From: a virus
DNA length: 64,000 nt
Reading direction: 5' to 3' (one strand)
Virus record (IMG/VR): IMGVR_UViG_3300033442_000004
Span: 1 to 64,000 of that record
In this document: positions 1 through 64,000 of the stretch, piece after piece
Layout of the letters: every line of letters starts with the position of its first letter
How positions within the stretch are numbered: the stretch's first letter is position 1
Notes under the pieces: generated by a model
What the model was told of the DNA's origin: nothing
Database searches by the model: none
Seen by the model: the letters and a program-made list of their open reading frames with translations, nothing else
Made by a program: the position numbers and the translations under genes

Positions 1-159
1 GGGGCCCGCTCTCCAAAATCGAAACGTTTGCTTTTGAACAAACGTCAGGGCATCAAAAGAACCAGCGGCGGATCGGATAACCGCGGGCGATCTTCACGGC
101 GACGGTGACCACAAAGAAGAGGCCGAATGCGCCGAGGGCGTGGTTGAGGAGCGCTACGA

Positions 160-588
160 TCATGCGCTGACCGGGTTGGGCAAACCCGTCTCCGGATTGT
201 AGGCCTGGTCCGGACGGCGGCTCAGGCGCGTGAGGTCTTCTCCGTTCATCGCCAGTCTCTTCATCTCCTGGATGAGGAAGGTGACGCCGACGCCGATGTT
301 CGGGAAATCCCCGCCGTAGCTGCGGAAACCGCTCCAGTTCTCGGGGTAGATCTGCGGCGGCTCGTCGAAGGCGGTCACATCGTGGTTGCGGCGATCGAAC
401 ACCGCGTCCAGCTGGCCGACGCCGGCCTGGAACAGCTCACCATTCGAGACGTCCACGCGCTCGTTGGCTGGTCCCCACATTTCGTTCTGCCGCGCCAGCT
501 CGTTCACGATGAAGTCGAGGGCGGCCTTTTCTGCTGCGATTGCGTCCAAGTCAGTTAGCTCCTGTTTGCATTGCCTATTTGCATTCAA
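160..588 (-). CDS. Hypothetical phage protein
   Basis: 142-aa ORF co-oriented with neighbours; exact start uncertain because it overlaps the operator motif. Confidence 0.6.
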   Translation of the reverse strand: MNANRQCKQELTDLDAIAAEKAALDFIVNELARQNEMWGPANERVDVSNGELFQAGVGQLDAVFDRRNHDVTAFDEPPQIYPENWSGFRSYGGDFPNIGVGVTFLIQEMKRLAMNGEDLTRLSRRPDQAYNPETGLPNPVSA

Positions 589-612
589 GCTAACGAGTCG
601 TCAAGAGGAAAC

Positions 613-996
613 TCAACGATCGTCGCCATCTCCTTGCAGTGTGCCGCGATCGACACGCCCGCGCAGTTCCATGATGTTGGCCAAAGCGATATCGCCGAGG
701 CTCATGCCCATGCCGTGGGCGAGCGCAGCGAGATACCACAGGTTACCGCCCATCTCCTTGACGATGTCCTGCTTGCGCTTTGGGGTGAGGATGCCACCGT
801 CGTCCCGGAAGATCTTCTTGACCTTGTTCTGGACCTCGCCGGCCTCGCCGAGGCCCAGCGCCGGGTACCAGAGCTTCATGTCGTCGCCGTACTTGATCGT
901 CTTGATGGACTGTTCCTGGTAGAGGTCGAAGCCACGGATCAGCTCTTCGGCTCTGATCGGCGCCTTCGTGTCGATATCGGTATTCACGATGCTCAC
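613..996 (-). CDS. MazG-like nucleoside triphosphate pyrophosphohydrolase
   Basis: YPALGLGEAGEVQNKVKKIFRD...KEMGGNLWYLAALA and the ending RGTLQGDGDDR are typical of phage MazG-like NTP-PPases. Confidence 0.85.
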   Translation of the reverse strand: MSIVNTDIDTKAPIRAEELIRGFDLYQEQSIKTIKYGDDMKLWYPALGLGEAGEVQNKVKKIFRDDGGILTPKRKQDIVKEMGGNLWYLAALAHGMGMSLGDIALANIMELRGRVDRGTLQGDGDDR

Positions 997-1322
997 GTCT
1001 GCTCCTTGAATCGTAGTTCGTCGGCGAGGTCTTGGAACATCCGGACGACGTCTCGCTGGTTGCGACCCGACTGATCGTTCCAGTCGAACGGATGCTTGTG
1101 GAGCTGATCCTTGATCAGCTTGACGAAGCGCGCATACGCGCCCCGGTCTTCCTTGCCAGCTGCTCGGCGGATCGCGCCCTCGATGTCGAACGCGCGTGCC
1201 TCCTGGCTGAACACGGGGCAGGGCTTACCTTGCCGGTCCCGTGCGCAAGTCTTCTGCGTCCACCGTCCGGGCTTCGAGAAAAGCAACAGGCACCGCTCCG
1301 CAATTTCGAGTTCGGTGTGCAT
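993..1322 (-). CDS. Hypothetical phage protein
   Basis: ORF containing RWTQKTCARD and DWNDQSGR; ATG at 1322 chosen as start. Confidence 0.6.
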   Translation of the reverse strand: MHTELEIAERCLLLFSKPGRWTQKTCARDRQGKPCPVFSQEARAFDIEGAIRRAAGKEDRGAYARFVKLIKDQLHKHPFDWNDQSGRNQRDVVRMFQDLADELRFKEQT

Positions 1323-1511
1323 TGCGTTTGCTGAACTCCCATTCAAATGACGCAATCCGATTGATGTCGCGGCGACCGAGCCTCATGAGGTCGAACGCCA
1401 GGTGGTGCATGGGGACTCTCGACGGGAGGACGACGAAATCAGGCGGCGTGTAGACCGCCTGATCCGTTTCCTTGTCGATGATCCAGAGGCGCTTGTGCCT
1501 CTTGGCGACTT

Positions 1512-4500
1512 TTAGCTGCACCCGGTGGTCTCGCCACACGTCTCGCACTTCAAACAGGTGCCGTTCCGCACCATGGTGAAGCTGTTGCAGTTGCCGCACT
1601 CGTCCCCGGTGAAGCCGGACATCTTGGCGACGGCACGCTTGTCGGGAGCCGCGTCAGCGATTTCCTTCTCCTCCGCAGCCGGAGCGGTGATCACGACGTT
1701 GTTGATCACCGTGACAGGCTTATCGACGCCAGTGCCCATGGCCGTGTGGTTGCTCTCCTCGGGGGAGACGTGGGCCAAGTCATCGCGACCGAGGTAGTTG
1801 ATCGCGATGTCCCGGAAGACGAAGTCGACGATCGACGTCACCTGCCGGATGCGGTCGTGCTCCTGGACGAACCCGGAGGGCTCGAACCGGAAGAACGTGA
1901 AGGCGTCGACGAACTCGTCGAGCGGCACGCCGTACTGCAAGCCGAGGCTCACAGCGATGGCGAAGGCGTTCATCATCGACCGGAAGGACGCGCCCTCCTT
2001 GTGCATGTCGATGAAGATTTCACCCAGCCGACCGTCCGGATATTCGCCGGTCCGCAGGTAGACCTTGTGGCCACCCACGATTGCCTTCTGCGTGTAGCCG
2101 CCGCGCTTCGACGGGAGCTTCTCCCGCTTGCGCACCAGCTTCTCGACCACCTGGACCAGCGTCTTCGGCGCATCGGCCGGCTCGTCACCGGTCGGTTCGT
2201 CGTCGACGAGGGCAGAGCTGAGCGGCTGCGACAGCTTCGAACCATCGCGATAGATCGCGTTGGCCTTCAGCCCGAGCTTCCAGGACATCCGGTATGCCTT
2301 CGCCACATCCTCGACGGTCGCGGTGTTCGGCATGTTGATCGTCTTGGAGATCGCACCCGAGATGAACGGCTGAACAGCTGCCATCATCAGGATGTGACCC
2401 TCGGTCGCGATGAACCGCGTGCCCAGCTTGCCGCACGGATTCGCGCAGTCGAAGATCTGGTAGTGCTCCGGCTTGAGACCGGGGGCGCCTTCCAGCGTCA
2501 TCGTTCCGCACACTTCCGTGTTGGCCTTCTCCAGCTCAGCGTCGGTGAACCCGAGATCCTTCCACTTCGTGAGGAAGCGGATGTCGAACGTCGACTTGAC
2601 CTGAGCCTCCGGGATGATGATCGACGCAGCCCGCAGGGCCAGGTCGAACTTCGACGGCAGCACGCCCGTGCCGATGGCATACTTCGAGATCGCGTCGATC
2701 TGCGTCTCGGTGTAGCCGAGCTTGCGGAGCGCAGCCGGGACCTGCTGGTTGATGATCTTGAAGTAGCCGCCGCCGGCCAGCTTCTTGAACTTCACCAGCG
2801 CGAAGTCCGGCTCGATGCCCGTGGTATCGCAATCCATCAGCAGGCCGATCGTGCCGGTCGGGGCGACGACGGTCGTCTGAGCATTGCGGTAGCCGTAGAG
2901 CATGCCGAGATCGAGCGCGTCCGCCCAGATCGCCGTGGCCTTGCCGGCCATTTCGGTCTGGGGCAGAGCGTTCCAGTCCAGCCGAGGCGGACAGATGCTG
3001 AGGCCATCGAACTGTGTCGAGCCAGCTTCAGCCGCGGCGTAATGGTTCGCCATCACGCGCAGCATCGCCTCCCGGTTCTCCTCGAACTTGACGAACGGGC
3101 CCAGCTCCCGCGCCATCTCGGCGGAGGTGCGGTAGGCCACGCCCGTCATGATCGCAGAGATGGCGCCAGCCATCGCCCGACCTTCGCGGGAGTCGTAGGG
3201 CAGACCCATTGCCATCAGCAGGCCGCCGAGGTTGGCGAAGCCGAGGCCGGTGGTGCGATACTCGTAGGAGAGCAGCGCGATTTCCTTGGAGGGGAACTGC
3301 GCCATCGTCACCGAGATTTCCAGAACGATCTGGATCAGGCGACAGACGTGGATGAAGGCATCAACGTCGAACTCCCACGGGCCACCTTGCTTCAGGACGT
3401 TCTTGCCGTAGAACTTCAGCAGGTTCGCCGAGGCCAGGTTGCAGGCCGTGTCGTCCAGGAACATGTACTCCGAGCACGGGTTGGAGGCGCGGATGCGACC
3501 GCCAGCCGGGCAGGTGTGCCAGTCGTTCATGGTCGTGTTGAAGTGCAGGCCGGGGTCGGCCGACTCCCACGCGGCGCGGCAGATCTGATCCCACAGATCG
3601 CGAGCAGGGACCGACTTGACGGTCTCGCCCGTGGTCCGCGACTTCAGATGCCACATGTGACCGCTGTCGACCGCCTCGAGGAAGGCGTCCGTCACCGACA
3701 CGGTGTTGTTCGAGTTCTGGCCCGACACCGTCTCGTAAGCCGGCGACTGCCAGTCGACATCGAACTCCGGGAAGTCGAACGGCTCGCCCATCTCAGCGAG
3801 CTGGAGAACGCGCTGGATGTAGCTGTCCGGCAGGAACGCCGCACGAGCCGCACGGATCGCGCTCTTCACGCTCGGGGTCTCACGGCTCTCGCCGTCGCCC
3901 CAGGCCTCGTAGATGGCCATCAGGTGCTTCTTGGCAGCCTTGGAGCCTGCCACGAGCGCCGCGACCTTCTTCTCCTCCTCGACCTTCCAGCCGATGTACT
4001 CCTCGATATCCGGGTGATCGACATTGACGACGACCATCTTGGCCGCGCGCCGCGTCGTGCCGCCCGACTTGATCGCGCCGGCAGCCCGGTCACCGATCTT
4101 GAGGAAGGACATCATGCCAGACGACTGGCCGCCACCGGACAGCTTCTCGCCCTTGCCACGCAGGTTCGAGAAGTTGGAGCCCGTGCCGGAGCCGTACTTG
4201 AACAGGCGGGCCTCGCGGGTCCACAGGTCCATGATGCCGCCGTTGCCGACCAGGTCATCCTCGATCGACTGGATGAAGCAGGCGTGCGGCTGCGGGCGCT
4301 CGTAGGCGCTCTTGGAGCGGAACTCCATGTAGTTCTTGCCGTTGCCGACATCGCGATCGGCGACGTACCAGTGGCCCTGGGCGGGGCCGTCGATGCCGTA
4401 GGCCCAGTGCAAGCCGGTGTTGAACCACTGCGGCGAGTTGGGCGCGAACATCTGCTGGGCCAGCATGAAGCGCAGCTCGTCGAAGAATGCGAGCGCGTTG

Positions 4501-4940
4501 GCTTCGGCGTCACGCAGCTTGAAGGCGTCGCCCTTCTTGGTGCCCTCGGGGGCGAAATAGCCGTTCTGCCAGCCCCAATAGGTCCAGCAGCCTGCGAGGC
4601 GATCGAAGACCTGCTTGGCGGATGTCTCCGAACCGAAGGTCAGTTCGTTCTCGGCCGCGTCTGGCGACGAGTACGCGCGGTTCGGGATGCGGCGCGACAA
4701 CCACATCGGAACGCCTTCCTCGTAGACGGGCTCCAGATGGTTCGGGACGCCGGCCTTGCGGAAATACTTCTGGGCGAGCACGTCGATGGCGACCTGAGAC
4801 CAATGCTCCGGCACCTCGATGTTCTCCATGCGGAAAACGATCGAGCCGTCCGGGTTCTTGATCTCGCTGGTCGCCCGCTTGAACTTGATCTTGTCGTAGG
4901 GCGAGTTCACGCCGGCAGTGAAGAGTCGGTCGATTCTCAT
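1512..4940 (-). CDS. nrdJ: Vitamin B12-dependent (class II) ribonucleotide reductase
   Basis: [50 protein letters not shown] motifs; C-terminal TSCPD-like domain and CxxC...CxxC tail. Confidence 0.97.
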
Positions 4941-4969
4941 AAGGACTGTTTTTCTCGTTGACGTTGGAC

Positions 4970-5317
4970 TCAGCCGCCGCGCTTCGCCGAGGCGTACGGG
5001 TAGCGCTTGGAGTTATCGATGCGGGTCTCTCGCTTGAGCGGGACGAACTTCACCGGCAGCTTTCCGATCTCAGAAAGGATCTCCTTGATGCGATCACCAT
5101 CGTTCCGCGGATCGAGCACGCGCAGCTGATCGGTCAATGAGTCGACGGCGGCGCTCTCGGCGTTGGTCAACCGGCGCCGTGCGTGGATGGCGGTGTAGGA
5201 GTTCTCGTAGGTGAACTTCTGCTTGGGTGCCGGCTTCGGTCTGGCCAGGAAGGCGAAGGCCTTCATCAGGCCGCCCAGGATATCGGTAGCTGCTTCCACT
5301 TTGTGCTCCTTTTGCAT
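4970..5317 (-). CDS. Hypothetical phage protein
   Basis: 115-aa ORF downstream of TTGACG and an operator motif. Confidence 0.6.
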
Positions 5318-5328
5318 TCAAACAAACG

Positions 5329-5550
5329 TCAAGGCAGAGAACGAATGCGGCGTCGGATCTGCTGTCGGGTGAAATTGGTGACGTACGGGGTGCGCGGCGA
5401 TGATGCGAAAGACACCTGGGCCCACGATGTCCGGACTCGGAAGTGGACCACGTAGTGTCTTCTGTTCTGATCGAGATAGAACTCGTCTATCTCGCCATCA
5501 TCCATCAGCTGCTGCGCCTCCTACTTGATGTCTCGAACGTGAGCCTTCAT
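5329..5550 (-). pseudogene. Small phage gene with in-frame amber stop
   Basis: MKAHVRDIK-TAG(5521-5523)-EAQQLMDDGEIDEFYLD...RRIRSLP in one frame, filling the gap between neighbouring genes. Confidence 0.5.
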
Positions 5551-6001
5551 CTTTCCCTCTCTTCGGGAATGACCTCTTCGGCCACGCCCGCTTGGGCCGC
5601 TTCTCGCGAGGCAGCTCCACGTCTGGATCAACCTTCGCCAGCATGCGGCGTCTAAACTCTTCGGTGTCCTTGGCGATGCGCTTCGTTCGCGCGATCTCCG
5701 TCACGTCGGCGCCGCGCTTGGACGCCTTCGACCCGAAGGTCTTGGCGGCATGGCAGTCGACGTGCTTGGCGAAGATGTGCTCCTCGTCGTTGGCGGGAGG
5801 CACAGTGTTTTCGGCCACTGGATCCCAGCACCGCAGCTGCAGTGCCGGGACATGATCGAACTCGGTGTCGTCGAGCTTGCCCAGGCGTTCACCGCAGGAC
5901 GCGCATTTGCTGTCCTGCCGGATCACCACCTTGAGCTTCACCGTGACTGGGATCGGTTTTCTGAAACCAGGTGGAGGTGGGAGAGGGAGGGTGGCGTCCA
6001 T
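5498..6001 (-). CDS. HNH endonuclease-like protein
   Basis: CASCG...EFDHVPAL...HVDCHAAKT HNH signature. Confidence 0.75.
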   Translation of the reverse strand: MDATLPLPPPPGFRKPIPVTVKLKVVIRQDSKCASCGERLGKLDDTEFDHVPALQLRCWDPVAENTVPPANDEEHIFAKHVDCHAAKTFGSKASKRGADVTEIARTKRIAKDTEEFRRRMLAKVDPDVELPREKRPKRAWPKRSFPKRGKDEGSRSRHQVGGAAADG

Positions 6002-6032
6002 GCGCTTTTCGTATTTGCATTCATGCAAACAG

Positions 6033-6266
6033 TCAAGCGGCCAGACGCTTTATTTTCCTCCGATAGAACGCCAGCCCCGCTTCGGTGAACTGACCATCGA
6101 CGGCAGCGAAGCCCTTGCGGATCAGCGCGTTCAGGCTGATCTGCTCACGCTTTGTGGCGGCGACGGCGCCGATCGCGAAGCCTGCGCTCTCACGCCAGTG
6201 CTTCTGGGTCGGCACCCATTGCTCCATGAACCGGAACTGCGCCTTCGACAACCGAGGTCTGGCCAT
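6033..6266 (-). CDS. Hypothetical phage protein
   Basis: MARPRLSK... ORF ending KRLAA. Confidence 0.55.
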   Translation of the reverse strand: MARPRLSKAQFRFMEQWVPTQKHWRESAGFAIGAVAATKREQISLNALIRKGFAAVDGQFTEAGLAFYRRKIKRLAA

Positions 6267-6706
6267 CAGTCCAGCTCCGGGTCGACGTAGAAGCGCCACT
6301 CCAAGCCCTCGCGGTGCCACTGGCCGGCGCACACCGGGATGACCTTGTTGGCTGAGTTGAACTCGTTGTCGTTCGCGTGGTCCTCGTCTCCGATCAGCTC
6401 GCGCAGCTCCTGCGTCGGGATGAGCGTATCCGTCCAGACCAGTTCGGTGTTGCCGACCTTGATCCTGGCGAAGTCCGTCAGCGAGTTTTCGACCTGGGAG
6501 ATGGCATGACGCAGGTCGGCCAGCTCGGAGAGGTACATGGCGGCGTTGGTCGGCCCGCCGCCTGGATCGGTGCTTTCGAGACCGAAGCGGCCGATCTTGC
6601 CGTAGATCCGCAGGCAGCGGCCGATCACCTCGACGACCTCGCCGGACTCCTCGACGACTCTGGCGACCTTGCCGTCGACGGTGGTGGGTAGGTATCTCGG
6701 GTTCAT
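6266..6706 (-). CDS. Second, divergent MazG-like protein
   Basis: VVEESGEVVEVIG...KIGRFG...LSELADL (EExGE...ELxD helical NTP-PPase pattern). Confidence 0.6.
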   Translation of the reverse strand: MNPRYLPTTVDGKVARVVEESGEVVEVIGRCLRIYGKIGRFGLESTDPGGGPTNAAMYLSELADLRHAISQVENSLTDFARIKVGNTELVWTDTLIPTQELRELIGDEDHANDNEFNSANKVIPVCAGQWHREGLEWRFYVDPELD

Positions 6707-7032
6707 GCGCCGATCTCGATCTTGAGTTTGTCGTTGAGGATGGCGTCGACCTGTTCTTTGACGTGCGCTTTGACGCGGGCGTTGACTTGGTCCTCGATCA
6801 TCTTCTCGAGTTTTTTCCGGTTCCATTGGCCCCAGACCACATGGCTGATGGCGCGGATCACGAAGTTCTCAACTTCGTCCGTGTTGCGGAAGCGCTGGGC
6901 GGTTACACCCGTCACTTCCTGCCGTACCAAGGTCTCGATGCCGTCGCGGCTGAGACCCAGCTCGTTGAACAGGATGTTTCGGACCGCCATGTGGATAGCG
7001 GCGTGGGACGGGCGGGATTCTGTCTCGCTCAT
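6703..7032 (-). CDS. Hypothetical phage protein
   Basis: 109-aa ORF with ATGA overlaps. Confidence 0.6.
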   Translation of the reverse strand: MSETESRPSHAAIHMAVRNILFNELGLSRDGIETLVRQEVTGVTAQRFRNTDEVENFVIRAISHVVWGQWNRKKLEKMIEDQVNARVKAHVKEQVDAILNDKLKIEIGA

Positions 7033-7289
7033 TTCAGGCTCTTCATCTCGATCTTGAGGGTGGTGAGATTGTTGCCGACCAGGTAGGCGAGGATGCTCAT
7101 GGCCTTGAAGTGCCAGACCCTGGTGCCGTCAGGCTTGACGAGGTTGAGCCTGCCTCGTGGGAAGCGAGGCGGAGCCTTCCAGCCCTTCGGCGTGGTGAGC
7201 AGAATGCCAGCCTCCTCAGCGGGCATCTTGTTGAGCGTGTAGAAGTTGATGTTCTCCACGCACTGTCTGGCGATGTCGTCAGCGTGCAT
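7029..7289 (-). CDS. Hypothetical phage protein
   Basis: 86-aa ORF with ATGA overlap. Confidence 0.6.
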   Translation of the reverse strand: MHADDIARQCVENINFYTLNKMPAEEAGILLTTPKGWKAPPRFPRGRLNLVKPDGTRVWHFKAMSILAYLVGNNLTTLKIEMKSLK

Positions 7290-7424
7290 AAGGCACCTTG
7301 GTGATCTTGCCGGCGGCGATACGCCTTTCCAGCATCTTGAAGGCAGCCTTCGGGGGAGGGGCGACGCAGCAGAACGCGCCGCCCCAGAACCCTGTCTCGC
7401 CGCAGATGATGGGCCGATAGAACT

Positions 7425-7865
7425 TCACGCCGCCACCGCCTGGGGATAGAGCTTCGCCAGCTCCGCCTTGACGCGCTCGACGATGCGGCCAGAGAAGTTG
7501 TCCGGGTGCCGCGGATCGGTGATGATGCCGTCCTCGACCTCGACGTCCTGGGCCTCCGTGTGCGGATTGTCAGCGTGCCACAGGCCGTAGAAGTTTCGGA
7601 TGCCCCGGTGTGCGAACACCAGGCAGCCGGCGTGATCCGGCGGCGGAGGATTGTACAGCACCGGACTGAGCATGAACGGGAACTTCCAGCTCCACGGATC
7701 GAGCCAGCGCTTCAGCGCGACCTCGTCCTCGCGGATGCGCTTGATCACGTCGGCGACGATGCCGTCTTCGTCGAGATACGATCCGAACCAGTCCACGGCC
7801 TGCGGCTTTTCTCCCTTGCCGAGACCTCGGACCAGATTGGACAGCTTGTTCAGCAGGTTTGCCAT
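7425..7865 (-). CDS. Hypothetical phage protein
   Basis: 146-aa ORF ending QAVAA. Confidence 0.65.
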   Translation of the reverse strand: MANLLNKLSNLVRGLGKGEKPQAVDWFGSYLDEDGIVADVIKRIREDEVALKRWLDPWSWKFPFMLSPVLYNPPPPDHAGCLVFAHRGIRNFYGLWHADNPHTEAQDVEVEDGIITDPRHPDNFSGRIVERVKAELAKLYPQAVAA

Positions 7866-8360
7866 TTACGCGGCCTCCTCGTTGCGCCGCTCATCGTTGT
7901 CGTTCGCGGCCTTGTAATTCGATTGCGCCCTGGCTTCCTTCAGCAGCTCGTCCAGATCGATGCCCGGGATGATGTGGCTCTGGATGGTTTCGAGAGCTGC
8001 GTCGAAGTAGGCCTTGAAGTCTTCCTCGCCCATCGCGTCGAACGCCGTGGAGGAGGGGATCATGATGATCTCGCCGGCCGTGGTCATGACCGGACGAACG
8101 ACGCCGTTGGCGAGCAGCAGCGTGTCGTGCAGCGACTCTTCGCTGGCGAACAGATCGGTGTTGTTGGTCACGATGCGCAGGATCACCCGGTACAGGCGAT
8201 GCCTGGGACCGCTCCGGGGCTGAGCGAACTGTGCCCGAACCGGCACGTTCTCCGGGATCGACTGGAACATTTCCACGTCGTACGCGGCGTGCGGGATCAG
8301 GTGGCCATCGACCTTGCGGACGAGGATCCACTTGCTCTTGGACTTGTTGCTCGCGCTCAT
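7866..8360 (-). CDS. NinB/DUF1367-like recombination-associated protein
   Basis: PRSGPRHRLY and IPSSTAFDAMGEEDFKAYF patterns; lies in the recombination cluster. Confidence 0.6.
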   Translation of the reverse strand: MSASNKSKSKWILVRKVDGHLIPHAAYDVEMFQSIPENVPVRAQFAQPRSGPRHRLYRVILRIVTNNTDLFASEESLHDTLLLANGVVRPVMTTAGEIIMIPSSTAFDAMGEEDFKAYFDAALETIQSHIIPGIDLDELLKEARAQSNYKAANDNDERRNEEAA

Positions 8361-8383
8361 GCGTTGGTTCTCTTCATGTCACC

Positions 8384-8653
8384 TCAGATCAGTGATCCCT
8401 GGCGGGACCGCTGGCTTGTGGATCTCGGTTTGGGTTGGGGTCTCGGCCTGTCGTCCCGCTGCAGCTGCTCGACCTTCACGCGGCATGCCTCGATGAGCGT
8501 TTCGATCTGCTCTTCGGTCAGGCCGTAATCCTCGCGGTGAGCCCGTTCATCGGCCCACCACTGACGAAGGGAGGAGGGCGGGCCCTCTGAGAGTGAGATC
8601 CCCCAGAGGGCCAGCTGCATGTAGGCCGCAGCCTTATCCGGCATGGGCCGCAC
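8384..8653 (-). CDS. Hypothetical phage protein
   Basis: 89-aa ORF overlapping the SSAP stop. Confidence 0.55.
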   Translation of the reverse strand: MRPMPDKAAAYMQLALWGISLSEGPPSSLRQWWADERAHREDYGLTEEQIETLIEACRVKVEQLQRDDRPRPQPKPRSTSQRSRQGSLI

Positions 8654-9359
8654 GCTTCAGCTCCTGCGACTTGTCGCTGAGCTTGCCCATGACGTAGGCC
8701 TCGCCGTTCGACGAGAGCTTCTTCATGTCTTCGATGAAGCCCTTGTCGGCGGCGATCTCCATCGCCTGCTTCGTGCGCTCGATGCCGGCGATCTTCTCGA
8801 CCCAGAACGTGACGATCTTCTTGCCTTCCTCCGCGGTGACGGAAGCCTCGCGGGCCGGGGCCTTGTCGTCGTTGGCCGCCGGCCGGCGCTCGTCACGCTG
8901 ATCGTCGCGGCGGTCGCTCGACCGGTTGTTGCCGGGGTCCTGGTTGAAGTCGTCGGCTTCCTCGGACGAGTAGGCGTCGCCGTGCAGGTCGGCCAGCTTC
9001 AGGATCACGCGATCCTTCGCCCGCTTCTCCGCCATGGCGTACGGATACGCCGCCATCTTGCCCTTGACCTTGTAGTTGCCGCCGACCTCATTCTCCTTCG
9101 AGATCAGGGCCTCGCCGATCGACCACTCGGTCTTGCCGTTTGCCTCGCCCATGACGAGGATGACGGCCTCGTCGCGCTCGGCACGCAGGATCTCGGGCTT
9201 CGTCCATTTGATGCCGATGGCGGCACCTAGGCGCTCGACGTCCTTGTGCTTGACGACGGGCGTTCCCTGGACTTCCCAGATCGAGTCGCGATCGATGTCG
9301 ACCTTATGCTTGTCGAAGACGTCGTAGATCTTGTCGAGCTTCGGGTTCTTTCGCGCCAT
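8634..9359 (-). CDS. Putative single-strand annealing protein (Rad52/Sak-like)
   Basis: YPYAMAEKRAKDRVILKL...YSSEEADDF motif; adjacent to YqaJ exonuclease. Confidence 0.6.
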   Translation of the reverse strand: MARKNPKLDKIYDVFDKHKVDIDRDSIWEVQGTPVVKHKDVERLGAAIGIKWTKPEILRAERDEAVILVMGEANGKTEWSIGEALISKENEVGGNYKVKGKMAAYPYAMAEKRAKDRVILKLADLHGDAYSSEEADDFNQDPGNNRSSDRRDDQRDERRPAANDDKAPAREASVTAEEGKKIVTFWVEKIAGIERTKQAMEIAADKGFIEDMKKLSSNGEAYVMGKLSDKSQELKRAAHAG

Positions 9360-9374
9360 GGTTTTCTCCTGTGA

Positions 9375-10331
9375 CTATGCGGCGTCTGCCGCGGGGGTGG
9401 GTTTGTCGTTGCTGTTGGCGGCCTTGCGGGAGCGGGTCGCCTTCGGTTTGGGCTCGGGCAGGGGACGGCCGGAGTCCTTGTCGGCCTGCTTGACCGCCTC
9501 CTTGTCGATCTTGACGAGCATCTTGCCGTCGCTCGAATAGGAGATCGTCACGCCCTTGCCGGACGCGATCTTGGCGTCCTGCGGCATCTTCTTCTTGATG
9601 TCCTTCTTCGCCTTCTCGTGCTCGTCGACGGCGGTCTTGGTCTCCACCATCTTCTGAGCCAGGTCGCACCACTCGTTGTCGCCGTTCATGTCGGCGATGC
9701 GAACTTTCTCGAGCAACGGAACCGAGATCGTCGGCGTGCCGGGCGTGCGGCCGGTCTGGACGCAATCCCAGAAGTCCTGCTCGGCCTGGAGCATCTTGGC
9801 CTGGTAGAAGATGTCGGCTTCGACCTCCATGACGACGTGCTGGGCGGCGCCGGTGATGATCGACAGATACGAGAGCGGCAGGTCCATCACCATCATGTTG
9901 TGCTGGCACTGCGCGTAGTACTTGTCGTAGGCCTTCTGCTTGTCGAAGCCGAAGGGCATCATGAACTTGAACTCGACCATCGCGATGACGGGAGCGTCGT
10001 CCGCCTTGCGAACGAGTCCGTCGAGGGTCGCGTGAGCCTTGTCCCAGTCCTTGTAGAAGACCTTGTCCTGCTCGTTGGTCACGGCCAGGTTCATCTGGAA
10101 CTCGAACCAGTCAGCGTTCAGCTGCTCGGTCGTGTTGCCCATCTGGACCAGCAGGATCTCGGACATGTCCTCCTGCTCCTGCTCGCCGCGCTTCTCGCGC
10201 CACAGACGCTCGATCTCCATCTGGTCGCCAGACATAATGATGCGCGCATCCGATCCACCGAGGGACGTCATGCGGGCAGCGCGGGCCTCATCGCTCATGC
10301 CGAGGTGGCGGGTACGACGTAGAAACTGCAT
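9375..10331 (-). CDS. YqaJ/lambda-exonuclease family protein
   Basis: R..SLGGSDA, HATLDG, VEFK, YYAQCQHNM motifs. Confidence 0.9.
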   Translation of the reverse strand: MQFLRRTRHLGMSDEARAARMTSLGGSDARIIMSGDQMEIERLWREKRGEQEQEDMSEILLVQMGNTTEQLNADWFEFQMNLAVTNEQDKVFYKDWDKAHATLDGLVRKADDAPVIAMVEFKFMMPFGFDKQKAYDKYYAQCQHNMMVMDLPLSYLSIITGAAQHVVMEVEADIFYQAKMLQAEQDFWDCVQTGRTPGTPTISVPLLEKVRIADMNGDNEWCDLAQKMVETKTAVDEHEKAKKDIKKKMPQDAKIASGKGVTISYSSDGKMLVKIDKEAVKQADKDSGRPLPEPKPKATRSRKAANSNDKPTPAADAA

Positions 10332-10345
10332 CTCACTTCTCCTGT

Positions 10346-11023
10346 TCAGCGGTATTCCCGCCAGATGGCTTTCTCGCCGAGGGTCTCGACGAAGGCCGCG
10401 TGCAGCCGCCGCTCCTCGTCGGTCAGCCTGGACGGCAGAGGAACGGGCCGCTGGCGCGCAGCGGGTAGGTTGTCGATGGTGACTTCTTCCTTCTCGCCGA
10501 GCAGCGAGAGGCCATATTGGCGGCCACCGCGCAGCTCGACGTAGACTTCGCTCAGCAGCTCGGCGTCGAGGAGGGCGCCGTGCAGCTTTCTCCTGCTGGT
10601 ATCGATGTTGAAGGCCGAGCAGAGACCGTCGAGGGTGTGACGGCCACGCGGACGCTTCGCCTTCGCCAGCTCCAGGGTGTCGACGATTTCGTTCTGGAGC
10701 GGCGGCATATCGAGCCGGTCCAGTTCGTCGTTGATCATCCCGAGATCGAAGGGAGCGTTGTGCGCCACCAGCCGCGCATCACCGATGAAGGCGAGGAACT
10801 GGTTGACCACCCGCTTGAACGTCGGCTTCGTCTTCAGAAACTCATTGCTGAGCCCATGGACGGCGAACGCCTCCCTGTGAACCGGATGCGTGGGGTTGAC
10901 GTACTTGTGGAACGTCTTCCCCGTCGGCAGCCAGTTGTTGATCTCGACGCAGCCGATTTCCACGATGCGGTCGACCTTGCGCTCGATGCCCGTGGTTTCG
11001 GTGTCGATGATGATCTCTCTCAA
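10346..11023 (-). CDS. dnaQ: DNA polymerase III epsilon-like 3'-5' exonuclease
   Basis: IIDTETTG, VAHNAPFD, HGALLDAELL (DEDDh); Q-Y-G-L-S-L clamp-binding-like motif. Confidence 0.95.
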   Translation of the reverse strand: MREIIIDTETTGIERKVDRIVEIGCVEINNWLPTGKTFHKYVNPTHPVHREAFAVHGLSNEFLKTKPTFKRVVNQFLAFIGDARLVAHNAPFDLGMINDELDRLDMPPLQNEIVDTLELAKAKRPRGRHTLDGLCSAFNIDTSRRKLHGALLDAELLSEVYVELRGGRQYGLSLLGEKEEVTIDNLPAARQRPVPLPSRLTDEERRLHAAFVETLGEKAIWREYR

Positions 11024-11259
11024 AACGATCTCCGGGTGATCGGGTCGATTCCGTCGTCACGAAGTTGGGCGAACACCTGGTCCCGCAGCCGATCGGCAAG
11101 CGTCTGCGACGAGTCCAGGAGGGCTGAGATCGACAGCTCCACCTGCTCGGGGGAGCCGACGATGAACGACGCCTCCAGCCGGCAGAGACATGCCTCGTGG
11201 ACACGTCTCGCCGCCTGAAACCTGAGGAAGGCGTCGGTGACCTCCGGGCTACGCGGCAT
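11020..11259 (-). CDS. Hypothetical phage protein
   Basis: MPRSPEVTDAF... 79-aa ORF overlapping neighbours. Confidence 0.55.
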   Translation of the reverse strand: MPRSPEVTDAFLRFQAARRVHEACLCRLEASFIVGSPEQVELSISALLDSSQTLADRLRDQVFAQLRDDGIDPITRRSF

Positions 11260-12196
11260 TGGTGGGCGCGTGGACGACTGGCAGGCCACGTCCGATGCTC
11301 GGGCGAGCGAGATCGGGGTGGTCCTGCATCCATTTCTGAACGAACCAGAGCTGACCGCAGCCGCCGCCGATCGTGTCCTGACCGGCCGGATCGAACACGC
11401 GGACGTCGTAGCCGCGCTCGACCAGCTTGAGGCTGAAGTCAGACGCCAGCTCGCGCTGGTGATCATTGGTCGCCGGCATGCCTTCGGAGCGCTCGCATAC
11501 GACGCTGACGGTCGCGTTCCAGACGTGCGGGTCGAACAGAGCGCGCAGGCGGTCCGCGTCCTCGATCGAGGAGTTGCCGTCGTGGGCGCAGTAGTTGAAG
11601 AACGGGTTGCGACCAGTGACCTCGTGCCAGACGGCGCCCTCGGCGGCGATCTGAGCCAGGGTCAGCTTCTTCTTGAACGGGACCAGGAAGTCCCGTGCAG
11701 CGTCGGTCGACTCGTGGACCGAGAACTGCAGGCCGATGGTCGGGATCTCCATCGAGATCTCGCGGACCACCTCGTAGTTGATGATCGGCGCCGAGGTCGA
11801 GATCAGGAGCGCTGCGTTGGGATACATCCGGTACAGCTGGCGCAGCGCCGGCACCAGACCCTTCAGGTTCAGCAGCGGTTCGCCCATCGACATGAACATG
11901 ATCTGCAGGCGCTTCATCTCGGACGCCTGGATGCCGGTCTGCTCGATCGAGTGCTCGACCTGGGCGATGATCTCGTCGGTCGACAGAGACCGCACGAAGT
12001 TGTCGCCGGCACCGCAGAAGCGGCAGCCTACCGGGCAGCCCGACTGAGTGGAGCAGCAGATCACGGAGCGGGTGGCATAGTCCGGGTACTTGTAGAGAAC
12101 GGCCTCCGCGACAGCAGTGCCGTTGTCGAACACGAACTTGGCGACGTTCTGCGCGGCGTCGTCGATCCGCTTTACGTTGGTCCAGGCAGGTCTCAC
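11249..12196 (-). CDS. RlmN/Cfr-family radical SAM RNA methyltransferase-like protein
   Basis: ICCSTQSGCPVGCRFC (CxxxCxxC), MSMGEPLLN, LQFSVH, GGGCGQL; GTG start overlaps the upstream stop. Confidence 0.85.
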   Translation of the reverse strand: MRPAWTNVKRIDDAAQNVAKFVFDNGTAVAEAVLYKYPDYATRSVICCSTQSGCPVGCRFCGAGDNFVRSLSTDEIIAQVEHSIEQTGIQASEMKRLQIMFMSMGEPLLNLKGLVPALRQLYRMYPNAALLISTSAPIINYEVVREISMEIPTIGLQFSVHESTDAARDFLVPFKKKLTLAQIAAEGAVWHEVTGRNPFFNYCAHDGNSSIEDADRLRALFDPHVWNATVSVVCERSEGMPATNDHQRELASDFSLKLVERGYDVRVFDPAGQDTIGGGCGQLWFVQKWMQDHPDLARPSIGRGLPVVHAPTNAA

Positions 12197-12780
12197 GCGA
12201 GAAGTTCCTTGAAGCTGATGCCGTCCGAGGGGACGATGCAAAGGTCTTTCTTCAGGCCGGTCAGGATGAAGCCAACCGTCCGGGTTCTGACGTCGTAGGC
12301 AACCTGCCGACCCCGAGACTTCCGGGTCGGGCAGTAATGGTGAGCGACCAACTCGTCGTCGCCGCCGCGTGCGAGTGCGATGGCTGCCTTGGTGAGGCGG
12401 TCGGGAAGGCGGGCGGCGTTGCACCAGCGCATCCAGGTGAGGATGCCGAGGGCGCGATCGACGTCGTCTCGCTGAGGAGCGGTCTTCGTCTTGCCGTCGA
12501 AGGGCTTCATGGAGCTGAGGAGTCGAATGCGTTCGATCTCGAACAGCTCGGCGCGGGACATGCCGATCATGTTCCAGCCGCCGGAGCGCTGGCCCGATGT
12601 CAGCCAGCGACGTTCCTGGTCAGGCGCCTTGTCGATGACCTCAACGGCCTCGACGAGCAGCTGCCAGACGACATCGCTGTGCCGCGCTTTCTCGCCCTTC
12701 AGGGCCCACGCCAGCTCGCCACCATGGACGAGCCAGCTGAGCGCCTGGATGCGAGCCTCAAGCGGGGACGAGTTGGTCAT
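12193..12780 (-). CDS. Hypothetical phage protein
   Basis: MTNSSPLEAR... 195-aa ORF. Confidence 0.6.
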   Translation of the reverse strand: MTNSSPLEARIQALSWLVHGGELAWALKGEKARHSDVVWQLLVEAVEVIDKAPDQERRWLTSGQRSGGWNMIGMSRAELFEIERIRLLSSMKPFDGKTKTAPQRDDVDRALGILTWMRWCNAARLPDRLTKAAIALARGGDDELVAHHYCPTRKSRGRQVAYDVRTRTVGFILTGLKKDLCIVPSDGISFKELLA

Positions 12781-13111
12781 TCGCCACCGCGGCGTTGCCG
12801 TACATCTGCCGGCGTCGCGTTGCCCGGTACTCGTAGCAGCCGTAGTGGACACGCTTCTGCGAGAGCAGGATCTGCCCTTCGCCGGCATCCTTGTGGATGC
12901 GGTCAGCGATGATGTTGAGCTGCGCGATGTTCATGCGCTCGACGGTGCGCAGGACATCGGACTCCGGGATCTCGACCTGGCGGTCGATCTGGAGGTGACC
13001 GGTCCAGTAGACGAGGACGTCGCCGGCAGCCGCCTGCTTCAGCCAGTCGTAGTAGTCGGACAGGGCGCCCGGTGAGATGTCGAGAACTGTGGTTTCGGTG
13101 TCGGACATCAC
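12758..13111 (-). CDS. Hypothetical phage protein
   Basis: 117-aa ORF ending ANDQLVPA. Confidence 0.65.
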   Translation of the reverse strand: MMSDTETTVLDISPGALSDYYDWLKQAAAGDVLVYWTGHLQIDRQVEIPESDVLRTVERMNIAQLNIIADRIHKDAGEGQILLSQKRVHYGCYEYRATRRRQMYGNAAVANDQLVPA

Positions 13112-13500
13112 GCCCCCACCTTGTTCTGGACGAGGGCCGTGTACATGCCGACGATGTAGACCATGTTGTCGATGACGCCGCCGAGGTGATCGACCGCCTG
13201 ACGGTTCTCCTCGCGCTCGATCGCAGCCAGCTCGTCTTCGCTGATCACGTCGTCGTCGAAGTCATCGTCATCGTCGAAGTTGTCGTCGAACGGGTTGTAC
13301 GGCGGCTCGGCCGCGCCGGAGCCATCGTCGAAGTCGTCATCGTTCATCGCCTGGATGATCACGATGGCGTCGGGTTCGTCCTCGAGTCCGAGGCACGGGC
13401 CGCCGGCCGGGCAGTTGCAGTCAGCGATCTGGATGCCGCCGCGGGCAGCCAGCTCGTCGGCGAGAAAGGGGAGCACGGTGGTGAAGAACGGATCTCTCAT
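13108..13500 (-). CDS. Acidic hypothetical protein
   Basis: Asp-rich tract FDDNFDDDDDFDDD; Cys cluster CNC....C. Confidence 0.6.
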   Translation of the reverse strand: MRDPFFTTVLPFLADELAARGGIQIADCNCPAGGPCLGLEDEPDAIVIIQAMNDDDFDDGSGAAEPPYNPFDDNFDDDDDFDDDVISEDELAAIEREENRQAVDHLGGVIDNMVYIVGMYTALVQNKVGA

Positions 13501-13538
13501 GGAACCTCGGTTTGCATTCAAGCAAATGGTGTGACGTG

Positions 13539-13581
13539 AAAAGGGGCGCCCTGGCACGCACGAACCAAACAGGGCGCCCCT
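13539..13581 (-). terminator. Rho-independent terminator downstream of ssb
   Basis: AGGGGCGCCCTG...CAGGGCGCCCCT stem followed by TTTT on the minus strand. Confidence 0.65.
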
Positions 13582-13614
13582 CGATTTTCCCCGCTCAACG
13601 GGGAAGCTCAGGTC

Positions 13615-14226
13615 TTAGAACGGGATGTCATCATCCATGTTGTCGTTGCCGCGCGCCGGAGCGGAGGAGCGGCTGCCGTTGCCACCTCGGGTGCCGCCAC
13701 GGTCGTCGTTGCGGCCACCGCGATCATCGTCACGGTTGCGGCTCGACGAACCGCGGTCGTCACGACCACGATCATCGCGTCCGCGATCGTCACGGCTCGA
13801 CGAGCGTCCACCGCGATCGTCACGGTCATTGCCACGGTCGTCGTTGTCGCGGCTGCCACCGCCGCCGTTGCCGTCGCGCTCCCAGATCTTCTGGAAGGCC
13901 TCGGACTGCGCGAACTGTGGGACCACGATCTCGGTCGAGTAGCGGTCAGCGCCGCTCTGGTCCTGCCACTTGCGGGTCTGCAGCTTGCCTTCCAGGTAGA
14001 CCTGGTCGCCCTTGGCCAGGTTCTTGTCGATGAACTTGATGGTGTGCTCGTTGAAGACGACGACGTTGTGCCACTCCGTCTTCTCCTTCATCTCGCCGTC
14101 GCGCTTGTCCTTCCAGCGCTCCGACGTCGCGACGCTGAGGTTCGCGACCTCGTTGCCGTTCTGCATGCGGCGGATCTCGGGGTCCTTCCCGAGACGGCCC
14201 AGCAGGGTCACTTTGTTAACTGACAT
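13615..14226 (-). CDS. ssb: Single-stranded DNA-binding protein
   Basis: [34 protein letters not shown]-terminal DDDIPF. Confidence 0.97.
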
Positions 14227-14287
14227 GTCGTCGTCTCCTTTTCTGCGTTTGCATTACCATTCCGTTTGCATTCATGCAAGCGGGAAA

Positions 14288-15853
14288 TCAAAAATCTAAC
14301 TTCGTGAAGAGGCCGGTCTTCTCGTTGAAGCCGACGTCGACCGAGCCCGTGTTGCCGGCGATGCGCTTGAGACGCACCTTCGGGATGAAGATGGTTCGTT
14401 CGTTCGGAGCCTCGTCCGGCCGCATAGCGTGGACCACGATGCCGAGGTCCGGCTTGTTCGCCCAGTGTGCGGAGTCCGAGATGTTGTAGAGCCCAGGGAC
14501 CATCTTTCCCTCCAGCTTGGTCGGGTGCGCTACAACGCAGGTCGCGCAACCGAACCGATTGCCGAACCGCTTCATTTTCTTGATCGCCTTGCCGACGTAC
14601 TCGGTCAGCGACAGCGAGTTGGGCCGATTGTGCTCCAGTTCGTTCCAAGGGTCGATCATCAGCATCTTCACGCCGTAGCGGAAGACGGCTGCTGCTGCCT
14701 TGTCGAGCACGAAGTCCAGATCGACCTCGGTGTCGTCGTTCTCGTCGTAGTCGATGAAGTAGAAGTAGCGCTCGACGAATGCCTCGGCTCTCTTCCGGTC
14801 CTCATGCGACCACGCAGCACGTTCCTTTTCGAGGAACGCGGTCATCAGTTCGTTGGCCAGGAACGGCTTCACCGACTTTTCGCCGGAGAACATCGCGATC
14901 GGCCACTTGTGTCTCATGGCCAGCCGCACCGCGACCTGGTTCATGAAGGTCGACTTGCCGACGTTGGGGATACCGGTGCAGACGATGAACTGTCCCTGGT
15001 AGAACTTCATCTTCTCGTCCAGCTCTTTCGAGATGCCGGCCTCGACCATCTCGGGGATCGCGATCTCCGGATAGTCGGACAGCTTGAAGAGACCCTTGAC
15101 GGGCCACTCCTTGGCGTTCTCGATCAGCTCGCGCACCTTCTCCGCGCCGAGGTACTTCTTGACCTCGTTCAGATCCTTGCACGCTCGCAGCTCTCCGGTC
15201 TTCTTGTCGGGCACCACCTCGTCTTCGGGATACTGGATCCAGAAGCACTTCGCCGGACCGATGCGTCTGACCAGCTCCTTCGCCAGCCGGCGGCCGGGCT
15301 CGTCGGCATCCGTCGCGATGATGTGGTACTTCACCGCCATGATCCGCTGCATGTGGCGCACCATGAACGAGAACTTGTCGTCGTCCTCGGGGTCGACATC
15401 CTTGGCGTCGTCCGGAACGTCGATCAGGTTGCCGTTCTTGTCGCGGGCAGGGGGCGCCCCATCGGGGACGGAGATGATCGTCTCGTAGCCGGACTCCTTG
15501 CCGGCCTGGACGTCGAACTCACCCTCGACCCAGATCAGCGAGTCCGTGCCGACCTCCAGTCTCGCCATCGTCTCCTCGTTGAGGAGGACGTCGGCGTTGT
15601 AGAGCGTCTTGACGGCGCCCTTCTTCTGCATGAACCGGCGCTCGCCATCCTGCGCCCACCGGTATTTGCAGTTCACTTCGATCCCGTGCTCCAGGTACGG
15701 GAAGCAGAGGACGTTTCCGCGCTCATCCGGCAGAACGACGAGGTTGTCCTGCGAATCTCGCGAGAGACGCCCGCTGTAGGTCCCCATATCCACCGCCATT
15801 TCGCTGGTGAGGCCTCTGTCCTCGATCCCTCTGGCGTGCTTCTCGCTTAGCAT
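14288..15853 (-). CDS. Toprim primase plus SF4 helicase (T7 gp4/Twinkle-like), lacking the zinc finger
   Basis: WVEGEFD, ISVPDGA, ATDADEPG, KDLNE (Toprim); TGIPNVGKST (Walker A), IDPWNE, VAHPTK, ISDSAHW. Confidence 0.9.
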   Translation of the reverse strand: MLSEKHARGIEDRGLTSEMAVDMGTYSGRLSRDSQDNLVVLPDERGNVLCFPYLEHGIEVNCKYRWAQDGERRFMQKKGAVKTLYNADVLLNEETMARLEVGTDSLIWVEGEFDVQAGKESGYETIISVPDGAPPARDKNGNLIDVPDDAKDVDPEDDDKFSFMVRHMQRIMAVKYHIIATDADEPGRRLAKELVRRIGPAKCFWIQYPEDEVVPDKKTGELRACKDLNEVKKYLGAEKVRELIENAKEWPVKGLFKLSDYPEIAIPEMVEAGISKELDEKMKFYQGQFIVCTGIPNVGKSTFMNQVAVRLAMRHKWPIAMFSGEKSVKPFLANELMTAFLEKERAAWSHEDRKRAEAFVERYFYFIDYDENDDTEVDLDFVLDKAAAAVFRYGVKMLMIDPWNELEHNRPNSLSLTEYVGKAIKKMKRFGNRFGCATCVVAHPTKLEGKMVPGLYNISDSAHWANKPDLGIVVHAMRPDEAPNERTIFIPKVRLKRIAGNTGSVDVGFNEKTGLFTKLDF

Positions 15854-16058
15854 TCTCGTAGCTGCTCCATGTGCAGTGATGACAGTTCCAAACCACGCCT
15901 GAGGCGTCGATCTTGACGCTCAGGCATTTGAGTTTCTTGTGAGCCCCCTTCCGCTTGTGGGAGCAGTTCGGGCAGATGGCGTACTGGGTGCCCATCTTCA
16001 GGGATCGGACCTTGATGCCGTTCTCCTGCAGCGCCTTCTCGACATCGACCCCGGCCAT
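15723..16058 (-). CDS. Primase zinc-binding domain encoded as a separate ORF
   Basis: CPNCSHKRK...KCLSV...WNCHHCTW matches the N-terminal zinc ribbon of Twinkle-like primases. Confidence 0.75.
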   Translation of the reverse strand: MAGVDVEKALQENGIKVRSLKMGTQYAICPNCSHKRKGAHKKLKCLSVKIDASGVVWNCHHCTWSSYENAKREARQRDRGQRPHQRNGGGYGDLQRASLARFAGQPRRSAG

Positions 16059-16894
16059 CAGATCGCCATCCCCGGGCGACCTCGCGGACGAGCTGGCGCG
16101 CTCTCGGTTTCCCAGCGCGCCTTGTTGAGCCAGACGCTGGCCGCCGCGATGAAGCGCTCGTTGTTCGGGTCGTCCTTGACCTGAGCGTTCATGCGTTCGG
16201 CGTAGTGACGGAGGCCGGCCATCAGGTCGATGAACTCGACCTCGTCATCGTTGTGGATCTTGTCGAGCTTGACCCAGGCGTCCTTCCGGCTGTCGCCGCG
16301 CTTCTTCGGGTAGAGCTTCCAGAATTGCTCCCGATAGTCCTCGGGCCAGGGCGCAGTCTTGCGCGCCTTCTTCCGGTTAGCTTTGGGTTCTCCTGATGGG
16401 TTCAGTGTGGGTTCATCTGATAGGTTAGGCGGCACGTCATGCCGGTGGTCACCGGCACCAGATTCCTCACCCAGCGGCACGTCGTTCCGGTCCCCACCGG
16501 AATCTGATGCCTCTGCCTGCGGCATTTCCTGCCGCGGCACGTCGTTCCGGTCCTTGTCGTTGTCGTTTGCTGCAGTTTTCCTGGCGCTACCACCGGAACG
16601 AGATGCCGGTGGTTCTTCCGACGAGCCAGCAGCGGGCTCAGTCATGTTCAGGTAGATCATGTCCGTGGTATCGCGGCGCTTGACGCGGCGGATCAGGTTC
16701 ATGTCTTCGAGGTCGGTCATAGCGTTGCGGACAGCGCGCACGCACGCCTCAACCTCGTCGGCGATCCGCTGCTGCGATGGCCAGCACGCACCATCGGCAT
16801 CGTTCGCTCTGTTGGCGATCGACATCAGCACTGCCTTGCGGAGCGTGCTGCCAGTCTTGATCTTTCTCGCCCAGGATTGCGCGTCGAAGCTCAT
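16058..16894 (-). CDS. Phage replication initiator (N-terminal HTH, lambda O-like organisation)
   Basis: KAVLMSIANRAN..GACWPSQQRIADE HTH; C-terminal FWKLYPKK...ASVWLNKARWE; internal iterons. Confidence 0.85.
   Translation of the reverse strand: MSFDAQSWARKIKTGSTLRKAVLMSIANRANDADGACWPSQQRIADEVEACVRAVRNAMTDLEDMNLIRRVKRRDTTDMIYLNMTEPAAGSSEEPPASRSGGSARKTAANDNDKDRNDVPRQEMPQAEASDSGGDRNDVPLGEESGAGDHRHDVPPNLSDEPTLNPSGEPKANRKKARKTAPWPEDYREQFWKLYPKKRGDSRKDAWVKLDKIHNDDEVEFIDLMAGLRHYAERMNAQVKDDPNNERFIAAASVWLNKARWETESAPARPRGRPGMAI
16405..16608. repeat. Iteron array / putative replication origin inside the initiator gene
   Basis: CGG(C/A)A-N5-T(G/T)CC(G/T) units at 16430, 16453, 16475, 16498, 16520, 16535 and 16594 (22-23 bp period, one abutting pair). 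Confidence 0.8.
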
Positions 16895-17007
16895 TCGTTA
16901 GTTCCCTTGGATTTGACCCGCTTAGCGGGATCGTGTATTTGCACGAATGCAAATAAAAATGCAAGCCACGACATTTCGTGCCTGCTCAACTCGAGTCACA
17001 CACCAGA

Positions 17008-17619
17008 ATGGGTTCCATCCTCGTCGCCGGCCTTGATCCGGCCTTCGCCAATTTCGGCATCGCCAGAATGAGCCTCGACCTCGACAGCCTGGAACTATCG
17101 CTGGAGGCCGTCAGGACGCTCACCACGCGGGCGATCGACAAGGCCGCTCGGAAGGTGGTCCGGAAGAACAGCGACGATCTGCGTCGCGCCAAGGAGCTGC
17201 ACGATGGCTTCCACGAAGCCATCGCCGGCTGCAAAGTAGCGTTCGGCGAGATCCCGACAGGAACTCAGGGGCAGCGCGCCGCCTTAGGCTTCGGCGTTGC
17301 TCTCGGCGTACTGGCGTCGTGCCCGATCCCGATCATCCAGGTGATGCCGGTCGAGACCAAGATGGCCAGCGTTGGCGACCCCAAGGCCGAGAAGCCGGCG
17401 ATCATCGCCTGGGCCGCGGAGCGCTATCCCCAGGTCGACTGGAAGCGATATCACGAAAACGTGATGTTCCGCGGGAAGCAAACCCGGAGCGCCGGAGATT
17501 TGCACGAAGACAATGAACATGCGGCAGATGCGACCGCAGCGTGCCACGCGGGAATCAAAACGGAACAATTCAAGCAACTGATGGCGCTGTGGAAAGCGGT
17601 AGGATTTGCCGGTCACTAA
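17008..17619 (+). CDS. RuvC-like Holliday junction resolvase
   Basis: VAGLDPAFANFG, FGEIP, PVETKMA, NEHAADATAA. Confidence 0.8.
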   Translation: MGSILVAGLDPAFANFGIARMSLDLDSLELSLEAVRTLTTRAIDKAARKVVRKNSDDLRRAKELHDGFHEAIAGCKVAFGEIPTGTQGQRAALGFGVALGVLASCPIPIIQVMPVETKMASVGDPKAEKPAIIAWAAERYPQVDWKRYHENVMFRGKQTRSAGDLHEDNEHAADATAACHAGIKTEQFKQLMALWKAVGFAGH

Positions 17620-17833
17620 GAAAGCGTTTACCTCTCAAACATTTGACAGGCTGTTCCCGGCCGCAGTCCAGATCGGGAACAAAAAATCGTTTGCAATCGT
17701 GCGAAACCGGCATTAGAGGTTCGCATTAGCATCCGTGCAAACGGAAGGGACCATTAGTGTTTTGCATTCGGAATCATTCTAGATCTGTGGATTCGCGCTG
17801 ACGAGTCAGCGCTGACTGTCATTCGTTAACGGT

Positions 17834-18589
17834 TTGCACTGCGAAAACATGATACTGGAGGACCGCAAAGTGTCTGAAGCGGTATTAGAAATGAAAACCC
17901 CGAAGAAGATCGTGATCGAGTGGATCGATCACATCCTCGACCGGAAGAAATGGGACGGAACACGTCTCGCGCGTGAAGCAAAGCTCGCGCCTTCCACGAT
18001 ATTGCGCCTACTCAACGATCCTGAACATCCCTTTATCCCGACGCTGAAGACCCTGCAGAAGATCGCCGAGGCCTCTGGCTATCCGATCCCCCGCAAGGTG
18101 ACAGAAGCTCTCGGCGCTCCGAAGATGGAAGCGGCGGAGAACGGCGAGGAGGAGGCCAGTAGCGGGAACGGCGAGTCTCGTCGGTCGCGTCTACGGACGT
18201 TCCAGGTCGAGCTTCGTCACGTGTCGTCGCTGCCTGCGTCGCTGCAGGCCGCTGCGACATCGTCCCGGCGAGAGGGAACGTATGTTCCGGCGCCCGCACA
18301 GCTTGCTGACGACGAGACTGCGTTCGCATTCTACATGCCGGACGATAGTTTCGAGCCGTGGGTGAAGTCTGGAACTCTGATGTACGCTACCAAGCGCAGG
18401 GATCCGGTGCGGAACGATGTTCTGGTCGTGACCGACAAGAACGAGCGCACCAAGGTGCGTCTGCTCCTCGGCATCGACGAGGACGGTCTTCGCATGCTGA
18501 AGCAGATCGGCAGCGAAGAGGAGGAGCGGGTGCAGTTCGACGATATCAAGGATATCGCCATCCTCCTCGGCTTGATCAAGACGATCTAA
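17834..18589 (+). CDS. CI/LexA-like repressor (HTH plus degenerate S24 domain)
   Basis: TRLAREAKLAPSTILRLL HTH; AFAFYMPDDSFEP..KSG S24-like segment; start may be downstream. Confidence 0.75.
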   Translation: MHCENMILEDRKVSEAVLEMKTPKKIVIEWIDHILDRKKWDGTRLAREAKLAPSTILRLLNDPEHPFIPTLKTLQKIAEASGYPIPRKVTEALGAPKMEAAENGEEEASSGNGESRRSRLRTFQVELRHVSSLPASLQAAATSSRREGTYVPAPAQLADDETAFAFYMPDDSFEPWVKSGTLMYATKRRDPVRNDVLVVTDKNERTKVRLLLGIDEDGLRMLKQIGSEEEERVQFDDIKDIAILLGLIKTI

Positions 18590-18600
18590 GGGCAGGGGCC

Positions 18601-19002
18601 TCAGCCCCCGCCCTCGACATCGAATGTCTTCTCGATAGCTGCGACCAGAGCATCAATGCGTGGCACCGATGCCGTCAGGTCGTAGATGTCAAGGCCGTTC
18701 CGAAGTTCCGTCAGTCGCTTGAGCCAGGCCTCGTCGTTTGCGACCTTCTGGACGTTGACGATGCTCTCCCACTTTTCCTGGTTGATGGAGAGCGTCACCT
18801 TCTCGATCTCGAAGTCCAGGAAGTCGATGAACTCCTTGATCGGGATCGCGACCTTGTCCATTGCCGGCTCGATGATCAGCATCTGCTGACATATCTCCTC
18901 CAGCATTCCGTGGAGGCGGCTCTGGAATCGAGCGTTGATCGGCTGCGGTCGCACAGCCGGCTCGACAGTCCTAGTTTGCTTTTTGCCCATTTGCTGGAGC
19001 AC
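18601..19002 (-). CDS. Hypothetical protein
   Basis: 133-aa ORF convergent on the repressor, with a GC hairpin at about 18590-18613 between them. Confidence 0.6.
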   Translation of the reverse strand: MLQQMGKKQTRTVEPAVRPQPINARFQSRLHGMLEEICQQMLIIEPAMDKVAIPIKEFIDFLDFEIEKVTLSINQEKWESIVNVQKVANDEAWLKRLTELRNGLDIYDLTASVPRIDALVAAIEKTFDVEGGG

Positions 19003-19273
19003 CTTTCTTCAAGGCTTTCATGCGAACGTTTGTCTCGATCGCCTTGAGATCCTCTTTGGTCGCTCGCCATGGCTTCAGGCCGCGATCGAGTGCAGCCAGA
19101 GCCAGGGCGATCGCCTTGGTGGCGCCGCGCAATTCGTATTTGCTGATTGCCTGAGGGGTCAGACCGAGCCACTCGCCCAGCTTCGCGTGGGTCAAGTTCC
19201 GAGATAGTCTCCAGGCGCGGATCTCCGTGCCAGAGAGGAATTTTTCGGATGCAGCTCGGCTTCCTGTTGGCAT
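18971..19273 (-). CDS. Xre/Cro-family HTH regulator
   Basis: IRAWRLSRNLTHAKLGEWLGLTPQAISKYE. Confidence 0.8.
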   Translation of the reverse strand: MPTGSRAASEKFLSGTEIRAWRLSRNLTHAKLGEWLGLTPQAISKYELRGATKAIALALAALDRGLKPWRATKEDLKAIETNVRMKALKKGAPANGQKAN

Positions 19274-19408
19274 GGTTTTGCTTCCCAATGCACACAAAAA
19301 CGAACTGCATTTGCGCAGTCGTGACCCGGTGCTCGTTGCACCTTTTTCCCAGGAAGTGCAAATATTAATGCGGCGTCAATTCGGCAAGGCAGCCCTGCCG
19401 ATTCTTAA

Positions 19409-19603
19409 TCACGCCGCATTTGAGATTGGCGCAGCAATGATCCTGGCCGGATGTCCCAGCTTCCATTGCTCTTGAACCACCAGCAGGGCAGACGCTCGCG
19501 CTGTCGGCTCACACACGACCTTCCACTTCGGCGGTTTGTCGGTGCGTATGAACGCCACGACCACCACCAGCGGTTCGGCCTTTTTCTGATTCCGCTGTTT
19601 CAT
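19409..19603 (-). CDS. Hypothetical phage protein
   Basis: RBS GAGGAG; ends ISNAA. Confidence 0.5.
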   Translation of the reverse strand: MKQRNQKKAEPLVVVVAFIRTDKPPKWKVVCEPTARASALLVVQEQWKLGHPARIIAAPISNAA

Positions 19604-19613
19604 GTCTCCTCTT

Positions 19614-19883
19614 CTATATGGCCTCCAGGAATTTCTCAATCGGACCGTCCAGCTCGTCGAAGGCGTTAACGATCGAGCGGTCCCGCTTGTCATCGACCCA
19701 GATCACGATCGTTACGACGACGCCCTGGTCGTTCGAATACCGCTCGATCTGGTCGACGACGCCGTCCGTCCCAGGCGGCATCGTTTGCTCGATGTCATCG
19801 TGGTCTGCTCCCTTCGTCTCGATGAGCGTTTTGATCTTCTGGCCCCGCGTCAGGCCGCGCCACTGCGACAGCAGCTCAGCCAT
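19614..19883 (-). CDS. Hypothetical phage protein
   Basis: MAELLSQW... 89 aa. Confidence 0.55.
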   Translation of the reverse strand: MAELLSQWRGLTRGQKIKTLIETKGADHDDIEQTMPPGTDGVVDQIERYSNDQGVVVTIVIWVDDKRDRSIVNAFDELDGPIEKFLEAI

Positions 19884-20247
19884 AGACGATCTCGCCGAGC
19901 ACGCAGGCCTGCAGGAAGACGTCCGCCGTCTCGGCATCGCCGGTCTCTTCGATGATCTCGGCGACGCGATGGGGATGGTTCTTCATCAGCCACGCCAGGC
20001 CAGCCTTCACCTTGTCCGGTGTGAAGCTGTGCTTAACGCTGTCCTCGTCGGCCAGCACCTCGATCTCGAAGTCACCGTCCCAGACCTTCGGGTCGGAATA
20101 CCACGGGCCCTCGGTCGCCCGCTCTTTGCCCTTCTTCGAGTCGAAGCGTTCGAGCCAGTGGTTGGAGCCGCCTTCCAGAGCTGTGACGATCTGGTCGGCG
20201 AGCTGCTGCGCCGTAAGGGCCGGCGCCTCGATGGTGGTCGCTGTCAT
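19876..20247 (-). CDS. Hypothetical phage protein
   Basis: TALEGGSNHW...DAETADVFLQACVLGEIVYG resembles a common phage early protein. Confidence 0.7.
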   Translation of the reverse strand: MTATTIEAPALTAQQLADQIVTALEGGSNHWLERFDSKKGKERATEGPWYSDPKVWDGDFEIEVLADEDSVKHSFTPDKVKAGLAWLMKNHPHRVAEIIEETGDAETADVFLQACVLGEIVYG

Positions 20248-20489
20248 GATGAAATCCTCTTGATGTAAGCCATGTCGATTTCCCCGACACGTCGGGGCGT
20301 CCTGGCGCGCACCGATGCGAGCCAGTCCTGTTTGGTGGGGATCTCCTTGACCTTGCGGACCGGAGCGCACTGCTCGCCGACCGCAACGTCGGATCTTCTG
20401 TGCCAGTGCCTGGTCAGGCCGAAGCAGAAGCAGCAGTTCTCCGCGGGTTCGGGAAAACTGCTGCCATCGTGGACGATGGTGATCGGCAT
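20244..20489 (-). CDS. Hypothetical Cys-containing protein
   Basis: ENCCFC motif; overlaps neighbours. Confidence 0.5.
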   Translation of the reverse strand: MPITIVHDGSSFPEPAENCCFCFGLTRHWHRRSDVAVGEQCAPVRKVKEIPTKQDWLASVRARTPRRVGEIDMAYIKRISS

Positions 20490-20680
20490 CACGTCACTTC
20501 TTCGGCGGTCATTTCGTGGATCTCGGGATCCTCGCACTGGTCGTTGCACTGGTGGCAGAGCGAGACGAAATTGTTCTCGCTCTTCTCGGCCATGGCGATG
20601 GCTTCCTCCTTGGAGTTGGCCCAGAACCGACCCATGAACTTGCTGGCTGTGACGGTGCCGAACACGCTGTACTGCTTCAT
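20489..20680 (-). CDS. Hypothetical phage protein
   Basis: 63 aa, contains SLCHQC. Confidence 0.55.
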   Translation of the reverse strand: MKQYSVFGTVTASKFMGRFWANSKEEAIAMAEKSENNFVSLCHQCNDQCEDPEIHEMTAEEVT

Positions 20681-20838
20681 GGCTGGTCCTGGTCTCCATA
20701 TCCGTCCTGGGTGCGATCGATCCGCCGATATTCTCGGGCGGTCTTCTGCACTCGGTGGTCCCGGCGGTTGGTCCGGATCACGGTCTCGATGTCGTCATCG
20801 TCGTAATCGCGGTCGAGAAGGGTGATGATGTTGAACAT
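20677..20838 (-). CDS. Hypothetical phage protein
   Basis: Fills the gap with overlaps on both sides. Confidence 0.45.
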   Translation of the reverse strand: MFNIITLLDRDYDDDDIETVIRTNRRDHRVQKTAREYRRIDRTQDGYGDQDQP

Positions 20839-21617
20839 CAGGCAACCTCCAAACTCCGGTTGAAGTTGTTCTTGCCGGCGCCGTGGATGGCGATGGTGAT
20901 GTCGGCGTTCGCCTTGGTCCGGTTGCCGCCGCACAGCATGCAGGATGCGCACTGCACGGCCTTGCCCATCTCCGCCGATGCAGGGCAGTGGCCCTCGCCA
21001 GCGAGCTTCGGATCGGACTTGCCGCGGACACGGTAGGTGCGGAAGCCGAGAGCCTTGGCGAGCACGCGATCGACCTCGGTGTCACAGGACGCCATGCAGA
21101 AGTCCGCCAGCTCGGGGATCTCGCGCCACATGTGCGTGTAGCCGGTGAGGTCAGCGACCTGGCTCAGCGCCGTCTTCCAGACCTTGATCGGCACGGCTCC
21201 AGGATCACCGTAGGCGCCGACGCGGACCACCTTGCGGGCGAGGAGCTTCCTGGCCTTGGCCAGCGGCACCTCGGGATACTTTCCGCGTGTGTAGGCATCC
21301 CAGACCACGCGAGGGCCACGCATCAAGGTGACGTAGCAGGAGCGGCCGACGTTGGTCAGCAGACCCGTCTTGTGGTCCTTGATGACCGTGCCGCGATGCG
21401 GGCAGTTGCCGCAGATCGAGATGTCGTCGCCGGTCTGCACGGCCTTCATTGGGTTGATGCCGTCGCGCAGGATGTAGATCTGAACCATCGGTCCAGTCTT
21501 CGAATTGGAACCACCGTCCTCGAGTCCGGTGGCAATGCAAATAATCTGCTGGCCGTCGATCACTGACGGGCCGCGGTACAGGACAACGCCGTTCACGGGT
21601 CTCTCCTTTGCATTCAT
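20838..21617 (-). CDS. Cys-rich phage protein (possible Fe-S/metal binding)
   Basis: NSKTG, ICGNCPH, SCYV, RVGAYGDP, TGYTH, CPAS..CASCMLC. Confidence 0.7.
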   Translation of the reverse strand: MNAKERPVNGVVLYRGPSVIDGQQIICIATGLEDGGSNSKTGPMVQIYILRDGINPMKAVQTGDDISICGNCPHRGTVIKDHKTGLLTNVGRSCYVTLMRGPRVVWDAYTRGKYPEVPLAKARKLLARKVVRVGAYGDPGAVPIKVWKTALSQVADLTGYTHMWREIPELADFCMASCDTEVDRVLAKALGFRTYRVRGKSDPKLAGEGHCPASAEMGKAVQCASCMLCGGNRTKANADITIAIHGAGKNNFNRSLEVA

Positions 21618-21973
21618 GCAACTAACAGGTCATGGTTGGGCTTGGTCAGGGCCAGCTCGCGCTCAGCCCTCACCAGTTGCCGGCTGAGGATTTGGATTTG
21701 CTTTTTCTTGCGAGCCTTGAAGTCGCGGAGGGCATCAGCCTCGGTCTCCGCAAACCTCTTCTTGTACGCAGTGAGCCGGACGAACTCACCGCAACAGTAG
21801 GCGCCCTTCGGCGTCCGGCGATCGACGTGGTACCACCGCATCTCCAGGCGGGGAGCGGTGACGCCGTACTCTTCGCGATCGGCGTCGATCACGTAGGAGT
21901 AGCTCTTCGCCTCGCAGCGCCAGAGGACATCGACGCCCTCTGGCACCGGGCCATGCGGATGGTGCAGCTTCAT
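21614..21973 (-). CDS. Hypothetical phage protein
   Basis: RRTPKGAY and FAETEADALRDFKARK patterns. Confidence 0.6.
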   Translation of the reverse strand: MKLHHPHGPVPEGVDVLWRCEAKSYSYVIDADREEYGVTAPRLEMRWYHVDRRTPKGAYCCGEFVRLTAYKKRFAETEADALRDFKARKKKQIQILSRQLVRAERELALTKPNHDLLVA

Positions 21974-21975
21974 GG

Positions 21976-23091
21976 TCAGTCGACGCGACCGTCCTGATGG
22001 AAGTCGGTCACGACCGGGAAGCGGAGCATCCCGTCCGGCGTGAAGCCGAAGTGACGCACCGTTCCCACCTTCGGAGTCTTGCCGGCGCGGCACTGAGCCA
22101 GCAGCTCGGCCGCGAACTCCTGGGTGCCTCGCATGCCTGAGCCGCATTCCTGGCCATCCGGCATCTGGAGGACGACGCGCTTGGCGACGCCAGACCAGTT
22201 GCCTTCGCCTTCCTCGACGCGGAGGATCGGGAACTCCTCGGTCACGAAACGCTTCCGCTTCATGAGCGACCAGGGCCTGCTGTCGTACTGATATGGCTCG
22301 TTGAAGCGAACCATCTGGCCTTCGTAGCCCAGCTCCACAGCCTCGACCTCGGCGGCGTCCAGTTCCTCCAGGTTGCCAACCTTGGTGGTCGGAACGTAGA
22401 TCAGCTGCGGATGACCGATCTTGGCGAGCAGCTCCTTCAGCTTCTCCGTGCGCTCGGCGAACGGCGCCGGGCTCGGAAGGTCGTAGATGTGGTACTGGAT
22501 CAGCTCGGCGGCACGAGATGCCTGCTCTGGCGTGGCCTTCTGCTTGCGGATGATCGAGGTGAGGCTGCTGAACGCATCCTTGTAGAGGTGATTGTACAGC
22601 TCTCCGTCGAACTCGATGCCGTCCTCGGCTGCGAACAGCGGCTCAAGCGCCGCCATCAGGTGTCCGCAGTTGTAGTGTGGCTGATACTCGCGGGAGGTCG
22701 CGCCCCACTTCCTGGTCATCATGGCGCGGATGCCGTCGAGCTTCGGCTGCGACCAGACGCCGTCAGCGTAGGGGACATCCTTCTTGAAGTCGTCCCAGGT
22801 CTCGGCGAGCATCGGGCCGTTCGGCACGAACTCGAGTTCCGGGATCGTGCGGCGATACTCGCGCTTCAGCTTCTTGGCTTCTTCAGCCGAGGCCTCCAGC
22901 GCTGCCTGCTGCTCCGGTGTCGTGGCGTTGGCCTTGCCGACGTTCTTCGGCTTGGCTGTCTTCCACTTGCTCTCGACCATCTTGCCGCCGTGGATGCCGG
23001 CGATGACGCGATAGTCCGCGCCGTTGACCTCGACCTGCCAGCTGCGGATCTTACCGTCCGAGCCACGCTTGAAAATCTGTTCGGTGATCAT
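21976..23091 (-). CDS. ATP-dependent DNA ligase
   Basis: QPKLDGIR (KxDG), FDGELY, YHIYD, GYEGQMVR, LMKRK, LRFPV. Confidence 0.93.
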   Translation of the reverse strand: MITEQIFKRGSDGKIRSWQVEVNGADYRVIAGIHGGKMVESKWKTAKPKNVGKANATTPEQQAALEASAEEAKKLKREYRRTIPELEFVPNGPMLAETWDDFKKDVPYADGVWSQPKLDGIRAMMTRKWGATSREYQPHYNCGHLMAALEPLFAAEDGIEFDGELYNHLYKDAFSSLTSIIRKQKATPEQASRAAELIQYHIYDLPSPAPFAERTEKLKELLAKIGHPQLIYVPTTKVGNLEELDAAEVEAVELGYEGQMVRFNEPYQYDSRPWSLMKRKRFVTEEFPILRVEEGEGNWSGVAKRVVLQMPDGQECGSGMRGTQEFAAELLAQCRAGKTPKVGTVRHFGFTPDGMLRFPVVTDFHQDGRVD

Positions 23092-23128
23092 GATGCTTCC
23101 TTGATAGAAAGGGGCGAAGTGGCGGCCC

Positions 23129-24712
23129 TTAGGCCGCCTTTGTCGCTGCTACGGTTTGCTTGTTGTCGTTGGCCGGCGGCACCTTCACCTTCGGCAACGG
23201 CGGATAGAGATCGATCAGCTCTTCCATGGCGCGGGTGGCTGCCACGTACTGCAGATTGACCTCCTGCTCCTTCTCCCAGGGCATGCTGGCGTACTTCGAT
23301 GGGCAGGTGTTCAGCCGATCGAGCCAGTAGACGCGCTTCCATTCCCGGCCTTTCGACCGGTGGATGGTGCAGAGGGTGAGGATGCCCTTCACGTCGTCGG
23401 CGAAGATGTTGTCGATGTAGGCCGTGACCGCGGCGATCGAGTCCTGCTTGTCGTCGCGGCATGCATCCATGACGACCTTCAGCGTCTTAACCTTGTCCTC
23501 GGCCTCCTGGACCTTCGACATCTTCTTCTTCGGCAGCCAGCGCTCCTTCTCCTTCTCCAGCCAGTCCTCCAGCTTGTCCTCCAGCTCCGGGATGGTGCTG
23601 ATCGACTTCCAGCGGGTGGCCAGCTTCTTGAGCGAGTTGCCGATGTCCCGGCCTTCGATGCGGCAGGGGATCTTCTCGCGGATCAGGGCGAACGCGGCAG
23701 TCACTAGCGGCCGGGTGTTGCGGCAGATGATCGCCGCATCGCCGTTCAGCCGATCGCGGACGGTGATCATCTTCTCGAACGTCTCGGAGCTGATCTTGCC
23801 CTCGGGCGCCGAGGGGTGAGCCTCGATGTGGTTCACCCAGGTCTGAGCGAACTTCACCACGTTCTTCGGGCAACGATAGGTGACCGTGAGCGGCATCACC
23901 TTGGCGCCGAACTCCTGCTGGATGATGTCGAGGCTGTCGTTGTCGGCGCCCGTGAAGCCGAAGATAGCCTGGTGAGGATCTCCGACAGCGATGACGCGGC
24001 CGATACCGGGCTTCATCAGCGCCTTCACCAGCAGTCGGCGGACCGTGTTGGTGTCCTGCGCCTCATCGATCCAGACATTCTCGAACTGCCAGAACTTGAT
24101 CTTGTAGAGCAGGGGCAGGTAGATCATGTCGTTGAAGTCGATGACGTCCGGGTTCTTGTTCGACTCCTTGAGCAGCAGGATCGCCAGGTCGATGATGTCC
24201 GATGCCTTCTTCTGCAGAGGCTCTTCGTCGAACAGGTCGAAGTGCTCGGCGATATCCTCCCAGATCGAGGTATCGTCGATGTGGCCCTGGCCCTCGATGC
24301 CGAGGCCGCTCTGCTTGGCGAAGGCGACGAGCTGACAGGCGACCGAGACGTGAGGAACGAGCGAAGGCTCGATCTTGGCGTTTTCCACCCAGTCAGCGCT
24401 GATGCGTCCGACCTTCTCGTCGTCGATACGGACCTTCGGGAACGTCTTGCGGTAGTTGCGCAGGGCGATGGCGTGACAGGTCGAGGACTCGGCCTTCTTC
24501 CAGTCGATGCCGAGCTGCTCCAGCTTGCCCTTCATCTCCTTGGAGATCTTGGCGCCGAATGACAGGATGATGCTGCTGCCGCGCATCTCGCCGACCGTGC
24601 GGACGATGGTGGTCGATTTGCCGGCGCCGGCCACTGCCATCACGATGATCGAGCCGGTGCCGTTCCAGGCTTCTTGCTGGACAGCCGCTTGCTGCGGGGA
24701 GGGGACGTACAT
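23129..24712 (-). CDS. UvrD/Rep SF1 helicase
   Basis: AVAGAGKST, IDEAQD, VGDPHQAIFGFTGA, TYRCP, TIHRSKGREW, YVAATRA. Confidence 0.95.
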   Translation of the reverse strand: MYVPSPQQAAVQQEAWNGTGSIIVMAVAGAGKSTTIVRTVGEMRGSSIILSFGAKISKEMKGKLEQLGIDWKKAESSTCHAIALRNYRKTFPKVRIDDEKVGRISADWVENAKIEPSLVPHVSVACQLVAFAKQSGLGIEGQGHIDDTSIWEDIAEHFDLFDEEPLQKKASDIIDLAILLLKESNKNPDVIDFNDMIYLPLLYKIKFWQFENVWIDEAQDTNTVRRLLVKALMKPGIGRVIAVGDPHQAIFGFTGADNDSLDIIQQEFGAKVMPLTVTYRCPKNVVKFAQTWVNHIEAHPSAPEGKISSETFEKMITVRDRLNGDAAIICRNTRPLVTAAFALIREKIPCRIEGRDIGNSLKKLATRWKSISTIPELEDKLEDWLEKEKERWLPKKKMSKVQEAEDKVKTLKVVMDACRDDKQDSIAAVTAYIDNIFADDVKGILTLCTIHRSKGREWKRVYWLDRLNTCPSKYASMPWEKEQEVNLQYVAATRAMEELIDLYPPLPKVKVPPANDNKQTVAATKAA

Positions 24713-24793
24713 GGTTCACCTTTCGGAATTGGGTCTGGTCAGGGTTATCAGTGCATTTGCATTCAAGCAAACGATATTTGCAAAAAATGCAAA

Positions 24794-25096
24794 TCACCGC
24801 TTCTTGCGGGGCTTCCTCGTGCGGGACAGTTCCCGAGCCTTCCGGATCAGGGCGTAGAGAGCCGATGCATCGCTGCACAGGCGTTCGTCGTCGAGATCGG
24901 CCATGATGTCTTCGGCGTGCTCGGCGTTCCGCGCCTTGTCGGTCGGCGTGTCCATCCTGGAGAGCTGGGAGAGGATCTCGCAGGCGCCTTCGACGAACTT
25001 GCGAGCCCGATCGTGCTTGGCGTCGTAGCCGCGGCCATCGATCGATGCGTCCAGGCCGTCGAGGTAGGTGGTGATCATCGGGTGGAGAGCCATCAC
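24794..25096 (-). CDS. Hypothetical phage protein
   Basis: 100-aa ORF. Confidence 0.55.
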   Translation of the reverse strand: MMALHPMITTYLDGLDASIDGRGYDAKHDRARKFVEGACEILSQLSRMDTPTDKARNAEHAEDIMADLDDERLCSDASALYALIRKARELSRTRKPRKKR

Positions 25097-25464
25097 GCAG
25101 CCTCCTTGCCGGCATCGACTTCCGCGACGCGCAGCTCCTTCAGGCCCTCGACGACGCGCGTCGCATCCACCTCGTTGTAGACCTTGCAGATGTATCGCTT
25201 GTCGTCGAAGATCAGCCAGCCTTCACCGTGGAAGTTCGACATCTTGAAGGTGCGCGGATTTTCCCGCCAGAACACGGCCTTGACCTCGGCGGTCAGATGG
25301 CGCGGCTGGATCGATCCGTAGGCGTGCTGGTCGATCAGGTTCTTGGCCTTCAGGCTGTTGAGCGAGTTGACCTCGCCCTCGCGGAGCCAGACGTAGTTGG
25401 TGGCATGGAGCGTCAGCACCTTGGCGACGATCTGCTCCTGCAGCTTGGTAAGGGTCTTAGGCAT
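25093..25464 (-). CDS. Hypothetical phage protein
   Basis: 123-aa ORF ending KEAA. Confidence 0.6.
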   Translation of the reverse strand: MPKTLTKLQEQIVAKVLTLHATNYVWLREGEVNSLNSLKAKNLIDQHAYGSIQPRHLTAEVKAVFWRENPRTFKMSNFHGEGWLIFDDKRYICKVYNEVDATRVVEGLKELRVAEVDAGKEAA

Positions 25465-25828
25465 CGGTCATCTCCTTCGCGCACTCGGCGCAATAAAACT
25501 CGCTTTCGCCGAGGGTCGTCTTGACCTCGATCGCCTTGTCGGTGTCTGCCTCGCAGCACTCGCAGATCTTGGTCAGAGCGGTGCCGGCGAAGCTCGCCCA
25601 GCTCCAGCCCAGGACGTAGGCGCCGTTGTCATCGCCCTCGGACACGATCGCGCCGTCGATCTCAAACTCTCCGTCGTCGCCGACGCCGGCCATGTCCGCG
25701 ATTTTCTTGTCACGCTCCGACGCGCGGTCGTAGAAGAACTGGAGCACGTCGCCGATCTCCAGACCGGGAATACCCGCCAGCGCGACCTGCTTCGGATCGA
25801 TCGACTTCTCGTTGGTTTTTTTGGCCAT
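25457..25828 (-). CDS. Hypothetical phage protein with CxxC pairs
   Basis: SEGDDNGAYVLGW; CECC...CAEC. Confidence 0.6.
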   Translation of the reverse strand: MAKKTNEKSIDPKQVALAGIPGLEIGDVLQFFYDRASERDKKIADMAGVGDDGEFEIDGAIVSEGDDNGAYVLGWSWASFAGTALTKICECCEADTDKAIEVKTTLGESEFYCAECAKEMTDA

Positions 25829-25831
25829 GGG

Positions 25832-26131
25832 TCACCTCAGGTAAGCAGGGCCGTACGGACCCATCTTCGCGAGACCGTTGTGCTCGTCGAAGACGTTGCC
25901 GCGGGCGTGCTTCGCCGGCCGCGCCCAGCTCTCGGCCTTCAGCACGTCGCCGGTCGCCTTATCAATGAAGCAGTGAACGCCGCTCCCATTCACGATCCGA
26001 AATCGCTTCTGCAGCTCCTCCAGCTTCCACTCCGGCGCGGGGTTGCGCGGATAGTTCGCCTGCCGGTGAGCCTCGGCGATGCGCTTGCAACCTTCGAAGA
26101 AGGTCTGGATTGCTTGTTGCAAGTCGGGCAA
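25832..26131 (-). CDS. Hypothetical phage protein
   Basis: VHCFIDKATGDVLKAESWARPAKHARGNV resembles a widespread phage small protein. Confidence 0.7.
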   Translation of the reverse strand: MPDLQQAIQTFFEGCKRIAEAHRQANYPRNPAPEWKLEELQKRFRIVNGSGVHCFIDKATGDVLKAESWARPAKHARGNVFDEHNGLAKMGPYGPAYLR

Positions 26132-26301
26132 GTTCGTTACTCCTCAATTCCTTGGCGATGTCCCGCAGCTTCTGGCGGATGACCTTCGCGGTGCATTCGA
26201 TCTTCATGGGTTTGCGGTGCATCCACCCGTCCAGGCGCCAGGACTCGCGGCACCCCTTGCAGTGCCACTTCGCTTCCTGGATGAGCGGGTCCACCCTCGG
26301 G

Positions 26302-26790
26302 TCACGCGGCATCGGCCGCGTCCCGGATGATCTCGACGATCGACGTGTTGGCGACGAAGCCGAAGTAGTCCTCGTCGTTGTCGACCGGCTCGACGTAGAC
26401 GCGCTTGTCCACGTCGGTGTTGTCGACTTCGCCCACGGTGTAGATGCCGTCAGGCGCATCCTCGTCTCCTTCGACGCGGACCCGATCTCCCGGCGTCACC
26501 GCCAACACCTTCGCGGCGTCTGGCTCGGCACAGGCCTTGTAGAGCCAGGCCTGCGGCAGTTGCTCTCCGTCCAGGTACAGACCATCCTCGGTGAGGGTGG
26601 CTGCGCCGCCGGAGTGCTCCTCAACCGCCACTCGCACGTCGGCCAGCCGGACGATCTCGTCGGAGTCGTCAGAGCCTGAGGTCAACAGATCTTTGACCTT
26701 TCCGAAGTGTGTGTGGTCCGCTGCCAGGGTCCACGGACGGCCCCTGGCAATGAACGTGATTGAGGTGTCGGTGATGACGCTCGGGATCAT
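26302..26790 (-). CDS. Short rIIB-like protein (N-terminal part only)
   Basis: ITDTSITFIARGRPWTLAADHTHFGKV resembles rIIB N-termini; directly downstream of rIIA. Confidence 0.55.
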   Translation of the reverse strand: MIPSVITDTSITFIARGRPWTLAADHTHFGKVKDLLTSGSDDSDEIVRLADVRVAVEEHSGGAATLTEDGLYLDGEQLPQAWLYKACAEPDAAKVLAVTPGDRVRVEGDEDAPDGIYTVGEVDNTDVDKRVYVEPVDNDEDYFGFVANTSIVEIIRDAADAA

Positions 26791-26804
26791 TGGATCGCTC
26801 CGTC

Positions 26805-29030
26805 TCAGGCTGCTTCCGCCAGCGGGTCGATCTCGTCGTCGACCGGCTCGGCGTTCTGGTTGTTGTCGTTCAGCGCCAGCGCAGCCCTCGCCATTTCCGC
26901 CTGCTGTTGCAGGAGCTGCTGCTCTGCATGCAGGAGGTCACAGTAGTGCTTGAGCTGGCGCTGGGTTTGGGCAGCGTCCGTGCGGTTCGAGTACGAGTAG
27001 TACGGGTTCGGCTCGATGATCAGCTTGAGCAGCGCGTACTTCGAGCACAGCTCGCGGTAGCGCCGTTCCATCGCCGTGATCGGGCACTGCACCTCCGGCT
27101 TGTCGATTTCGATACCGAGCCGGGACAGGGCGGAGTGCGCCTTGTCGGTCGGGGTATCGACGGTCGAGTTGCCCCGGAGAGCGGTGCCGAGCGCCGTCAG
27201 CTCGGTCTTGAACAGCAGCAGGTCGCCCGGCGCATTAGCGAACGTCGCCGGCGTCATGCCGACGATGCCCCTCAGAGCCGAGTCGAGATCGTTGAAGGAC
27301 TTCTGGTGCAGTCCGGTGAACGTCGAGACGTCGATCTTGGCCTGCAGATCGGGGATCAGGTCATCTCCGAACAGCGTCCAGTTGTCGCCGAGCGCAGCGT
27401 GATCCTCGCTCTGGATCAGGATCGTGGTGCCTTCCTCGACCAGACCCAGCTCGAAGGAGGCCGAGATGACTTCCTTCATCACGCTGAGCGAGACGCTGTT
27501 CTGCTCGGTCGAGACCTTGACGTACTCGTTACCGCGGCGCCGGCTGTAGAGGCCGTTGCTGACGCGCTGCAGGTAGAAGCCGCCCTCGGCCAGGTCGACG
27601 TCCTCCTGCGACACGAGGACGCCACCACCCTCGGTGACCACCATCACCCTGCGGCGACGGACGGTCTTGCCACGGGTCCGCTTGCTCGCCGGCACCTTGA
27701 AGGTGTCCAGCTCGACGACCTCGGGATCGCCGAGGGCATTGAGCACTTCCTCGCGGAAGGCCCGCTTGCAGCGGATCCAGAGCACTTTCTGGCCGACCAA
27801 CTGCGCCATCTGGAAGCGCGAGTAGGAGTAGCTGGGGTTGTGCTCGATGACGATTTTGGCGTCGCGGCACCAGCTCATCCGGACCGTGGTGTCTTCGAAC
27901 TTGTCGAAGTGAACCCAGCCATCGGCCAGCATCCCGGTCTTGCAGTTGATCTTCGGAACGGTCGACGACAGCGTCTTGCCGCGCCACTTCACAACCTCCC
28001 GCAGCTTCTCGGTGCGAGAGACGCCGAGAGACTGGGTTGCTTCCTCGAACAGCTCGACGGCACCGATCAGGTCTTCAGCCGTGTCGACGGCGGTCTGACA
28101 GTTTCGGATGAAGTTCTGCTCATACTCCTCGGTCAAGCGAGCCAGGGTCGCCTTGGTGTTGTCGTCATAGGCCAGCTCTTCGCGGGACAGCGTCACCTTG
28201 AGCGAGCCGATCGGGGCATCGAACAGGACGGCATCGCTGTAGTCGAGGAAGCCCGTCGTCTTGATCTGCCGCATGTCGAAGGGGTACATCACGCAACCCA
28301 TGCGGACGTGCGGACCGTTGAACGGCACCGTCCCGTTCTTGTAACGGGTGTAGTTGTCGCCCTGGCTCGTGACGACCGGGTCCTTCCAGTCGATCGCCGG
28401 GGTGATCTTCGGCCGCGGAGTGAACGACCAGAGGATGCTGCGAGCCCGATCATGGAACTCGCGGATGTCTTCGCGGCGAACCGGGAAAGACACCTCCAGG
28501 CCGGTCGGCTCGTCCGACGGCGCCTCGATCAGCAGGCGCATGGTCGGCGCACCGCTCTGGGACAGCGAGAGCACGTAGGTCCGCATCATGCCGCCGTGGT
28601 AGGACGTCACTGTGTAGGAGCCGGAGCCCGAGTCCGAGATCAGGTAGGCGTATGGGCTCTTCGAACCCAGGCCCCAGCCGCCGACCTGGTCGTTGCTGCC
28701 GCGCTTCGTCGAAGCGTAGAGGCGGGCATAGACGTTCTTCATGTCGTCGGGCGACATGCCGGGACCGAAGTCACGGAACGTGATCGTCGGCGAGAGCGGC
28801 GTCGGCAGCCGGATCTGCGGGATCTTGTCTTCAGGGATGTCGTCGCCGTACTTGAGGCGCGAGCCATCCCACATGTTCGTCGTCAGCTCGCGGATCGGGT
28901 AGCCGATCTTGTCCTTCGCCAGACCTGAGATCTGGGCGTAGAACGCCACCGCGTTGGCTTCGAACGAGATGGCGACTTCATCCTGCACGCCAGCTGCGAC
29001 GTCGACATGTTCTTGCAATCCGAGTTTCAT
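26805..29030 (-). CDS. rIIA: rIIA-like protein (GHKL/Hsp90-type ATPase N-domain)
   Basis: IRELTTNMWD, RDFGPGMS, STKRGSNDQVGGWGLGSKSPYAY, TGLEV, MGCVMYP, SREELAY. Confidence 0.85.
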   Translation of the reverse strand: MKLGLQEHVDVAAGVQDEVAISFEANAVAFYAQISGLAKDKIGYPIRELTTNMWDGSRLKYGDDIPEDKIPQIRLPTPLSPTITFRDFGPGMSPDDMKNVYARLYASTKRGSNDQVGGWGLGSKSPYAYLISDSGSGSYTVTSYHGGMMRTYVLSLSQSGAPTMRLLIEAPSDEPTGLEVSFPVRREDIREFHDRARSILWSFTPRPKITPAIDWKDPVVTSQGDNYTRYKNGTVPFNGPHVRMGCVMYPFDMRQIKTTGFLDYSDAVLFDAPIGSLKVTLSREELAYDDNTKATLARLTEEYEQNFIRNCQTAVDTAEDLIGAVELFEEATQSLGVSRTEKLREVVKWRGKTLSSTVPKINCKTGMLADGWVHFDKFEDTTVRMSWCRDAKIVIEHNPSYSYSRFQMAQLVGQKVLWIRCKRAFREEVLNALGDPEVVELDTFKVPASKRTRGKTVRRRRVMVVTEGGGVLVSQEDVDLAEGGFYLQRVSNGLYSRRRGNEYVKVSTEQNSVSLSVMKEVISASFELGLVEEGTTILIQSEDHAALGDNWTLFGDDLIPDLQAKIDVSTFTGLHQKSFNDLDSALRGIVGMTPATFANAPGDLLLFKTELTALGTALRGNSTVDTPTDKAHSALSRLGIEIDKPEVQCPITAMERRYRELCSKYALLKLIIEPNPYYSYSNRTDAAQTQRQLKHYCDLLHAEQQLLQQQAEMARAALALNDNNQNAEPVDDEIDPLAEAA

Positions 29031-29069
29031 TGTTCAGTGTCCTTTGTTTCGTGATGTCGTGGGTGGCGA

Positions 29070-30083
29070 TCAGGCGCTGAGCAGGCCTTCGTCGTCGAAG
29101 AGATCGAGGAAGGAGCGCTCGCGAGGCCGGTTGATGAGGTAGATGGCGTCATCCAGCTCTTCGGCGCTGACCTTGATGTCGGCCAGGTACTGAGCGACCT
29201 GCCGCGGGTACTTGAAAACCAGATCCTCGAGTTCGCGCTGGCGCAGCTGCTTCAGCATCCGCATGGTTCGCAGCGGCCTGCTGCTGCCGAAGCTGCTTCC
29301 TGCCGACGAGCCCGACCAGGATGAACGCCTCGGTTCTTCTTGCTGACCTTTGGGGTCACGCTCGATGACGAACTTCGATGCGTCGATCTTGACCATGTGG
29401 TCGCGCAGCTCGAACAGGTGCTGGACGCACTGCGTCTCCCGATCGGTGTGCTCGTTCTCGTATCCGACCGAGAGGTTCGAGCACTCCGGCACGATGCCCA
29501 TGTAGATCTTGGTGTCCGTGAGGACGCCGGTCGGATCGTTCTTGAACCGGCTGGGCAGCTGAGCAGCCAGGGAGTCGCCGAACGCATCCGACGCCGTCCG
29601 TCCCCGCTGGTGGGTGATGACAGACGTGAAGCCACGACGGTCGAAGGCGATGGCAGCTTTGATGCCATCCAGGAACTCGGGCGTCTCGTTGGCGATGCCA
29701 CCCGATCCCTTGCAGCCGACCTCCTCACCGAAGTGGAAGACGTACAGGCCAGGCACCTTCGCCTCGATCATCTTGATCATGATGAAGTTGCCGGCCGCAT
29801 CGTCGGCGCCGAGGCAGTTCGACTTGGACTTCTTCGGCAGATGGATCTTGGTGCCGGTCATCTCGATCTGCTGGAAGCCTTCATCCCGGTGGACGCTGTC
29901 CGTGTGGGATGACCAGAGGATCGTCGGCTTCTCCTCGCCGATGATCATGAACCGGTTGCCGAACTTGTCGGTCTGCACCCCGAGCGGGGTGATGAACCGA
30001 TCGATGTAGGCAAGCTCGGTCTTCGAGCCATAGGGACGACGATGCGACAGCATCGCCTTGAGCATCTCAAGGTCGTTGGACAT
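29070..30083 (-). CDS. M28/M20-family zinc peptidase-like protein
   Basis: SHTDSVH, LGADDAAG, GEEVGCKGS, AFDRRG, NLSVGYENEH. Confidence 0.85.
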   Translation of the reverse strand: MSNDLEMLKAMLSHRRPYGSKTELAYIDRFITPLGVQTDKFGNRFMIIGEEKPTILWSSHTDSVHRDEGFQQIEMTGTKIHLPKKSKSNCLGADDAAGNFIMIKMIEAKVPGLYVFHFGEEVGCKGSGGIANETPEFLDGIKAAIAFDRRGFTSVITHQRGRTASDAFGDSLAAQLPSRFKNDPTGVLTDTKIYMGIVPECSNLSVGYENEHTDRETQCVQHLFELRDHMVKIDASKFVIERDPKGQQEEPRRSSWSGSSAGSSFGSSRPLRTMRMLKQLRQRELEDLVFKYPRQVAQYLADIKVSAEELDDAIYLINRPRERSFLDLFDDEGLLSA

Positions 30084-30099
30084 TTCAGTTCCTGTTGGA

Positions 30100-31704
30100 T
30101 TAGCGGGTTGGATCGTAGTCATACCGAGCGGCCGGCTCAGGGAGGCCCCGGAGCATCTGGTCGCGCAGTTGTCGGTCGACGAGATCGCCCATGTAGCGGG
30201 CCATCTCTTGTTGCTGGCGTGGATCGAGTTGGGGCGCAGCCACGAACGGGTCGTCGATGATCACCTGGTCAGCACGCCGACCGGTGACGCGAGTTTCGAC
30301 CGTGTTGGTGACGGCGTTATACTCGCGCTCAAAGCGGCTCTTGCTCAGGTACCGCATGTCGCGGTGCCACGGCTTTTCACCGATGAGATCACCGATGGTG
30401 ACGGTGCCCCAGCGCTCCTCCTCGATCGCCTTGATCTTCTTCGCCGGCAGCTCCTTGCCGTCAGCATCGAAGCGCCACTCCACGCTGTTGTGGACACGAC
30501 GGTCGCCCTTCTGAACCATCTCGGTCTTGGGATGGTTCTTCTTGGTGACGGCGCAGTGCTCGCCGTGCTCGGCGAAGTAGTCGTGGCCCCAGTAAACGCC
30601 TGGAGTGGCCATGGAGACCTTGAACTCGTTGGCGTAGAGCTTGCCAGAGCCACGGCAGGTGAAGGCGTAGGACTGATACGCCTGGCTGGACCATTCCTGC
30701 TCAACACCGTGGATGTGCTTGAAGGTGTGCGCCGGCTGACCGCTGCGCATCTTCGGGCAATACTGGTAGAGCAGGGAGCGACCGGCGCTGCCGCCACAGC
30801 TGATGTACTTCGTGCCGAGCGGCAGGCTTGCCAGCGTGCCGTTGTAGGTCTCGAAATAGTCGCCGTTCATGATGACCATCTCGATGTCGTCGAAGTACGG
30901 CATTACGTATTCCCAGCGCCGTTCGGGATGCTCGATCTTGAGCAGCTTCGCGCCGTCCGGGAAACGGATGTTGTCGCCGTGGTAGTAGGTGTAGCCCTCA
31001 GCCTTCATCGCAGCGATCATGCGCTGGATGTCGCCATAGCAGCGGCCGAAGATCTTCTTCTCGGGCCAGCACAGGCAACGCGACTGGATGCGGCCCTCAG
31101 CGTTCTTGGTGTAGGCCACAGCCAGGTCGCCGGCCCCGTAGGGCTCGGTCGGCCAGTGCGGGTCCATCCCTTCGAACGTGTGCTTGCCGTCCATGCACGA
31201 GCCGGGACCTTCCTTGTAGATGCGGACGATCTCTTCCGGGCTGAACGCAAAGAAGATCTCGCCGTTGGGATCGATGGCAGCGATCAGCTTCCGGCGGTGA
31301 GCGTCGGGGATCCTGTCGTCGGTCTCATAGAACCGGGTGATGTACCGACCCGGGTTGAGCGAGGTCGTGCGGTCGATCGTGCCGTGCTCGTCGCTCTCGG
31401 TGAACGCGATCTTCGACGGATCGCGCGGGCAGAGGTGAGCGAAGTGATCCTTGATCGGCTCAAGGTCCCACGCCTCAGGCAGCGCCTTCAAAGCGCCGCT
31501 CGCGAGCCGCTCCTGCTGCCGGCCACGCCAGTCCGGAGCCTGGGCCATGCGCCGCGGCTGCACCTTGTAGCCGCGCTCCTCGGTAAGGGTCTTCGCGGCC
31601 TTCGCTGCCTCGCTGCCCTTGTCGTAGGGGCCATAGTCCGGGATCGGCACATCTTTCATGGCGCCGGCCCCGTCCGGTTCTAACCGGACCAGGTAGAACG
31701 ACAT
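30100..31704 (-). CDS. Large hypothetical phage protein
   Basis: 534 aa; GPGSCM, RCLCW, MPYFD motifs; RBS GGAGG. Confidence 0.75.
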   Translation of the reverse strand: MSFYLVRLEPDGAGAMKDVPIPDYGPYDKGSEAAKAAKTLTEERGYKVQPRRMAQAPDWRGRQQERLASGALKALPEAWDLEPIKDHFAHLCPRDPSKIAFTESDEHGTIDRTTSLNPGRYITRFYETDDRIPDAHRRKLIAAIDPNGEIFFAFSPEEIVRIYKEGPGSCMDGKHTFEGMDPHWPTEPYGAGDLAVAYTKNAEGRIQSRCLCWPEKKIFGRCYGDIQRMIAAMKAEGYTYYHGDNIRFPDGAKLLKIEHPERRWEYVMPYFDDIEMVIMNGDYFETYNGTLASLPLGTKYISCGGSAGRSLLYQYCPKMRSGQPAHTFKHIHGVEQEWSSQAYQSYAFTCRGSGKLYANEFKVSMATPGVYWGHDYFAEHGEHCAVTKKNHPKTEMVQKGDRRVHNSVEWRFDADGKELPAKKIKAIEEERWGTVTIGDLIGEKPWHRDMRYLSKSRFEREYNAVTNTVETRVTGRRADQVIIDDPFVAAPQLDPRQQQEMARYMGDLVDRQLRDQMLRGLPEPAARYDYDPTR

Positions 31705-31874
31705 TGCAGTCCTCCATTTGCTGTTATTTGCATTCAAGCTATCGTGCAGGCGCACGTATCCCATTGGTGGAGCAGGGAAAACCTTTGAAATTTGAGGTTT
31801 GCCCGGCTGCCGTTCTTAGCGTGAAGTTGCATTCATGCGCACGGAAGCGCAAGAGTTATTTACAAACAACCGCT

Positions 31875-31949
31875 CTAACGCGGTCTATCTCGTGGATTGT
31901 AGAAGCGAACCCGCCGCACGGGCCCGGCCTTCATCGGCTTGTTGACCAT
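31875..31949 (-). CDS. Micro-peptide 3: MVNKPMKAGPVRRVRFYNPRDRPR
   Basis: Hand-translated; shares the RxxRxxxxRDRP motif with two adjacent micro-ORFs. Confidence 0.55.
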   Translation of the reverse strand: MVNKPMKAGPVRRVRFYNPRDRPR

Positions 31950-31958
31950 GGCTCCATC

Positions 31959-32033
31959 TCACTGGTGTTGAAGATTGAGGTGGAAGCTAAGGGATGGTCT
32001 GTCCCTTGCGTAGTAATACCGGATCTTTCGCAT
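31959..32033 (-). CDS. Micro-peptide 2: MRKIRYYYARDRPSLSFHLNLQHQ
   Basis: Hand-translated; GGAG RBS; shared motif. Confidence 0.6.
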   Translation of the reverse strand: MRKIRYYYARDRPSLSFHLNLQHQ

Positions 32034-32048
32034 TCTCACGTCTCCGTC

Positions 32049-32147
32049 TCATGGAGTGGGTGGTACGAGAAGATGCAGGGTTGGTCTGTCCCGAGAGGTG
32101 AACAGGCGGAACCTCCTGATGGTCCCGCAGAAGTTTAGTGTGAGCAT
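32049..32147 (-). CDS. Micro-peptide 1: MLTLNFCGTIRRFRLFTSRDRPTLHLLVPPTP
   Basis: Hand-translated; AGAGGAG RBS 5 nt upstream; shared motif. Confidence 0.6.
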   Translation of the reverse strand: MLTLNFCGTIRRFRLFTSRDRPTLHLLVPPTP

Positions 32148-32675
32148 TTGCGCTCCTCTTTTTTGTTTGACGCGCTCTCGGTGTGAGTCGTCTGTTAGTC
32201 AAGTTCCCTGCCTACAAGTTATGCTAGTCGTAGAAGTGACGTCGAAGCCCAACCGAGCACTTCGAAGTCGGCGGTTGGTGGGGACCTCATCAAGCATCCC
32301 CAGTTAGACCCGATCAGTTTTCCTCGACGACGTAGTCGATGAGGAATGACTCGAGTCCATCCTTGTGCGCCGCGTCGCATGCCTCATGGATGCTGAGGTA
32401 TGCGCCGTGCCAGCGTTTGCCGGGCCATTTGGCGCGAAGCGTGTTGCCGTTCAGCCTGGCGTAGAGCACAGGCTTGCCGGCTTGTTCGTCAGAGACCTCG
32501 GACACGATCGATCCCCTCGAACGCGCGGGCCTGCTCGCGGAGGCCGGCGATTGTGATCGCGGCGTCCACACGGTCGTCCTCGATCATCGCAAGCGTTGCC
32601 TCGCGGCGCCGACGCTCCAGGTCAGCCCACGATCCACGGTAAGGCGTGATCGGTCCCTTGGTTGAAAGTCCCATG

Positions 32676-33407
32676 TTATTCGTCCTTCCAGTCGATGGTG
32701 AAGGTCCCCTCGGGACCTGGTATGAGCGCAGCGTCGAAGAAATCGATCGCCTTGCGGATTGCGGTCATGTTCGGCTTGCTGCCGCGCTGTGCTCGGAGCG
32801 CGGCGCAGCTGGTGAAGTAAAGCCCTGTACCCAGCTCGGCATCGAGAGCGCGAACCGAGATGCCGTCCTCCCTGGCTCGCTTGCGGATGGCGTCAGCAAG
32901 CGGCTCGCCGAGGATCTTCAGCGGCAGCTCATGCGAATTGAACAGGGTGACGCCCAGCTCCTGGGCGCGCTTGGTGATGTCCCACTTCGTGCGGTGCGGC
33001 AGAATGTGGGAGATGCCCGTAGCGCCCTTGGTAGCAGCGGCACGCCTGATCTCCTCGTCCTCGCCGCGGGTGAACGGCGGCCGGCGGTAGGTGAAGCCGG
33101 TAGAGCTGCGCTTGCCCGAGACCGATTGCCTCGACCGGCCCGGCAGCAGCGCGTGCAGATCGTGCAATCGCAAATGTCGATTGCGCCTGATGATGTCGAT
33201 CTCGGCATTGGTGTACTGCTTGCCGCATCTGACAAAGAAGCCGTCACCGGACCTCTCGGCACCAGAACTTTTCGAGGCACGACGGACACTCGATGACCTC
33301 GCTGGATTTGTCGCCTTCTTCGTGGAAGTCGTAGTCGCAAAAGGGACAATCGAAGTGGGTTCTGATGTACCCAAGGACATGCTCGGAGCAGCTATCACGG
33401 AGGTCAC
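32676..33407 (-). CDS. Putative DNA-binding protein (Myb/HTH-like repeats)
   Basis: YTNAEIDIIR...LPGRSRQSV and FTRGEDEEIR...LPHRTKWDI repeats, plus an Xre-like C-terminal helix pair; start uncertain. Confidence 0.6.
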   Translation of the reverse strand: MTSVIAAPSMSLGTSEPTSIVPFATTTSTKKATNPARSSSVRRASKSSGAERSGDGFFVRCGKQYTNAEIDIIRRNRHLRLHDLHALLPGRSRQSVSGKRSSTGFTYRRPPFTRGEDEEIRRAAATKGATGISHILPHRTKWDITKRAQELGVTLFNSHELPLKILGEPLADAIRKRAREDGISVRALDAELGTGLYFTSCAALRAQRGSKPNMTAIRKAIDFFDAALIPGPEGTFTIDWKDE

Positions 33408-33662
33408 TCATGTGCGGGCAAACCGCTTGTTGATGTCGACGAAACGCCGCTCTTGCCGGCGCTGCCGTCCTCGATCTGATTTCGAGAACGGCTCGTGGTG
33501 TCGCTTCCAGGTGCTGGTTTCGAGCAGGAAGCGGAAGGCGGCGCCGATGGCGCGCTGCTCAGGATCTCCCTTGCAGCACGGGTGACGCATTCGGCGGTAC
33601 TGTTGAAGCATTGGAGCGCTCCCTCTGCAGTCGGCAGGCGAGATAGGGGCCAGTGCTGCCGG

Positions 33663-33854
33663 TCATCTCGCGCAGCTCCAGCGGTTCGGGCAGCCGATCT
33701 CCCAGTTGCCGCACTGCTCGCACGTCCCACCGCGACCGCAGCTGTAAGTGCTGGTCACCTGTGTGCAGACGAGGCGAGGCAAGGGGAGATTGCTGTTGCC
33801 TTCGTCGCAGCCGGCGAGCAGCAACGCGGCGATAAGGATGATGGATCGCTTCAT
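33663..33854 (-). CDS. Small Cys-rich lipoprotein-like protein
   Basis: MKRSIILIAALLLAGC lipobox. Confidence 0.55.
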   Translation of the reverse strand: MKRSIILIAALLLAGCDEGNSNLPLPRLVCTQVTSTYSCGRGGTCEQCGNWEIGCPNRWSCAR

Positions 33855-34228
33855 GCGGCGAACCCCAGCTCGTGGCGATAGCGCTGAGGCTTCGGCGCCT
33901 CGTACCAGAAGGCGATGCGCGGCGGCTCTTCGTAGACCGCGATGACGGTCGGCGCCCGACCCATCTTCTTGGTGTACCAGCTGGCCGATTTGCGGAGTGT
34001 CCGGCCGCTCTCGCGGGCAGTGTCGATCAGCAGCAGCTCGAACTTGTCCGGGACATTGGCGCCGAACGGGATGAACGGGATGCCGAGGATGTGGGAGGCG
34101 TAAACCGCGGCGACAGCGCCGGATCGGCCGGGGCCGGTGACGCAGCCGACATGCTCAACCCGCTGGTTGAAGAGGACGGTTCTGATGCGCTGAGCGAACT
34201 CGGCTTCGGAGACGATGCGGATGGTCAT
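33851..34228 (-). CDS. Phosphoribosyltransferase-like protein
   Basis: TGPGRSGAVAA and LLLIDTARESGRTL (degenerate PRPP loop). Confidence 0.6.
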   Translation of the reverse strand: MTIRIVSEAEFAQRIRTVLFNQRVEHVGCVTGPGRSGAVAAVYASHILGIPFIPFGANVPDKFELLLIDTARESGRTLRKSASWYTKKMGRAPTVIAVYEEPPRIAFWYEAPKPQRYRHELGFAA

Positions 34229-34509
34229 GCCACGGCTTTCTTGTTGATGGTGTCGATGATGCAGCGGTGTTCCAGGGGATTGTGATCAGCCAGGAACTGC
34301 AGCGCTTTCTGGTGGTACTCGCTGCCGGCGTTGGCGTAGTCGACGACGAGGCGCCACGCTTCCAGGTCATCCCGGAGGCGGTCGCACTCATCGAGCTTCT
34401 GCAATTGCCAGGGACCGTTCTCGCTGCCGTCGCAGTCGAAGATGCCCCAGCCCTGGTCGAAGGCGATGTTGTTGTCGAAGGAAACTCTGTCCGGCATGTC
34501 GATCTCCAA
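34225..34509 (-). CDS. Hypothetical phage protein
   Basis: 94-aa ORF. Confidence 0.55.
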   Translation of the reverse strand: MEIDMPDRVSFDNNIAFDQGWGIFDCDGSENGPWQLQKLDECDRLRDDLEAWRLVVDYANAGSEYHQKALQFLADHNPLEHRCIIDTINKKAVA

Positions 34510-34555
34510 GGGGGAAGGGTGCCCGCCCTCCGAAGAGGACGGGCAGTGGTTGGGA

Positions 34556-35602
34556 TCAGCGGATGTTCTTGTTCAGAGCCCAGTACGGGTTGGTCCCGTC
34601 CTGCGGCTTGACGAACAGCGTCTGGTAGGCGTGATCGCGGGTCTTGATGACCTCGACCTGGCGGGTGCCGAAGCGCTGGCGATAGGCCGACACGGTCTGG
34701 CCCGGGGCGATCAGGCGTCCGTTCACCCACTTCGCATCCGGATGCGGCGGAGCAGCCTCGACGACCTCGGCCACGTCCTCGTCGCCGGCCTCGTCGTGCT
34801 CTTCCTCCTCGTTGAAGTCCGAACCGTCGCCCTCGACGACAGCCGCTTCGACGATGGCGCTGGCCGAGACGCGCGGCGGGATGACGATCGGGAAGATGCC
34901 GAACACATCGCCGTGGTGGTATTCGCGGTTGGCCGCCAGCTCGCTGTCGTAGAGCGTCTCGTCGACGGTGAGGGTCCGCTCGTCGTCGATGAAGAGACGG
35001 ACGAACTTGGTCTGCGGATCGGTCGAGATGTTCTCGAACACCCAGTCGCCGCGGATGTCATCGCCGTCCAGGTCGAACTGGAGGACGAGGCGCTCACCCT
35101 CGTTGTCGTGGTAGCCGGCGATCACGACCGGATGCGTGGCGTCGGCCAGCACCGAGAGGATCACGACCTCCGTGAGGAAGTCCTGATTGTCGTCGGTCCG
35201 GTAGATCTCGAACGGCTTGTTGAAGTCGACCTTGCCGACCGGATACTTCGGCAGCGAGGGCGGAGCTTCCGGCGCCGGCAGCGCTTCGACAACCGGCTCT
35301 TCGGCCGTGATGGCGGCGAATGCCTGTTCGGTCGTCACGTCCGCAGCGAAGACTTCGGAGGTCTCGGCGACCGGCTGCGAACCGATAGCGGCGGCGAGCA
35401 GGGCGCCGTTGTCGATCTCGCTGGTCAGGCCAGACGCTTCGGTGCCGGCAGCCTGGTCAGCCTGCATGTCGGCGCGGTTCAGGTAGCCGGACATGCTGAC
35501 GACGGACGCCGTCTCGGTCGGAGCGGGCAACAGGTTGGTCGGCTGCTGCTCGTTCGCGAGGACGACGCCGTAGGTGGACGTTTGGCCCATGGTGGGGTCC
35601 AT
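34556..35602 (-). CDS. Hypothetical acidic phage protein
   Basis: 348-aa ORF with AAGGAG RBS. Confidence 0.65.
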   Translation of the reverse strand: MDPTMGQTSTYGVVLANEQQPTNLLPAPTETASVVSMSGYLNRADMQADQAAGTEASGLTSEIDNGALLAAAIGSQPVAETSEVFAADVTTEQAFAAITAEEPVVEALPAPEAPPSLPKYPVGKVDFNKPFEIYRTDDNQDFLTEVVILSVLADATHPVVIAGYHDNEGERLVLQFDLDGDDIRGDWVFENISTDPQTKFVRLFIDDERTLTVDETLYDSELAANREYHHGDVFGIFPIVIPPRVSASAIVEAAVVEGDGSDFNEEEEHDEAGDEDVAEVVEAAPPHPDAKWVNGRLIAPGQTVSAYRQRFGTRQVEVIKTRDHAYQTLFVKPQDGTNPYWALNKNIR

Positions 35603-35770
35603 TTGCAGTTCTCCTTTGGTGGTTGCGGCCGACTGGTTGAGGTCACCCCGTCAGTGACGGCGGCCCGCGCTTGGATTGACGGGGTGTTTCGCTGCGCGCC
35701 TATAGACCGACGTTTGCATTCATCGCAAGTGCAAATTTGCATTGAAGCAAACGATTAGGTATAGGGAGGC

Positions 35771-36223
35771 ATGCAGAAAACTGAATTGGTCTATGGGTTA
35801 CCTTGGCTCCAAACGAAGCCGGAACGCGCTATCTTCGATGAACTTCGGTTCGCGTGCGTCTATGCAGCCGGCCCCCTCGGGGGGCGGCCGCTACGGCTCG
35901 GCGCCTCGACCAACCTCAAGAAGCGGATTGAGTGCCTGCAGCCCGGCAACTGGGAGCCGCTGAAGATCCATCATGCGATCTGGACCACGAACGAGGCGTT
36001 CGCCGTCAGGATCTTCAACGATGCCGCCGCACTGTTCGACAAGGCCAACCGACGCCTGGTCGGCGACTGGTTCGACGTGACGCCGGAGTTCGCCGTCCAG
36101 GCTATCCGCCTGGCTGGTGAGAAGGCGAACATCCCGATGCTCTCCCACGATGGCCTGCTGGAAAAGGTCAGAGCCATCCGGGAGGGGCGTCTGAACAACG
36201 GCATCGTCGTCAGCAAGCGATAG
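35771..36223 (+). CDS. GIY-YIG/T5orf172-like protein
   Basis: VYAAG..LRLGASTNLKKRIECLQPGNWEPL...GDWF. Confidence 0.65.
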   Translation: MQKTELVYGLPWLQTKPERAIFDELRFACVYAAGPLGGRPLRLGASTNLKKRIECLQPGNWEPLKIHHAIWTTNEAFAVRIFNDAAALFDKANRRLVGDWFDVTPEFAVQAIRLAGEKANIPMLSHDGLLEKVRAIREGRLNNGIVVSKR

Positions 36224-36494
36224 GGTAGGCAGGTCGTCGCTGTTCGCTACAAACACAGAGCGTTTCCCTTTTCCGTCCGCCTTGCCATCCGCTACGATGG
36301 CCCAATCGGACCTGCCCTGCGGGACTCGAACCCGCCTAACTCAATTCGGCTCGATGTGATGCGCTTGATCACGCGTCCGTCGTTGATCCAGCGGTTGATG
36401 TCGTCCCCCAGGTTGACGCTGTCGGAGTATTCGGGAATTATCACCTTGACTGAACAGTCTGGAAACGGGATATTGGCCTCAAGGAGATTGGCCA

Positions 36495-37430
36495 ATGCCC
36501 GCGACGGTTGGTCTGACAAACCCGATTTTCACGGACCTCGAAGCGGCCCGGCAGCACTTTGAAGCCATTCGCTGGCCTGAGGGTACCTATTGCCCGTTTT
36601 GCGGCTCGTTTGATCGCGTTGCGGCGCTTGGTGGCAAGTCGATGGGGCCGGGCTGGTATCACTGCAAAGACTGCCGCAAGAAATTCACTGCGGCTGTCGG
36701 CACGATCTATGAGCGCTCGCATATTCCAATGACGAAATGGCTTCTGGCGACGCACCTGATGTGCGCGAGCAAGAAGGGCATGAGCGCGCATCAGCTTCAT
36801 CGCATGATCGATCTTCCCTATAAGACGGCGTGGTTCATGGCACGCCGCATTCGCGAAGGCATGCGCGACCTAAGTCCCGCCCCGACGCCAATGGGCGGCG
36901 CTGGCGAGACGGTTGAGGCCGACGAAACGTATATCGGCGGCAAGGAGAAGAATAAGCACCGCAGCAAGCGCAATGGCGCGAATATCGGCGGCATGGGCAA
37001 AGAGATTGCGTTCGCGCTCGTTGAGCGCGGTGGACGCGTTCGCACGGAGCATGTTGCGAATGTGACTGCTAAGACGCTGCGCGATACGCTGGTAACGCAG
37101 CTCCATGCCGACACTAAGTTGATGACGGACGACGCCGGGCAATATCGCCACATGCACAAGGATTTTGCGCATGAGGTTGTCAATCACGGCATTGGCGAAT
37201 ACATGCGCGGCGAAGCGCATACGAACACGGTCGAAGGTTACTTCTCGATCCTGAAACGCGGCATCACTGGCACCTACCATCACGTCAGCGCGCAGCGCTT
37301 GAAGCGTTATCTTGCCGAATTTGACTTCCGCTACAATGAGCGGTCTGGCCTTAGCGTGACTGGCGCGGAACGCGCAACCAAGGCGGTCAGGGGTGTTGTT
37401 GGAAAGCGGGTGACGTATTTACCGATCTAG
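36495..37430 (+). CDS. IS1595-family (ISXO2-like) DDE transposase
   Basis: CPFCG..CKDC zinc ribbon, VEADETYIGG, LMTDD, HTNTVEGYFSILKRG, YLAEFDFRYN. Confidence 0.95.
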   Translation: MPATVGLTNPIFTDLEAARQHFEAIRWPEGTYCPFCGSFDRVAALGGKSMGPGWYHCKDCRKKFTAAVGTIYERSHIPMTKWLLATHLMCASKKGMSAHQLHRMIDLPYKTAWFMARRIREGMRDLSPAPTPMGGAGETVEADETYIGGKEKNKHRSKRNGANIGGMGKEIAFALVERGGRVRTEHVANVTAKTLRDTLVTQLHADTKLMTDDAGQYRHMHKDFAHEVVNHGIGEYMRGEAHTNTVEGYFSILKRGITGTYHHVSAQRLKRYLAEFDFRYNERSGLSVTGAERATKAVRGVVGKRVTYLPI

Positions 37431-37634
37431 ACTAATGTCAGACAGAACGAAGTTTCGTTCTAGGTCTCACGGCGCGCGCGGCCCTTACCAGCAACGCCAC
37501 GCGGAGCAGCTTTCCTTTTCTTTTGAGGACGATCGGGAATAGGCGAGGCCTTCGGCTGCGGCGAGGTGTTCGCCATTCGGCATATTACCTCGTCGCGCCT
37601 CCGAGCAGCTTCGCCATCGCTGTATGAATCGTCG

Positions 37635-39335
37635 TCATTTGGATTTTTTGGCACTTCGATGCCTCCTATCCCACTGAGCGTTCAATTTTTTCAGAAGCAA
37701 CGGGCCGCGAGCAACTGAGTCAGCATCTGAATCCTGGCTAAGCTTCTTGTAAAACTTTGAAACGTTACGCAGAACAGATAGCAGCAATTCATCCTTGAGC
37801 TGGTCGCCCTTTGGAAGCTTGGCAGCGGGCGGCAGCTTGACGCCAGTGAACTCACGGGTTGCTATAGCAGCCACGTAAAAGAGCAAATTTTTAATATCGC
37901 TCTTCTCAACTCCTCGATTAGCCAAGAACTTTTCGACTCGTCGCACGATCCGAACGCATGCCAAGTAGGTTGGCAGCGGGATTTTTGAGTTGTCAAAGAT
38001 CGAAGTGTATCTCTTTTCGTCCTTGAAGTAATCGCCGGGACGTGCGCGTGCATCATCGGGGCGTTGCAACATTATCGATATCGTGCCCTGTGCGACGGCA
38101 TTCACGGAAATTATCGTTTTGATGGGCTGTCCCTGATCTTTGTAAAATCCCTTCCTGCGATCGTAGAAAAGCCCTTCGCCCTTGAATAGCTGCTCAATAT
38201 CTCGATGAATTTGATCCGTCATCCTCAGGGAGGCGGGCTGCATTTTATTCTGACTATTTGTGGCCTTGATAATCAAGTCCTGAGTTTTCTGGTCGGTTGT
38301 TTCGATCACCCTCACTAAAACTGTTCTGTTATCTGTTGTGCCAGATTCGATGGTGTCAAAGATGACTCGCGAGGTCTGCAACCCGTTCACAATTTGAGGA
38401 TCGGAGACTGTCAGCATTAGATGCGCCGGCGCCGCCTTTGCGGCGATGATGGTCACACCGTTGTTCAGAAGCCAAAAATTCGGCTCGTCTCCAGTATTCT
38501 TCAGTGACCCCGCCATCTCATCGTTGATGGTCGAGTCCAACACGAAACCTCGCACGTTGGATTCAAAAATACGCTCAGCCAAGACAGCCGGATCATCATC
38601 TTCGACAAGAAATGCACGGTAGTCATGCAATTTCACCAGCCCCACATAGCCTTCTTTGGTCATCATGGGCGGTTCAGCCCAATTGATGATCCTGTGGCTT
38701 AGTGGTCTCTTTTGAACCTGCTCCCATAGCTGTTTTGCGCCAACACAATGAACCTTGCAGGTCGATTTGAGTGCCTTTTCGACCCGGTGCTTTACTCGGT
38801 CGCAGGCATCTGCGGCATATGCGTCAGGTGCCGCATCGTCACCAGTTATGTAGAAAAAATCGGCGGTGACTACAGGAAACTGGCCTGACAGCTTCAGATA
38901 CTGATCGCGCCAGACGCGCATGGCGGTCTTGATCCGCTTATTGTACCTGTCTCCAAAGTTATTTGGGTCAACCGAAAGATCGAAGAAATCGTCAACGGTC
39001 TGCAGCCATTTCTCCATCTCGGTTGGTTTCATACCCCCACTGGTCTTGACTTGGAAAAAGAGCAAATGGATCGACGCGACTAGCTTCGGATCAAGTAGGG
39101 TGTTGGCGTCAACAACCTGTCGGTTATTTGCTAGGAAATAATATCCATCAACGCCGCCGTCGCCGCCACCCTCAGTAATGCCAGCCTCAAGGTCTTCGTC
39201 GTCAATGGCATACGACTTCAAATGCTGTTCAAGGCAATAGTACAGCCAAGGGTCAATATCTGGATCAAGACCAGCGGCGCGGGCTTTCCAGCCCTCAAAA
39301 TTTGCCTTAAGTACAATCGCATCGTTCAGTGCCAT
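37635..39335 (-). CDS. AIPR (abortive infection phage resistance) family protein
   Basis: GDGGVDG, IFESNVRGF, FWLLNNGVTII, QIVNGLQTS, ATNSQN motifs; lower GC than flanks. Confidence 0.88.
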   Translation of the reverse strand: MALNDAIVLKANFEGWKARAAGLDPDIDPWLYYCLEQHLKSYAIDDEDLEAGITEGGGDGGVDGYYFLANNRQVVDANTLLDPKLVASIHLLFFQVKTSGGMKPTEMEKWLQTVDDFFDLSVDPNNFGDRYNKRIKTAMRVWRDQYLKLSGQFPVVTADFFYITGDDAAPDAYAADACDRVKHRVEKALKSTCKVHCVGAKQLWEQVQKRPLSHRIINWAEPPMMTKEGYVGLVKLHDYRAFLVEDDDPAVLAERIFESNVRGFVLDSTINDEMAGSLKNTGDEPNFWLLNNGVTIIAAKAAPAHLMLTVSDPQIVNGLQTSRVIFDTIESGTTDNRTVLVRVIETTDQKTQDLIIKATNSQNKMQPASLRMTDQIHRDIEQLFKGEGLFYDRRKGFYKDQGQPIKTIISVNAVAQGTISIMLQRPDDARARPGDYFKDEKRYTSIFDNSKIPLPTYLACVRIVRRVEKFLANRGVEKSDIKNLLFYVAAIATREFTGVKLPPAAKLPKGDQLKDELLLSVLRNVSKFYKKLSQDSDADSVARGPLLLKKLNAQWDRRHRSAKKSK

Positions 39336-39523
39336 AAAGTTTCCTCCCCCGGTTGAGGGGAGTGTAATCCGTCGGTCGTGTGCAGTCAAAGTGATAACTC
39401 CCCACTGTCTCGCAGTGCCGCAGCATCCAGAGTTTATCGGTGACCCGGATCAGCTTGGTGTAGGTCGCCGAAACGACCTCCACTCGAAACTCGATCCCGG
39501 CTAAGGTGATGATGCTTCCGTGC

Positions 39524-40074
39524 TCAGGCTGCGGAGGCATTGGACAGATGCTCGGCGATTGCTTGCTCGCCGTCCGCGACCACCTTGTAAGCGTCCATCC
39601 AGATCGGGAAGCAGACGCGGTGGGCCAATGTCAGCCGGTCGAGCAGCGCCTTCTTCTCCGGCACGTAGACCATGGCGAAATTGATGTCGTGCTCGACGAT
39701 GCTCGGCACGTTGTCGATCATGTCGGCGCACTTGATCATCTGAGCGCGCCAGGAAGCGCCTGCCAGGTATTGCAGGTCGAGGCGCTTGCGCATCGGCCGC
39801 TTGCCGTGGATCGGTCGGCTGACGTTGGACACTTCGAGCACGAGATCGGCGATCTCCTCGCCGAACTCGCCGACGAGCGCCTTGTGGGACGTGTCCGCGT
39901 CCTCGATCGTGTCGTGCAGCCAACCGGCGGCGATGGTGGCGTATCGGCGGCGTTGCTGTTCAGGTTCTTGGCGACGCGCTCCAGGTGCCGCCAGTAGGGC
40001 TCCGTCACGTAGTTGCGCATCTGAGCGCCGTGGGCGTTGATCGCAAAGTTCTTGGCTCTTGTCAGCAGGCCCAT
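39524..40074 (-). pseudogene. HD-domain (RelA/SpoT hydrolase-like) gene with frameshift
   Basis: AINAHGAQMRNYVTEPYWRHLERV in one frame; AAGWLHDTIED...IKCADMIDN in another; switch near 39940. Confidence 0.8.
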
Positions 40075-40268
40075 CAGGCGGCTTCCTCATTGTCGTTGCA
40101 GGGCCGACTCACGATCGGGAGTAGGCCAAGCGTGTGAATATCGAGAGTGATCGGCTCCACCCAGGTGAAGCCGGCGCGGTCCCGATGCGTGTGGTTGAAG
40201 GTGACGGTTTGGACGACGACCGTGCCGAACGGCAAGCGCTTGCCCGGGGGCAGACCAATGGCGAACAT
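40074..40268 (-). CDS. Hypothetical phage protein
   Basis: 64 aa, ends CNDNEEAA. Confidence 0.5.
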   Translation of the reverse strand: MFAIGLPPGKRLPFGTVVVQTVTFNHTHRDRAGFTWVEPITLDIHTLGLLPIVSRPCNDNEEAA

Positions 40269-40531
40269 CAGTCCTCTCCCCAGCAGTCTTCGCTGTCGAG
40301 GTCTTCCAGCTCCTCGGGGAACGGCTGGCCTTTAGTCGCGGGATAGAAGGGCGCTGCGTACATGCCGACGCCGTATGTTACGTCACCGCCGATCACGCCG
40401 ATCTTGGCAGCCAGGGCTTTTGCCATCTCGCTTCCGATCTCTTCGAGCTTGGCGGTGTAGGTCTCGGCCTCGGGCATCTTGGCGCGCTCCATCGCCTCGA
40501 CCGTCTCTCCGAGCTTCAGTTGGTAGGCCAT
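40268..40531 (-). CDS. Hypothetical phage protein
   Basis: 87-aa ORF downstream of an operator motif. Confidence 0.6.
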   Translation of the reverse strand: MAYQLKLGETVEAMERAKMPEAETYTAKLEEIGSEMAKALAAKIGVIGGDVTYGVGMYAAPFYPATKGQPFPEELEDLDSEDCWGED

Positions 40532-41068
40532 TTGCTGTTCCCTTCGTTTGCATTAAAATTGCAGGTCGCTTGCATTCGAGCAAGCGCTATTTCACGAGTC
40601 CACCCAGAGCGGCAGCGAACGCTGCAGCCAGGATGAGCGCGAGCCCCAGGTTTCGAACGCTGAGGAACTCGCGCGGATCTGCCTGGAGCCTCACTTCTTG
40701 CGCAGGCAGCCGACGTTGAGCATCACGGCGCCTTACTTGTTGCAGAAGAAGCGGTTGCCCTTGTGATCGACCATCAGTTCTTCGAGGTTCGAGCGGACCT
40801 GCCGCGTGACCTCCGGGATCAGCTTGGACCGGTCGTATTCCATGTCGGCGATCGCGAAGATGGCGTTCATGGTGGCCGGGGCGTAGGTGTCGAAGTCGGC
40901 GCCCATCTGGTCGGCCGCCTTGCGAGGTGAGCCGTCGATGAACTCGTAGCGCCACACTTCAGCAGGACCATCGCGGAGACGGTCGAAAGGGCGATGAGCT
41001 CCTTGTTGATGTTCTCGGCCGCAGCCGGGTGATGAAGCCAGACACCAGCGTTACCGCCAGCGCTGCTA

Positions 41069-41525
41069 TTGCGCGCAGAATATCGCCGCGACCGCCGATA
41101 TGCCCGCAATCAGAATGGGAAACGGAAGGTCGTCGTCGTCCGTGAACGCGGCGGCAATTCTGTGCCAGCAGTGTTTGGCTCTGAAAGCCAAGCCGCCGCT
41201 TTCATTCGTGCCCGCATTGGGAAGGGGACTGTCGTTCATGCCGACGAAGTCGCTTCTTGGGATGGATTACACGAACGTTTTGAAATGAAACGAGTCAACA
41301 CTCCTTGGATGGTGCGTGCGCTTATCAGGCTTAGGAGTATTTCAGCCGTTTGCGCCGTGCCGGGATTGCTGGCGCTTACCTGCTTTACGCGCAGGAGTCC
41401 TCATGGCATGAGGACAGCCGCCGGGTCTCGAATGGGGATCAGGTGAACCGCATTGCGGCGCTGGCCTCGAAGCGCGATAAGTCGGTGGACCTCACCGGCG
41501 ATTGGCGGGGGCATCAAGGAAACTA
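41069..41525 (+). pseudogene. IS1595-family transposase remnant
   Basis: KRKVVVVRERGG...TVVHADE.ASWDGLH..FEMKRVN fragment, then frameshifted. Confidence 0.75.
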
Positions 41526-41712
41526 GCAGAGCGCGTTTTCAAAAACCAAAAATCAAGACTTCCCATTTAGCAACTTTTGTGTTCTTGTTTCGTTCTGATG
41601 AACGATGGTCGGCACGGATCGTTAACGCTTGTTGATGGAATCTGAATGCTGTCCCGAATCGCTAGACTCAGACACAAGATGCGGGGTATGCCTGAGATGC
41701 AGGGAGCAAGAT

Positions 41713-41952
41713 ATGCGCGTGAAAATTGAAGAAGTTGGCACTGGCCAGCATCCGAGCGAAAAGATCGTCAAGATTGAGACTAAAGAGGGACCGGAACAAT
41801 TGGTGGTTGACCAAAGGTCAATTGAAAACCACTCGCTTGACGTCGGATATCCTGTCGGTCAGCATAATGGTCACCTTCTGGTTGAGTTGCCGAGAGAGAC
41901 ATTCCGCGGCGCTTGGCGGGTATGGGTCGACCGAGGAATCGTAACAGCATGA
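41713..41952 (+). CDS. Small hypothetical protein upstream of dcd
   Basis: GGGAG RBS; 79 aa ending LVELPRE...WRVWV. Confidence 0.65.
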   Translation: MRVKIEEVGTGQHPSEKIVKIETKEGPEQLVVDQRSIENHSLDVGYPVGQHNGHLLVELPRETFRGAWRVWVDRGIVTA

Positions 41953-41995
41953 GCATGGTTGCGGGGCCACTGGCCCCGCAGCAATTGGAGGAACC

Positions 41996-42550
41996 GTGAT
42001 CCTAACGGATCGAGAAATTAAACTTGCGCTCGAAAAGAGACTGATAATTATCGAGCCAATTCCCGGCCCTGACGCCTTTAGTTCTACGGCCGTTGATTTA
42101 ACGCTCGATGCAAATATTACAGAGTTCCGGGAGGAGGCGGGTGGTATTGAAACCGCTATCGACCCGGGACACCGCGACTTCAATTCAGAAACCACGCTCG
42201 CTCAAATTTCCGATAAACGGGTCATTCCCGCCGACGGTTGGCTACTTAAGCCTAATCGGCTCGTACTCGCGTGGAGTAGTGAGTACGTCAACCTAGTTTC
42301 TCACAATCGAATCGCCGCGCGTGTAGAGGGTAAAAGCTCACTTGCCCGCTTGGGCCTAGGTGTTCACGTAACAGCACCGACCATTCACGCAGGTTTTGAT
42401 GGCCGCATTCGTCTCGAAATGGTGAATCACGGCAAAGTGCCCATTCGCTTACGTGTCGGCATGCGGATTTGTCAGCTTATTTTCGAGCAGACATTGGGAA
42501 CGCCGGATAAGGGGTACCAGGGACAATTCGCAGGACAGGGGTCACCCTAG
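41996..42550 (+). CDS. dcd: dCTP deaminase (trimeric dUTPase fold)
   Basis: ILTDREI, VDLTL, EGKSSLARLGL.VH.TAP, GFDGRIRLE, GMRICQLIF. Confidence 0.9.
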   Translation: MILTDREIKLALEKRLIIIEPIPGPDAFSSTAVDLTLDANITEFREEAGGIETAIDPGHRDFNSETTLAQISDKRVIPADGWLLKPNRLVLAWSSEYVNLVSHNRIAARVEGKSSLARLGLGVHVTAPTIHAGFDGRIRLEMVNHGKVPIRLRVGMRICQLIFEQTLGTPDKGYQGQFAGQGSP

Positions 42551-42692
42551 TCCTTGGTGATTTGCCATCGCGCCGGGCTAGCCTCGCCAACGGCGCGGAC
42601 CATGATGTCGCCGATCGCGGACAGGGTGTCGCTGTCCCACTCCACGCCATCCATCTGTTCCTGGATGGCAAGCATTGCCTGATGGTCGTCCA

Positions 42693-43295
42693 TTATGGCC
42701 TCTCGGGTTTGGTGATTTCGGTGTCGCGGTTCAGGTCGATGACGAAGCCGAAGCCGGAGCGCTTCTGGTAAAGCGGCCCATCGACCAGGAACCACTTCTC
42801 GACCTTGTCGCATTCGCGGCGAGCGCAGACGCCGACCTGGCCCTTCGGCACCCAGTGCGCCCAATCGCCCCATGCGGACGACACGACGAAGTTGACGGCG
42901 TTCTCAACCTGGAAGAGCGCCTCGTCGCGGTTCCTGGACTCGCCGCGCTTCAGCTTCACGCCGAAGAACTGCTCGTACTGGTCGGGATACCAGCCGCGGA
43001 AAGACTCGAGCGCATAGTCGTACTCGGACTTGTCGGGCTTGCCCTCGATCTTGACGATGCGCTGGAAGGCGATCGGGTGGATCATGGCGGCGATCGACCA
43101 CTGGCAGTCTTCCTCGTACCAGCCGGCTTCAGCCCGCATGTATTTCGGGACCGCGGCGTTGCGCTCACGGGACAGCTTGATGCCGCCGTGGCTCGCGGTC
43201 GAGACGGTCCAGATGCCGGGTGCCAGCTCGCGCTTTTCCTGGATGGCGCCCCACGGCGACGACTGGGGGCAGGGGGGTCGCTGATACTCGGTCAT
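42693..43295 (-). CDS. Conserved mobile-element hypothetical protein
   Basis: SPWG, STASHGGIKLS, WYEEDC motifs. Confidence 0.7.
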   Translation of the reverse strand: MTEYQRPPCPQSSPWGAIQEKRELAPGIWTVSTASHGGIKLSRERNAAVPKYMRAEAGWYEEDCQWSIAAMIHPIAFQRIVKIEGKPDKSEYDYALESFRGWYPDQYEQFFGVKLKRGESRNRDEALFQVENAVNFVVSSAWGDWAHWVPKGQVGVCARRECDKVEKWFLVDGPLYQKRSGFGFVIDLNRDTEITKPERP

Positions 43296-43296
43296 C

Positions 43297-43671
43297 TCAG
43301 TCCTCGAATTTGAGGTTGCGGAAGGCGCGATGGCTCTTCGCTTGGGGGATGATCTCGCCGCGGTCATAGGCGAGGGCGTAGGTCGGGCAGCGGACGAACA
43401 CGCAGTTCTGCGCTTCGTCCTCCACGTCATCGCGGGTGGTGAAGCCGAAGTGACATTCGTCGAAGTGCTTGTCGCCCTTCCGCATCTGGCGCCACCACCA
43501 GTCGTCCTCATCGATCGACCAGCCAGCAGCCAGTGCCGACCGGTAGATGCGGTGCGCCTTCTCGATCAGGTCGAGACCTTTGAGGGCGGCGACGGCCTGG
43601 CTCCGGCGGATGCCGTGCATCGATTGCACGACATGGCGGATGTCATGGGTCAGCAGCGGAACGTTCGGCAT
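43297..43671 (-). CDS. Hypothetical phage protein
   Basis: 124-aa ORF. Confidence 0.55.
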   Translation of the reverse strand: MPNVPLLTHDIRHVVQSMHGIRRSQAVAALKGLDLIEKAHRIYRSALAAGWSIDEDDWWWRQMRKGDKHFDECHFGFTTRDDVEDEAQNCVFVRCPTYALAYDRGEIIPQAKSHRAFRNLKFED

Positions 43672-43846
43672 GATCAGTCCTGCGGGAAGTGGGCGAGGAT
43701 CGCCTCAAGCTGCGTGCAGAGCGTGTGATGGCCGACGAACTGTCCCGCCTGCCACCACAGCCATTGAAAGGTGAAGGGAAAATGCGGGCATGCATCATTC
43801 CCCTCTAGGCCGGCTTGGAGTCCGGCGTCGTAGTAGTCGAAGGGGT

Positions 43847-44476
43847 TCACGGCACCGGCCTGAAGTCGTGCAGATCGAGATCACGGCCTAGCGCCGCAAC
43901 GAACTCAGCCGGCTTCTCCTTCGCCTCGAAGGCGCGCTGGACCTCGTCGGGGTGGTCGCTGATCAAGTCGGCGTAGAACCACTGCTTCTCCGCCTCATCC
44001 CGACAGTCCTGGATGAAGTTGTCGCGCTCCACGGTCGAGGGCTTGTACTGGCTGACGAACGCCTTGCACCGGGCTCGAGACGTTCGGTACAGGTCGCGAA
44101 GCTTGTCGGCGCCCTTGATCACCGGCTTGACGTCTTCCTCGTGGAAGTTGAGGCAGTACATCATGAACTCCGGGACGAACTCGAAGTCCCAGCAGATCGC
44201 GCCGTCCTTCTCGTCTTCCGTCATGCCGCTCCAGACGCTCTCGATGAGCGGGGCCATCTCCCACGCCGCCCAGCGCATGCCACGGGCACCGTAGTCCTCG
44301 CAGTATTGGGACATCTGCCGTTCGGCATCCTTGAACGGATGGTCATCGGGCAGCGTTGTGGCGATGAGCAGACGGGTGTCTTCGAGCACCGCGTAGGCTG
44401 CCATCGCTGTCTCGATCACGAGGTAGTTGGTCTTGATGGTCTCAGGCTTAGCCACTGTCTTCTCCTTTGCATTCAA
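43847..44476 (-). CDS. Hypothetical phage protein
   Basis: About 200-aa ORF; true start is probably the GTG after AAGGAG. Confidence 0.65.
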   Translation of the reverse strand: MNAKEKTVAKPETIKTNYLVIETAMAAYAVLEDTRLLIATTLPDDHPFKDAERQMSQYCEDYGARGMRWAAWEMAPLIESVWSGMTEDEKDGAICWDFEFVPEFMMYCLNFHEEDVKPVIKGADKLRDLYRTSRARCKAFVSQYKPSTVERDNFIQDCRDEAEKQWFYADLISDHPDEVQRAFEAKEKPAEFVAALGRDLDLHDFRPVP

Positions 44477-44836
44477 ACAAGCGGTTGGGCACAGCTCCGC
44501 TTTTCCTGAGTGTCAGGAAAAACTCGGCTTCGAATTGGTGTGGTTCGCGAGTGCTCTCTCCACCACTCCGCCCTATAGCCGCGGGGGACACGGGCATCGA
44601 CGGAGCAGGTTTCCCTCCAACCACGCTGCATCCTTCGGGGAGCAGCAGACCTCACAGTGTCCGCATGTGCGGCGTGCCGTATCACGCAAGGCAGGCGCTA
44701 CACTGCGAGGGCATCGAATTGCACCAGCGGATTGGTTTGCCCGCCGCTGGTCGGGCTGTGCGTCCGGTCGCTCGCGGCGTCACCGGTCCAAAAACTCAGT
44801 CACTCTCGTTCGGGGTCACAGTGGGGGTCGCTTACT

Positions 44837-44980
44837 TCATGGCCGCGCTCCGTCGTCGTTGCTGTAACTCGGCGCCTTCGCGTTGCGCTTCTTGTTGGGC
44901 ACAACGCGGGGCTTGTACTTCGGCGTCCGCAGATCACGAGCGATCGGCGAGCGTCGGCTCTGCGTCTTTCGCTTCTTCAT
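44837..44980 (-). CDS. Small basic phage protein
   Basis: SPIARDLRTPKYKPRVVPNKK. Confidence 0.55.
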   Translation of the reverse strand: MKKRKTQSRRSPIARDLRTPKYKPRVVPNKKRNAKAPSYSNDDGARP

Positions 44981-45247
44981 GTCAGGAACTCCGGTGAAAT
45001 TGGATGGCCGGATTGCGCCGGCCTCGCCACTGCGTTTGGGTCGCAGCAACCTATGAGCGGTGTCCCATTTCTCCGGGCCGCAAACTTTTCATCATGGTCA
45101 TGAGTGGCCATCATCGCCAGGCGCGGACGAAACGCCGAAGCTAGGCCGTTTGAAAATGCGAGACGGGATGAAACCGCTACTCGCCTCGTCCTGCGGGATT
45201 TTTCCCTGCCTTTGTGTGCAGACCCACTTCAACCACACACGGGGACC

Positions 45248-45532
45248 TCAGGACTCGCTGGTGTTTGCCCAGCGAGGATTGATGCCGCGTCCGTCTTTCG
45301 CCCAGCGGTTGGTCCGCCGGTAGAGATCGGCTTCGCAGTGACGGCGCTCGGCTGCAAGGATGCGAGCCTGAAAGTCCGCGAACTCCAGCTCAGCAGCGCG
45401 CTCTCGGGCTGCCTCGATGATCTGCTCATCGGTCACGCCGTGCTCTTCCATCTTGGCTCGCGACCAGGCGATGGCGTCACGGAACGGCATCCGACTGTGC
45501 GTCGCCGTCATGTAGATTTCACGCGCGTCCAT
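45248..45532 (-). CDS. Hypothetical phage protein
   Basis: GGAGG RBS; 94 aa. Confidence 0.55.
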   Translation of the reverse strand: MDAREIYMTATHSRMPFRDAIAWSRAKMEEHGVTDEQIIEAARERAAELEFADFQARILAAERRHCEADLYRRTNRWAKDGRGINPRWANTSES

Positions 45533-45667
45533 GGCTTGCCTCCAGCTGCGCCAGCTCGGTTTCGAGCGGGTGATAGTCCTCGAAGCGGGCATTGGCCCAG
45601 CCGTTGCGGGACATGTCCGACAGGATGCGGATCAGAGCCATGCGGCGGCGCTTGCGCTGCTTCTCTG

Positions 45668-46322
45668 TCATGGGTCCACCACGCGGCTATGGATGACGCT
45701 GTGGAACCACTCGTTCACATTGCCCCGATCGTCCTTGCAGTAGACGCGGCGTTCGTTGAACGACTGAACCGTGACCATCTCCCTGCGGAAGGTCGGGACT
45801 TTGTCGCCGGGCTTCAGTTCCTCGCCGGTCGGTTCGTAGATCAGCCGCATCACAGCCTCCAGTGCTGCATGCGGGCACGCTGGTCCGCACGCTCATTGTC
45901 GTTGTCGGCCTTTGGATTGGCCCGGGTCAGCTCGCTGCCCTTGCGCAGCCAGCGCTTGCGGTCGTCGTCGCGGATGACGTACTCGTCGCCGTCAAGGACT
46001 TCCTTGACCTGCCCGACGAACGACCCTTTCGAGCTGACACGGGCAGATCGGACCCAATCATCCTTCTCGAACTTCATGCTCCGCCGAACCTTCCCATTTC
46101 GAGATCGAGGCTATCGGTGTTCTCGTATGTGGCGATCAGCCGATAGACCCGGCCGTCCCTGATGTGCAGGGAGGCGAAGACGATGACGTCAGACTTCCTG
46201 CACTCCTCGAATGCCTTGCGGGCGTCCGCCTCGAATGCGTAGGTGTCGGTGTAGGCCTCGGTCATCGAGACGTGCGTGACCTTGGCCGTTTTGCGGACGG
46301 TGCCGTTCGCGCTGTCAGTCAC
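45668..46322 (-). CDS. Three small hypothetical phage genes (45668-45853, 45850-46077, 46074-46322)
   Basis: Consecutive ORFs with 4-nt overlaps. Confidence 0.55.
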
Positions 46323-46499
46323 AGCTCGCTCCCATGAACTTGCGGACGCCGGCCGCCAGCGCGGCGTCGTCGACGCCCTTGGCGATCAGACCTTCGGCGT
46401 GCCTGTGGAGCGCCGGGATCGACATCATCGGGATGACCATGCCGGTGACGGCACGTTGGATGCGGGCGTCGTCGAGCGCCTACTGCTTCTTGGTGCGCT

Positions 46500-46886
46500 T
46501 CATGTCAGCTCCTTGCCGGGAATGCCGCCCGTTCGGACGTGCGCTTCGCAGTTGGGGTACACTCGGGCCTGATCCCGAATGTGCGGGATGATGATCTCGA
46601 CGCGGGCCAGCTCGGCCTCGCGCTCGGTGGCGTACTGCTTGGCGTTGCTGCGCCAGATGTCCCAGGTGTTGGCCGTGCCCATCGGGTTGAACCGATCGGT
46701 CAGGTACAGCACCTCGCGCTTGCCGCTGTTGTCGGCCGGGATGCCGTTCCACCACACGACGACGAACGTGTCGGGATTGTTGACGCGGTCGATCGTTGCC
46801 TGGGACGGCGGCCGGAAGCCTTCGGGGAACTTCATCGGCTTGCTCCCGTGGCTTTCCACTCGTGCTTCGGGCAGTACTGCCAGCAC
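46500..46886 (-). CDS. Hypothetical phage protein
   Basis: MKFPEGF... ORF; start likely internal. Confidence 0.55.
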   Translation of the reverse strand: MLAVLPEARVESHGSKPMKFPEGFRPPSQATIDRVNNPDTFVVVWWNGIPADNSGKREVLYLTDRFNPMGTANTWDIWRSNAKQYATEREAELARVEIIIPHIRDQARVYPNCEAHVRTGGIPGKELT

Positions 46887-47324
46887 TTCGGCTCCAGCGG
46901 GTCCGCGTCACGCAGGGCTTGCGCCTCCTTGTCCGTGACGCGGACCACCTCATCCGAAAGGATGTGTTTCAGGCACTTCATCTCAGACCCATTTGGCAAA
47001 TGCCGCACGGCAGGCGCGGGCATCGTTGAAACTGCGAGCGGCGGCGCGGGCGATCCGCATGGACCGCATGCCGACCGACTCGATGACGCCATCGCGGCGG
47101 ATGACGAACAGCGTGGGGACGGGACGAGGGACGCGGCGGATCACTGACATTGGCGCACCTCATCCCTGGCCATGTTGTGAGCCAGCAGCAGGAGATCGGA
47201 GATCAGGACGTGCAGATCGTCCCGGGTGATGGTCGGGGCCGTCCTGAAGTTGAGGTCGACCGTGGATTTGCCGTGACCGGCGGTGGTCGCGCGGACGGTC
47301 GCTTCGAAGAACCGGGTCTGCATG

Positions 47325-47621
47325 TCACGCTCCCGCACAGGTCAGAGCGAAGCGGGCGGACCCGACCTTCGCGATGTTCTTGATGTGGACGAGCTGGCCG
47401 TGCTCGCGGGCGTCGGTGACGTAGTCCTCGCCCCAGTGCAGGGCGAGGGCAGGGGCGTTTGCCTCGAAGTCATCCCATTTGACGCGGCCGAAGTCCGGGT
47501 TGCTCTCCCAGACCTTCACGAACGTGCCGCGCCGCTGCGGGCCGGGCCCGGTGAACTGGCCGGTGTTCTTCAGGAAGGCTGCGGCATAGGCGACGCGGTC
47601 GCCCGGTGCTGGCGCTGACAT
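47325..47621 (-). CDS. Hypothetical phage protein
   Basis: 98 aa, contains GDRVAY. Confidence 0.6.
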   Translation of the reverse strand: MSAPAPGDRVAYAAAFLKNTGQFTGPGPQRRGTFVKVWESNPDFGRVKWDDFEANAPALALHWGEDYVTDAREHGQLVHIKNIAKVGSARFALTCAGA

Positions 47622-48104
47622 TCACGCCTCCACCGATTGCCAGCCAGCCGGTATCCGGCCGCGCGCCGCGACCTGCTCGATCGCCGACACGTCCAGCTTG
47701 AAGAGGCTGGCGACGCCCTTCAGGTGATCGGCGAGCCGGTCGTAATCCCAGCCACGATGAAACCAGTTGTCGCGCTCGTCGTGAACGCTCTGGAGGCGGG
47801 TGAGCAGCCGCTGATGCTCCTTGAACCACGGTGGCACGACCTGACCGAAATGCTCGATCAGATTGTTGAGCGCGTTGCCGCCAGAGTTGGGCTTGTAGTC
47901 CGGCATCTCGGACATGTCGTCCATCCGCGGATCGTACCTGTCGTCCGGGATGAAGTTGCCGGCGATGCAGCAGCGGCCGGTCGGGTCGCGGTACATGCAC
48001 ATGTCGTCAAGGCCGGTCGACGGGCCGGGGGACGTGGCGAAGAACGCACAGGCAGTGTCGAACACTTCCTGAGCGGTGGGTGTGTTGGTGAAAACGTGGG
48101 GCAT
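47622..48104 (-). CDS. Hypothetical phage protein
   Basis: CMYR..GRCCIAG..IPD..Y and LQSVHD motifs. Confidence 0.65.
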   Translation of the reverse strand: MPHVFTNTPTAQEVFDTACAFFATSPGPSTGLDDMCMYRDPTGRCCIAGNFIPDDRYDPRMDDMSEMPDYKPNSGGNALNNLIEHFGQVVPPWFKEHQRLLTRLQSVHDERDNWFHRGWDYDRLADHLKGVASLFKLDVSAIEQVAARGRIPAGWQSVEA

Positions 48105-48328
48105 GGGATGTCCTGTCAGGTGCTCGTGGGGGACGACAGCAGCTCGCGGAGGGCGTCGGCGCGGGTCCAGCAGTCCGACGCATTGCCGACCTCGTTCCAT
48201 TGGAACGTGTGGGTCAGGGCCTTGTGCTCGGCCGCCTCGATCTCGGCGCCGATCTCGGCCGCGCTCTTGCCGGTGGCCCAGCTGAGAGCGTTGTATCGGG
48301 CGTAGGATTGACCGCGCATCGCCCGTCC

Positions 48329-48550
48329 TCAGAACTGGTAGACGTTGTTCTGGGTGACGATCAGCCGGCGCTCGAAGTCGATCGAGCGGAGGGCGGAGGT
48401 GATGGTCACTTCCCCCTTGGCGCCGCCGCGCTCGTCGTGGTCCTCGCCCATCTCGACGCGGGCCTTGATGACGCCGGACAGGGGTATCCGCTCGATCGGC
48501 GCGCCGATGCAGTCAGTGAAACCGAGAAGCTTGCAGGTGAACATGCGCAT
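48329..48550 (-). CDS. Hypothetical phage protein
   Basis: ITSALRSID..RRLIVTQNNVY. Confidence 0.55.
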   Translation of the reverse strand: MRMFTCKLLGFTDCIGAPIERIPLSGVIKARVEMGEDHDERGGAKGEVTITSALRSIDFERRLIVTQNNVYQF

Positions 48551-49438
48551 GGGGTGGCTCCGTAGGTGCGCGGTCAATGCACGAATGCAAACACAAATGC
48601 AAGTGCAAATGCGCCCTAATTCGAGCAAATTCGTATGAGATAAGGAGGGGGTTCCGAGGGCAGATTCACCGCCCCGGAAATTCGAGAATAATTCCCGAGA
48701 AAATGGGCCGAGCGACAATAACCGGACGGCCCGGGGTATTTTCGAAGGCCGCCTCCAGCTCCTCGATCGTGCCCATGAGCACGGGGACAGAGGCACCTCT
48801 CTGAGAGAGGACACAGGCCGCCTCAGCCAGTATTGCCGACTGGACGGGGGTGATGCCGGACCTGCCCGAATAGGCACGGTACAGCGCATCGAGACGAGCA
48901 CGCATCGGTTTCTCCGGTGATGTGAGACGGGGCGGAAAGCCCTGCGAGACAGGCACTTCCCAAGACGACGACGAACGAAATCGGGGCCGCCCATCGAGGG
49001 CCGCCGGAGCAGCTCAATCCCAAGCCAGTGACCTACAGGCAGGGAGAGATGCAGGGATGAGAGAGGGAGGGAGAGGCACTGTACCCGGCCTCATCGACCT
49101 CACCGGTCAGACGCAGATTCTCGATTTTCGAATGCAAATGGCCAGCAAACCGCAGAAGTCGGCCGCGTCGACCTTACCCTGCACATAAAAGCACATTTGC
49201 ATTTTCTCGATTTCCAGCCCTATCGGACACTAAATCTAGTGCCGTACATGCCAAAATCGGTATCTCAGTCCGCAAATCAGGGGGTGGAGAGCCCATTTTC
49301 AGGGGTCCACCCACTAGATGTTGAATATTCAGGGGTGCAGCGACCCCATCATGAGGCCGGCGAAGGCGAAGGCCATCAGGATCAGGCGCCAGTGGCGAGA
49401 TCCACGCGGGTGTTCAGTATGCGCTTCATGGCGGATCC

Positions 49439-49780
49439 TCAGGCGTACCTGGCGAGGGGCTTCTCGCTCACGGGGTGGTGGACGGTGCCGTCCTTGATGG
49501 TCACGCGATCGGCGGACCAGACGGTTGCGGGGGCGTTCAGCGAGGCGTGGCGCATGGCGAAGGTGACGTCGCCGAAGGGCTCGCACTCGGACCGGCCGGA
49601 CCGGAACGTTTGAACGATGAAGCGGGGCACCTCGGTGCGGGGCTTGGCCTGTGTGACCGTGGGGCGGGCCGCGGGTTTTTCCCGAGGGTCAGGAAAAACT
49701 CGAGGCGCGGTCGCGTCCGCTTTCTGGATGGTGGCGGTGACGAGCGAGCGCAGGTATCCGGTCTGACGAGCGGTCAGCAT
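49439..49780 (-). CDS. Hypothetical protein
   Basis: GGAG RBS; 113 aa. Confidence 0.5.
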   Translation of the reverse strand: MLTARQTGYLRSLVTATIQKADATAPRVFPDPREKPAARPTVTQAKPRTEVPRFIVQTFRSGRSECEPFGDVTFAMRHASLNAPATVWSADRVTIKDGTVHHPVSEKPLARYA

Positions 49781-49815
49781 GGCGTGGTCTCCGGTGGGTG
49801 GCAGTGGAAGCGCTT

Positions 49816-50169
49816 TCAACGCTGAGCGAAGCGGGCCTTGCGACGGGCATAGCCGGGCGTCGGAGGCTGGAAGCGGGGGCCAGTGAAGGGCGTGTAACGC
49901 AGGTGGGGCTCTTTGGCCTCGAAGTGGGTATCGGCCCATGTACGGCGGGCGAGCTCGATCCTGTGCTGGCCTGCGAGCGTCTCGGGGCTGACTTCCGCTT
50001 CCGGGATCATGAGGCGGGTCTCAGCCAGTGTGGTCCGGCTCTCTTCGCCGCTCTTGGGCGTGATGAGCATTTCCCGACCACCCGGAAAATTTGAAGCCAG
50101 CCAGTCCGCGTCAGACTGGGGGCGGGGGGTCGTTTTCGCATTGGCGAATGCACGATTTTTCCGGGGCAT
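49816..50169 (-). CDS. Hypothetical protein
   Basis: GGAG RBS; 117 aa. Confidence 0.5.
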   Translation of the reverse strand: MPRKNRAFANAKTTPRPQSDADWLASNFPGGREMLITPKSGEESRTTLAETRLMIPEAEVSPETLAGQHRIELARRTWADTHFEAKEPHLRYTPFTGPRFQPPTPGYARRKARFAQR

Positions 50170-50190
50170 GCTCACACTCCGTGGAGGGCA

Positions 50191-50226
50191 CAAAAAAAGG
50201 CCCCCGGCGGTGAGGCCGGGAACCTT
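50191..50226 (-). terminator. Rho-independent terminator
   Basis: Minus strand AAGGTTCCCGGC-CTCACC-GCCGGGGGCC-TTTTTTT. Confidence 0.75.
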
Positions 50227-50254
50227 GCGATTTGCGGGGGCGCGGTGGGGCGGG

Positions 50255-51271
50255 TTACGCCGCCTTGCGCTTCCGGGACTTCTTTGCGGGGGCTTCCGCC
50301 GTCTCTTCCGCCTTGCCCTCTTCCGCCGGAGCGGGCGGGGGCAAAAGCAGGATGACGTTTTCCGCCGTGGGGGCTTCCGCCGAAACCGACGCGCCGACCT
50401 TGGCGTTAATGTGCGCCTGCAGCGTCATCAGTGCGTCGATGGAAAGCGTATCCACTGCAGCCATGATCGCCGCCAGTTTCTCGCTTTCGGTCAACGGCGC
50501 GGGGGCTTCCGCTTCCGCCGACTCGGGGGCTTTCGCTTCCGCCTTGGCTTCCGCGCCTTCGCCGCCCTTGTCCGCCTTGTCCGCCTTGGCCATGTCGTGC
50601 CATTCGGCCAAGCGGGATTGCATGATACCCCACTGCCCGGAAAGCAATTCGCCAACCTTGGCGTTCCACATGGTTTCGGCCGACTCGACCGACGCGGCGC
50701 GGGCACATTCCAGAATGACCGGCGCGTGGTTCAGGCGCATGAAAGAGGCAAGGCGCGTTCCGTAGGTCCGGAGCGTTTGCAGCGAGTCGATAAGCTTGAC
50801 GTTCACCGGCTTGCCGTTGCTACCGGTTGCGCCGGTATGCTTCAGCTTGACGTATTCCGACGCCAGCTTGTTGCGCTCGCTTTCGGCCGCCTTGAGTGCA
50901 TCGCCCGAAAGCCGGTCAAAGCTGGCGGTAGCGGACATGATGGCCGCCGCATGGGACTCGGTCCCGCGCCAAATCATCTTGCCAGCCTTGGCGACCGGAA
51001 CCAAAATGTCGCGGGTGAAAATCCACGCGTCTTTCTGCGGATCATAGTTGTTATCCGTCAGAACAGCGCGGATTTGTTCGCCGCAAAGGTTCAGCGCCAG
51101 CATGGTAACGGCGTTGTAGGTCGACGACTCGGCCGCGCCAAGCGACTTAATCGCAAGGTCCGCCGCACGAGTCTGGATCGTATCGGCATACTTTTCCGTT
51201 GCGGACTGCAACACGTTGGTTTCGGCCATCTCTTGCGCGGTAGCGGCGCGGGTATCGGTAGCGGTAGCCAT
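50255..51271 (-). CDS. Ala-rich hypothetical protein, first gene of the leftward arm
   Basis: 338-aa ORF with its own AT-rich upstream region and terminator; ends SRKRKAA. Confidence 0.7.
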   Translation of the reverse strand: MATATDTRAATAQEMAETNVLQSATEKYADTIQTRAADLAIKSLGAAESSTYNAVTMLALNLCGEQIRAVLTDNNYDPQKDAWIFTRDILVPVAKAGKMIWRGTESHAAAIMSATASFDRLSGDALKAAESERNKLASEYVKLKHTGATGSNGKPVNVKLIDSLQTLRTYGTRLASFMRLNHAPVILECARAASVESAETMWNAKVGELLSGQWGIMQSRLAEWHDMAKADKADKGGEGAEAKAEAKAPESAEAEAPAPLTESEKLAAIMAAVDTLSIDALMTLQAHINAKVGASVSAEAPTAENVILLLPPPAPAEEGKAEETAEAPAKKSRKRKAA

Positions 51272-52399
51272 TTTCGTTTCGCCTTTCTCGTTTCGCCCCC
51301 GTCTTTTCCAGACCATCCGGAAAAATCCGAGGTTTTGGCATGGCTCTCCCGTTCTCTGCGAAGGTCATTCGCGAGGTGGAAAAACGCGCGGGAAAGCCCG
51401 CTTGCCTCTCCCGCTATATGCGGGCACAAAATCACCATACGAAACGAGACTTGAGTTTAGAAGCAAAGAAAAAATGCTGCAAAATCAATAGCTTGCAAGG
51501 CGAAAAATCGGGGTTCTGCATTCCCTCGAAACAAAATCGAGCAAAGAAAATGTAAGCAAATCAATTCGTTAGCATGTATGCAAACGATGATTCCAATTCA
51601 GAAAAATGATAGATCTAGACAATGGAAAGATTGAGATCGAAACGAGAACAAACATTCAACTATGGTATGATTGACAAGGGTTTCCCAGCACTCGAATCGG
51701 TACCCCTACCAAAGTCTAATTTTTTATTGGACATGGGGACTGGGTTGGCCAATACCCATCAACTTCGCACCGCTAAAAGGCCATTTCCCCCAATCGACTG
51801 GGCGATGATATGAAACTTGGGCCTGAGCTTTGAAATCCAGGGCCGTGGGAGGCTCTGCGGCCCGCCTATGTAGGTTCCGAGGGGTGAAACGGGCGGCCCT
51901 TCCTGGGCCTTCCCTGGGTTTTGGGGGGGGCGTTTGCATTACCACAAATCCGAGGCCGCGAAAAGCGGTATGCCCTTCCAAAAGACCCCCCTGTTTTGGG
52001 GCCCCACGGCCACCGCCGCACTGGCAAAAGGGGATTTGTCCCGTGTCCTGGGACGTGGGACAGCCGACCTGAATTGCCGCATGGGTAGCGAGGGCTTCGC
52101 CCTGGAATAACAGACCAGTCACCGCCGCGGCCGGCGCGCGGCAGCGAGACCTCGGGCTGGGGGCCATGGGGTGAGATCTCGCCGTCGTGGGGTGGTTGGG
52201 GTTCTCAGCCTTGGAGGAGCTGAGGTCTTCATCGAACGCTCATTCAGGCCGCTCGTCAATGAGCATGGGGTCATTCTTGAGCCGCGGCCTACGGGTGGGA
52301 ATGACCACGACGATCGCCACGCTGATCGACCACGACAAAGCGGCGGCCTATTACACGTGAAGATGCTCTTCACGATCCGTTGGCTTGAGCGGCCCCCCT

Positions 52400-52645
52400 T
52401 CGTGCGGTGGGCTCTCCTCACCTGGGCCACGAAGCCTGGGCGCGGCGGACCGCGGCCGGCGAGCACTTCGCGCTACCGAAATCTCGGCTGGCTGCCGAAC
52501 AGATGGACGACATTGCCAACGCGCATCGGCGCGGCTGGCCGACTTCATGGCTGCGGATCTGTCCGCGCTCGACCTTCTGGTGGTCGAAATCGACGGGGTG
52601 CATCCCGGCGACGATCTTGTGGTGGTGGCCGCGACCGGGTTAGGG
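52400..52645 (+). pseudogene. IS256-family transposase fragment
   Basis: LADFMAADLSALDLLVVEIDGVH..DDLVVVAA.G resembles the first catalytic-Asp region of IS256. Confidence 0.6.
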
Positions 52646-52841
52646 CCGCGTCTAACCGACCACTTCCAAAGCCATAATCACTGTACTGCTAGAACTAGTA
52701 GGTTCGCTGTTCTCAGTTCCCAGCTAAGCAAGTAGAGCCGTTTTGGAAGAAACCTGTCCTGAACATAAGGCCAGAAGGACCTGAAAAGTGCAATTGACGG
52801 TGCTAAGCAAGTCAGGAACTCGCAGAAAATGGAGAACAAGC

Positions 52842-53450
52842 ATGGCAAACTTACGCCAGGACGACAAGTCTACACCAGGAGCAGATGATGCAGCTCGCCG
52901 TGCCGGCGAGCGGGCTGCCGAGCAGACCAGCCGTACCGGACAAGCTGCAGCTGATCAGACCGCGCATGTTGGACAAGGTGCCGCTCAAGCCGGAGAAGAA
53001 ACGGCCCGATCAACTTCCGACTTTCTTAAGCAGAACCTCGAGACGGTGCAGAACGCATGGCGGATCGGCCTGGAAGCGACGACCTTAGCCGTGGGACGCT
53101 CTACCGAGCAACTTGGACGCACGCTCGGCGTCTCAGGAGAAGGGGTGCAACAGGCAAAAAAGGCAACGGAACGGTCGGCGCGCAATGCGCAAAAGATCCT
53201 TTCCACCAGTAATGCTGCTGCCAAAGTGATGAATGGAATTTCTGAAGAGTACAGCCAGATGGTTCGGCATCAAGTCGGGAAGAACATGGACTACATCAGC
53301 GAGCTGTGGACCTCGCGGACCCCTCAGGAATTTGTAGCCGCACAAAGTGATATTGTGCGGGAGTCTGTGGAAATTGCTCTGGAGGGTAGTCGTCGGATCG
53401 CCGACCTGTCGCTCAAAGTGGCCGAGGAAACCGGAAAGCAGATCAAGTGA
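52842..53450 (+). CDS. Phasin-like protein
   Basis: C-terminal SRTPQEFVAAQSDIVRESVE..LEGSRRIAD pattern; GGAG RBS. Confidence 0.65.
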   Translation: MANLRQDDKSTPGADDAARRAGERAAEQTSRTGQAAADQTAHVGQGAAQAGEETARSTSDFLKQNLETVQNAWRIGLEATTLAVGRSTEQLGRTLGVSGEGVQQAKKATERSARNAQKILSTSNAAAKVMNGISEEYSQMVRHQVGKNMDYISELWTSRTPQEFVAAQSDIVRESVEIALEGSRRIADLSLKVAEETGKQIK

Positions 53451-53641
53451 AGTATGGAAGGAGTCCGATTGCCCCATGGGAGCGTTCTTCGTTGTAGTCG
53501 CCGCGCTTCCCCAGACAGCGCTCGTCGGATGGCTGCGCCGGGCTGTGTTGCTGGGCTGCGGCCTGATTCCGGTCCTTCGTGCCCGAGGCCCAGGCCGTCG
53601 GCGTGAGCCGCTCCAGCCTGAGCTATCCGCCCACGGCGACA

Positions 53642-56600
53642 TCAACCCCTGAGTCGGTTCTGCAGCGCCTGCCGATTGGCAACGACGTTGCTAAGGTTCA
53701 GCTGGTCTGGCTCCCATCCTTGCGCCAATTGCCTAACCAGCTCCCGCGTGCCGTCCACGACAAAGACGCCGCAATCATAAGTGTTCTGCTGCTGGGCCAT
53801 GTCGGCTAGCTCCAGGGGGAGGTTCAGCCTTCTTGCGAGATGTGCTGCATCTCTGTTGTTGAGTCCGCCGTAGGAATCGTAGTGATAGGCGACCGGCCGC
53901 CACCGGTCGCTGCGATCTACGAACAGCAGCGACCAATGGTTGCCGCGGCTATTAGGATCTTCAGGATTGCCATTAATCACGGGCAGGAACAGGAAGTCGG
54001 CTGTATCATTACCATTATCGTCATAGACGATGCGCTGGAACTCGGTTAGCACGACGCCATCGTCGTTAGAGCGCAGATAATTTAGGGCGATGAGGGGATT
54101 CACGAACCGCGTCCGGGCGGCGAGATCCGGATCGTTCCTCTGCAAATCCTGCTCCTGGAGCCCGTAATCCCTGTCGATATGCTGGTCGCCCAGCCATTCT
54201 GTGTCATCGAGCACCAGCCCGTGGCCGTGAGACGAGACTGTCGGATCTAAAGCCCCGATCTGAGCATTAGCGGAGGTGCTCGGAAACGGGCGTACAGAAT
54301 TAGCATCGTCACGTGATTCGGACGGCGTGGGCGCAGTCAGATCGACCAATGGAAAACCGCGGTAGGCGTCTGAGCGAGCCCTGGCAAAAGGCGCCGCCGC
54401 AAAGTGAGCATCGTCGCGCAACTCGGACGGCGTGGGCGCATCCAGATGCACCAATGACTCAAGACCGCCGTAGGTGTCTGAGCGAGCCCTGGCAGCGGGC
54501 GCCGGCGCAAAGTGAGCATCGTCGCGTAATTCGGACGGCGTGGGCGCATCCAGATGCACCAATGACTCAAGACCGCCGTAGGTGTCTGAGCGAGCCCTGG
54601 CAGCGGGCGCCGGCGCAAAGTGAGCATCGTCGCGCAATTCGGACGGCGTGGGCGCATCCAGATGCACCAATGACTCAAGACCGCCGTAGGTGCCTGAGCG
54701 AGCCCTGGCAGCCGGCGCCGGCGCTGCTTCCAGCGTCGGCCACATACTCCAATCAAAGTCGAGCGGCATCTGCGGCGACCAGGTTGAGGCGGACCACGCA
54801 GGTTGCTGCCGTCCAGCTTGGACTATGTCCTGCGCCTGCCCAGGGGGAACCTCGGGCCACGATGGGCCGTCTTTCCCCATCAAACGCAGATCCCGATCGT
54901 AACCTTCCGGGAGGACCAATGGCCGACTGACAGCTCCCTGCGGCGCGCTGTGCTGCGCGGCGGCGCCCGCGACGTACGTCGCGGCCGCATGCGGCGCCGT
55001 TGCATCTTCGTGCCCGCTCGCCTGCATCATCGGCTGCGCATGCCATGGCGATGCACCCTGTTGATGGGTGGGGGCCGGGGTCGCGGCGATCTCGCTCAGC
55101 AGCCGCTCAATAGCAAGGCCTTGCGGATTGTCTAGGGTCCTCGGCCTCTTCGCTGGCCTTAACTCAGCTGCATCCTGTTCATCGTTGATGAGGATCTCCT
55201 CGCTTGGCGGGAGGTTGCTCCTGGCAAGTGCAGCCATCGGCTCTTCCGAGAACTGCTGGCCGTCCCGGCGCCAGTTCAGGGGACGAATGGAATCTCCGGG
55301 ATCCGATGCCTGGTCGTGCCGCGCGACTGGCTCGAGAGATGACGACGGGCCGGGTTCGTCCATCAGCCCCAAAACCAAATCCTGCTCGTGGCGTTCCGCA
55401 GGAAGCAGTTTCTCTGGCCAACTGCCAACTTCCTGCGAGCTGTGCTGCGCTGCGGCGTCGCCGGCCCGCCTCGGCTCCATCAGTGCCGCGCCTTCGGGAT
55501 CAGGACCGGGGGAAATATAGCGCTCGCGCTCCATCGCTTTAGCGCCCGCCTGTGATTTTCGGAGTTGACCTAATGCGGCATCGATCGTCCGGATGCCACC
55601 GAAGTCCTTTTTATAGGCCTCGACATCTTCATCCAACGCCCCGCCGGAAAGCCGAGTAGCAATGCCCTTCTTGTTATTTTCACGCAGGTGGTGACCGAAA
55701 CTGCGAAGAGCAGTCGCATACACACCGCCGGTACTTGTCGCTGCTTCGTTTTGGTACTCTATGATGAGAGCCGCGTCCTGGAGGTAAGGATTTAGCTCAG
55801 TGGTGGCTGTGACCGTCACTCCGCCCGTCGACTGAAAGGTCCGGAGAAGACCTATTGACCTAATAAGGAGGCGACTGCCCTTACCCTTTTCGATGAACTC
55901 ACGCGCATCATCGGTCAGCGACTCTTTTTCGAGCCGATCAACAATGCTCGTTTTGTTATTTGCCAAGAGCCAGCGGCCAAAGGCGCGAAGCGGGCCTACA
56001 AGGTCTTTGGCGGTGCGTTCGGCGGCGTTGCCACTGCGGAGGGCCTCCTCAAGCCCCGAAATAAGGGGAGCATCCTCGGAATAAAGAGGCTTCCTCCGCC
56101 CTCTCAAAATCCCAGTTGACTGAGCCGGCTGCGGCGCCGACGACGACGGGCCGGGTTCGTCCATCCGGCCCAAATCCTGATCGTGGCCTTCCGCAGGAAG
56201 AAATTCCTCTGGCCAACTGCCAGCTTGCTGCGACGCACTGTGCTGCGCAGCGGCGTCGCCGACCTGCATCGACTCCATCAGGGCCGCGTCTTTGGGATCA
56301 ATATGCCGCTCGAGCTCCATCGCGTTAGCGCCGGCCTGCGATTTTCGGAGTTGAGCCAGAGCGGCACCGATCCTCGAATCAGCACCGGCGCCCTTCTTAT
56401 AGCTATTGATATCTTCATCCAACGCCCCGCCGGAAAGCCGAGTAGCAATGCCCTTCTTGTTATTTTCACGCAGGTAGTGACCGAAACTGCGAAGAGCAGT
56501 TGCATACATCCGGCCGGTACTTGTCGCTGTTTCTTTTTTGTACTCGTTGATGAGATCCGCGTCCTGAGGGTGAGGATTTAGCTCAGTGCGGGCTGTGACC

Positions 56601-57520
56601 GTCACTCCGCCCGTCGACTGGAAGGTCCGGAGATGGTTCAATTCCTCTGACCAACTGCCAGCTTGCTGCGACGCACTGTGCTGCGCAGCGGCGTCGCCGA
56701 CCTGCATCGACTCCATCAGGGCCGCGTCTTTGGGATCAATATGGCGCTCGGGCTCCATCGCCTTAGCGCCGGCCTGCGATTTTCGGAGTTGAGCCAGAGC
56801 GGCACCGATCCTCGAATCAGCACCGGCGCCCTTCTTATAGCTATTGACATCTTCATCCAACGCCCCGCCGGAAAGCCGAGTAGCAATGCCCTTCTTGTTG
56901 TTTTCACGCAGGTAGTGACCGAAACTGCGAAGAGCAGTTGCATACATCCTGCCGGTACTTGTCGCTGTTTCTTTTTTGTACTCGTTGATGAGATCCGCGT
57001 CCTGAGGGTGAGGATTTAGCTCAGTGCGGGCTGTGACCGTCACTCCGCCCGTCGACTGGAAGGTCCGGAGATGGTTCAATGCCGCAAGGATATTCGAGGG
57101 ACGCCTCTTTTCGAACTCGCGTGCATCATGGGTCAGCGACGGGTCGTTGAGCCGAGCAACAATGCTCGTTTTGTTATTTGCGAGGAGCCAGCCGCCAAAG
57201 CTGCGAAGTGAAGTTAGATAGTCCCCAGCGTTGCGGTGGGTGGGGTTGCCGATAAGGGCCTTCTCAAGCCCCGAAATAAGGCGAGCGTCCTCGGAATAAA
57301 GGAGATGCTTGCCCTGCCGTCCTATCAAAACCCAAGTTGACTGAGCCGACTGCAGCGCCGAGGCGGCCGGCATTGCTCCACCACCTCCATCTGAGTTGGC
57401 GATCTCGCTCAATTGCCGCTCAAAGGTCGCCGCGGCTGCGGACGGAGCCGCGGGTGAGCTCTCTTGCGGGCCCGTGCTGTCCGATTGTTCATGCACCGAC
57501 TTGGTCGAGGGGAAATCCAT
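53642..57520 (-). CDS. Type III secreted effector with C-terminal ULP1/C48 SUMO protease (Bel2-5/NopD family)
   Basis: WLGD.HI, NHWSLL, HYDS, QQQNTYDCGVFV (H/D/Q/C); NLS-like RPAKRPR; EAR-like LVLGL and LNLPL; internal repeats; upstream tts box. Confidence 0.9.
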   Translation of the reverse strand: MDFPSTKSVHEQSDSTGPQESSPAAPSAAAATFERQLSEIANSDGGGGAMPAASALQSAQSTWVLIGRQGKHLLYSEDARLISGLEKALIGNPTHRNAGDYLTSLRSFGGWLLANNKTSIVARLNDPSLTHDAREFEKRRPSNILAALNHLRTFQSTGGVTVTARTELNPHPQDADLINEYKKETATSTGRMYATALRSFGHYLRENNKKGIATRLSGGALDEDVNSYKKGAGADSRIGAALAQLRKSQAGAKAMEPERHIDPKDAALMESMQVGDAAAQHSASQQAGSWSEELNHLRTFQSTGGVTVTARTELNPHPQDADLINEYKKETATSTGRMYATALRSFGHYLRENNKKGIATRLSGGALDEDINSYKKGAGADSRIGAALAQLRKSQAGANAMELERHIDPKDAALMESMQVGDAAAQHSASQQAGSWPEEFLPAEGHDQDLGRMDEPGPSSSAPQPAQSTGILRGRRKPLYSEDAPLISGLEEALRSGNAAERTAKDLVGPLRAFGRWLLANNKTSIVDRLEKESLTDDAREFIEKGKGSRLLIRSIGLLRTFQSTGGVTVTATTELNPYLQDAALIIEYQNEAATSTGGVYATALRSFGHHLRENNKKGIATRLSGGALDEDVEAYKKDFGGIRTIDAALGQLRKSQAGAKAMERERYISPGPDPEGAALMEPRRAGDAAAQHSSQEVGSWPEKLLPAERHEQDLVLGLMDEPGPSSSLEPVARHDQASDPGDSIRPLNWRRDGQQFSEEPMAALARSNLPPSEEILINDEQDAAELRPAKRPRTLDNPQGLAIERLLSEIAATPAPTHQQGASPWHAQPMMQASGHEDATAPHAAATYVAGAAAQHSAPQGAVSRPLVLPEGYDRDLRLMGKDGPSWPEVPPGQAQDIVQAGRQQPAWSASTWSPQMPLDFDWSMWPTLEAAPAPAARARSGTYGGLESLVHLDAPTPSELRDDAHFAPAPAARARSDTYGGLESLVHLDAPTPSELRDDAHFAPAPAARARSDTYGGLESLVHLDAPTPSELRDDAHFAAAPFARARSDAYRGFPLVDLTAPTPSESRDDANSVRPFPSTSANAQIGALDPTVSSHGHGLVLDDTEWLGDQHIDRDYGLQEQDLQRNDPDLAARTRFVNPLIALNYLRSNDDGVVLTEFQRIVYDDNGNDTADFLFLPVINGNPEDPNSRGNHWSLLFVDRSDRWRPVAYHYDSYGGLNNRDAAHLARRLNLPLELADMAQQQNTYDCGVFVVDGTRELVRQLAQGWEPDQLNLSNVVANRQALQNRLRG
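54300..54722. repeat. 108-bp (36-aa) tandem repeats in the effector
   Basis: TGAGCGAGCCCTGGCA at 54371, 54479, 54587 and 54695; unit ARARS.TYGGLESLVHLDAPTPSELRDDAHFAPAPA. Confidence 0.95.
56202..57077. repeat. Near-perfect 438-bp (146-aa) tandem duplication in the effector
   Basis: TCAGTGCGGGCTGTGACC at 56583 and 57021; a more diverged copy lies at about 55420-55850. Confidence 0.95.
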
Positions 57521-57668
57521 CCGTTCTCACCTTCAAAATATGAACATGGGCTTCGATCTGACATGCTGGGAATCAGCAACAAACCACCCTTTACGGCCCT
57601 CGACAGGCGCGCACCGTGAGCATCGGCAGCCGATGTTTTTGCAAGGCGACCAGCCCTGTATGTTTTGT

Positions 57669-57698
57669 TAAATGGGGAAGCTGTCGAGAACCTGATGA
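57669..57698 (-). promoter_or_regulatory. tts box (TtsI-dependent promoter)
   Basis: Minus strand TCATCAGGTTCTCGACAGCTTCCCCATTTA versus consensus tcGTCAGcttntcGaaAGct-N8-ta, about 150 bp upstream of the effector ATG. Confidence 0.8.
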
Positions 57699-57954
57699 CG
57701 ACAATTGCCGCGCCAAGACAGCATGGTGCATGTGCCTGCGCGCTTCGCCGTCAACAGCCGAGAGACCGAAGATACCGAAGATTCAGAGACAAAATACTGC
57801 TTCTCATCGGTGAGGCGTACGGCCAGCTTTCGCGGCTCCAGCCAACGTCTTGACAGGATGCGCTGAACGCGCGAGGCAAAAATCGAAACGCAACCACTTT
57901 TGGTGCCTTACAATTCAGTATTGATCTTAAGACGCCTATTGCTGAATCGGCTTG

Positions 57955-58008
57955 CAAATTTTGGACGCCGATCCCCCGGCTTAGGGGGGCAGAATTGCAG
58001 AATGACAC
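57955..58008. mobile_element. Possible IS terminal remnant (IS21-like) at the island edge
   Basis: AAATTTTGGACGCCGATCCCCCGGCTTAGGGGGGCAGAATTGCA resembles alphaproteobacterial IS end repeats (from memory). Confidence 0.4.
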
Positions 58009-58191
58009 CCACGTCACCCCAATAGACGAACCATTCACCTGGTCGGTGCTCGTCGTTGTCCCGGCGTCGGGTAAGCTGGGTCAATTGGGACGAACCTGTG
58101 GTTTCTGACACTCGGTGCGGGGTGGAGCGCTTCGCGCTCAGTCCATACCGTAACAGGGCGGCTGGCCTTACCGGGATTTGTAAGGGACCAC

Positions 58192-58329
58192 CGGCATCTG
58201 GTGCCGCGGCATCTCGTGCCGGTACCACCGGCATCTGGTGCCGGTACCACCGGAATCTCCTGCCGGTACCACCGGCACCAGGTGCCTACTAACCTATCAA
58301 GAAACAACACTGAACCAACATTGAACCCA
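58192..58329. repeat. Second iteron array homologous to the initiator-gene origin
   Basis: CGG(C/A)A-N5-TGCC(G/T) at 58192, 58207, 58229, 58251 and 58273, followed by CTAACCTATCA...CACTGAACC. Confidence 0.85.
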
Positions 58330-58392
58330 AAGAGGGTTTGCCGACCTTCGCGCTCGGCGGGTTCCAGCGTTTGCATTCCATTTGCAGAGGGC

Positions 58393-58447
58393 TTGACGGA
58401 AACTGCATATGGGGGTATCTACTGCGCTACGTTAGCATTCGTGCAAA
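58393..58447 (+). promoter_or_regulatory. Sigma70-type promoter of the rightward arm with downstream operator
   Basis: TTGACG-17 bp-TATCTA, then TTAGCATTCGTGCAAA at 58432. Confidence 0.6.
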
Positions 58448-58710
58448 CGGCCATCATCAAGCCCCCAACCCAGCCAGCCGGTTCCCGCCGGACTGGCCGG
58501 CGCGGGCAGAGGAACCCAATGACCCTCACGGACCTGCAATTCGTGGCGGCACTCGGCGTGCTCACCATGAAATTGCTCGTCCTGACCTTCGGGGCGCTCG
58601 CCATCACCTCGATGGCGTTTGTGATCACCGCCGTCTGCAAACGCTGACACCAAGTTACCCAGAGCCCGGTCTCGCCCACGGCAGACCGGGGCACCCTTTC
58701 CGGAGCGACC

Positions 58711-59004
58711 ATGCCTCGCAGACGCCGACGCCAGGAAGAAGATCTCGTTCATGCCGCCGTCGAGGCGTTGGAGGATGAGATCCGATGCTGGCAGCAGCGG
58801 GAGAGGCCGTATTCCGGCGACATGGTCACGCTGACGCGCTGGCCGCTCAGCCGCATTGCTGGACCAATCGGTCCTGCCGAGGTCGACGCTCAGGCGATGC
58901 AGACCATCGAGCACATCGATCTTCAGAAAAACGAGGTTCCGTTCTTCCTCCGCTATCGCGGCATGGAGGCGGCGATCAAGAAGATCCGCGAGCTGGAAGC
59001 ATGA
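58711..59004 (+). CDS. Hypothetical phage protein
   Basis: GGAG RBS; 97 aa. Confidence 0.6.
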   Translation: MPRRRRRQEEDLVHAAVEALEDEIRCWQQRERPYSGDMVTLTRWPLSRIAGPIGPAEVDAQAMQTIEHIDLQKNEVPFFLRYRGMEAAIKKIRELEA

Positions 59005-59380
59005 AGCAGCTCGGTGACATCCTGCTGGGCCTCGGGCTCGGCCTCACGATCGCGGCCCTGATCGCCAACAACTGGCGGCGGTCGAAGCCTCGCGTCCATG
59101 GCTGGAGCGAAGCCGACGCCGAGCTGCTGACGATGCCGGCGCACGAGCGCCTGGCCCGGCAGCTCGCCGTCCGGGCAGGCGCCCCCGAGTTCATGTGGCG
59201 GCGGTACACGCCGCTCGCCGTTTCGATCATCCTGAGGAAGCCGTCATGAGCCGTCGTCGCCAGCTGCAGATCATCCGCGATCAGATCCACGCCGAGATGC
59301 GGGACGGCCTGACGCAGACCATGCTGATCGCCTTCCTGGTGATCGCCGCGATCGACGTCATCGCCCGGAACATCCACTGA
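59001..59380 (+). CDS. Two small membrane-anchored hypothetical genes (59001-59249, 59246-59380)
   Basis: ATGA overlaps; hydrophobic segments. Confidence 0.5.
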
Positions 59381-59715
59381 TGGCGCGGACTGGCAATTAC
59401 CAGATCCCGTTCGACGAGGCCGGTAACCAGCTCCATTACCCGGAGGTCTGGACCTTCGTGAACGGCAAGCGCGGCGACGTCGTCTGGCGCGACAACGTGC
59501 CGTTCCAGGCCAAGCTGACCTACACCGGCTTCAACCGCGGCCGGTCGGCGGCCTACCTCGACTTCACCGACGAGAACGGCAAGTCGGTCACCTTCTTCAT
59601 GAAGGACTTCGACAAGCTCGTCCCGCACCTGAGCGGGGGCGCCGTCACCGGCACATTCATCTTCGTCAAGCGCGGCCAGAACTACGGCTGCCAGCTGATC
59701 GAGCCCGTCGCGTGA
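59380..59715 (+). CDS. Hypothetical phage protein
   Basis: RGRSAA and FVKRGQNYG motifs. Confidence 0.7.
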   Translation: MARTGNYQIPFDEAGNQLHYPEVWTFVNGKRGDVVWRDNVPFQAKLTYTGFNRGRSAAYLDFTDENGKSVTFFMKDFDKLVPHLSGGAVTGTFIFVKRGQNYGCQLIEPVA

Positions 59716-59907
59716 GCGTCGGCCAGGGCAAGGCGCTTCGCGCTCACCAGCACAAGATGAACCGCAAGCAGGACATCTCCGATCGCCGCGGTCGCGAGTT
59801 GCAGGAGCGCGTCGAGCAGCGCCGCATGGCGAGGCAGCTCCGCAAACCAGTTTCCAAGAGCCCGTGATCTGCTCCGAGCAGCACGGGTCCACCCTTCAGA
59901 GAGAACC

Positions 59908-60090
59908 ATGCCCGCCAAGAAGAAGACCGCCGAGAAGTCCGCAGCCGTCATCACGGTCAAGGACGCGCCCGAGATGACCAAGCGCGGCCGGCGCCAGGTC
60001 GCCGAGTGGATGCGCAAGCAGGCCGACTTCCTGGAGTTCGAGGGCAAGGCGTTCTCGAAGCGCTTCACCGCGCGCTACCTCTATCGCTGA
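59908..60090 (+). CDS. Small basic phage protein
   Basis: 60 aa, ends FTARYLYR. Confidence 0.55.
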   Translation: MPAKKKTAEKSAAVITVKDAPEMTKRGRRQVAEWMRKQADFLEFEGKAFSKRFTARYLYR

Positions 60091-60243
60091 TGGCCAGCGA
60101 TACCTGCGATGCCTGCGGCAAAACGGAAGAAGGCGTCGCCTGGTTCGCAGCAGCCTTTCGAAAGGTACGGCTTAAAAAAGATAAGCCTGATCCCGGAAAC
60201 CTCTGCGGAGGATGCGCCGGCTCCATCACCGGAAAAGAAATCG

Positions 60244-60498
60244 GTGCCGAAGTCTCCGGCCGAGCCAAGGCCTGATCCGATCTCGACCAGCCCGTTCGCG
60301 TTGCAAGCCTACGAGCTGATCAAGGTTCTGGATCCGCTCGTCGGTGTGGCCGAGGCGACCTTCTTCATGAACCGCAGCAACGAAATGCTCGGCGGCATCA
60401 CCCCGGTGACCGCGATCAAGCAAGGCCGGCTCGACGACGTCAAGCGCGCCGTGCGCGCGGTCGCAGCAGAGAAGGGCGTCTTCCAGACGCCGTTGTGA
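60244..60498 (+). CDS. Stand-alone Xre/MbcA/ParS antitoxin C-terminal-like domain
   Basis: ATFFMNRSNEMLGGITPVTAIKQGRLDDV. Confidence 0.55.
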   Translation: MPKSPAEPRPDPISTSPFALQAYELIKVLDPLVGVAEATFFMNRSNEMLGGITPVTAIKQGRLDDVKRAVRAVAAEKGVFQTPL

Positions 60499-60615
60499 TG
60501 AAGACCAAAACCCGGAAGCCGGCGAAGCGGTATCGACCGCTCGCTTGCGGCTGCTGCGACAGCATCGACTGTCGCGAAACCATCAACCATCAAATCGAGT
60601 GGCGCGAGGCACAAG

Positions 60616-60882
60616 ATGAGCTTGCAGACGATCACCCCGTGGTGCGCCGTAGTTGCGGCGAGCGAGACGATCGCTATGCAGTACATGGACGCCTTCAAGC
60701 TCTCGTCCGAGATCTGGGATGCGCGCCAGCACGACACGGCGCTCGGCGCCCAGTACGAGCACATCGTGCTGATCCGGCCGCACTGGCGCATGGCGCCCGC
60801 CGAGGTCGCCCACTTCGAAAGGAACGTCCTGCCGATGTGGCTGACCCGCCTGTCGCCGAACGGCAAACTGAAAGTCATCTGA
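60616..60882 (+). CDS. Hypothetical phage protein
   Basis: 88-aa ORF. Confidence 0.55.
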   Translation: MSLQTITPWCAVVAASETIAMQYMDAFKLSSEIWDARQHDTALGAQYEHIVLIRPHWRMAPAEVAHFERNVLPMWLTRLSPNGKLKVI

Positions 60883-60889
60883 GGACATC

Positions 60890-61422
60890 ATGGACGCCGC
60901 CGAAGTCACCGACCACAAGCCAGTTTCGATCTGGAACAAACTCAACCCGCTATGGTGGCTCGTCGGCGATGACGGCTGGAACGTGCCGGACGTCAACAAC
61001 GGCGCGCCGTACCTGCCGGAGGTGACCAACATCTGGCTGCGGCGCTTCTACTGGTTCATCTGCCGCAACCCGCTGATGAACTTCGTCGGCTACGTGCTCG
61101 GCGTCGAGGACAAGAACTACTGGGTCTACGGCTCGGACCAGGTGCTGCGCACCACCGGCCGCGACTGCACCCCGCAGGCCTTCGGCTTCCGCTGGGCGGT
61201 GCTCGACCCGGGCGTCTCGTTCGGCGCCATCGCGGTCACGCTGATCGCCGCCGCGCTCGCATGGTTCATCCATCCGGCGTTCGCCGTGGTCCTCCCAATC
61301 TCGCTGTTCAAGGCGGCCGGTCTCTTGTCAACTACTGGAACGGCTCTCTCGAGTTTTACCTGGGCTGGCGGCCGGCAAGCGGCGGCTTCGGCACCAAGAT
61401 CATTTTCACGGAAAGCACATGA
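60890..61422 (+). pseudogene. Membrane protein gene with probable frameshift near 61325
   Basis: Plausible C-terminus VNYWNGSLEFYLGWRPASGGFGTK...TGA lies in another frame and overlaps the next ATG. Confidence 0.55.
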
Positions 61423-61668
61423 TCATCGAAGCCATCATCCTCGGCGTCGCTCTCTACGCCGGCCTCTCCTCGATCGGCGACGCCATCGACAATGTCGCGG
61501 TCGGCATCGAGCAGGCCTCGCTCAACCAGATGGCGTTCTTCCAGGACGACGAAGACGACGAGGAGGGCAAGTGATGCCGTTCCCGCTGTCCATCTTCCTG
61601 TTCAGCTACGTGATCTGGCAGGCCTCGATCGAGCGCGCCTTCACGTTCAACCCGGTCGAGCTGCGCCC

Positions 61669-61875
61669 GTGACGATCACCCTCAATTCCTGGGCCATCCC
61701 GGTCTTCTTGACCGCGCTGCTCTGGCTCGCCGTCCAGCTCTGGCCGGTCTCCGAGAACAACGGCGGCTTCGGCTTCAGCCAGGCCTTCGACTATCTGCTC
61801 CACGCCGTTGTCGGCATCATCGCCACGCTGGTGATCTGGCTCGTTTATTTCGCCACGCGCTTCGCCATCGGCTGA
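61669..61875 (+). CDS. Small two-TM membrane protein
   Basis: Two hydrophobic helices. Confidence 0.5.
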   Translation: MTITLNSWAIPVFLTALLWLAVQLWPVSENNGGFGFSQAFDYLLHAVVGIIATLVIWLVYFATRFAIG

Positions 61876-61901
61876 GCCGGCGCGCACCAAAAGCCACGCC
61901 A

Positions 61902-62408
61902 ATGAAACTGCTGCAACTCGCCCTCGCGGGCGTGCTGATGCTGTGCGCCTTGTCGCCAGCGTCGGCCAAGGACGTGCCGGTCCAGTTCGAGTCGGGCCAC
62001 AACGTCACGTTCATCACGGATGATCCCGGCGGGGTCATCGTCGAGTTCGTCAAGAAATACTCCGACATGCGCGACGCCAGGACCAAGGTCATCCTGTCCG
62101 GTGAGTGCGTCTCGGCCTGCACCCTGATGCTCGGCCTGCTGCGGCCGGAGCTGGTGTGCGCAACGCCGGATGCCGTCCTCGGCTTCCACTCGGCGTCCGT
62201 CATCACGAGGGAAGAGGGCAAGCCCGACATCGTCGAGCACGGCTCCGAAATGTCGCTGCTGGTGTTCAACACCTATCCCGCGAAGGTGCGGGCGTTCCTT
62301 GCCGCTCGCGGCTGGAGCGGCGCGAACGCGCACCCGGACATCATCTGGGTGAAGGGAAGGCAGCTCCGGAAGATGATCCGGCCTTGCACCGCGGCGGACC
62401 TGTCATGA
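61902..62408 (+). CDS. Exported protein with ClpP/crotonase-like motif
   Basis: Signal peptide; DDPGG, GECVSACT, LGFH. Confidence 0.7.
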   Translation: MKLLQLALAGVLMLCALSPASAKDVPVQFESGHNVTFITDDPGGVIVEFVKKYSDMRDARTKVILSGECVSACTLMLGLLRPELVCATPDAVLGFHSASVITREEGKPDIVEHGSEMSLLVFNTYPAKVRAFLAARGWSGANAHPDIIWVKGRQLRKMIRPCTAADLS

Positions 62409-62758
62409 CGCGGCGCCGGCTACCCGATCGGCGCAAACTGCCGTCCAAGATCATGATCGGCATCTTCGTTTACACGCTGGTGCATTGGGACGCGGCCGAG
62501 GCTGAGGAGCAGGAATGCCTGGGCCTCTGCAATCGACTGAACTTCATCATCTACGTGCGTGACGACCTTCCGGACTCGAGCTTCGCCGAAGTGCTGGAGC
62601 ACGAGATCAATCACGCCTGCTGGCACGCTGCTTCGCTGAAGAGCCGAGCCGCAGAAGAGACGGTCGTGAACCGGCTGACGCCGATCATGATCATGGCTCG
62701 CCGGGACAATCCAGAAATCTACGCCTGGATCGACCGGGCGATCGCCCAGAAAGAATAG
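62405..62758 (+). CDS. HExxH metallopeptidase-like phage protein
   Basis: VLEHEINHAC...EETVV. Confidence 0.6.
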   Translation: MTRRRLPDRRKLPSKIMIGIFVYTLVHWDAAEAEEQECLGLCNRLNFIIYVRDDLPDSSFAEVLEHEINHACWHAASLKSRAAEETVVNRLTPIMIMARRDNPEIYAWIDRAIAQKE

Positions 62759-62760
62759 CC

Positions 62761-63024
62761 ATGCTCAACGCCATGGTCGCGTCATCGAAGACGCATGCCG
62801 CAGCCATGATCCGTTGGCTCGGCCTCAAGCCTGAGGAGTGGGAGCCGATCGCCTATGGCGATCCGATCCACAAGATGTTCGCCAACGTGCGCCTCGTGCG
62901 CCCGAGCGAAGGCGTCGAACAGGCTCACACCGACTGGGTGCTGGAGAAGCTCGTTCCATACATCTGCATGACCTGCACGACGGTGCCGCTGAACTGGCGC
63001 ATCCCGCAGGAACACGTCAGCTAA
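62761..63024 (+). CDS. Hypothetical phage protein
   Basis: 87-aa ORF. Confidence 0.55.
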   Translation: MLNAMVASSKTHAAAMIRWLGLKPEEWEPIAYGDPIHKMFANVRLVRPSEGVEQAHTDWVLEKLVPYICMTCTTVPLNWRIPQEHVS

Positions 63025-63041
63025 AAACAAGAAAGAAAAAA

Positions 63042-64000
63042 ATGACGCGACGGATATCGCGCCCGCTCTGGGCCGCGATGCGGCTCCATGAGCACAATCA
63101 AAAGCGACGTGCCGAGCTTCTCGGTGGCGTCAGTCCTCTTCCCTTCATGGGGCCTGTTGCCCTCTCAAAGGCAGCGGCCGGCGCCGCCGACGCCTGGTGC
63201 TGGTTCCACGAGCCTCGTGCTCTGTCCGTGAACGGAAAGACGTTCTTCGGCACGAACGGTTCGGACGACAACTCGGTCCTCACCGGTCGCACCACGCTTT
63301 ACGAGGTCGACGAAGCGAGCGGCTCCGTCATCAGCAAGGTCATGCAGACCAGTACGATCGCGGCCTGGTGGGCCGACGACCACGACTATCCGACGATCGT
63401 TGTGCGTCCCGACGGACGACTGATCGTGTTCTATTTCCCGCACCGCGTGGCCGCGCCGATTTATTTCCGCATCTCGGTTGGCGTCGGCACGATGGCGCAG
63501 GGCTGGTCGCAGGAATACAATCTCGGCAATACGTCCGCGCAAGCGACGTATCCGTCGCCGGTGATCCTGTCTGGCGAGAGCAACAAGCTCTATCTGTTCT
63601 ACCGCAACGGCGCGAGTTCTGGTCCGTTGTCGCTGGTGACCTCATCCGACATTGCTACAGTCGCGCCTCCGACCGTGGATGGAGGTCCGATTGGAGCTGC
63701 GCCGACGTGGGCCGCTGAAAGGCGCCTGGCGCAGAGTACCGGCACCCAGGGCATCTACCACAAGGTCACCTCGAACAACGTCGATCGCATCGATCTCCTG
63801 ATGACCGACGCGGTCGGCCCGCAAGCAGGCACGAAGACCGACGTCCGCCATGCCTACTATCAGGGTGGCCAGTGGCGCTCTTCGAGCGGAACGGCGCTCG
63901 GCGACGGTTCGACCATGATCGGCTTCACGAACTTCACGCCTGTCGCAACGTCAGGCGCTCCGGACAATCTCGGCGATATGTGGTGCTCCCACATTCAGCG
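63042..64000 (+). CDS. BNR-4/beta-propeller repeat protein (runs off the window end)
   Basis: Hand-translated: AWCWFHEPRA, DDHDYPTIVVRPDGRLIVFY, TYPSP..LS..NKLYLFYR. Confidence 0.7.
   Translation, partial: MTRRISRPLWAAMRLHEHNQKRRAELLGGVSPLPFMGPVALSKAAAGAADAWCWFHEPRALSVNGKTFFGTNGSDDNSVLTGRTTLYEVDEASGSVISKVMQTSTIAAWWADDHDYPTIVVRPDGRLIVFYFPHRVAAPIYFRISVGVGTMAQGWSQEYNLGNTSAQATYPSPVILSGESNKLYLFYRNGASSGPLSLVTSSDIATVAPPTVDGGPIGAAPTWAAERRLAQSTGTQGIYHKVTSNNVDRIDLLMTDAVGPQAGTKTDVRHAYYQGGQWRSSSGTALGDGSTMIGFTNFTPVATSGAPDNLGDMWCSHIQ

Follow-up and report, generated by a model that had tools for sequence, protein, structure and literature searches.

Several proteins of a Bradyrhizobium provirus carry, encoded in their own genes, a C-terminal copy of the two conserved elements of the host tmRNA tag, an (A)NDN head and an Ala-Ala-COOH end. 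The evidence supports a protein-level copy that is non-random and has about the native spacing; it is under selection and is absent from the genes of the host proper. The complete mimic is present in only 5 of the 187 proteins called in the 120.8-kb provirus, or 6 if a tail with NSN in place of NDN is counted, so that the “genome-wide” programme proposed in an initial sequence-only reading is too strong a term. The window, i.e., the 64-kb stretch of DNA analysed, wholly contains 112 of these genes. We lean towards the view that the tails, as encoded tmRNA-tag mimics, place phage proteins under degradation or unfolding by the host SspB-alpha/ClpXP system. A literature search found no published description of such encoded NDN...AA tails.

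The host tag and the phage tails

The tag with which the tails have to be compared is not that of Caulobacter, taken as the reference in the sequence-only reading, but the Bradyrhizobium tag ANDNFAPVAQAA, which is the same in two Bradyrhizobium genomes that harbour related prophages. Both hosts encode SspB in a gene adjoining ssrA, and the protein is homologous to the solved alpha-type SspB structures 2qas, 2qaz and 2nys. In 24 alphaproteobacterial tmRNA tags the middle is variable while the start is ANDN in 20 (one natural tag starts with ANSN) and the end is AA in all 24. The distance from NDN to the end is 9–12 residues in this class and 11 in the host tag. Tag conservation and general knowledge of the adaptor together suggest that NDN is the SspB-alpha contact; the binding determinants were reportedly defined by Chien (2007) and Lessner (2007). 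The phage genome itself contains no tmRNA gene detectable by ARAGORN, which found only tRNA-Trp and tRNA-Asn. That the tails might be a tmRNA tag proper was rejected, since they lie in frame inside phage ORFs and are followed by ordinary stop codons.

The genes given below with coordinates in the form 7866..8360 are all on the reverse strand of the window. The NinB/Orf-like recombination mediator (164 aa; 7866..8360) ends with AANDNDERRNEEAA, encoded at 7869-7910 directly before the stop codon at 7866-7868. Its match to PHROG phrog_319 covers residues 13-152 and thus ends before the tail; residues 153-164 are predicted by AlphaFold2 to be disordered (pLDDT <50), this being the sole tailed protein that was folded. 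The tail is kept in all four related genomes and is present in 26 of 80 family members, where the long form places the head 12 residues from the end in 19 of the 26 and ends in VA in 17. The UvrD/Rep-type helicase (527 aa; 23129..24712) ends with PANDNKQTVAATKAA, the tail ANDNKQTVAATKAA being encoded at 23132-23173, and its Pfam UvrD-helicase/UvrD_C match stops at residue 500. Among its homologues, N[DE]N occurs within the last 30 residues of 41 of the 45 closest and of none of the 75 more distant ones; those with a head mostly have it 12 residues (21 proteins) or 11 residues (10 proteins) from the end, and mostly end in AA (30) or VA (10). The YqaJ-type exonuclease (318 aa; 9375..10331; Pfam YqaJ over residues 19-148) ends with AANSNDKPTPAADAA and its tail ANSNDKPTPAADAA, at 9378-9419, is the one with an NSN head. 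Its orthologues in the related genomes end in ANSNEKPADTEAA, DNDNNEEAEAA and DNDNTEEAEAAA, and the tail is absent from distant members of the family.

The rIIA-like protein (741 aa; 26805..29030; PHROG phrog_612 RIIA) carries LNDNNQNAEPVDDEIDPLAEAA at 26808-26873. The ANDN...DEAA arrangement is kept in BDU-MI-1, while two Bradyrhizobium prophages keep only an acidic tail ending in DEAA. A 64-aa protein with no assigned function and no Pfam match (40074..40268) ends in CNDNEEAA, encoded at 40077-40100, and its orthologues end in ANDNQKAA, NNDNERVA and DNDNERVA. An additional, sixth tail of the NDN...AA type, FNDNQPAIVEAAA, was found outside the window at the end of an MT-A70 methyltransferase (genome positions 113402-114031), whose profile match stops at residue 193 of 209. 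These observations support a location of the tails in disordered C-terminal segments of proteins that serve early DNA transactions. Tails at the ends of the NinB, UvrD, YqaJ and rIIA proteins and of ORF 40074, as well as ANDQLVPA at the end of ORF 12758, had been quoted in the sequence-only reading, and all six are indeed found at the respective stops.

In all six NDN- or NSN-headed tails the two alanines directly precede the stop codon. The resemblance to the native tag thus comprises the head, the end, a variable middle and, for most tails, a head-to-end distance of 11–13 residues: 12 in NinB and MT-A70 and 13 in UvrD and YqaJ, with 7 in ORF 40074 and 21 in rIIA as the two departures. The tails differ from the native tag in being gene-encoded rather than added by trans-translation. 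A full ANDN is found only in NinB and UvrD; in many tails V, L, F, C or D stands where the tag has the Ala before NDN, and only NDN is invariant. Moreover, position -3 is E, K, D or A in the NDN tails, in place of the hydrophobic or neutral residue of the native tags. Of the 24 native tags, 10 have L at this position, 7 have V and 3 have A; the others have Q, I, M or R, and none has E, K or D.

Enrichment and conservation

Nine NDN tripeptides occur in the 35,023 residues of the phage proteome as against 3.1 expected, and seven of the nine lie within the last 25 residues of a protein. When each tail was shuffled, the mean number of proteins with NDN in this region was 0.51, compared with 7 of 187 observed, and the mean with both NDN and an AA end was 0.01, compared with 5 of those 7; neither observed count was reached in 1000 shuffles. 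In an 800-kb host sample, NDN lies within the last 25 residues in only 1 of 712 genes. The pattern NDN-x(2-12)-AA-stop was also searched in the 120 kb of the phage and in 15.2 Mb from two host genomes. It marks four real gene ends in the phage, while in the host it recovers only the tmRNA gene and genes on contigs of related prophages, all remaining in-frame matches falling in open frames of 14–36 aa. For NDN...AA, the enrichment over host proteins that had been anticipated is therefore borne out.

Four related phage genomes with a median protein identity of ~60% were used for comparison. Across them NDN and AA are retained and the spacer diverges. The terminal AA is kept in 12/14, 10/14 and 10/14 orthologue pairs, whereas the last dipeptide is identical in just 29–32% of the genes that do not end in AA. 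Conversely, conservation at positions -3 to -8 is lower in AA genes (0.26–0.29) than in non-AA genes (0.40–0.41). Of 118 pairwise comparisons of the Ala codons, 56 show a different third position, and the distance to the next gene varies among genomes, which indicates selection on the protein and not on a ribosome-binding site. The E-A-A end of NinB and of ORF 25093 also overlaps the Shine-Dalgarno sequence of the next gene.

Bare AA ends and isolated heads

Ala-Ala termini are more widespread than the complete mimic. They are found in 19 of the 187 genes (10.2%), where 2.8 would be expected from the internal dipeptide frequency, and in 14 of the 112 wholly in the window, including all nine ORFs listed as ending in bare AA by the sequence-only reading. 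However, 44 of the 712 host genes (6.2%) end in AA too, which makes the phage excess merely 1.7-fold (p=0.075). In the host, A ends (20%) and AA ends are both far above internal frequency. The HD-domain phosphohydrolase (188 aa; 39524..40090) keeps AA in 4/4 related genomes while its -3 residue and gene spacing differ, and 21 of 30 wider homologues share the end. Three proteins with no assigned function behave similarly. ORF 25093 (123 aa; 25093..25464) ends in GKEAA, overlapping the ribosome-binding site of the gene that follows, and keeps AA in 4/4 genomes, in two of which that gene is 68–69 nt away. A 146-aa protein (7425..7865), ending in QAVAA, has AA in 3/4 genomes, and a 125-aa protein (33851..34228), ending in GFAA, in all 3 genomes with an orthologue. 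The bare ends are thus conserved among orthologues, although their frequency is close to that in the host.

A functionless origin was considered as well. Drift towards GC-rich codons in tails free of constraint might produce Ala ends, Shine-Dalgarno sequences and stop-start overlaps might produce E-A-A, and NDN might arise by chance. The host frequencies of A and AA ends fit this account, as do the 8 of 19 AA genes that abut or overlap the next gene, the many xA ends that are GCA-TGA overlaps, and the arrangement GAGGAGG-GCN-GCN-TAA-ATG, a textbook ribosome-binding-site layout. Yet it leaves unexplained the NDN heads, never matched by shuffling and missing from host genes, their fixed spacing, and the retention of AA through synonymous codon and spacing changes and in most HD homologues. 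It is largely refuted for the NDN...AA tails, and as a whole we regard it as very improbable. What stands of the initial interpretation is a non-random, conserved copy of the tag, but neither its genome-wide extent nor its Caulobacter model, and the excess of bare AA ends over the host is weak.

The head also occurs without an AA end. In the single-stranded DNA-binding protein (203 aa; 13615..14226; Pfam SSB), NDN stands just before the acidic tip, but its orthologues have RNADMDDDIPF or RNNDMDDDIPF instead. The HTH_36 protein (278 aa; 16058..16894) contains AANDNDKDRN at residues 108-117, a peptide almost identical to the head of the NinB tail. AND[NDE] is found seven times in the phage proteome against 1.46 expected. 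The names “second MazG” and “HNH”, given earlier to proteins with internal AND motifs, are putative, and the ORFs at 5498-5941, 6266-6706 and 18601-18882 have no Pfam family match. The unrelated rhizobial phage 16-3 has 12 ANDN copies, mostly internal, against 0.11 expected, and Ala precedes NDN in 12 of its 13 NDN occurrences. Heads lacking a C-terminal AA, in SSB, HTH_36 and phage 16-3, suggest that the head may have a separate role.

NDN...AA as a whole might instead be a short linear motif that docks to a phage hub protein or to a host factor other than SspB, with a convergent or coincidental likeness to the tmRNA tag. Only three head residues being invariant, the frequent replacement of the preceding Ala and the position of NDN ahead of the SSB acidic tip would all suit a motif of this kind. 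On the other hand, the host tag is matched in both elements, in their order, in their spacing and in their extreme C-terminal position, the only host gene with NDN...AA is that of the tmRNA itself, and phage 16-3 repeats the head with its Ala included. We therefore think a docking motif unlikely. Alternatively, abundant early proteins bearing the head, with or without a ClpX-type end, might act in trans by occupying SspB/ClpXP and so slow the removal of tmRNA-tagged or other ClpXP substrates while the phage grows. The number of head-bearing proteins, the heads that are internal or devoid of AA, and the two tandem heads in 5 of the 45 closest helicase homologues are in keeping with such a decoy; the tight spacing between head and terminus and the conserved AA are what a substrate needs rather than a pure SspB binder, and we consider this possibility rather unlikely too. 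The graded degrons and the saturation of SspB/ClpXP envisaged initially would both be extrapolations from the sequence.

A putative route to host proteolysis

If the tails work as mimics of the tag, the (A)NDN head on its disordered tail would be bound by the host SspB-alpha, which would tether the phage protein to ClpX; ClpX would then take the Ala-Ala-COOH end, and ClpXP would degrade, or at least unfold, the protein. With a charged residue at -3 (E, K or D) instead of a hydrophobic one, ClpX on its own would bind less well and decay would depend on the adaptor, as in engineered DAS-type tags. The binding to SspB, the degradation by ClpXP and the biological purpose are all predictions from the sequence. 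According to PMC3064785, ClpX reads the last three residues of the tag and SspB its N-terminal part, and decay becomes SspB-dependent when the ClpX part is weakened. A fusion protein with an encoded Caulobacter ssrA tag is described in PMC9393093 as decaying fast, and more slowly once sspB is deleted. In the DAS+4 degron (PMC3064785) the head that SspB binds is intact, the end that ClpX binds is weakened and some spacing is added, so that decay depends on the adaptor. The phage tails resemble it in their E/K/D-A-A ends and one or two extra residues, but DAS+4 is an artificial derivative of the E. coli tag, whereas the phage tails retain AA itself and their SspB dependence is putative.

A natural parallel is the integration-dependent immunity of mycobacteriophages (BPs, cluster P), in which Int and the viral repressor carry ssrA-like tags. 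Such phage-encoded C-terminal tags subject phage proteins to host proteolysis such as ClpXP (PMC9635641; see also PMC4557955 and PMC3694055). There the tags are on Int and Rep, and Rep loses its tag on integration; in the Bradyrhizobium prophage they are on recombination and replication enzymes and include an adaptor-type head. Mycobacterial genomes lack an SspB homologue (PMC3064785), so that the mycobacteriophage tags involve no adaptor head. No ssrA-like tag was found on the Bradyrhizobium phage integrase: the only Phage_integrase match in the genome (119570-120142) lies inside a gene (119480-120772) whose product ends in ...GDKLWAS.

Phage DNA-transaction proteins with a terminal peptide recognised by the host unfoldase ClpX are otherwise exemplified by MuA and lambda O. 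The present tails share this feature, but the signal of MuA and that of lambda O each consist of one ClpX motif in one protein, whereas here a copy of the tmRNA tag, adaptor head included, recurs in several proteins. The disassembly of the MuA transpososome by ClpX is also a precedent for remodelling, in which SspB-aided recruitment of ClpX by the tails would serve to unfold or disassemble stable recombination or replication nucleoprotein complexes. The tagged exonuclease, Orf/NinB, helicase and methyltransferase are oligomeric DNA-bound machines, and a charged residue at -3 hints at weak engagement. However, plain degradation fits the same sequence features and nothing favours remodelling specifically, which makes it improbable in our estimation. 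Should SspB-alpha/ClpXP indeed act on the tails, the Orf/NinB, YqaJ, UvrD-type helicase, rIIA and DNA methyltransferase proteins and the small ORF product would be short-lived, with a lifetime tied to the proteolytic capacity of the host.

A Bradyrhizobium prophage and its tag-like tails

The window covers the first 64 kb of a virus record that consists of one contig of 120,772 bp and that IMG/VR classes as a provirus with a completeness of 100 % (CheckV). Since the closest named phage is Bradyrhizobium phage BDU-MI-1, relatives of the helicase are found on contigs of two Bradyrhizobium genomes (hereafter G001 and G002), and the NinB-like protein has an identical copy on 12 recorded contigs, the largest of 9.5 Mb, this phage is a Bradyrhizobium prophage. 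BDU-MI-1 and the two prophage contigs have 89–106 orthologues in common with it, at a median identity of about 60 %. In the whole record 187 genes were called with a custom codon-bias caller rather than a standard program; because C-termini are set by stop codons alone, start-codon miscalls are irrelevant to the analysis of the tails.

The gene content shows some further features. An IS1595-family transposase (36495-37430, + strand) adjoins a 566-aa AIPR (abortive-infection) protein (37635-39335, - strand), with third-position GC of 0.69 and 0.56, respectively, against about 0.85 elsewhere; the AIPR gene is probably a defence gene that the prophage has acquired. Third-position GC is also low (0.65) in the gene of a 1243-aa protein (53642-57373, - strand), in which a Pfam scan places a C-terminal Peptidase_C48 (Ulp1-type) domain at residues 1113-1217. 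Outside the window, five large clustered genes (338, 491, 324, 499 and 542 aa; genome 105087-112156) have values of 0.62-0.64 and are probably foreign; the last of them (542 aa) ends in RRQEAA. The phage also encodes tRNA-Trp(CCA) and tRNA-Asn(GTT), at genome positions 66648-66720 and 77408-77483 outside the window, and a tRNA-Asn is likewise included in the annotation of BDU-MI-1.

Tails resembling the host tmRNA (ssrA) tag combine a head, (A)NDN, with a C-terminal Ala-Ala (AA). All those quoted in the sequence-only reading were found. In the window, where the genes concerned lie on the minus strand, they comprise the NinB/Orf-like protein (7866-8360; residues 13-152 match PHROG phrog_319), which ends in AANDNDERRNEEAA, the YqaJ exonuclease (9375-10331; AANSNDKPTPAADAA), the UvrD helicase (23129-24712; PANDNKQTVAATKAA), rIIA (26805-29030; LNDNNQNAEPVDDEIDPLAEAA) and the 64-aa product of ORF 40074 (40074-40268; CNDNEEAA). 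A sixth case, an MT-A70 methyltransferase ending in FNDNQPAIVEAAA, lies outside the window (genome 113402-114031). The tail of NinB is set apart from its fold: in a structure model the core is confident (mean pLDDT 83.7), and the residues with pLDDT below 50, 153-164, are exactly the tail.

Throughout the phage, NDN occurs 9 times in 35,023 residues (3.1 expected), and 7 of these tripeptides fall within the last 25 residues of a protein, 5 of the 7 proteins ending in AA. Shuffling of 25-residue tails gave means of 0.51 for NDN and 0.01 for NDN with AA, and the observed counts were reached in none of 1000 shuffles. All seven tail copies fall outside the plus-strand structural block, whose 64 genes have none. 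A head without an AA end is found in SSB and also in an HTH_36 linker, whose peptide AANDND is almost the same as that of NinB. As a complete mimic is found in 5 proteins (6 with the NSN of YqaJ) among 187, the genome-wide degradation programme proposed earlier is overstated.

A recent capture of host ssrA DNA was considered as the origin of the tails and rejected, the tail DNA resembling the host tag coding stretch at the NDN codons only (by eye). At the end of the helicase gene (window ~23119-23140) an inverted repeat, GGCGGCC and GGCCGCC around a 4-base loop, was noted by eye; it is built from the final two Ala codons, the stop and downstream bases, and possibly forms a small RNA hairpin.

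Host background and bare Ala-Ala ends

ARAGORN gives ANDNFAPVAQAA as the tmRNA tag in both Bradyrhizobium genomes, and in both the sspB gene lies about 300 bases from ssrA (G002:C2 ~644.8-645.9 kb; G001:C2 ~1083.0-1084.1 kb). The homologues of their SspB include alpha-type SspB proteins of solved structure; neither an SspB nor a tmRNA was found to be encoded by the phage. ARAGORN, run on 28 alphaproteobacterial tmRNA loci, returned 24 tags, of which 20 start with ANDN and one with ANSN. All 24 end in AA, the middle is variable, and NDN stands 9-12 residues from the end.

In a whole-genome DNA pattern search for NDN-x(2-12)-AA-stop, the phage gave 4 matches in 120 kb, every one at a real gene end, against 5 in G001 (7.1 Mb) and 10 in G002 (8.1 Mb). 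Of these 15 host matches, two represent the tmRNA tag, five fall in orthologues of NinB, YqaJ and the helicase on the related-prophage contigs, three are not in frame, one has TGG in place of a stop, and the last four belong to open frames of only 14-36 codons, so that no ordinary host gene with such an end occurs in the 15.2 Mb of the two genomes. One 29-codon frame in the host chromosome (G002:C1:544714-544746, - strand) ends in PPANDNQDKSAAA and may be left over from a prophage gene. In a host sample consisting of one 800-kb stretch of one contig (G001:C2:100001-900000; 712 called genes), a single protein has NDN in its last 25 residues, and it does not end in AA. The proposed count of prophage against host thus came out in favour of enrichment of NDN...AA in the phage.

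Proteins that end in AA without a head need more caution, as claims about AA ends in high-GC genomes require a host background for comparison. AA ends are found in 19 of the 187 phage genes, where the internal dipeptide frequency predicts 2.8. However, in the host sample 44 of 712 genes (6.2 %) end in AA and 145 (20 %) in Ala, at an internal AA frequency of 1.95 %, and the excess of phage over host is 1.7-fold (p=0.075); with BDU-MI-1 pooled in, 45 of 409 genes have an AA end (p=0.006). Overlaps of start and stop codons (GCA-TGA) and ribosome-binding sites, such as GAGGAGG-GCC-GCG-TAA-ATG at the NinB end, account for part of the terminal-Ala excess. They are rejected as the main cause of the AA ends for three reasons: among the 19 AA genes, 11 are not coupled to the next gene; the Ala codons show third-position differences in 56 of 118 comparisons; and AA is kept where the genomes differ in the spacing to the following gene.

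Conservation, too, speaks against an origin that is mechanical alone. Among orthologue pairs with the three relatives, AA is retained in 12/14, 10/14 and 10/14 cases, and genes without it have an identical last dipeptide in only 25/86, 21/69 and 22/69 pairs. At positions -3 to -8, by contrast, conservation is lower in AA genes (0.26-0.29) than in the others (0.40-0.41). In the HD-domain protein, 21 of 30 homologues end in AA, with a varied -3 residue. Retention is not uniform: AA is lost in orthologues of ORFs 26302, 19409 and 6033, the major capsid protein has a KLAA end in two genomes and a KLGS end in the remaining two, and orthologues of ORFs 11249 and 50255 are absent from all three relatives. 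The part of the sequence-only reading that concerns bare AA ends is overstated, although AA is mostly kept among orthologues.

Conservation and distribution of the tails

Across the four genomes compared (this phage and its three relatives), N(D/S)N together with AA or VA is kept in NinB, YqaJ, the helicase and the 64-aa protein, and the spacer residues vary. NDN is kept in two of the four rIIA proteins, all of which have an acidic ...DEAA end, and in MT-A70 it occurs in this phage only, with AA in 4/4. Among 120 listed helicase homologues, N[DE]N lies in the last 30 residues of 41 of the 45 closest and in none of the 75 more distant ones; those with a head end in AA (30), VA (10) or PA (1), and five have two tandem heads. 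Counted from its first N, the head lies 12 residues from the C-terminus in 21 homologues and 11 in 10, the value in the host tag being 11. Similarly, 26 of 80 members of the NinB family have a 12-residue insertion, AANDN(D/E)ER..., with the head 12 residues from the end in 19; the other 54 members are short forms, 49 of which end in AA, mostly as KEAA. In the YqaJ family the tail is absent from distant representatives and the closest have NDN...AA or NTN...AA. Within a single phage lineage, the tail is thus an addition to several folds that are unrelated to one another, and both its two anchors and the distance between them are fixed. There is good support for the mimicry and for selection on it.

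The start of the host tag is also found at another place in a protein: one BDU-MI-1 gene (32785-33198) and its G001:C10 orthologue (56191-56697 of the joined stretch) have (A)NDNF at the N-terminus and not the C-terminus, as TDVANDNFTQ... and MNDNFTQ..., respectively.

No NDN-type tail was found in the early regions of Brevundimonas, Dinoroseobacter and Sphingomonas phages sharing the helicase (53, 69 and 44 genes), which leads us to reject the motif as a general property of alphaproteobacterial phages; in this small sample it is lineage-restricted. The control Pseudomonas phage JG054 likewise has none in 36 genes. Nevertheless, the first 50,000 of the 60,195 bases of Rhizobium phage 16-3 encode 13 NDN (0.9 expected), 12 of them ANDN (0.11 expected) and these mostly internal, and its portal protein and repair exonuclease end in ANDNQEDEAEAA and AANDNVPASERRVA, respectively. 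Thus, a second, unrelated temperate phage of rhizobia has the motif as well.

Possible reading of the tails by SspB and ClpX

A shared reading by ClpX and SspB would be the simplest account of the motif, because both tag elements are copied in order, at the extreme C-terminus, with native spacing and on disordered tails. The head, taken here as the part contacted by SspB-alpha, would tether phage DNA-transaction proteins through SspB to ClpX. Published work supports the components of this reading: a fusion protein with the encoded Caulobacter tag decays so fast that slowing it needed deletion of sspB (PMC9393093), the last three residues of the tag are read by ClpX and its N-terminal part by SspB, and weakening of the ClpX part makes decay dependent on SspB (PMC3064785). 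The phage tails resemble this engineered design in their charged -3 residue and one or two extra spacer residues. A degron function of the tails is moderately likely.

The heads without AA in SSB and the HTH_36 linker, together with the mostly internal ANDN copies of phage 16-3, hint that the head may act alone as well as with an AA end. They also keep alive two other readings, both of which we consider improbable: one of the heads as decoys and one in which rhizobial temperate phages would use the reader of the tmRNA tag as a general control hub. Heads in the tails and linkers of many early proteins, joined where needed to an AA end at native spacing, would then permit timed removal or remodelling by SspB-ClpX and jointly compete with the products of trans-translation. 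Were this so, phage development would be a read-out of the free ClpXP/SspB capacity of the host, and so perhaps would be the choice between lysis and lysogeny or the clean-up after abortive induction.

The closest published case that was found is the integration-dependent immunity of mycobacteriophages, in which integrase and viral repressor have C-terminal ssrA-like tags (PMC9635641). Both systems involve ssrA-like C-terminal tags encoded by the phage; here, however, the integrase is untagged, other proteins are tagged and an adaptor-type head is present. No paper on tmRNA-tag (ANDN) mimics in phage proteins was found in a searched literature outside which most subscription journals lie, and a set of recombination and replication proteins with the putative adaptor-binding head and protease-binding end of the host tag has no precedent found there.

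The degron interpretation is directly testable. The tag mimic is also a signature of host class, which could be of use in matching prophages and metagenomic phages to their hosts. If the tails are degrons, they would provide degradation tags, tunable and ready for use, in Bradyrhizobium and other Alphaproteobacteria, and natural examples of adaptor-dependent “weak” degrons like the engineered DAS tags; the phages themselves would set the lifetimes of their early enzymes via a quality-control adaptor of the host.

Follow-up and report, generated by a model that had tools for sequence, protein, structure and literature searches.

Tandem phage micro-ORFs ending in a conserved R-D-R-P motif upstream of the rIIA region: candidate pause or arrest leader peptides

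Background

Attenuation in the trp, his and pyrBI leaders is mediated by the ribosome, and in Sinorhizobium and Bradyrhizobium the leader peptide/attenuator RNA peTrpL/rnTrpL has a second role in trans. Other leader-ORF transcription attenuators, among them bmrB-bmrCD and mef/mel, are described in extracts of three reports (PMC4191407, PMC4335068, PMC5021804). Arrest peptides of the RAPP-like type comprise SecM (RAGP), ApcA (RAPG), ApdA/ApdP (RAPP) and the RQH family including RGPP and RDGP. According to the sections of two accounts dealing with these motifs, the common core is a C-terminal R-[A/G/S/D]-[P/G]-[P/G], Asp at the second position partly retains arrest in ApdA/ApdP, and sequence past a C-terminal arrest motif is not conserved (PMC10987492, PMC12992588). 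Extracts of work on drug-bound ribosomes describe stalling at a +X(+) motif in the presence of erythromycin and XP(X) as pauses (PMC6238534), and two leader peptides for the induction of ermB (PMC8274638).

The locus described here is contained in a window of 64,000 nucleotides, the whole stretch of DNA that was analysed, from a Bradyrhizobium phage or prophage whose DNA is about 71% identical to that of phage BDU-MI-1. It consists of short ORFs, referred to as micro-ORFs, whose peptides have a core ending in R-D-R-P. In common with the RAPP-like peptides, they have a short motif with Arg first and Pro last, RxxP resembling RAGP and RAPP, and an adjoining, less conserved N-terminal region of about ten residues, which is required in RAPP-like peptides according to the same sections. 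The RAPP-like core itself is not present, as the third position of R-D-R-P is Arg (AGA) and not Pro or Gly in 17 out of 17 copies. While RAPP-like ORFs are located upstream of secA, secDF or yidC and specify an N-terminal signal or membrane segment as well as a spacer of 30 residues or more, the micro-ORFs precede a gene for a 534-aa protein, a peptidase gene and rIIA, and their peptides of 22-39 aa are devoid of such a segment. They differ further in being phage-encoded and in their possible tandem arrangement.

With attenuators, the micro-ORFs may have in common a short ORF running into, or located before, a hairpin that resembles an intrinsic terminator and precedes structural genes, and the position of a ribosome on the 5' arm could decide on termination. 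Unlike in attenuators, the peptide sequence is selected, and one invariant rare codon is found among the three to six Arg codons per peptide instead of a run of regulatory codons. In addition, no antiterminator fold was found, the position of the hairpin varies, and operator-like sites precede the next gene. Regarding Erm-type leaders, R-D-(R) is of the +X(+) form and R-P-(X) of the XP(X) form, but neither a resistance gene nor a downstream hairpin sequestering a ribosome-binding site is present, and drug dependence of the micro-ORFs would be pure conjecture. The peTrpL/rnTrpL system is similar in its short leader ORF, its small terminated transcript, its occurrence in rhizobia and the possibility of combined cis and trans roles, but sequence similarity is absent and the genetic context is another one.

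Three micro-ORFs in one locus

In a first-pass annotation of the window, three consecutive minus-strand ORFs sharing an Arg-rich motif had been noticed in an apparently empty gap of lower GC content. All three are present and encode the peptides quoted there:

32049..32147, minus strand: micro-ORF 1, MLTLNFCGTIRRFRLFTSRDRPTLHLLVPPTP, 32 aa, core motif at 32082-32117
31959..32033, minus strand: micro-ORF 2, MRKIRYYYARDRPSLSFHLNLQHQ, 24 aa, core motif at 31995-32030
31875..31949, minus strand: micro-ORF 3, MVNKPMKAGPVRRVRFYNPRDRPR, 24 aa, core motif at 31881-31916

The GC content is 55.3% over 31875-32147 compared to 61.3% for the whole window. Each ATG is preceded by GGAG, as had been noted, with a distance of 5 nt in micro-ORF 1 and just 2 nt in micro-ORF 3. 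In micro-ORF 2, GTG at 32039 is an alternative start, and in micro-ORF 3 a single residue follows the Pro. The three micro-ORFs are in one common frame with TGA codons between them. Read-through of TGA fusing them was rejected as an unneeded assumption, since L007, a related locus, has its two copies in different frames and most relatives possess one copy only. When the six-frame translation of the 120,772-bp genome was searched for R[RK].R....RDRP, three matches were obtained, all of them at this locus. Expected were 0.05 from residue frequencies, and 100 first-order Markov simulations yielded a mean of 0.04.

The surroundings of the micro-ORFs are arranged as follows:

32148..32313, minus strand: 166-nt leader between an 85-aa gene and micro-ORF 1, strongly conserved with L007
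31827..31835, minus strand: operator-like motif, copy one (core TGAATGCAA), phage-wide, 46 nt past the last RDRP
31726..31741, minus strand: operator-like motif, copy two (CTTGAATGCAAAT), just 5' of the ribosome-binding site of the 534-aa gene
30100..31704, minus strand: 534-aa gene (product starting with MSFYLVRL), constant neighbour 3' of the micro-ORFs
29070-30122: peptidase gene, 350 aa, after the 534-aa gene
26805-29030: rIIA, after the peptidase gene

The order described previously, a 534-aa protein without assignment followed by a peptidase, is correct, and no Pfam family was matched by the former. The proposed M28 affiliation of the latter is reached in Pfam below the cut-off only (E 9.7e-4), and PHROG 4191, 'peptidase', was matched at 5e-81. 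Among ten neighbouring ORFs, Pfam matches were confined to M28 (weak), HATPase (weak) and a UvrD-type helicase. The leader contains a hairpin (32280-32301) as well as AGACGACTC (32185-32193), an element with nine bases in common with the T7 promoter core. As a repeated promoter it was dismissed, because the genome has just one occurrence of it. The TTGACT hexamer reported upstream of the first ORF is present (minus strand, 32197-32202), but a promoter scan of 31400-32700 detected no sigma-70-like pair for the micro-ORF unit. The operator-like motif is a palindrome recurring phage-wide. Its two copies are located between the terminator-like hairpin described below and the 534-aa gene, GGGATACGTGCGCC being positioned immediately 5' of the second one, and the motif is absent upstream of the micro-ORF unit.

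Distribution in related phages

In total, 17 micro-ORF copies, one to three per locus, were detected in all 13 distinct related loci having upstream sequence. Their frames are intact, they start with ATG, and they are located directly 5' of the same 534-aa gene; since this gene served as the query for retrieving the loci, finding it downstream every time is in part a consequence of the search. The unit remains with the 534-aa gene despite a different upstream neighbour in L027, L010 and L028, and in L028 a strong terminator lies ahead of it. A single copy is present in most relatives, and tandem duplication has at least two origins, one shared by the window and L007, the other in L028. For micro-ORF 1, orthologues were found in L007 and as proteins P0001 and P0002, the latter being a natural variant from four contigs in which copy 1 is without 'RP'. 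Micro-ORF 2 has an orthologue in L007 (MRKRFYNARDRP...), and micro-ORF 3 is represented there by a degenerate remnant with a broken frame, which retains GATAGACC inside the terminator hairpin. In the micro-ORF peptides, RDRP is preceded by 1-18 residues. The ten N-terminal residues are also conserved, both among copy 1 orthologues and inside each subgroup, and in copy 2 merely one to three residues are found ahead of the core.

Database searches were in line with the earlier statement that no described family has this motif. No family was obtained from Pfam and NCBIfam at E values up to 10 or from PHROGs up to 0.01, Rfam yielded two chance-level matches (E 0.39 and 0.92), and the ESM Atlas contained no usable match. 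Among 1.84 billion representative proteins, only two relatives were present, and eight out of eight exact micro-ORF sequences looked up from the loci were absent from about 15 billion proteins. A profile search in 401 cellular genomes of the family of G001 gave G001 as the only true match, six others at E 0.005-0.009 being at chance level. The micro-ORFs form a small, unnamed family that is restricted to Bradyrhizobium phages of the BDU-MI-1 type.

Selection on the encoded peptides

Five positions are the same in all 17 copies, namely R(-8), R(-3), D(-2), R(-1) and P(0). The synonymous codons quoted previously for conserved residues are correct. Over all copies, R(-3) is specified by five codons alternating between the CGN and AGR families, D by two and P by three. 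For R(-1), 17 out of 17 copies use AGA, the least frequent of the Arg codons, whose share among them is 3.6% both in 56 long ORFs of the phage and in 49 ORFs from a Bradyrhizobium genome. In the core, GC3 amounts to 0.51 versus 0.77 in the long ORFs. The RDRP codons of 12 copies show 128 synonymous differences and no non-synonymous one. In five close relatives, the 22 codons through the Pro differ in a ratio of 20:10:65 by codon position, with 54 synonymous and 26 non-synonymous changes, whereas values of 27:33:25, with four synonymous and 40 non-synonymous changes, apply to the five codons thereafter. The tails following the Pro range from 0 aa in copy 1 of L028, where a stop codon succeeds RDRP, to 117 aa in L005, where no stop is nearby and the product of 139 aa overlaps the next gene. 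Therefore, the sequence past the Pro is not under protein selection, in agreement with the descriptions of C-terminal arrest motifs cited above. Moreover, tail frames and lengths change between close relatives.

These substitution patterns indicate that selection acts on the peptide, across 13-22 residues ending with R-D-R-P, and that it ends sharply at the Pro. The first-pass annotation had arrived at selection on the peptide from the window alone, and had pointed to homologous loci keeping the DNA word with broken frames as evidence to the contrary. Frame and ATG are kept in 17 out of 17 copies with synonymous variation of the RDRP codons, and the opposite case is absent among the homologous loci, partial exceptions being the third copy of L007 and P0002. 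In the preferred reading given below, the micro-ORFs are real, translated ORFs.

A gene on the plus strand was rejected, because no antisense frame is open across all loci. Specifically, a 144-aa plus-strand ORF (31704-32138) was discarded as the cause of conservation, since the variable sites hit its codon position 1. The AT-hook motif is RGRP, and an AT-hook was likewise dismissed, as RDRP has Asp in place of Gly.

The terminator-like hairpin and RNA contigs

Downstream of the last copy, and partly overlapping the micro-ORFs, the following elements were recorded:

31858..31898, minus strand: terminator-like hairpin, 5' arm GACCGC (31880-31885) overlapping the AGA-CCG codons of micro-ORF 3
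31936..32247, strand not given: contig from RNA-seq library X20, 313 nt, depth 27
31848-32040: contig from X19, possibly an RNA run, 195 nt

The stop codon of micro-ORF 3 is positioned in the loop of the hairpin, and a U-rich run follows (31861-31867). The minimum free energy is -11.6 kcal/mol (z -2.89), and 2 of 200 shuffled sequences fold equally well; a consensus scan of the window returned no terminator on the minus strand. All 13 loci have a hairpin with a U-rich run after their last copy, but the fold beats shuffled sequences in five only, the z-score being not significant in the other eight. In five of the 13 loci, with z from -2.2 to -4.7, the 5' arm is formed by the RDRP codons. In the window, BDU-MI-1, L027, L029 and L030, hairpin and Pro codon overlap, as they do in L009, for which the fold is not significant. 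The hairpin begins 10 nt past the Pro codon in five loci designated 'MIVLK' and about 30 nt past it in L007 and L028. Within the hairpins of L027, L029 and L030, AGA pairs with UCU. In seven of the 13 loci, the stop codon is located at or beyond the U-run. When the RDRP region was masked to mimic a ribosome, the window, BDU-MI-1, L027, L029 and L030 no longer folded into the long hairpin. Folding of the loci revealed no conserved alternative (antiterminator) fold, and alifold applied to five hairpins gave only a weak consensus from a poor alignment. The next gene starts 142-204 nt beyond the last RDRP, past the terminator-like hairpin.

Over a stretch of 1.1 kb, the X20 and X19 contigs are confined to 31848-32247 and 32466-32600. 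Contigs give neither strand nor ends nor expression level, and absent cover proves nothing.

Possible functions of the micro-ORFs

The best reading of these data, to be taken as tentative and as somewhat short of an even chance, is that the micro-ORFs are cis-acting pause or arrest leader ORFs. Among the three functions listed in the first-pass annotation, inhibitors or decoys of a host target, processed signalling or RiPP-like precursors, and ribosome-arrest peptides, the last fits best because selection ends exactly at the Pro and the rare AGA is invariant; RiPP-like precursors fit poorly in view of the tails and since no recognised maturase family was among the Pfam matches of ten neighbouring ORFs. 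The peptide would act in cis before leaving the ribosome, its Arg-rich, aromatic core occupying the upper exit tunnel, and the ribosome would slow down or arrest at Asp, Arg (the rare AGA) and Pro. It would thereby be held on or beside the 5' arm of the hairpin closing a short transcription unit, and the pause could set transcriptional read-through toward the 534-aa, peptidase and rIIA genes, or the fate of the short RNA. We infer the pause or arrest and its coupling to termination as the most likely course of events. Counted in favour are the likeness of R-D-(R) to the +X(+) pause motif and of RxxP to RAGP and RAPP, the X20 contig from an RNA library, which covers the unit, and the persistence of the unit with the 534-aa gene despite changes upstream. 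The variable position of the hairpin relative to the Pro codon, the missing antiterminator fold and the variant P0002 without 'RP' are counted against it. The operator-like motifs together with GGGATACGTGCGCC suggest that the 534-aa gene has its own promoter, and control by read-through may therefore be unneeded. Repeated tandem duplication fits better with the dosage of a trans-acting product.

The last point leads to a doubtful but serious alternative, namely that the micro-ORFs specify free, trans-acting, Arg-rich micropeptides binding a host or phage target, either protein or RNA, the core being a short linear motif and the tail an unselected run-on into the terminator. The copy number of one to three and the independent duplications are as expected for gene dosage, every copy has a GGAG-type ribosome-binding site, and the conservation of the N-terminal residues would also be accounted for. 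The terminator of its own, the lack of an upstream operator motif and a contig from an RNA-seq library of a carrier organism would suit expression from a resident prophage. On the other hand, the invariant rare AGA is left unexplained, tails of 0-117 aa including the 139-aa product of L005 are ill-suited to one folded or binding product, and copy 2 has hardly any residues before the core. Transcripts terminated in the seven loci with a stop at or past the U-run might be stopless, and the two matches among representative proteins provide no structural or family lead. The invariance of AGA directly before Pro is addressed by a quite improbable variant of translational interference, comparable to lambda bar minigenes and AGA/AGG effects. 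With peptidyl-tRNA-Arg(UCU) stalled in the P site before Pro, the scarce tRNA would be tied up, or drop-off would set in, and host translation would shift as a result. Multi-copy arrays and the tRNA genes of the phage (tRNA-Trp and tRNA-Asn only, no tRNA-Arg) would be in agreement, but the phage itself would suffer too, as its long ORFs equal the host sample in AGA, and most relatives have a single copy.

That the conserved element is instead an RNA or DNA signal, such as a small RNA, a protein-binding word GAYAGACC or a terminator arm, with the ORFs being incidental, is improbable. The nucleotides GA[CT]AGACC are indeed invariant in 17 out of 17 copies, the remnant in L007 keeps GATAGACC in a hairpin despite its broken frame, AGA-UCU pairing is seen in three hairpins, and RNA contigs cover the region. 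This explanation is opposed by the third-position bias, the exclusively synonymous RDRP differences and the codon-family switches at R(-3). Furthermore, the sense frame is open at every locus with no single antisense frame open throughout, copies 1 and 2 have the motif without a terminator, and the Rfam matches are due to chance. Least probable of all are RiPP-like or otherwise processed precursors, in which a conserved leader ending with RDRP would be followed by a variable core freed by the nearby peptidase. Tandem copies, a conserved N-terminus with a hypervariable C-terminus and a peptidase two genes downstream would be expected from such an arrangement, but tails can be as short as zero or one residue, leaving no variable core of defined length. 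Tail lengths and frames shift between close relatives, tracking the RNA hairpin rather than the peptide, and the Pfam scan of ten neighbouring ORFs detected no recognised RiPP maturase or modifying family.

Within the preferred reading of a pause or arrest leader, a rather unlikely but possible extension is a new class of phage-encoded peptides with R-D-R-P as the stall site and an obligatory AGA in the P or A site, encoded alone or in tandem on a short transcript, the stalled ribosome controlling an intrinsic terminator, or trapping tRNA-Arg-UCU, before the rIIA operon. The literature searches made yielded no phage-encoded arrest peptide. If stalling occurs, R-D-R(AGA)-P would join the known arrest sequences and regulation by arrest peptides would extend to phages. 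Stalling would also offer a simple system for the joint effect of codon identity and nascent chain. In the extended reading with an obligatory AGA, the arrest motif would depend on codon identity plus peptide sequence. If the peptides act in trans instead, they would represent a new family of phage effectors of 13-22 residues. These micro-ORFs are almost never reported by gene callers, yet they are among the best conserved features of the intergenic region across the phage clade. Selection on the peptide ending at one Pro, together with a position at which only the rarest synonymous codon occurs, may serve as a signature for finding regulatory nascent peptides from sequence.

The phage also contains an RlmN/Cfr-like gene (11249-12424; RlmN model E 2e-28, far below the curated cut-off). 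Modification of the peptide-sensing exit tunnel by this enzyme was dropped as a general explanation. In three related records carrying micro-ORFs, the N-terminal 73-78 residues were matched in two and the catalytic part in none.

Distant relatives of the 534-aa protein, with about 23% identity, are present in 187 Klebsiella phage records.

Micro-ORFs and their genomic setting

The first-pass annotation had pointed to three micro-ORFs with a common 12-aa core ending in R-D-R-P (RDRP) in a gap of lower GC content. The peptides, codons and GGAG sites quoted for them all match the DNA, and the GC content of the gap is indeed 55.3%, compared with 61.3% in the window. The array (copies 1 to 3, or ORF1 to ORF3) and its surroundings are as follows.

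31875-32147, minus strand: three micro-ORFs of 32, 24 and 24 codons
30100-31704, minus strand: 534-aa protein, no Pfam family, weak match to PHROG 6980
next after the 534-aa gene: 350-aa peptidase, PHROG 4191 at 5e-81, Pfam M28 only under the cut-off
next after the peptidase: rIIA, PHROG 612 at 2e-86
32280-32301, minus strand: hairpin GGGGA...TCCCC right after the stop codon of an 85-aa gene, no U-run

When the whole 120,772-bp virus record was translated in six frames, R[RK].R....RDRP was found three times, always at 31875-32147; 0.05 matches were expected from residue frequencies and a mean of 0.04 was obtained in 100 first-order Markov simulations. The region 29000-34000 is 71% identical to Bradyrhizobium phage BDU-MI-1 with 45% of its length covered, and that phage shares the gene order, with several hypothetical genes followed by a gap, genes for hypothetical proteins of 483 and 330 aa, and rIIA. 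The hairpin at 32280-32301 is conserved with the related locus L007; in group B relatives its position is taken by a CCCG...CGGG hairpin. Proteins distantly related to residues 112-404 of the 534-aa protein, at about 23% identity, are encoded in 187 Klebsiella phage records; all are annotated as hypothetical and, where the position could be judged, the match is often about 4-5 kb from a record end.

One 313-nt contig of depth 27 from a transcriptomic run corresponds to 31936-32247, the organism carrying a 96%-identical variant. A 195-nt contig (31848-32040) was found in a second run, the RNA nature of which is only guessed. Such contigs indicate presence only; strand, ends and expression level are not given by them.

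Occurrence in related phages

The 534-aa protein, and its relatives in aligned form, served as queries to fetch loci from IMG/VR and from contigs of genomes and metagenomes. Duplicates (L008 of L003; L012 of L004; L013 and L014 of L005; L031, with the same micro-ORFs as L028) and loci without upstream DNA (L002 and L006, which begin inside the 534-aa gene) were left out, and 13 distinct loci including the window and BDU-MI-1 were analysed. A micro-ORF is located directly upstream of the 534-aa gene in all 13, giving 17 copies in total: one in each of ten loci, two in L007, where a third survives as a degenerate remnant, two nearly identical ones in L028, and three in the window. The distance from the last RDRP end to the start of the 534-aa gene is 142-204 nt. 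The constant presence of that gene is built in because the loci were fetched with it; the presence of the micro-ORF in every fetched locus is not. The micro-ORF is also there in L027, L010 and L028, which have another gene on its upstream side; in L028 it is preceded by a strong terminator.

Among 1.84 billion representative proteins, two matched a profile built from 11 copies: P0001 and P0002, each an orthologue of copy 1. P0002 (Logan, four contigs) is a natural variant without the two residues RP, and is otherwise identical to the copy 1 sequence of the X13/X20 strain derived by hand from variant differences in these sequencing runs. Eight exact micro-ORF sequences from the loci were absent from a collection of about 15 billion proteins. 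Searches of the whole records G001, G002, G003 and BDU-MI-1 revealed no convincing copy besides the syntenic one, and among 401 genomes of the family of G001 a true match was obtained in G001 only.

Selection on the peptide up to the proline

Counting back from the Pro, R(-8), R(-3), D(-2), R(-1) and P(0) are invariant in 17/17 copies, and N(-5) is present in 15. Different codons specify R(-3) (CGG, AGG, CGA, AGA, CGT), D(-2) (GAC, GAT) and P(0) (CCA, CCG, CCT). For the four RDRP codons of the first 12 copies, pairwise codon differences were synonymous in 128 cases and non-synonymous in none. In five closely related loci, the MIVLK loci, differences within the 22 codons ending with the Pro are distributed 20:10:65 over the codon positions, 54 being synonymous and 26 non-synonymous. 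Every locus has an open sense frame, and no single antisense frame is open throughout. Judged from these codon comparisons, selection acts on the micro-ORF peptide, as had been proposed in the first-pass annotation. Conservation of a DNA word fails as an explanation, with the exception of AGA at R(-1), because the differences are synonymous or in third positions and only the sense frame is open throughout.

By the same kind of comparison, selection ends at the Pro: in the following five codons of the MIVLK loci the differences are 27:33:25, four synonymous and 40 non-synonymous. The tail after the Pro can be absent (L028 copy 1, stop codon right after the Pro), a single residue (window copy 3) or as long as 117 residues, as in L005, whose frame continues into the following gene. 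On the N-terminal side, first copies share a pattern within each subgroup, and copy 2 has the start Met alone before the core. Among the variants in runs X20, X13 and X9, read by hand, ORF1 and ORF2 contain only synonymous or conservative differences, T17N in ORF1 bringing the peptide closer to the family consensus, and ORF3 shows no difference.

R(-1) is AGA in 17/17 copies, which are related by descent and do not represent 17 independent events; on the same tree, the codon of R(-3) changed repeatedly and that of R(-1) never. AGA is the rarest Arg codon both in the phage (56 long ORFs) and in a Bradyrhizobium genome (a sample of 49 long ORFs), with 3.6% of Arg codons in each. A leaning to less common synonyms is also seen in codons nearby: CGC, the most frequent Arg codon, does not occur at R(-3), nor does CCC at P(0), and GC3 of the nine core codons is 0.51 versus 0.77 in long ORFs. 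The phage carries no tRNA-Arg gene; its tRNA genes are those for tRNA-Trp(CCA) and tRNA-Asn(GUU) only, at 66648-66720 and 77408-77483, beyond the window.

Hairpin and operator-like motif

The last micro-ORF copy is followed by a GC-rich hairpin and a U-rich run in every locus. In the window, BDU-MI-1, L027, L029 and L030, the (N)-P-R-D-R-P codons form the 5' arm, and folding is better than in shuffled sequences (z of -2.9, -2.9, -2.2, -4.7 and -3.9, respectively). The fold lacks significance or lies further from the Pro in L009 (z -1.3), in L007 and L028, and in the MIVLK loci, where z is about 0 and a small hairpin begins 10 nt past the Pro. The stop codon is in the hairpin loop in the window, L003 and L010, just past the stem in L011, and at or beyond the U-run in BDU-MI-1, L009, L027, L029, L030, L004 and L005.

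Two copies of TTTGC[A/T]TGAATGCAAA, conserved in relatives, come after the hairpin. The core TGAATGCAA of this motif occurs at 11 window sites, versus 0.32 expected, each on the gene-sense strand, and at 18 sites in the whole genome, most of them shortly before a ribosome-binding site. The motif probably serves a phage regulator as its operator or promoter element. It has palindromic arms, TTTGC and GCAAA, and always lies on the sense strand of the next gene, usually 5-30 nt before the ribosome-binding site of that gene; GGGATACGTGCGCC precedes it at two sites, 31736 and 114050. Example sites in the window:

579-587
5312-5320
21608-21616
31728-31736
44467-44475

Possible modes of action

The family appears to consist of regulatory or functional micro-ORFs. 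Tentatively, and at less than even confidence, they may encode cis-acting pause or arrest peptides. This would explain directly a conserved peptide of 13-22 residues, the boundary at the Pro, the fixed rarest codon and the terminator adjoining or overlapping the site; the tight linkage of the unit to the downstream gene is a fifth fact to be accounted for. With a ribosome halted at R-D-R-P, the hairpin's 5' arm would be covered in five loci and directly adjoined in another five, so that termination could change; coupled ribosomes are described in the abstract of PMC5021804 as stopping terminator hairpins from forming. Four points weaken the case for a cis-acting pause: the geometry varies among loci, no antiterminator fold was found, the downstream gene probably has a promoter and operators of its own, and the micro-ORF was duplicated more than once. 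The main rival, only slightly less likely, is that the micro-ORFs encode free, trans-acting Arg-rich micropeptides. Other readings share the remaining probability.

Known systems offer partial parallels to a cis-acting pause. According to passages of PMC12992588 and PMC10987492, selection in RAPP-like arrest peptides likewise covers an Arg...Pro core plus a variable adjacent region, and not the sequence beyond, and R-D-(R) shares the +X(+) form described in a passage of PMC6238534. The family nevertheless departs from RAPP-like arrest peptides, Erm-type leaders and RiPP precursors in features that define them, and from classical attenuator leaders in having no run of regulatory codons. The earlier statement that no described family with this motif is known agrees with Pfam, NCBIfam, PHROGs and Rfam, none of whose models matched. 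The literature listings, abstract openings and passages searched contained no paper on these micro-ORFs or any phage-encoded arrest peptide, and no detailed account of the BDU-MI-1 genome.

Two other ORFs of the window may be mentioned. A 47-aa Lys/Arg-rich ORF without Pfam or NCBIfam match is located at 44837-44980 (minus strand). A 391-aa radical-SAM protein (11249-12424, minus strand), the catalytic part of which had no match in three related phage records, is a distant relative of RlmN/Cfr (TIGR00048, E 2e-28, 99 bits versus a cut-off of 290).

Follow-up and report, generated by a model that had tools for sequence, protein, structure and literature searches.

The stretch of DNA analysed here (the window, 64,000 nucleotides) covers the initial 64 kb of an IMG/VR provirus record of 120,772 bases and belongs to a Bradyrhizobium prophage, labelled G0 in this work. 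Its early replication and recombination arm is read leftwards from 16894 (minus strand) with the replication initiator gene (16058..16894, minus strand) in first place, and encodes, according to Pfam and PHROG matches, SSB, a DnaQ-like exonuclease, a YqaJ/RecE-type exonuclease, a NinB/Orf mediator and ribonucleotide reductase. Directly 3' of the initiator gene a primase-helicase is encoded (14288..15853, minus strand), composed of Toprim and DnaB-like parts (Pfam AAA_25, DnaB_C, Toprim). Between the initiator gene and the gene of a repressor-like HTH protein (17834-18589, plus strand) a RuvC-like Holliday-junction resolvase gene is located (16978-17619, plus strand); it is divergent from the adjoining initiator gene, which is an unusual location for a resolvase and makes it interesting for a fork-restart model. 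A second leftward arm (18.6 to 48.3 kb, minus strand) carries genes of a ligase, a helicase, an rIIA-like protein, a peptidase and an AIPR protein. The rIIA-like gene (26805-29030, minus strand; PHROG 612, E 2e-86) is found here in a temperate alphaproteobacterial prophage, and the AIPR gene, of the abortive-infection type (37635-39389, minus strand), is placed in a low-GC patch of the prophage (GC 54-57%) and is probably defence cargo. An island with a phasin-like gene and an effector-like gene of 1292 aa occupies 48.4-58.0 kb, and from about 58.4 kb the genes are read rightward, so that the second iteron array, described below, is situated exactly at the divergence of the leftward and rightward arms.

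The initiator (278 aa) consists of an N-terminal winged-helix domain, a variable linker and a conserved C-terminal domain. Its N-terminal DNA-binding domain matches Pfam HTH_36 (residues 19-68, E 1.2e-9), which is the only family found in a Pfam scan of the protein at E <= 0.01, and its PHROG match is annotated as 'replication initiation protein / O-like' (best E 4.4e-37). The search of the whole record gave a single initiator match, i.e. G0 encodes one initiator only. The linker-coding part of the gene contains an array of five CGG(C/A)A-N5-T(G/T)CCG palindromes (16430..16608, minus strand), with cores at 16594, at 16535 and 16520 (an abutting pair), at 16475 and at 16430, which along the coding strand are spaced by 59, 15, 45 and 45 nt. 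The 22-23 bp spacing given for this gene in the preliminary description holds only in the sense of 2 x 22.5, the full sites being 45 nt apart. Next comes an AT-richer flank with GAACC repeats (16381..16428, minus strand; GC 49% vs 61% for the record), which encodes ..NLSDEPTLNPSGEPK.. and whose repeats give rise, in the protein, to the EP..EP..EP stretch of the initiator linker.

Lambdoid initiators bind iterons within their own gene. In lambda the ori is located inside the linker region of gene O, where internally symmetric iterons are followed by an AT-rich segment, and it is a single origin. The G0 gene resembles lambda ori in having, together with an N-terminal DNA-binding domain, iterons in the linker-coding part, each of them symmetric, and an AT-rich segment next in the direction of transcription; in-gene sites and an AT-rich flank are also present in 7/7 related genes and in four other lineages. 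The G0-type initiator genes in IMG/VR loci carry 2-6 in-gene sites in seven of seven cases and no sites outside the gene there, the records behind L010-L016 being fragments (9-29% complete) that are informative on in-gene arrays only. Unlike lambda, the phage studied here has a complete second, non-coding copy of this putative origin.

The second iteron array is intergenic (58192..58287, plus strand) and is built of five palindromes separated by TACCA, with cores at 58192, 58207 (abutting), 58229, 58251 and, in a degenerate form, 58273, i.e. at a spacing of 15, 22, 22 and 22 nt. Behind it comes an AT-rich flank containing GAACC repeats (58288..58335, plus strand; GC 38% vs 61% for the record), which is likely to be an unwinding element. 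The abutting pair, the three 22-nt-spaced units and the flank, as the preliminary description had them, can all be read in the sequence of 58192-58335 on the plus strand. The in-gene module (16381-16608, minus strand) is inverted relative to the second one, and the arrays are 41.6 kb apart, in agreement with the separation of about 42 kb claimed before. In a blastn comparison 58252-58332 aligned with 16466-16381 (79% over 86 nt, E 6e-11), and beyond that segment nothing comparable to the second array was found within the window. The pattern with one mismatch allowed gave 9 matches in the window vs 1.48 expected, a count reached by 0/100 shuffles, and the strict core gave 15 matches in 120,772 bases vs a mean of 1.3 and a maximum of 5 in 200 first-order Markov simulations. 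Of the 15 strict sites, the gene holds five and the second array four, the other six being scattered singles. These single cores are located at 25110 and 51184 of the window and at 68231, 85109, 95123 and 114322 of the record; as six of them exceed the 1.3 expected for the whole record, the Markov background model is imperfect, and they may be single docking sites or else chance occurrences that a poor background model underestimates.

The earlier statement that no initiator reading frame surrounds the second array was upheld by the single initiator match in the record. The open reading frame passing through the array (58201-58647) was rejected as a coding candidate, having no Pfam hit and running by chance into the gene at 58519. 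Also a structured RNA at this place was rejected, the Rfam matches being far below threshold (13-23 bits vs gathering scores of 98-100). The GC skew turns near 52-58 kb, but since the turn coincides with the change of the coding strand, GC skew was not used as origin evidence.

Relatives were fetched by means of the initiator protein, which provided two whole provirus records, G006 (95 kb) and G007 (114.5 kb), with initiators 42% and 31% identical to that of G0, respectively, others being more distant; alignment A1 comprises the initiator and six relatives. In addition, we used 80-kb stretches around the three full-length initiator matches among 401 Bradyrhizobium genomes (G117, G376 and G010). 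The phage of G117 is the same as G006, and the gene order of the window is common to G006, G007, G117, G376 and G010. The sample covers five lineages (G0, G006/G117, G007, G376, G010) from one bacterial genus, with phages of about 95-120 kb. A strong or full-length initiator match was obtained in 3/401 genomes of the genus and in 1/401 genomes of the family (G010 itself, the search centre), while a single-protein scan of genome contigs found no relative. The G117 phage is integrated in a 9.09-Mb contig, and the G376 phage lies inside an 8.34-Mb contig.

The initiators of the other lineages differ in their N-terminal domains, as visible in alignment A1, and the part of the gene encoding the linker carries other palindromic words: TGTC-N9-GACA types in G006 and G007, GTGTAA..GATGACAC in G376 and GTGTGAAC..ATCACAC in G010. 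Outside the gene the word of each of these genomes forms a single cluster, which is inverted, 33-38 kb distant and placed at the arm-divergence gap. In G006 it has five sites (49296-49390, 36.4 kb from the in-gene array), in G007 three (57224-57268, 38.2 kb), in G376 three (8273983-8274055, 33.4 kb) and in G010 four (57985-58075, 34.5 kb). As for the question whether related prophages keep both arrays, raised in the preliminary description, a matched pair is present in 5/5 lineages. In G006 the G0 word has no occurrence and in G007 a single one; the G006 word is met at four places in G0, which form no cluster. When shared 7-mers were tabulated as a matrix, the intergenic array best matched the in-gene array of its own genome in 5/5 cases, the words of G006 and G007 being similar and each other's close second.

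In all five lineages both copies have the AT-rich flank behind their last iteron, with order and orientation preserved. It contains three to five (A/T)GAACC-like repeats, which the lineages share irrespective of their iteron words. Its GC content is 36-44% in the intergenic copies and 47-49% in the gene copies, with 60-61% for the genomes. The intergenic GAACC flank resembles the in-gene flank of the same phage (77-78% identity; E 9e-11 for G376 and 7e-7 for G010), and the site spacing across the lineages is about 22 or 44-45 nt.

These comparisons bear on the possibility that the intergenic array is a neutral scar, i.e. what is left of the middle of a paralogous initiator gene after its deletion, or else a chance cluster. 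In G0 an open frame reading ..HRHQVPTNLS..EPTLNPK.. resembles the initiator linker ..HRHDVPPNLSDEPTLNPS.., for which reason the module is probably derived from a segment copied out of an initiator gene, and the position of the array at the edge of the island would also suit a scar. What a neutral remnant leaves unexplained is a matched array at the same place in 5/5 lineages, maintained through at least four changes of the repeat word. Moreover, the intergenic arrays exceed those inside the genes in regularity, and three of the five have stops in all six frames; repeats kept there without a reading frame indicate a constraint acting on the DNA. The search of the record with the initiator protein detected neither an N- nor a C-terminal initiator remnant around the second array, and a chance cluster is excluded by the shuffles and Markov simulations given above. 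The scar of a paralogous initiator gene, which the preliminary description had named as the finding that would overturn its reading, is rejected by the comparison of relatives: they keep both arrays, and the word changes together with the initiator. A neutral or accidental nature of the array is, in our opinion, extremely improbable.

A second sampling, based on the conserved leftward neighbour gene (profile A2), provided 10 IMG/VR loci, and in 7/10 of them (L111, L112, L113, L116, L118, L119, L120) an array is present beside this gene. L111, L113 and L116 are the phages of G010, G007 and G006, L112 has an array of the G0 type and an intact neighbour gene, L118 has a further word with five sites, L119 two widely spaced sites, and L120 three sites of the G007 type. 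L114 (98% complete) and L115 (91% complete) have the neighbour gene, no initiator of the family and no array beside the gene, and thus serve as negative controls. In L117, an 11.6-kb fragment (10% complete), the neighbour gene and the promoter are found with no array between them, which makes it a possible counter-example; the shortness of some arrays (G007, L119, L120) likewise weighs against the origin reading. Within the G0 type the flanks of the gene copies are 90-97% alike, the intergenic and gene copies 77-84%, and the intergenic copies of G0 and L112 84%. The last two share letters missing from the gene copies, which argues that the intergenic copy is an old orthologous locus and not a fresh duplication.

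The first gene of the leftward arm is represented in G0 by a remnant of 27 codons (58004..58084, minus strand), tblastn of three A2 proteins having aligned residues 1-27 only. Relatives have the gene in full length, and its product of 146-147 aa shows the motif ..WGWSCGF.. and, at the C-terminus, a CxC..H..H pattern; in the G0 record the remainder of the gene is absent, lost at the edge of the effector-like island. Despite its neighbour gene being cut to 27 codons, the second array of G0 is intact and the most regular of all. On the 5' side of the array, between it and the leftward gene, there is a GC-rich hairpin GAGCG-loop-CGCTC (58125..58139), followed by CCGTAACAGGGC. The TTCG-loop hairpin and the subsequent CCGTAAC(A/G)GGGC are found at 58125-58175 in G0, 49243-49280 in G006 and 57150-57190 in G007, and also in L112; a related hairpin is present in G376, and it is absent in G010 and L118. 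The upstream hairpin is no T-tailed terminator. A search of viral contigs with the hairpin-context pattern found only G006 and G007, and no match was obtained in G010. A weak GC-rich hairpin after the flank (58340..58358) was noticed by eye and is outside the four strongest local folds of G0; stronger hairpins occupy this position in G006, G007, G376 and G010. Most intergenic copies are bracketed by GC-rich hairpins.

The rightward promoter placed at 58393 in the preliminary description is supported by a TTGAC-type -35 box (58393-58398, plus strand), kept in G006, G007, G010, L112, L117, L118 and L120, but no promoter was called at 58393 by the consensus promoter scan. At the head of the rightward arm there is a TTAGCATTCGTGCAAAC palindrome (58432-58450, plus strand), present also at 16938-16953 and 17726-17744. 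Irrespective of the iteron word, every lineage has the (T)TTGCATTCGTGCAAA palindrome in two positions, 5' of the initiator gene and where the rightward arm begins (it was seen in G006, G007, G010, G376, L112, L117, L118 and L120); it is probably a phage-wide promoter or regulator signal. Our initial idea of one immunity repressor linking the initiator and rightward promoters via the shared GCATTCGTGCAAA palindrome is weakened. The first rightward gene (58519..58647, plus strand) encodes a 42-aa hydrophobic (membrane) protein, and homologous starts are present in G006, G007 and L112.

The window was compared over 47000-64000 with contigs from four public runs on other strains; two of these were RNA libraries, the other two DNA runs of other organisms. 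The second array is kept in 4/4 runs. Runs X17 and X18 have 22 extra letters within 57959-58336, equal to the length of one repeat unit, which suggests that the number of array units varies between strains. In 4/4 runs the 55 bases of 58337-58391 are replaced by 654 other letters. In L030 (G009) an HNH-type endonuclease gene of about 178 aa (1-584) is located directly 5' of the rightward promoter, and the record ends there; the 654-letter replacement matches this gene and looks like a mobile endonuclease gene inserted beside the origin-type module. L030 had been considered a close relative without the array and was rejected as such: since the four runs have the array and then the 654 other letters, the array of L030 is, judging by lengths only, most likely just past the end of the record. 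The array, the insert and the promoter are all contained in one RNA-library contig, at a depth of 13.7 vs about 3 further right, contigs being no proof of transcription.

Between the array and the start of the first leftward gene there are 7-110 nt, and the rightward promoter lies about 60 nt downstream of the array. An array-bound initiator might in this arrangement act as a transcription switch, controlling the leftward arm or the rightward promoter and coupling expression to the initiator level. In G010 and L118 the leftward start codon is within about 10 nt of the first iteron, and the leader, and probably the promoter, overlap the module; the depth of the RNA-library contig mentioned above, subject to the same limit, points in the same direction. 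In G0, however, the leftward gene is destroyed and the array is intact and nearly perfect, while the distance to the rightward promoter is variable, with the 654-letter insert in other strains and an extra small gene in G010. A regulatory operator would, moreover, leave the conserved AT-rich flank unexplained. We regard such a switch as quite improbable.

The preliminary description rated the paired layout as highly novel, which was not sustained, as the same layout is described for phage SPP1 in the available parts of three sources. In SPP1, oriL is located inside gene 38 and the non-coding oriR in one of the longest intergenic regions, both having repeats and an AT-rich unwinding element, and gp38 (G38P) has a similar affinity for the two (PMC6316719, PMC3485210, PMC5737612). 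According to the same parts of these papers, oriL supports one-directional theta replication in vitro (PMC6316719, PMC3485210, PMC5737612), while for oriR a fork stall leading to a switch to concatemer synthesis was proposed, only oriL having been shown to drive replication (PMC6316719, PMC3485210, PMC5737612). As far as these texts allow the comparison, the Bradyrhizobium phages share with SPP1 an origin-type copy inside the initiator gene and a distant non-coding copy, both with repeats and an AT-rich element and with one initiator, and their pair is a further case of a layout already known. The second locus is non-coding, carries the same repeats and its own AT-rich predicted unwinding element, and is kept by selection, a matched second array being present in 5/5 lineages and in 0/2 near-complete phages that have no initiator of the family. 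Unlike the Bacillus phage SPP1, the phages studied here are temperate, of about 95-120 kb, and their host is a Gram-negative alphaproteobacterium; in place of gp38, the gp39 loader and gp40 they have an HTH_36/O-like initiator and a fused primase-helicase; their repeats are palindromic, in contrast to the direct 'AB boxes' of SPP1; and the second copy is at the divergence of two gene arms, not in the late region. We consider gp38 an analogue in layout and not a shown homologue. Supplementary files aside, the literature search found no paper on origins of Bradyrhizobium phages; PMC10127595, in the part available, concerns prophages of 40-50 kb and does not mention phage origins.

Accepting that the initiator docks at the intergenic array, the site might still be silent in initiation. 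It could be a fork barrier that makes replication change from the circle-to-circle mode to concatemer synthesis (rolling-circle, recombination-dependent), or it could limit initiation through handcuffing or titration with the in-gene array. A barrier is what was proposed for SPP1 oriR in the sources cited above, and the early arm of G0 encodes restart proteins (RecE/YqaJ-type exonuclease, NinB/Orf mediator, SSB), with the RuvC-like resolvase gene adjoining that of the initiator. The inverted orientation, kept in 5/5 lineages, is in accord with a barrier, and co-variation supports docking alone as well as firing. For either a barrier or a titration site the AT-rich GAACC flank would be superfluous, yet it is kept in five lineages without coding constraint. 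As to titration, the element is integrated (G117, 9.09-Mb contig), so plasmid-type copy control seems unnecessary in the lysogen. Taken with its points on both sides, a docking site of this silent kind seems to us somewhat unlikely.

Remote arrays read by one initiator are well known from smaller elements. In phage P4 (ori/crr), plasmid P1 (incC/incA) and R6K (gamma/alpha/beta) one initiator serves at least two arrays set apart from each other, the remote one having an effect on initiation. The arrays are within a few kilobases; in P1 and R6K their role is plasmid copy control, and in P4 the primase-helicase doubles as the initiator. The prophages studied here are predicted to share with these elements one initiator and separated arrays of the same repeat, and differ from them in that the arrays are 33-42 kb apart, the prophage is integrated and the remote array has its own AT-rich flank. 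An incA-like locus is an iteron array without origin features in an autonomously replicating plasmid or plasmid prophage; the intergenic module departs from this type of control locus, as the AT-rich flank is present and the relatives G117 and G376 lie inside contigs of 9.09 and 8.34 Mb.

The anatomy of the intergenic module, its conservation and its co-variation with the initiator are read directly from the sequences, and on this basis the best reading of 58192-58335 is that of a selected, non-coding second docking module of the origin type, predicted to be used by the initiator. The preliminary description had offered a second origin, a handcuffing or titration site and a transcription switch as alternatives. 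The retained order of the flank and the inverted orientation fit an origin-type module better than a bare titration site. According to this reading, the initiator encoded by 16058-16894 would dock on both arrays, as suggested by the co-variation, its variable N-domain reading the lineage-specific palindromes. The sites, phased by about 22 or 44-45 nt, i.e. two or four helical turns, would be exposed on one DNA face; at either array the AT-rich GAACC flank would then open, and the conserved neighbouring primase-helicase would enter there. From the composition of the module we infer that binding, unwinding and firing may all take place at the second array. That it is a true second origin, the counterpart of SPP1 oriR as the latter is presented in the parts of the sources available, has in our judgement about an even chance, the prediction being drawn from sequence comparison. 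A more far-reaching version of the origin reading, which we find unlikely, is that the inverted copies form a pair of one-directional origins with flanks pointing apart, providing bidirectional replication of the genome. The intergenic copy would in such a case be a natural control, implying that the GAACC repeats act at the DNA level, as a signal for entry of the helicase, while the EP..EP..EP linker of the HTH_36 initiators simply results from translating them.

The value of the finding lies in an unusually clear co-variation series. Should the less likely version hold, with the two copies as a working pair of one-directional origins, each recombination event which swaps the DNA-binding domain of the initiator would require the remote origin to be matched anew, and at least four such events would be recorded in these phages. 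Besides, the second array marks the true divergence point of the prophage gene arms, and the symbiosis-effector island was inserted beside the origin-type module and not into it. Five related temperate phages with at least four initiator specificities and two matched modules each, one of them under coding constraint, constitute a natural experiment. Such a series makes it possible to test which bases are read by the initiator, which features of the flank are needed for unwinding, and what purpose a second origin may serve in a Gram-negative system.
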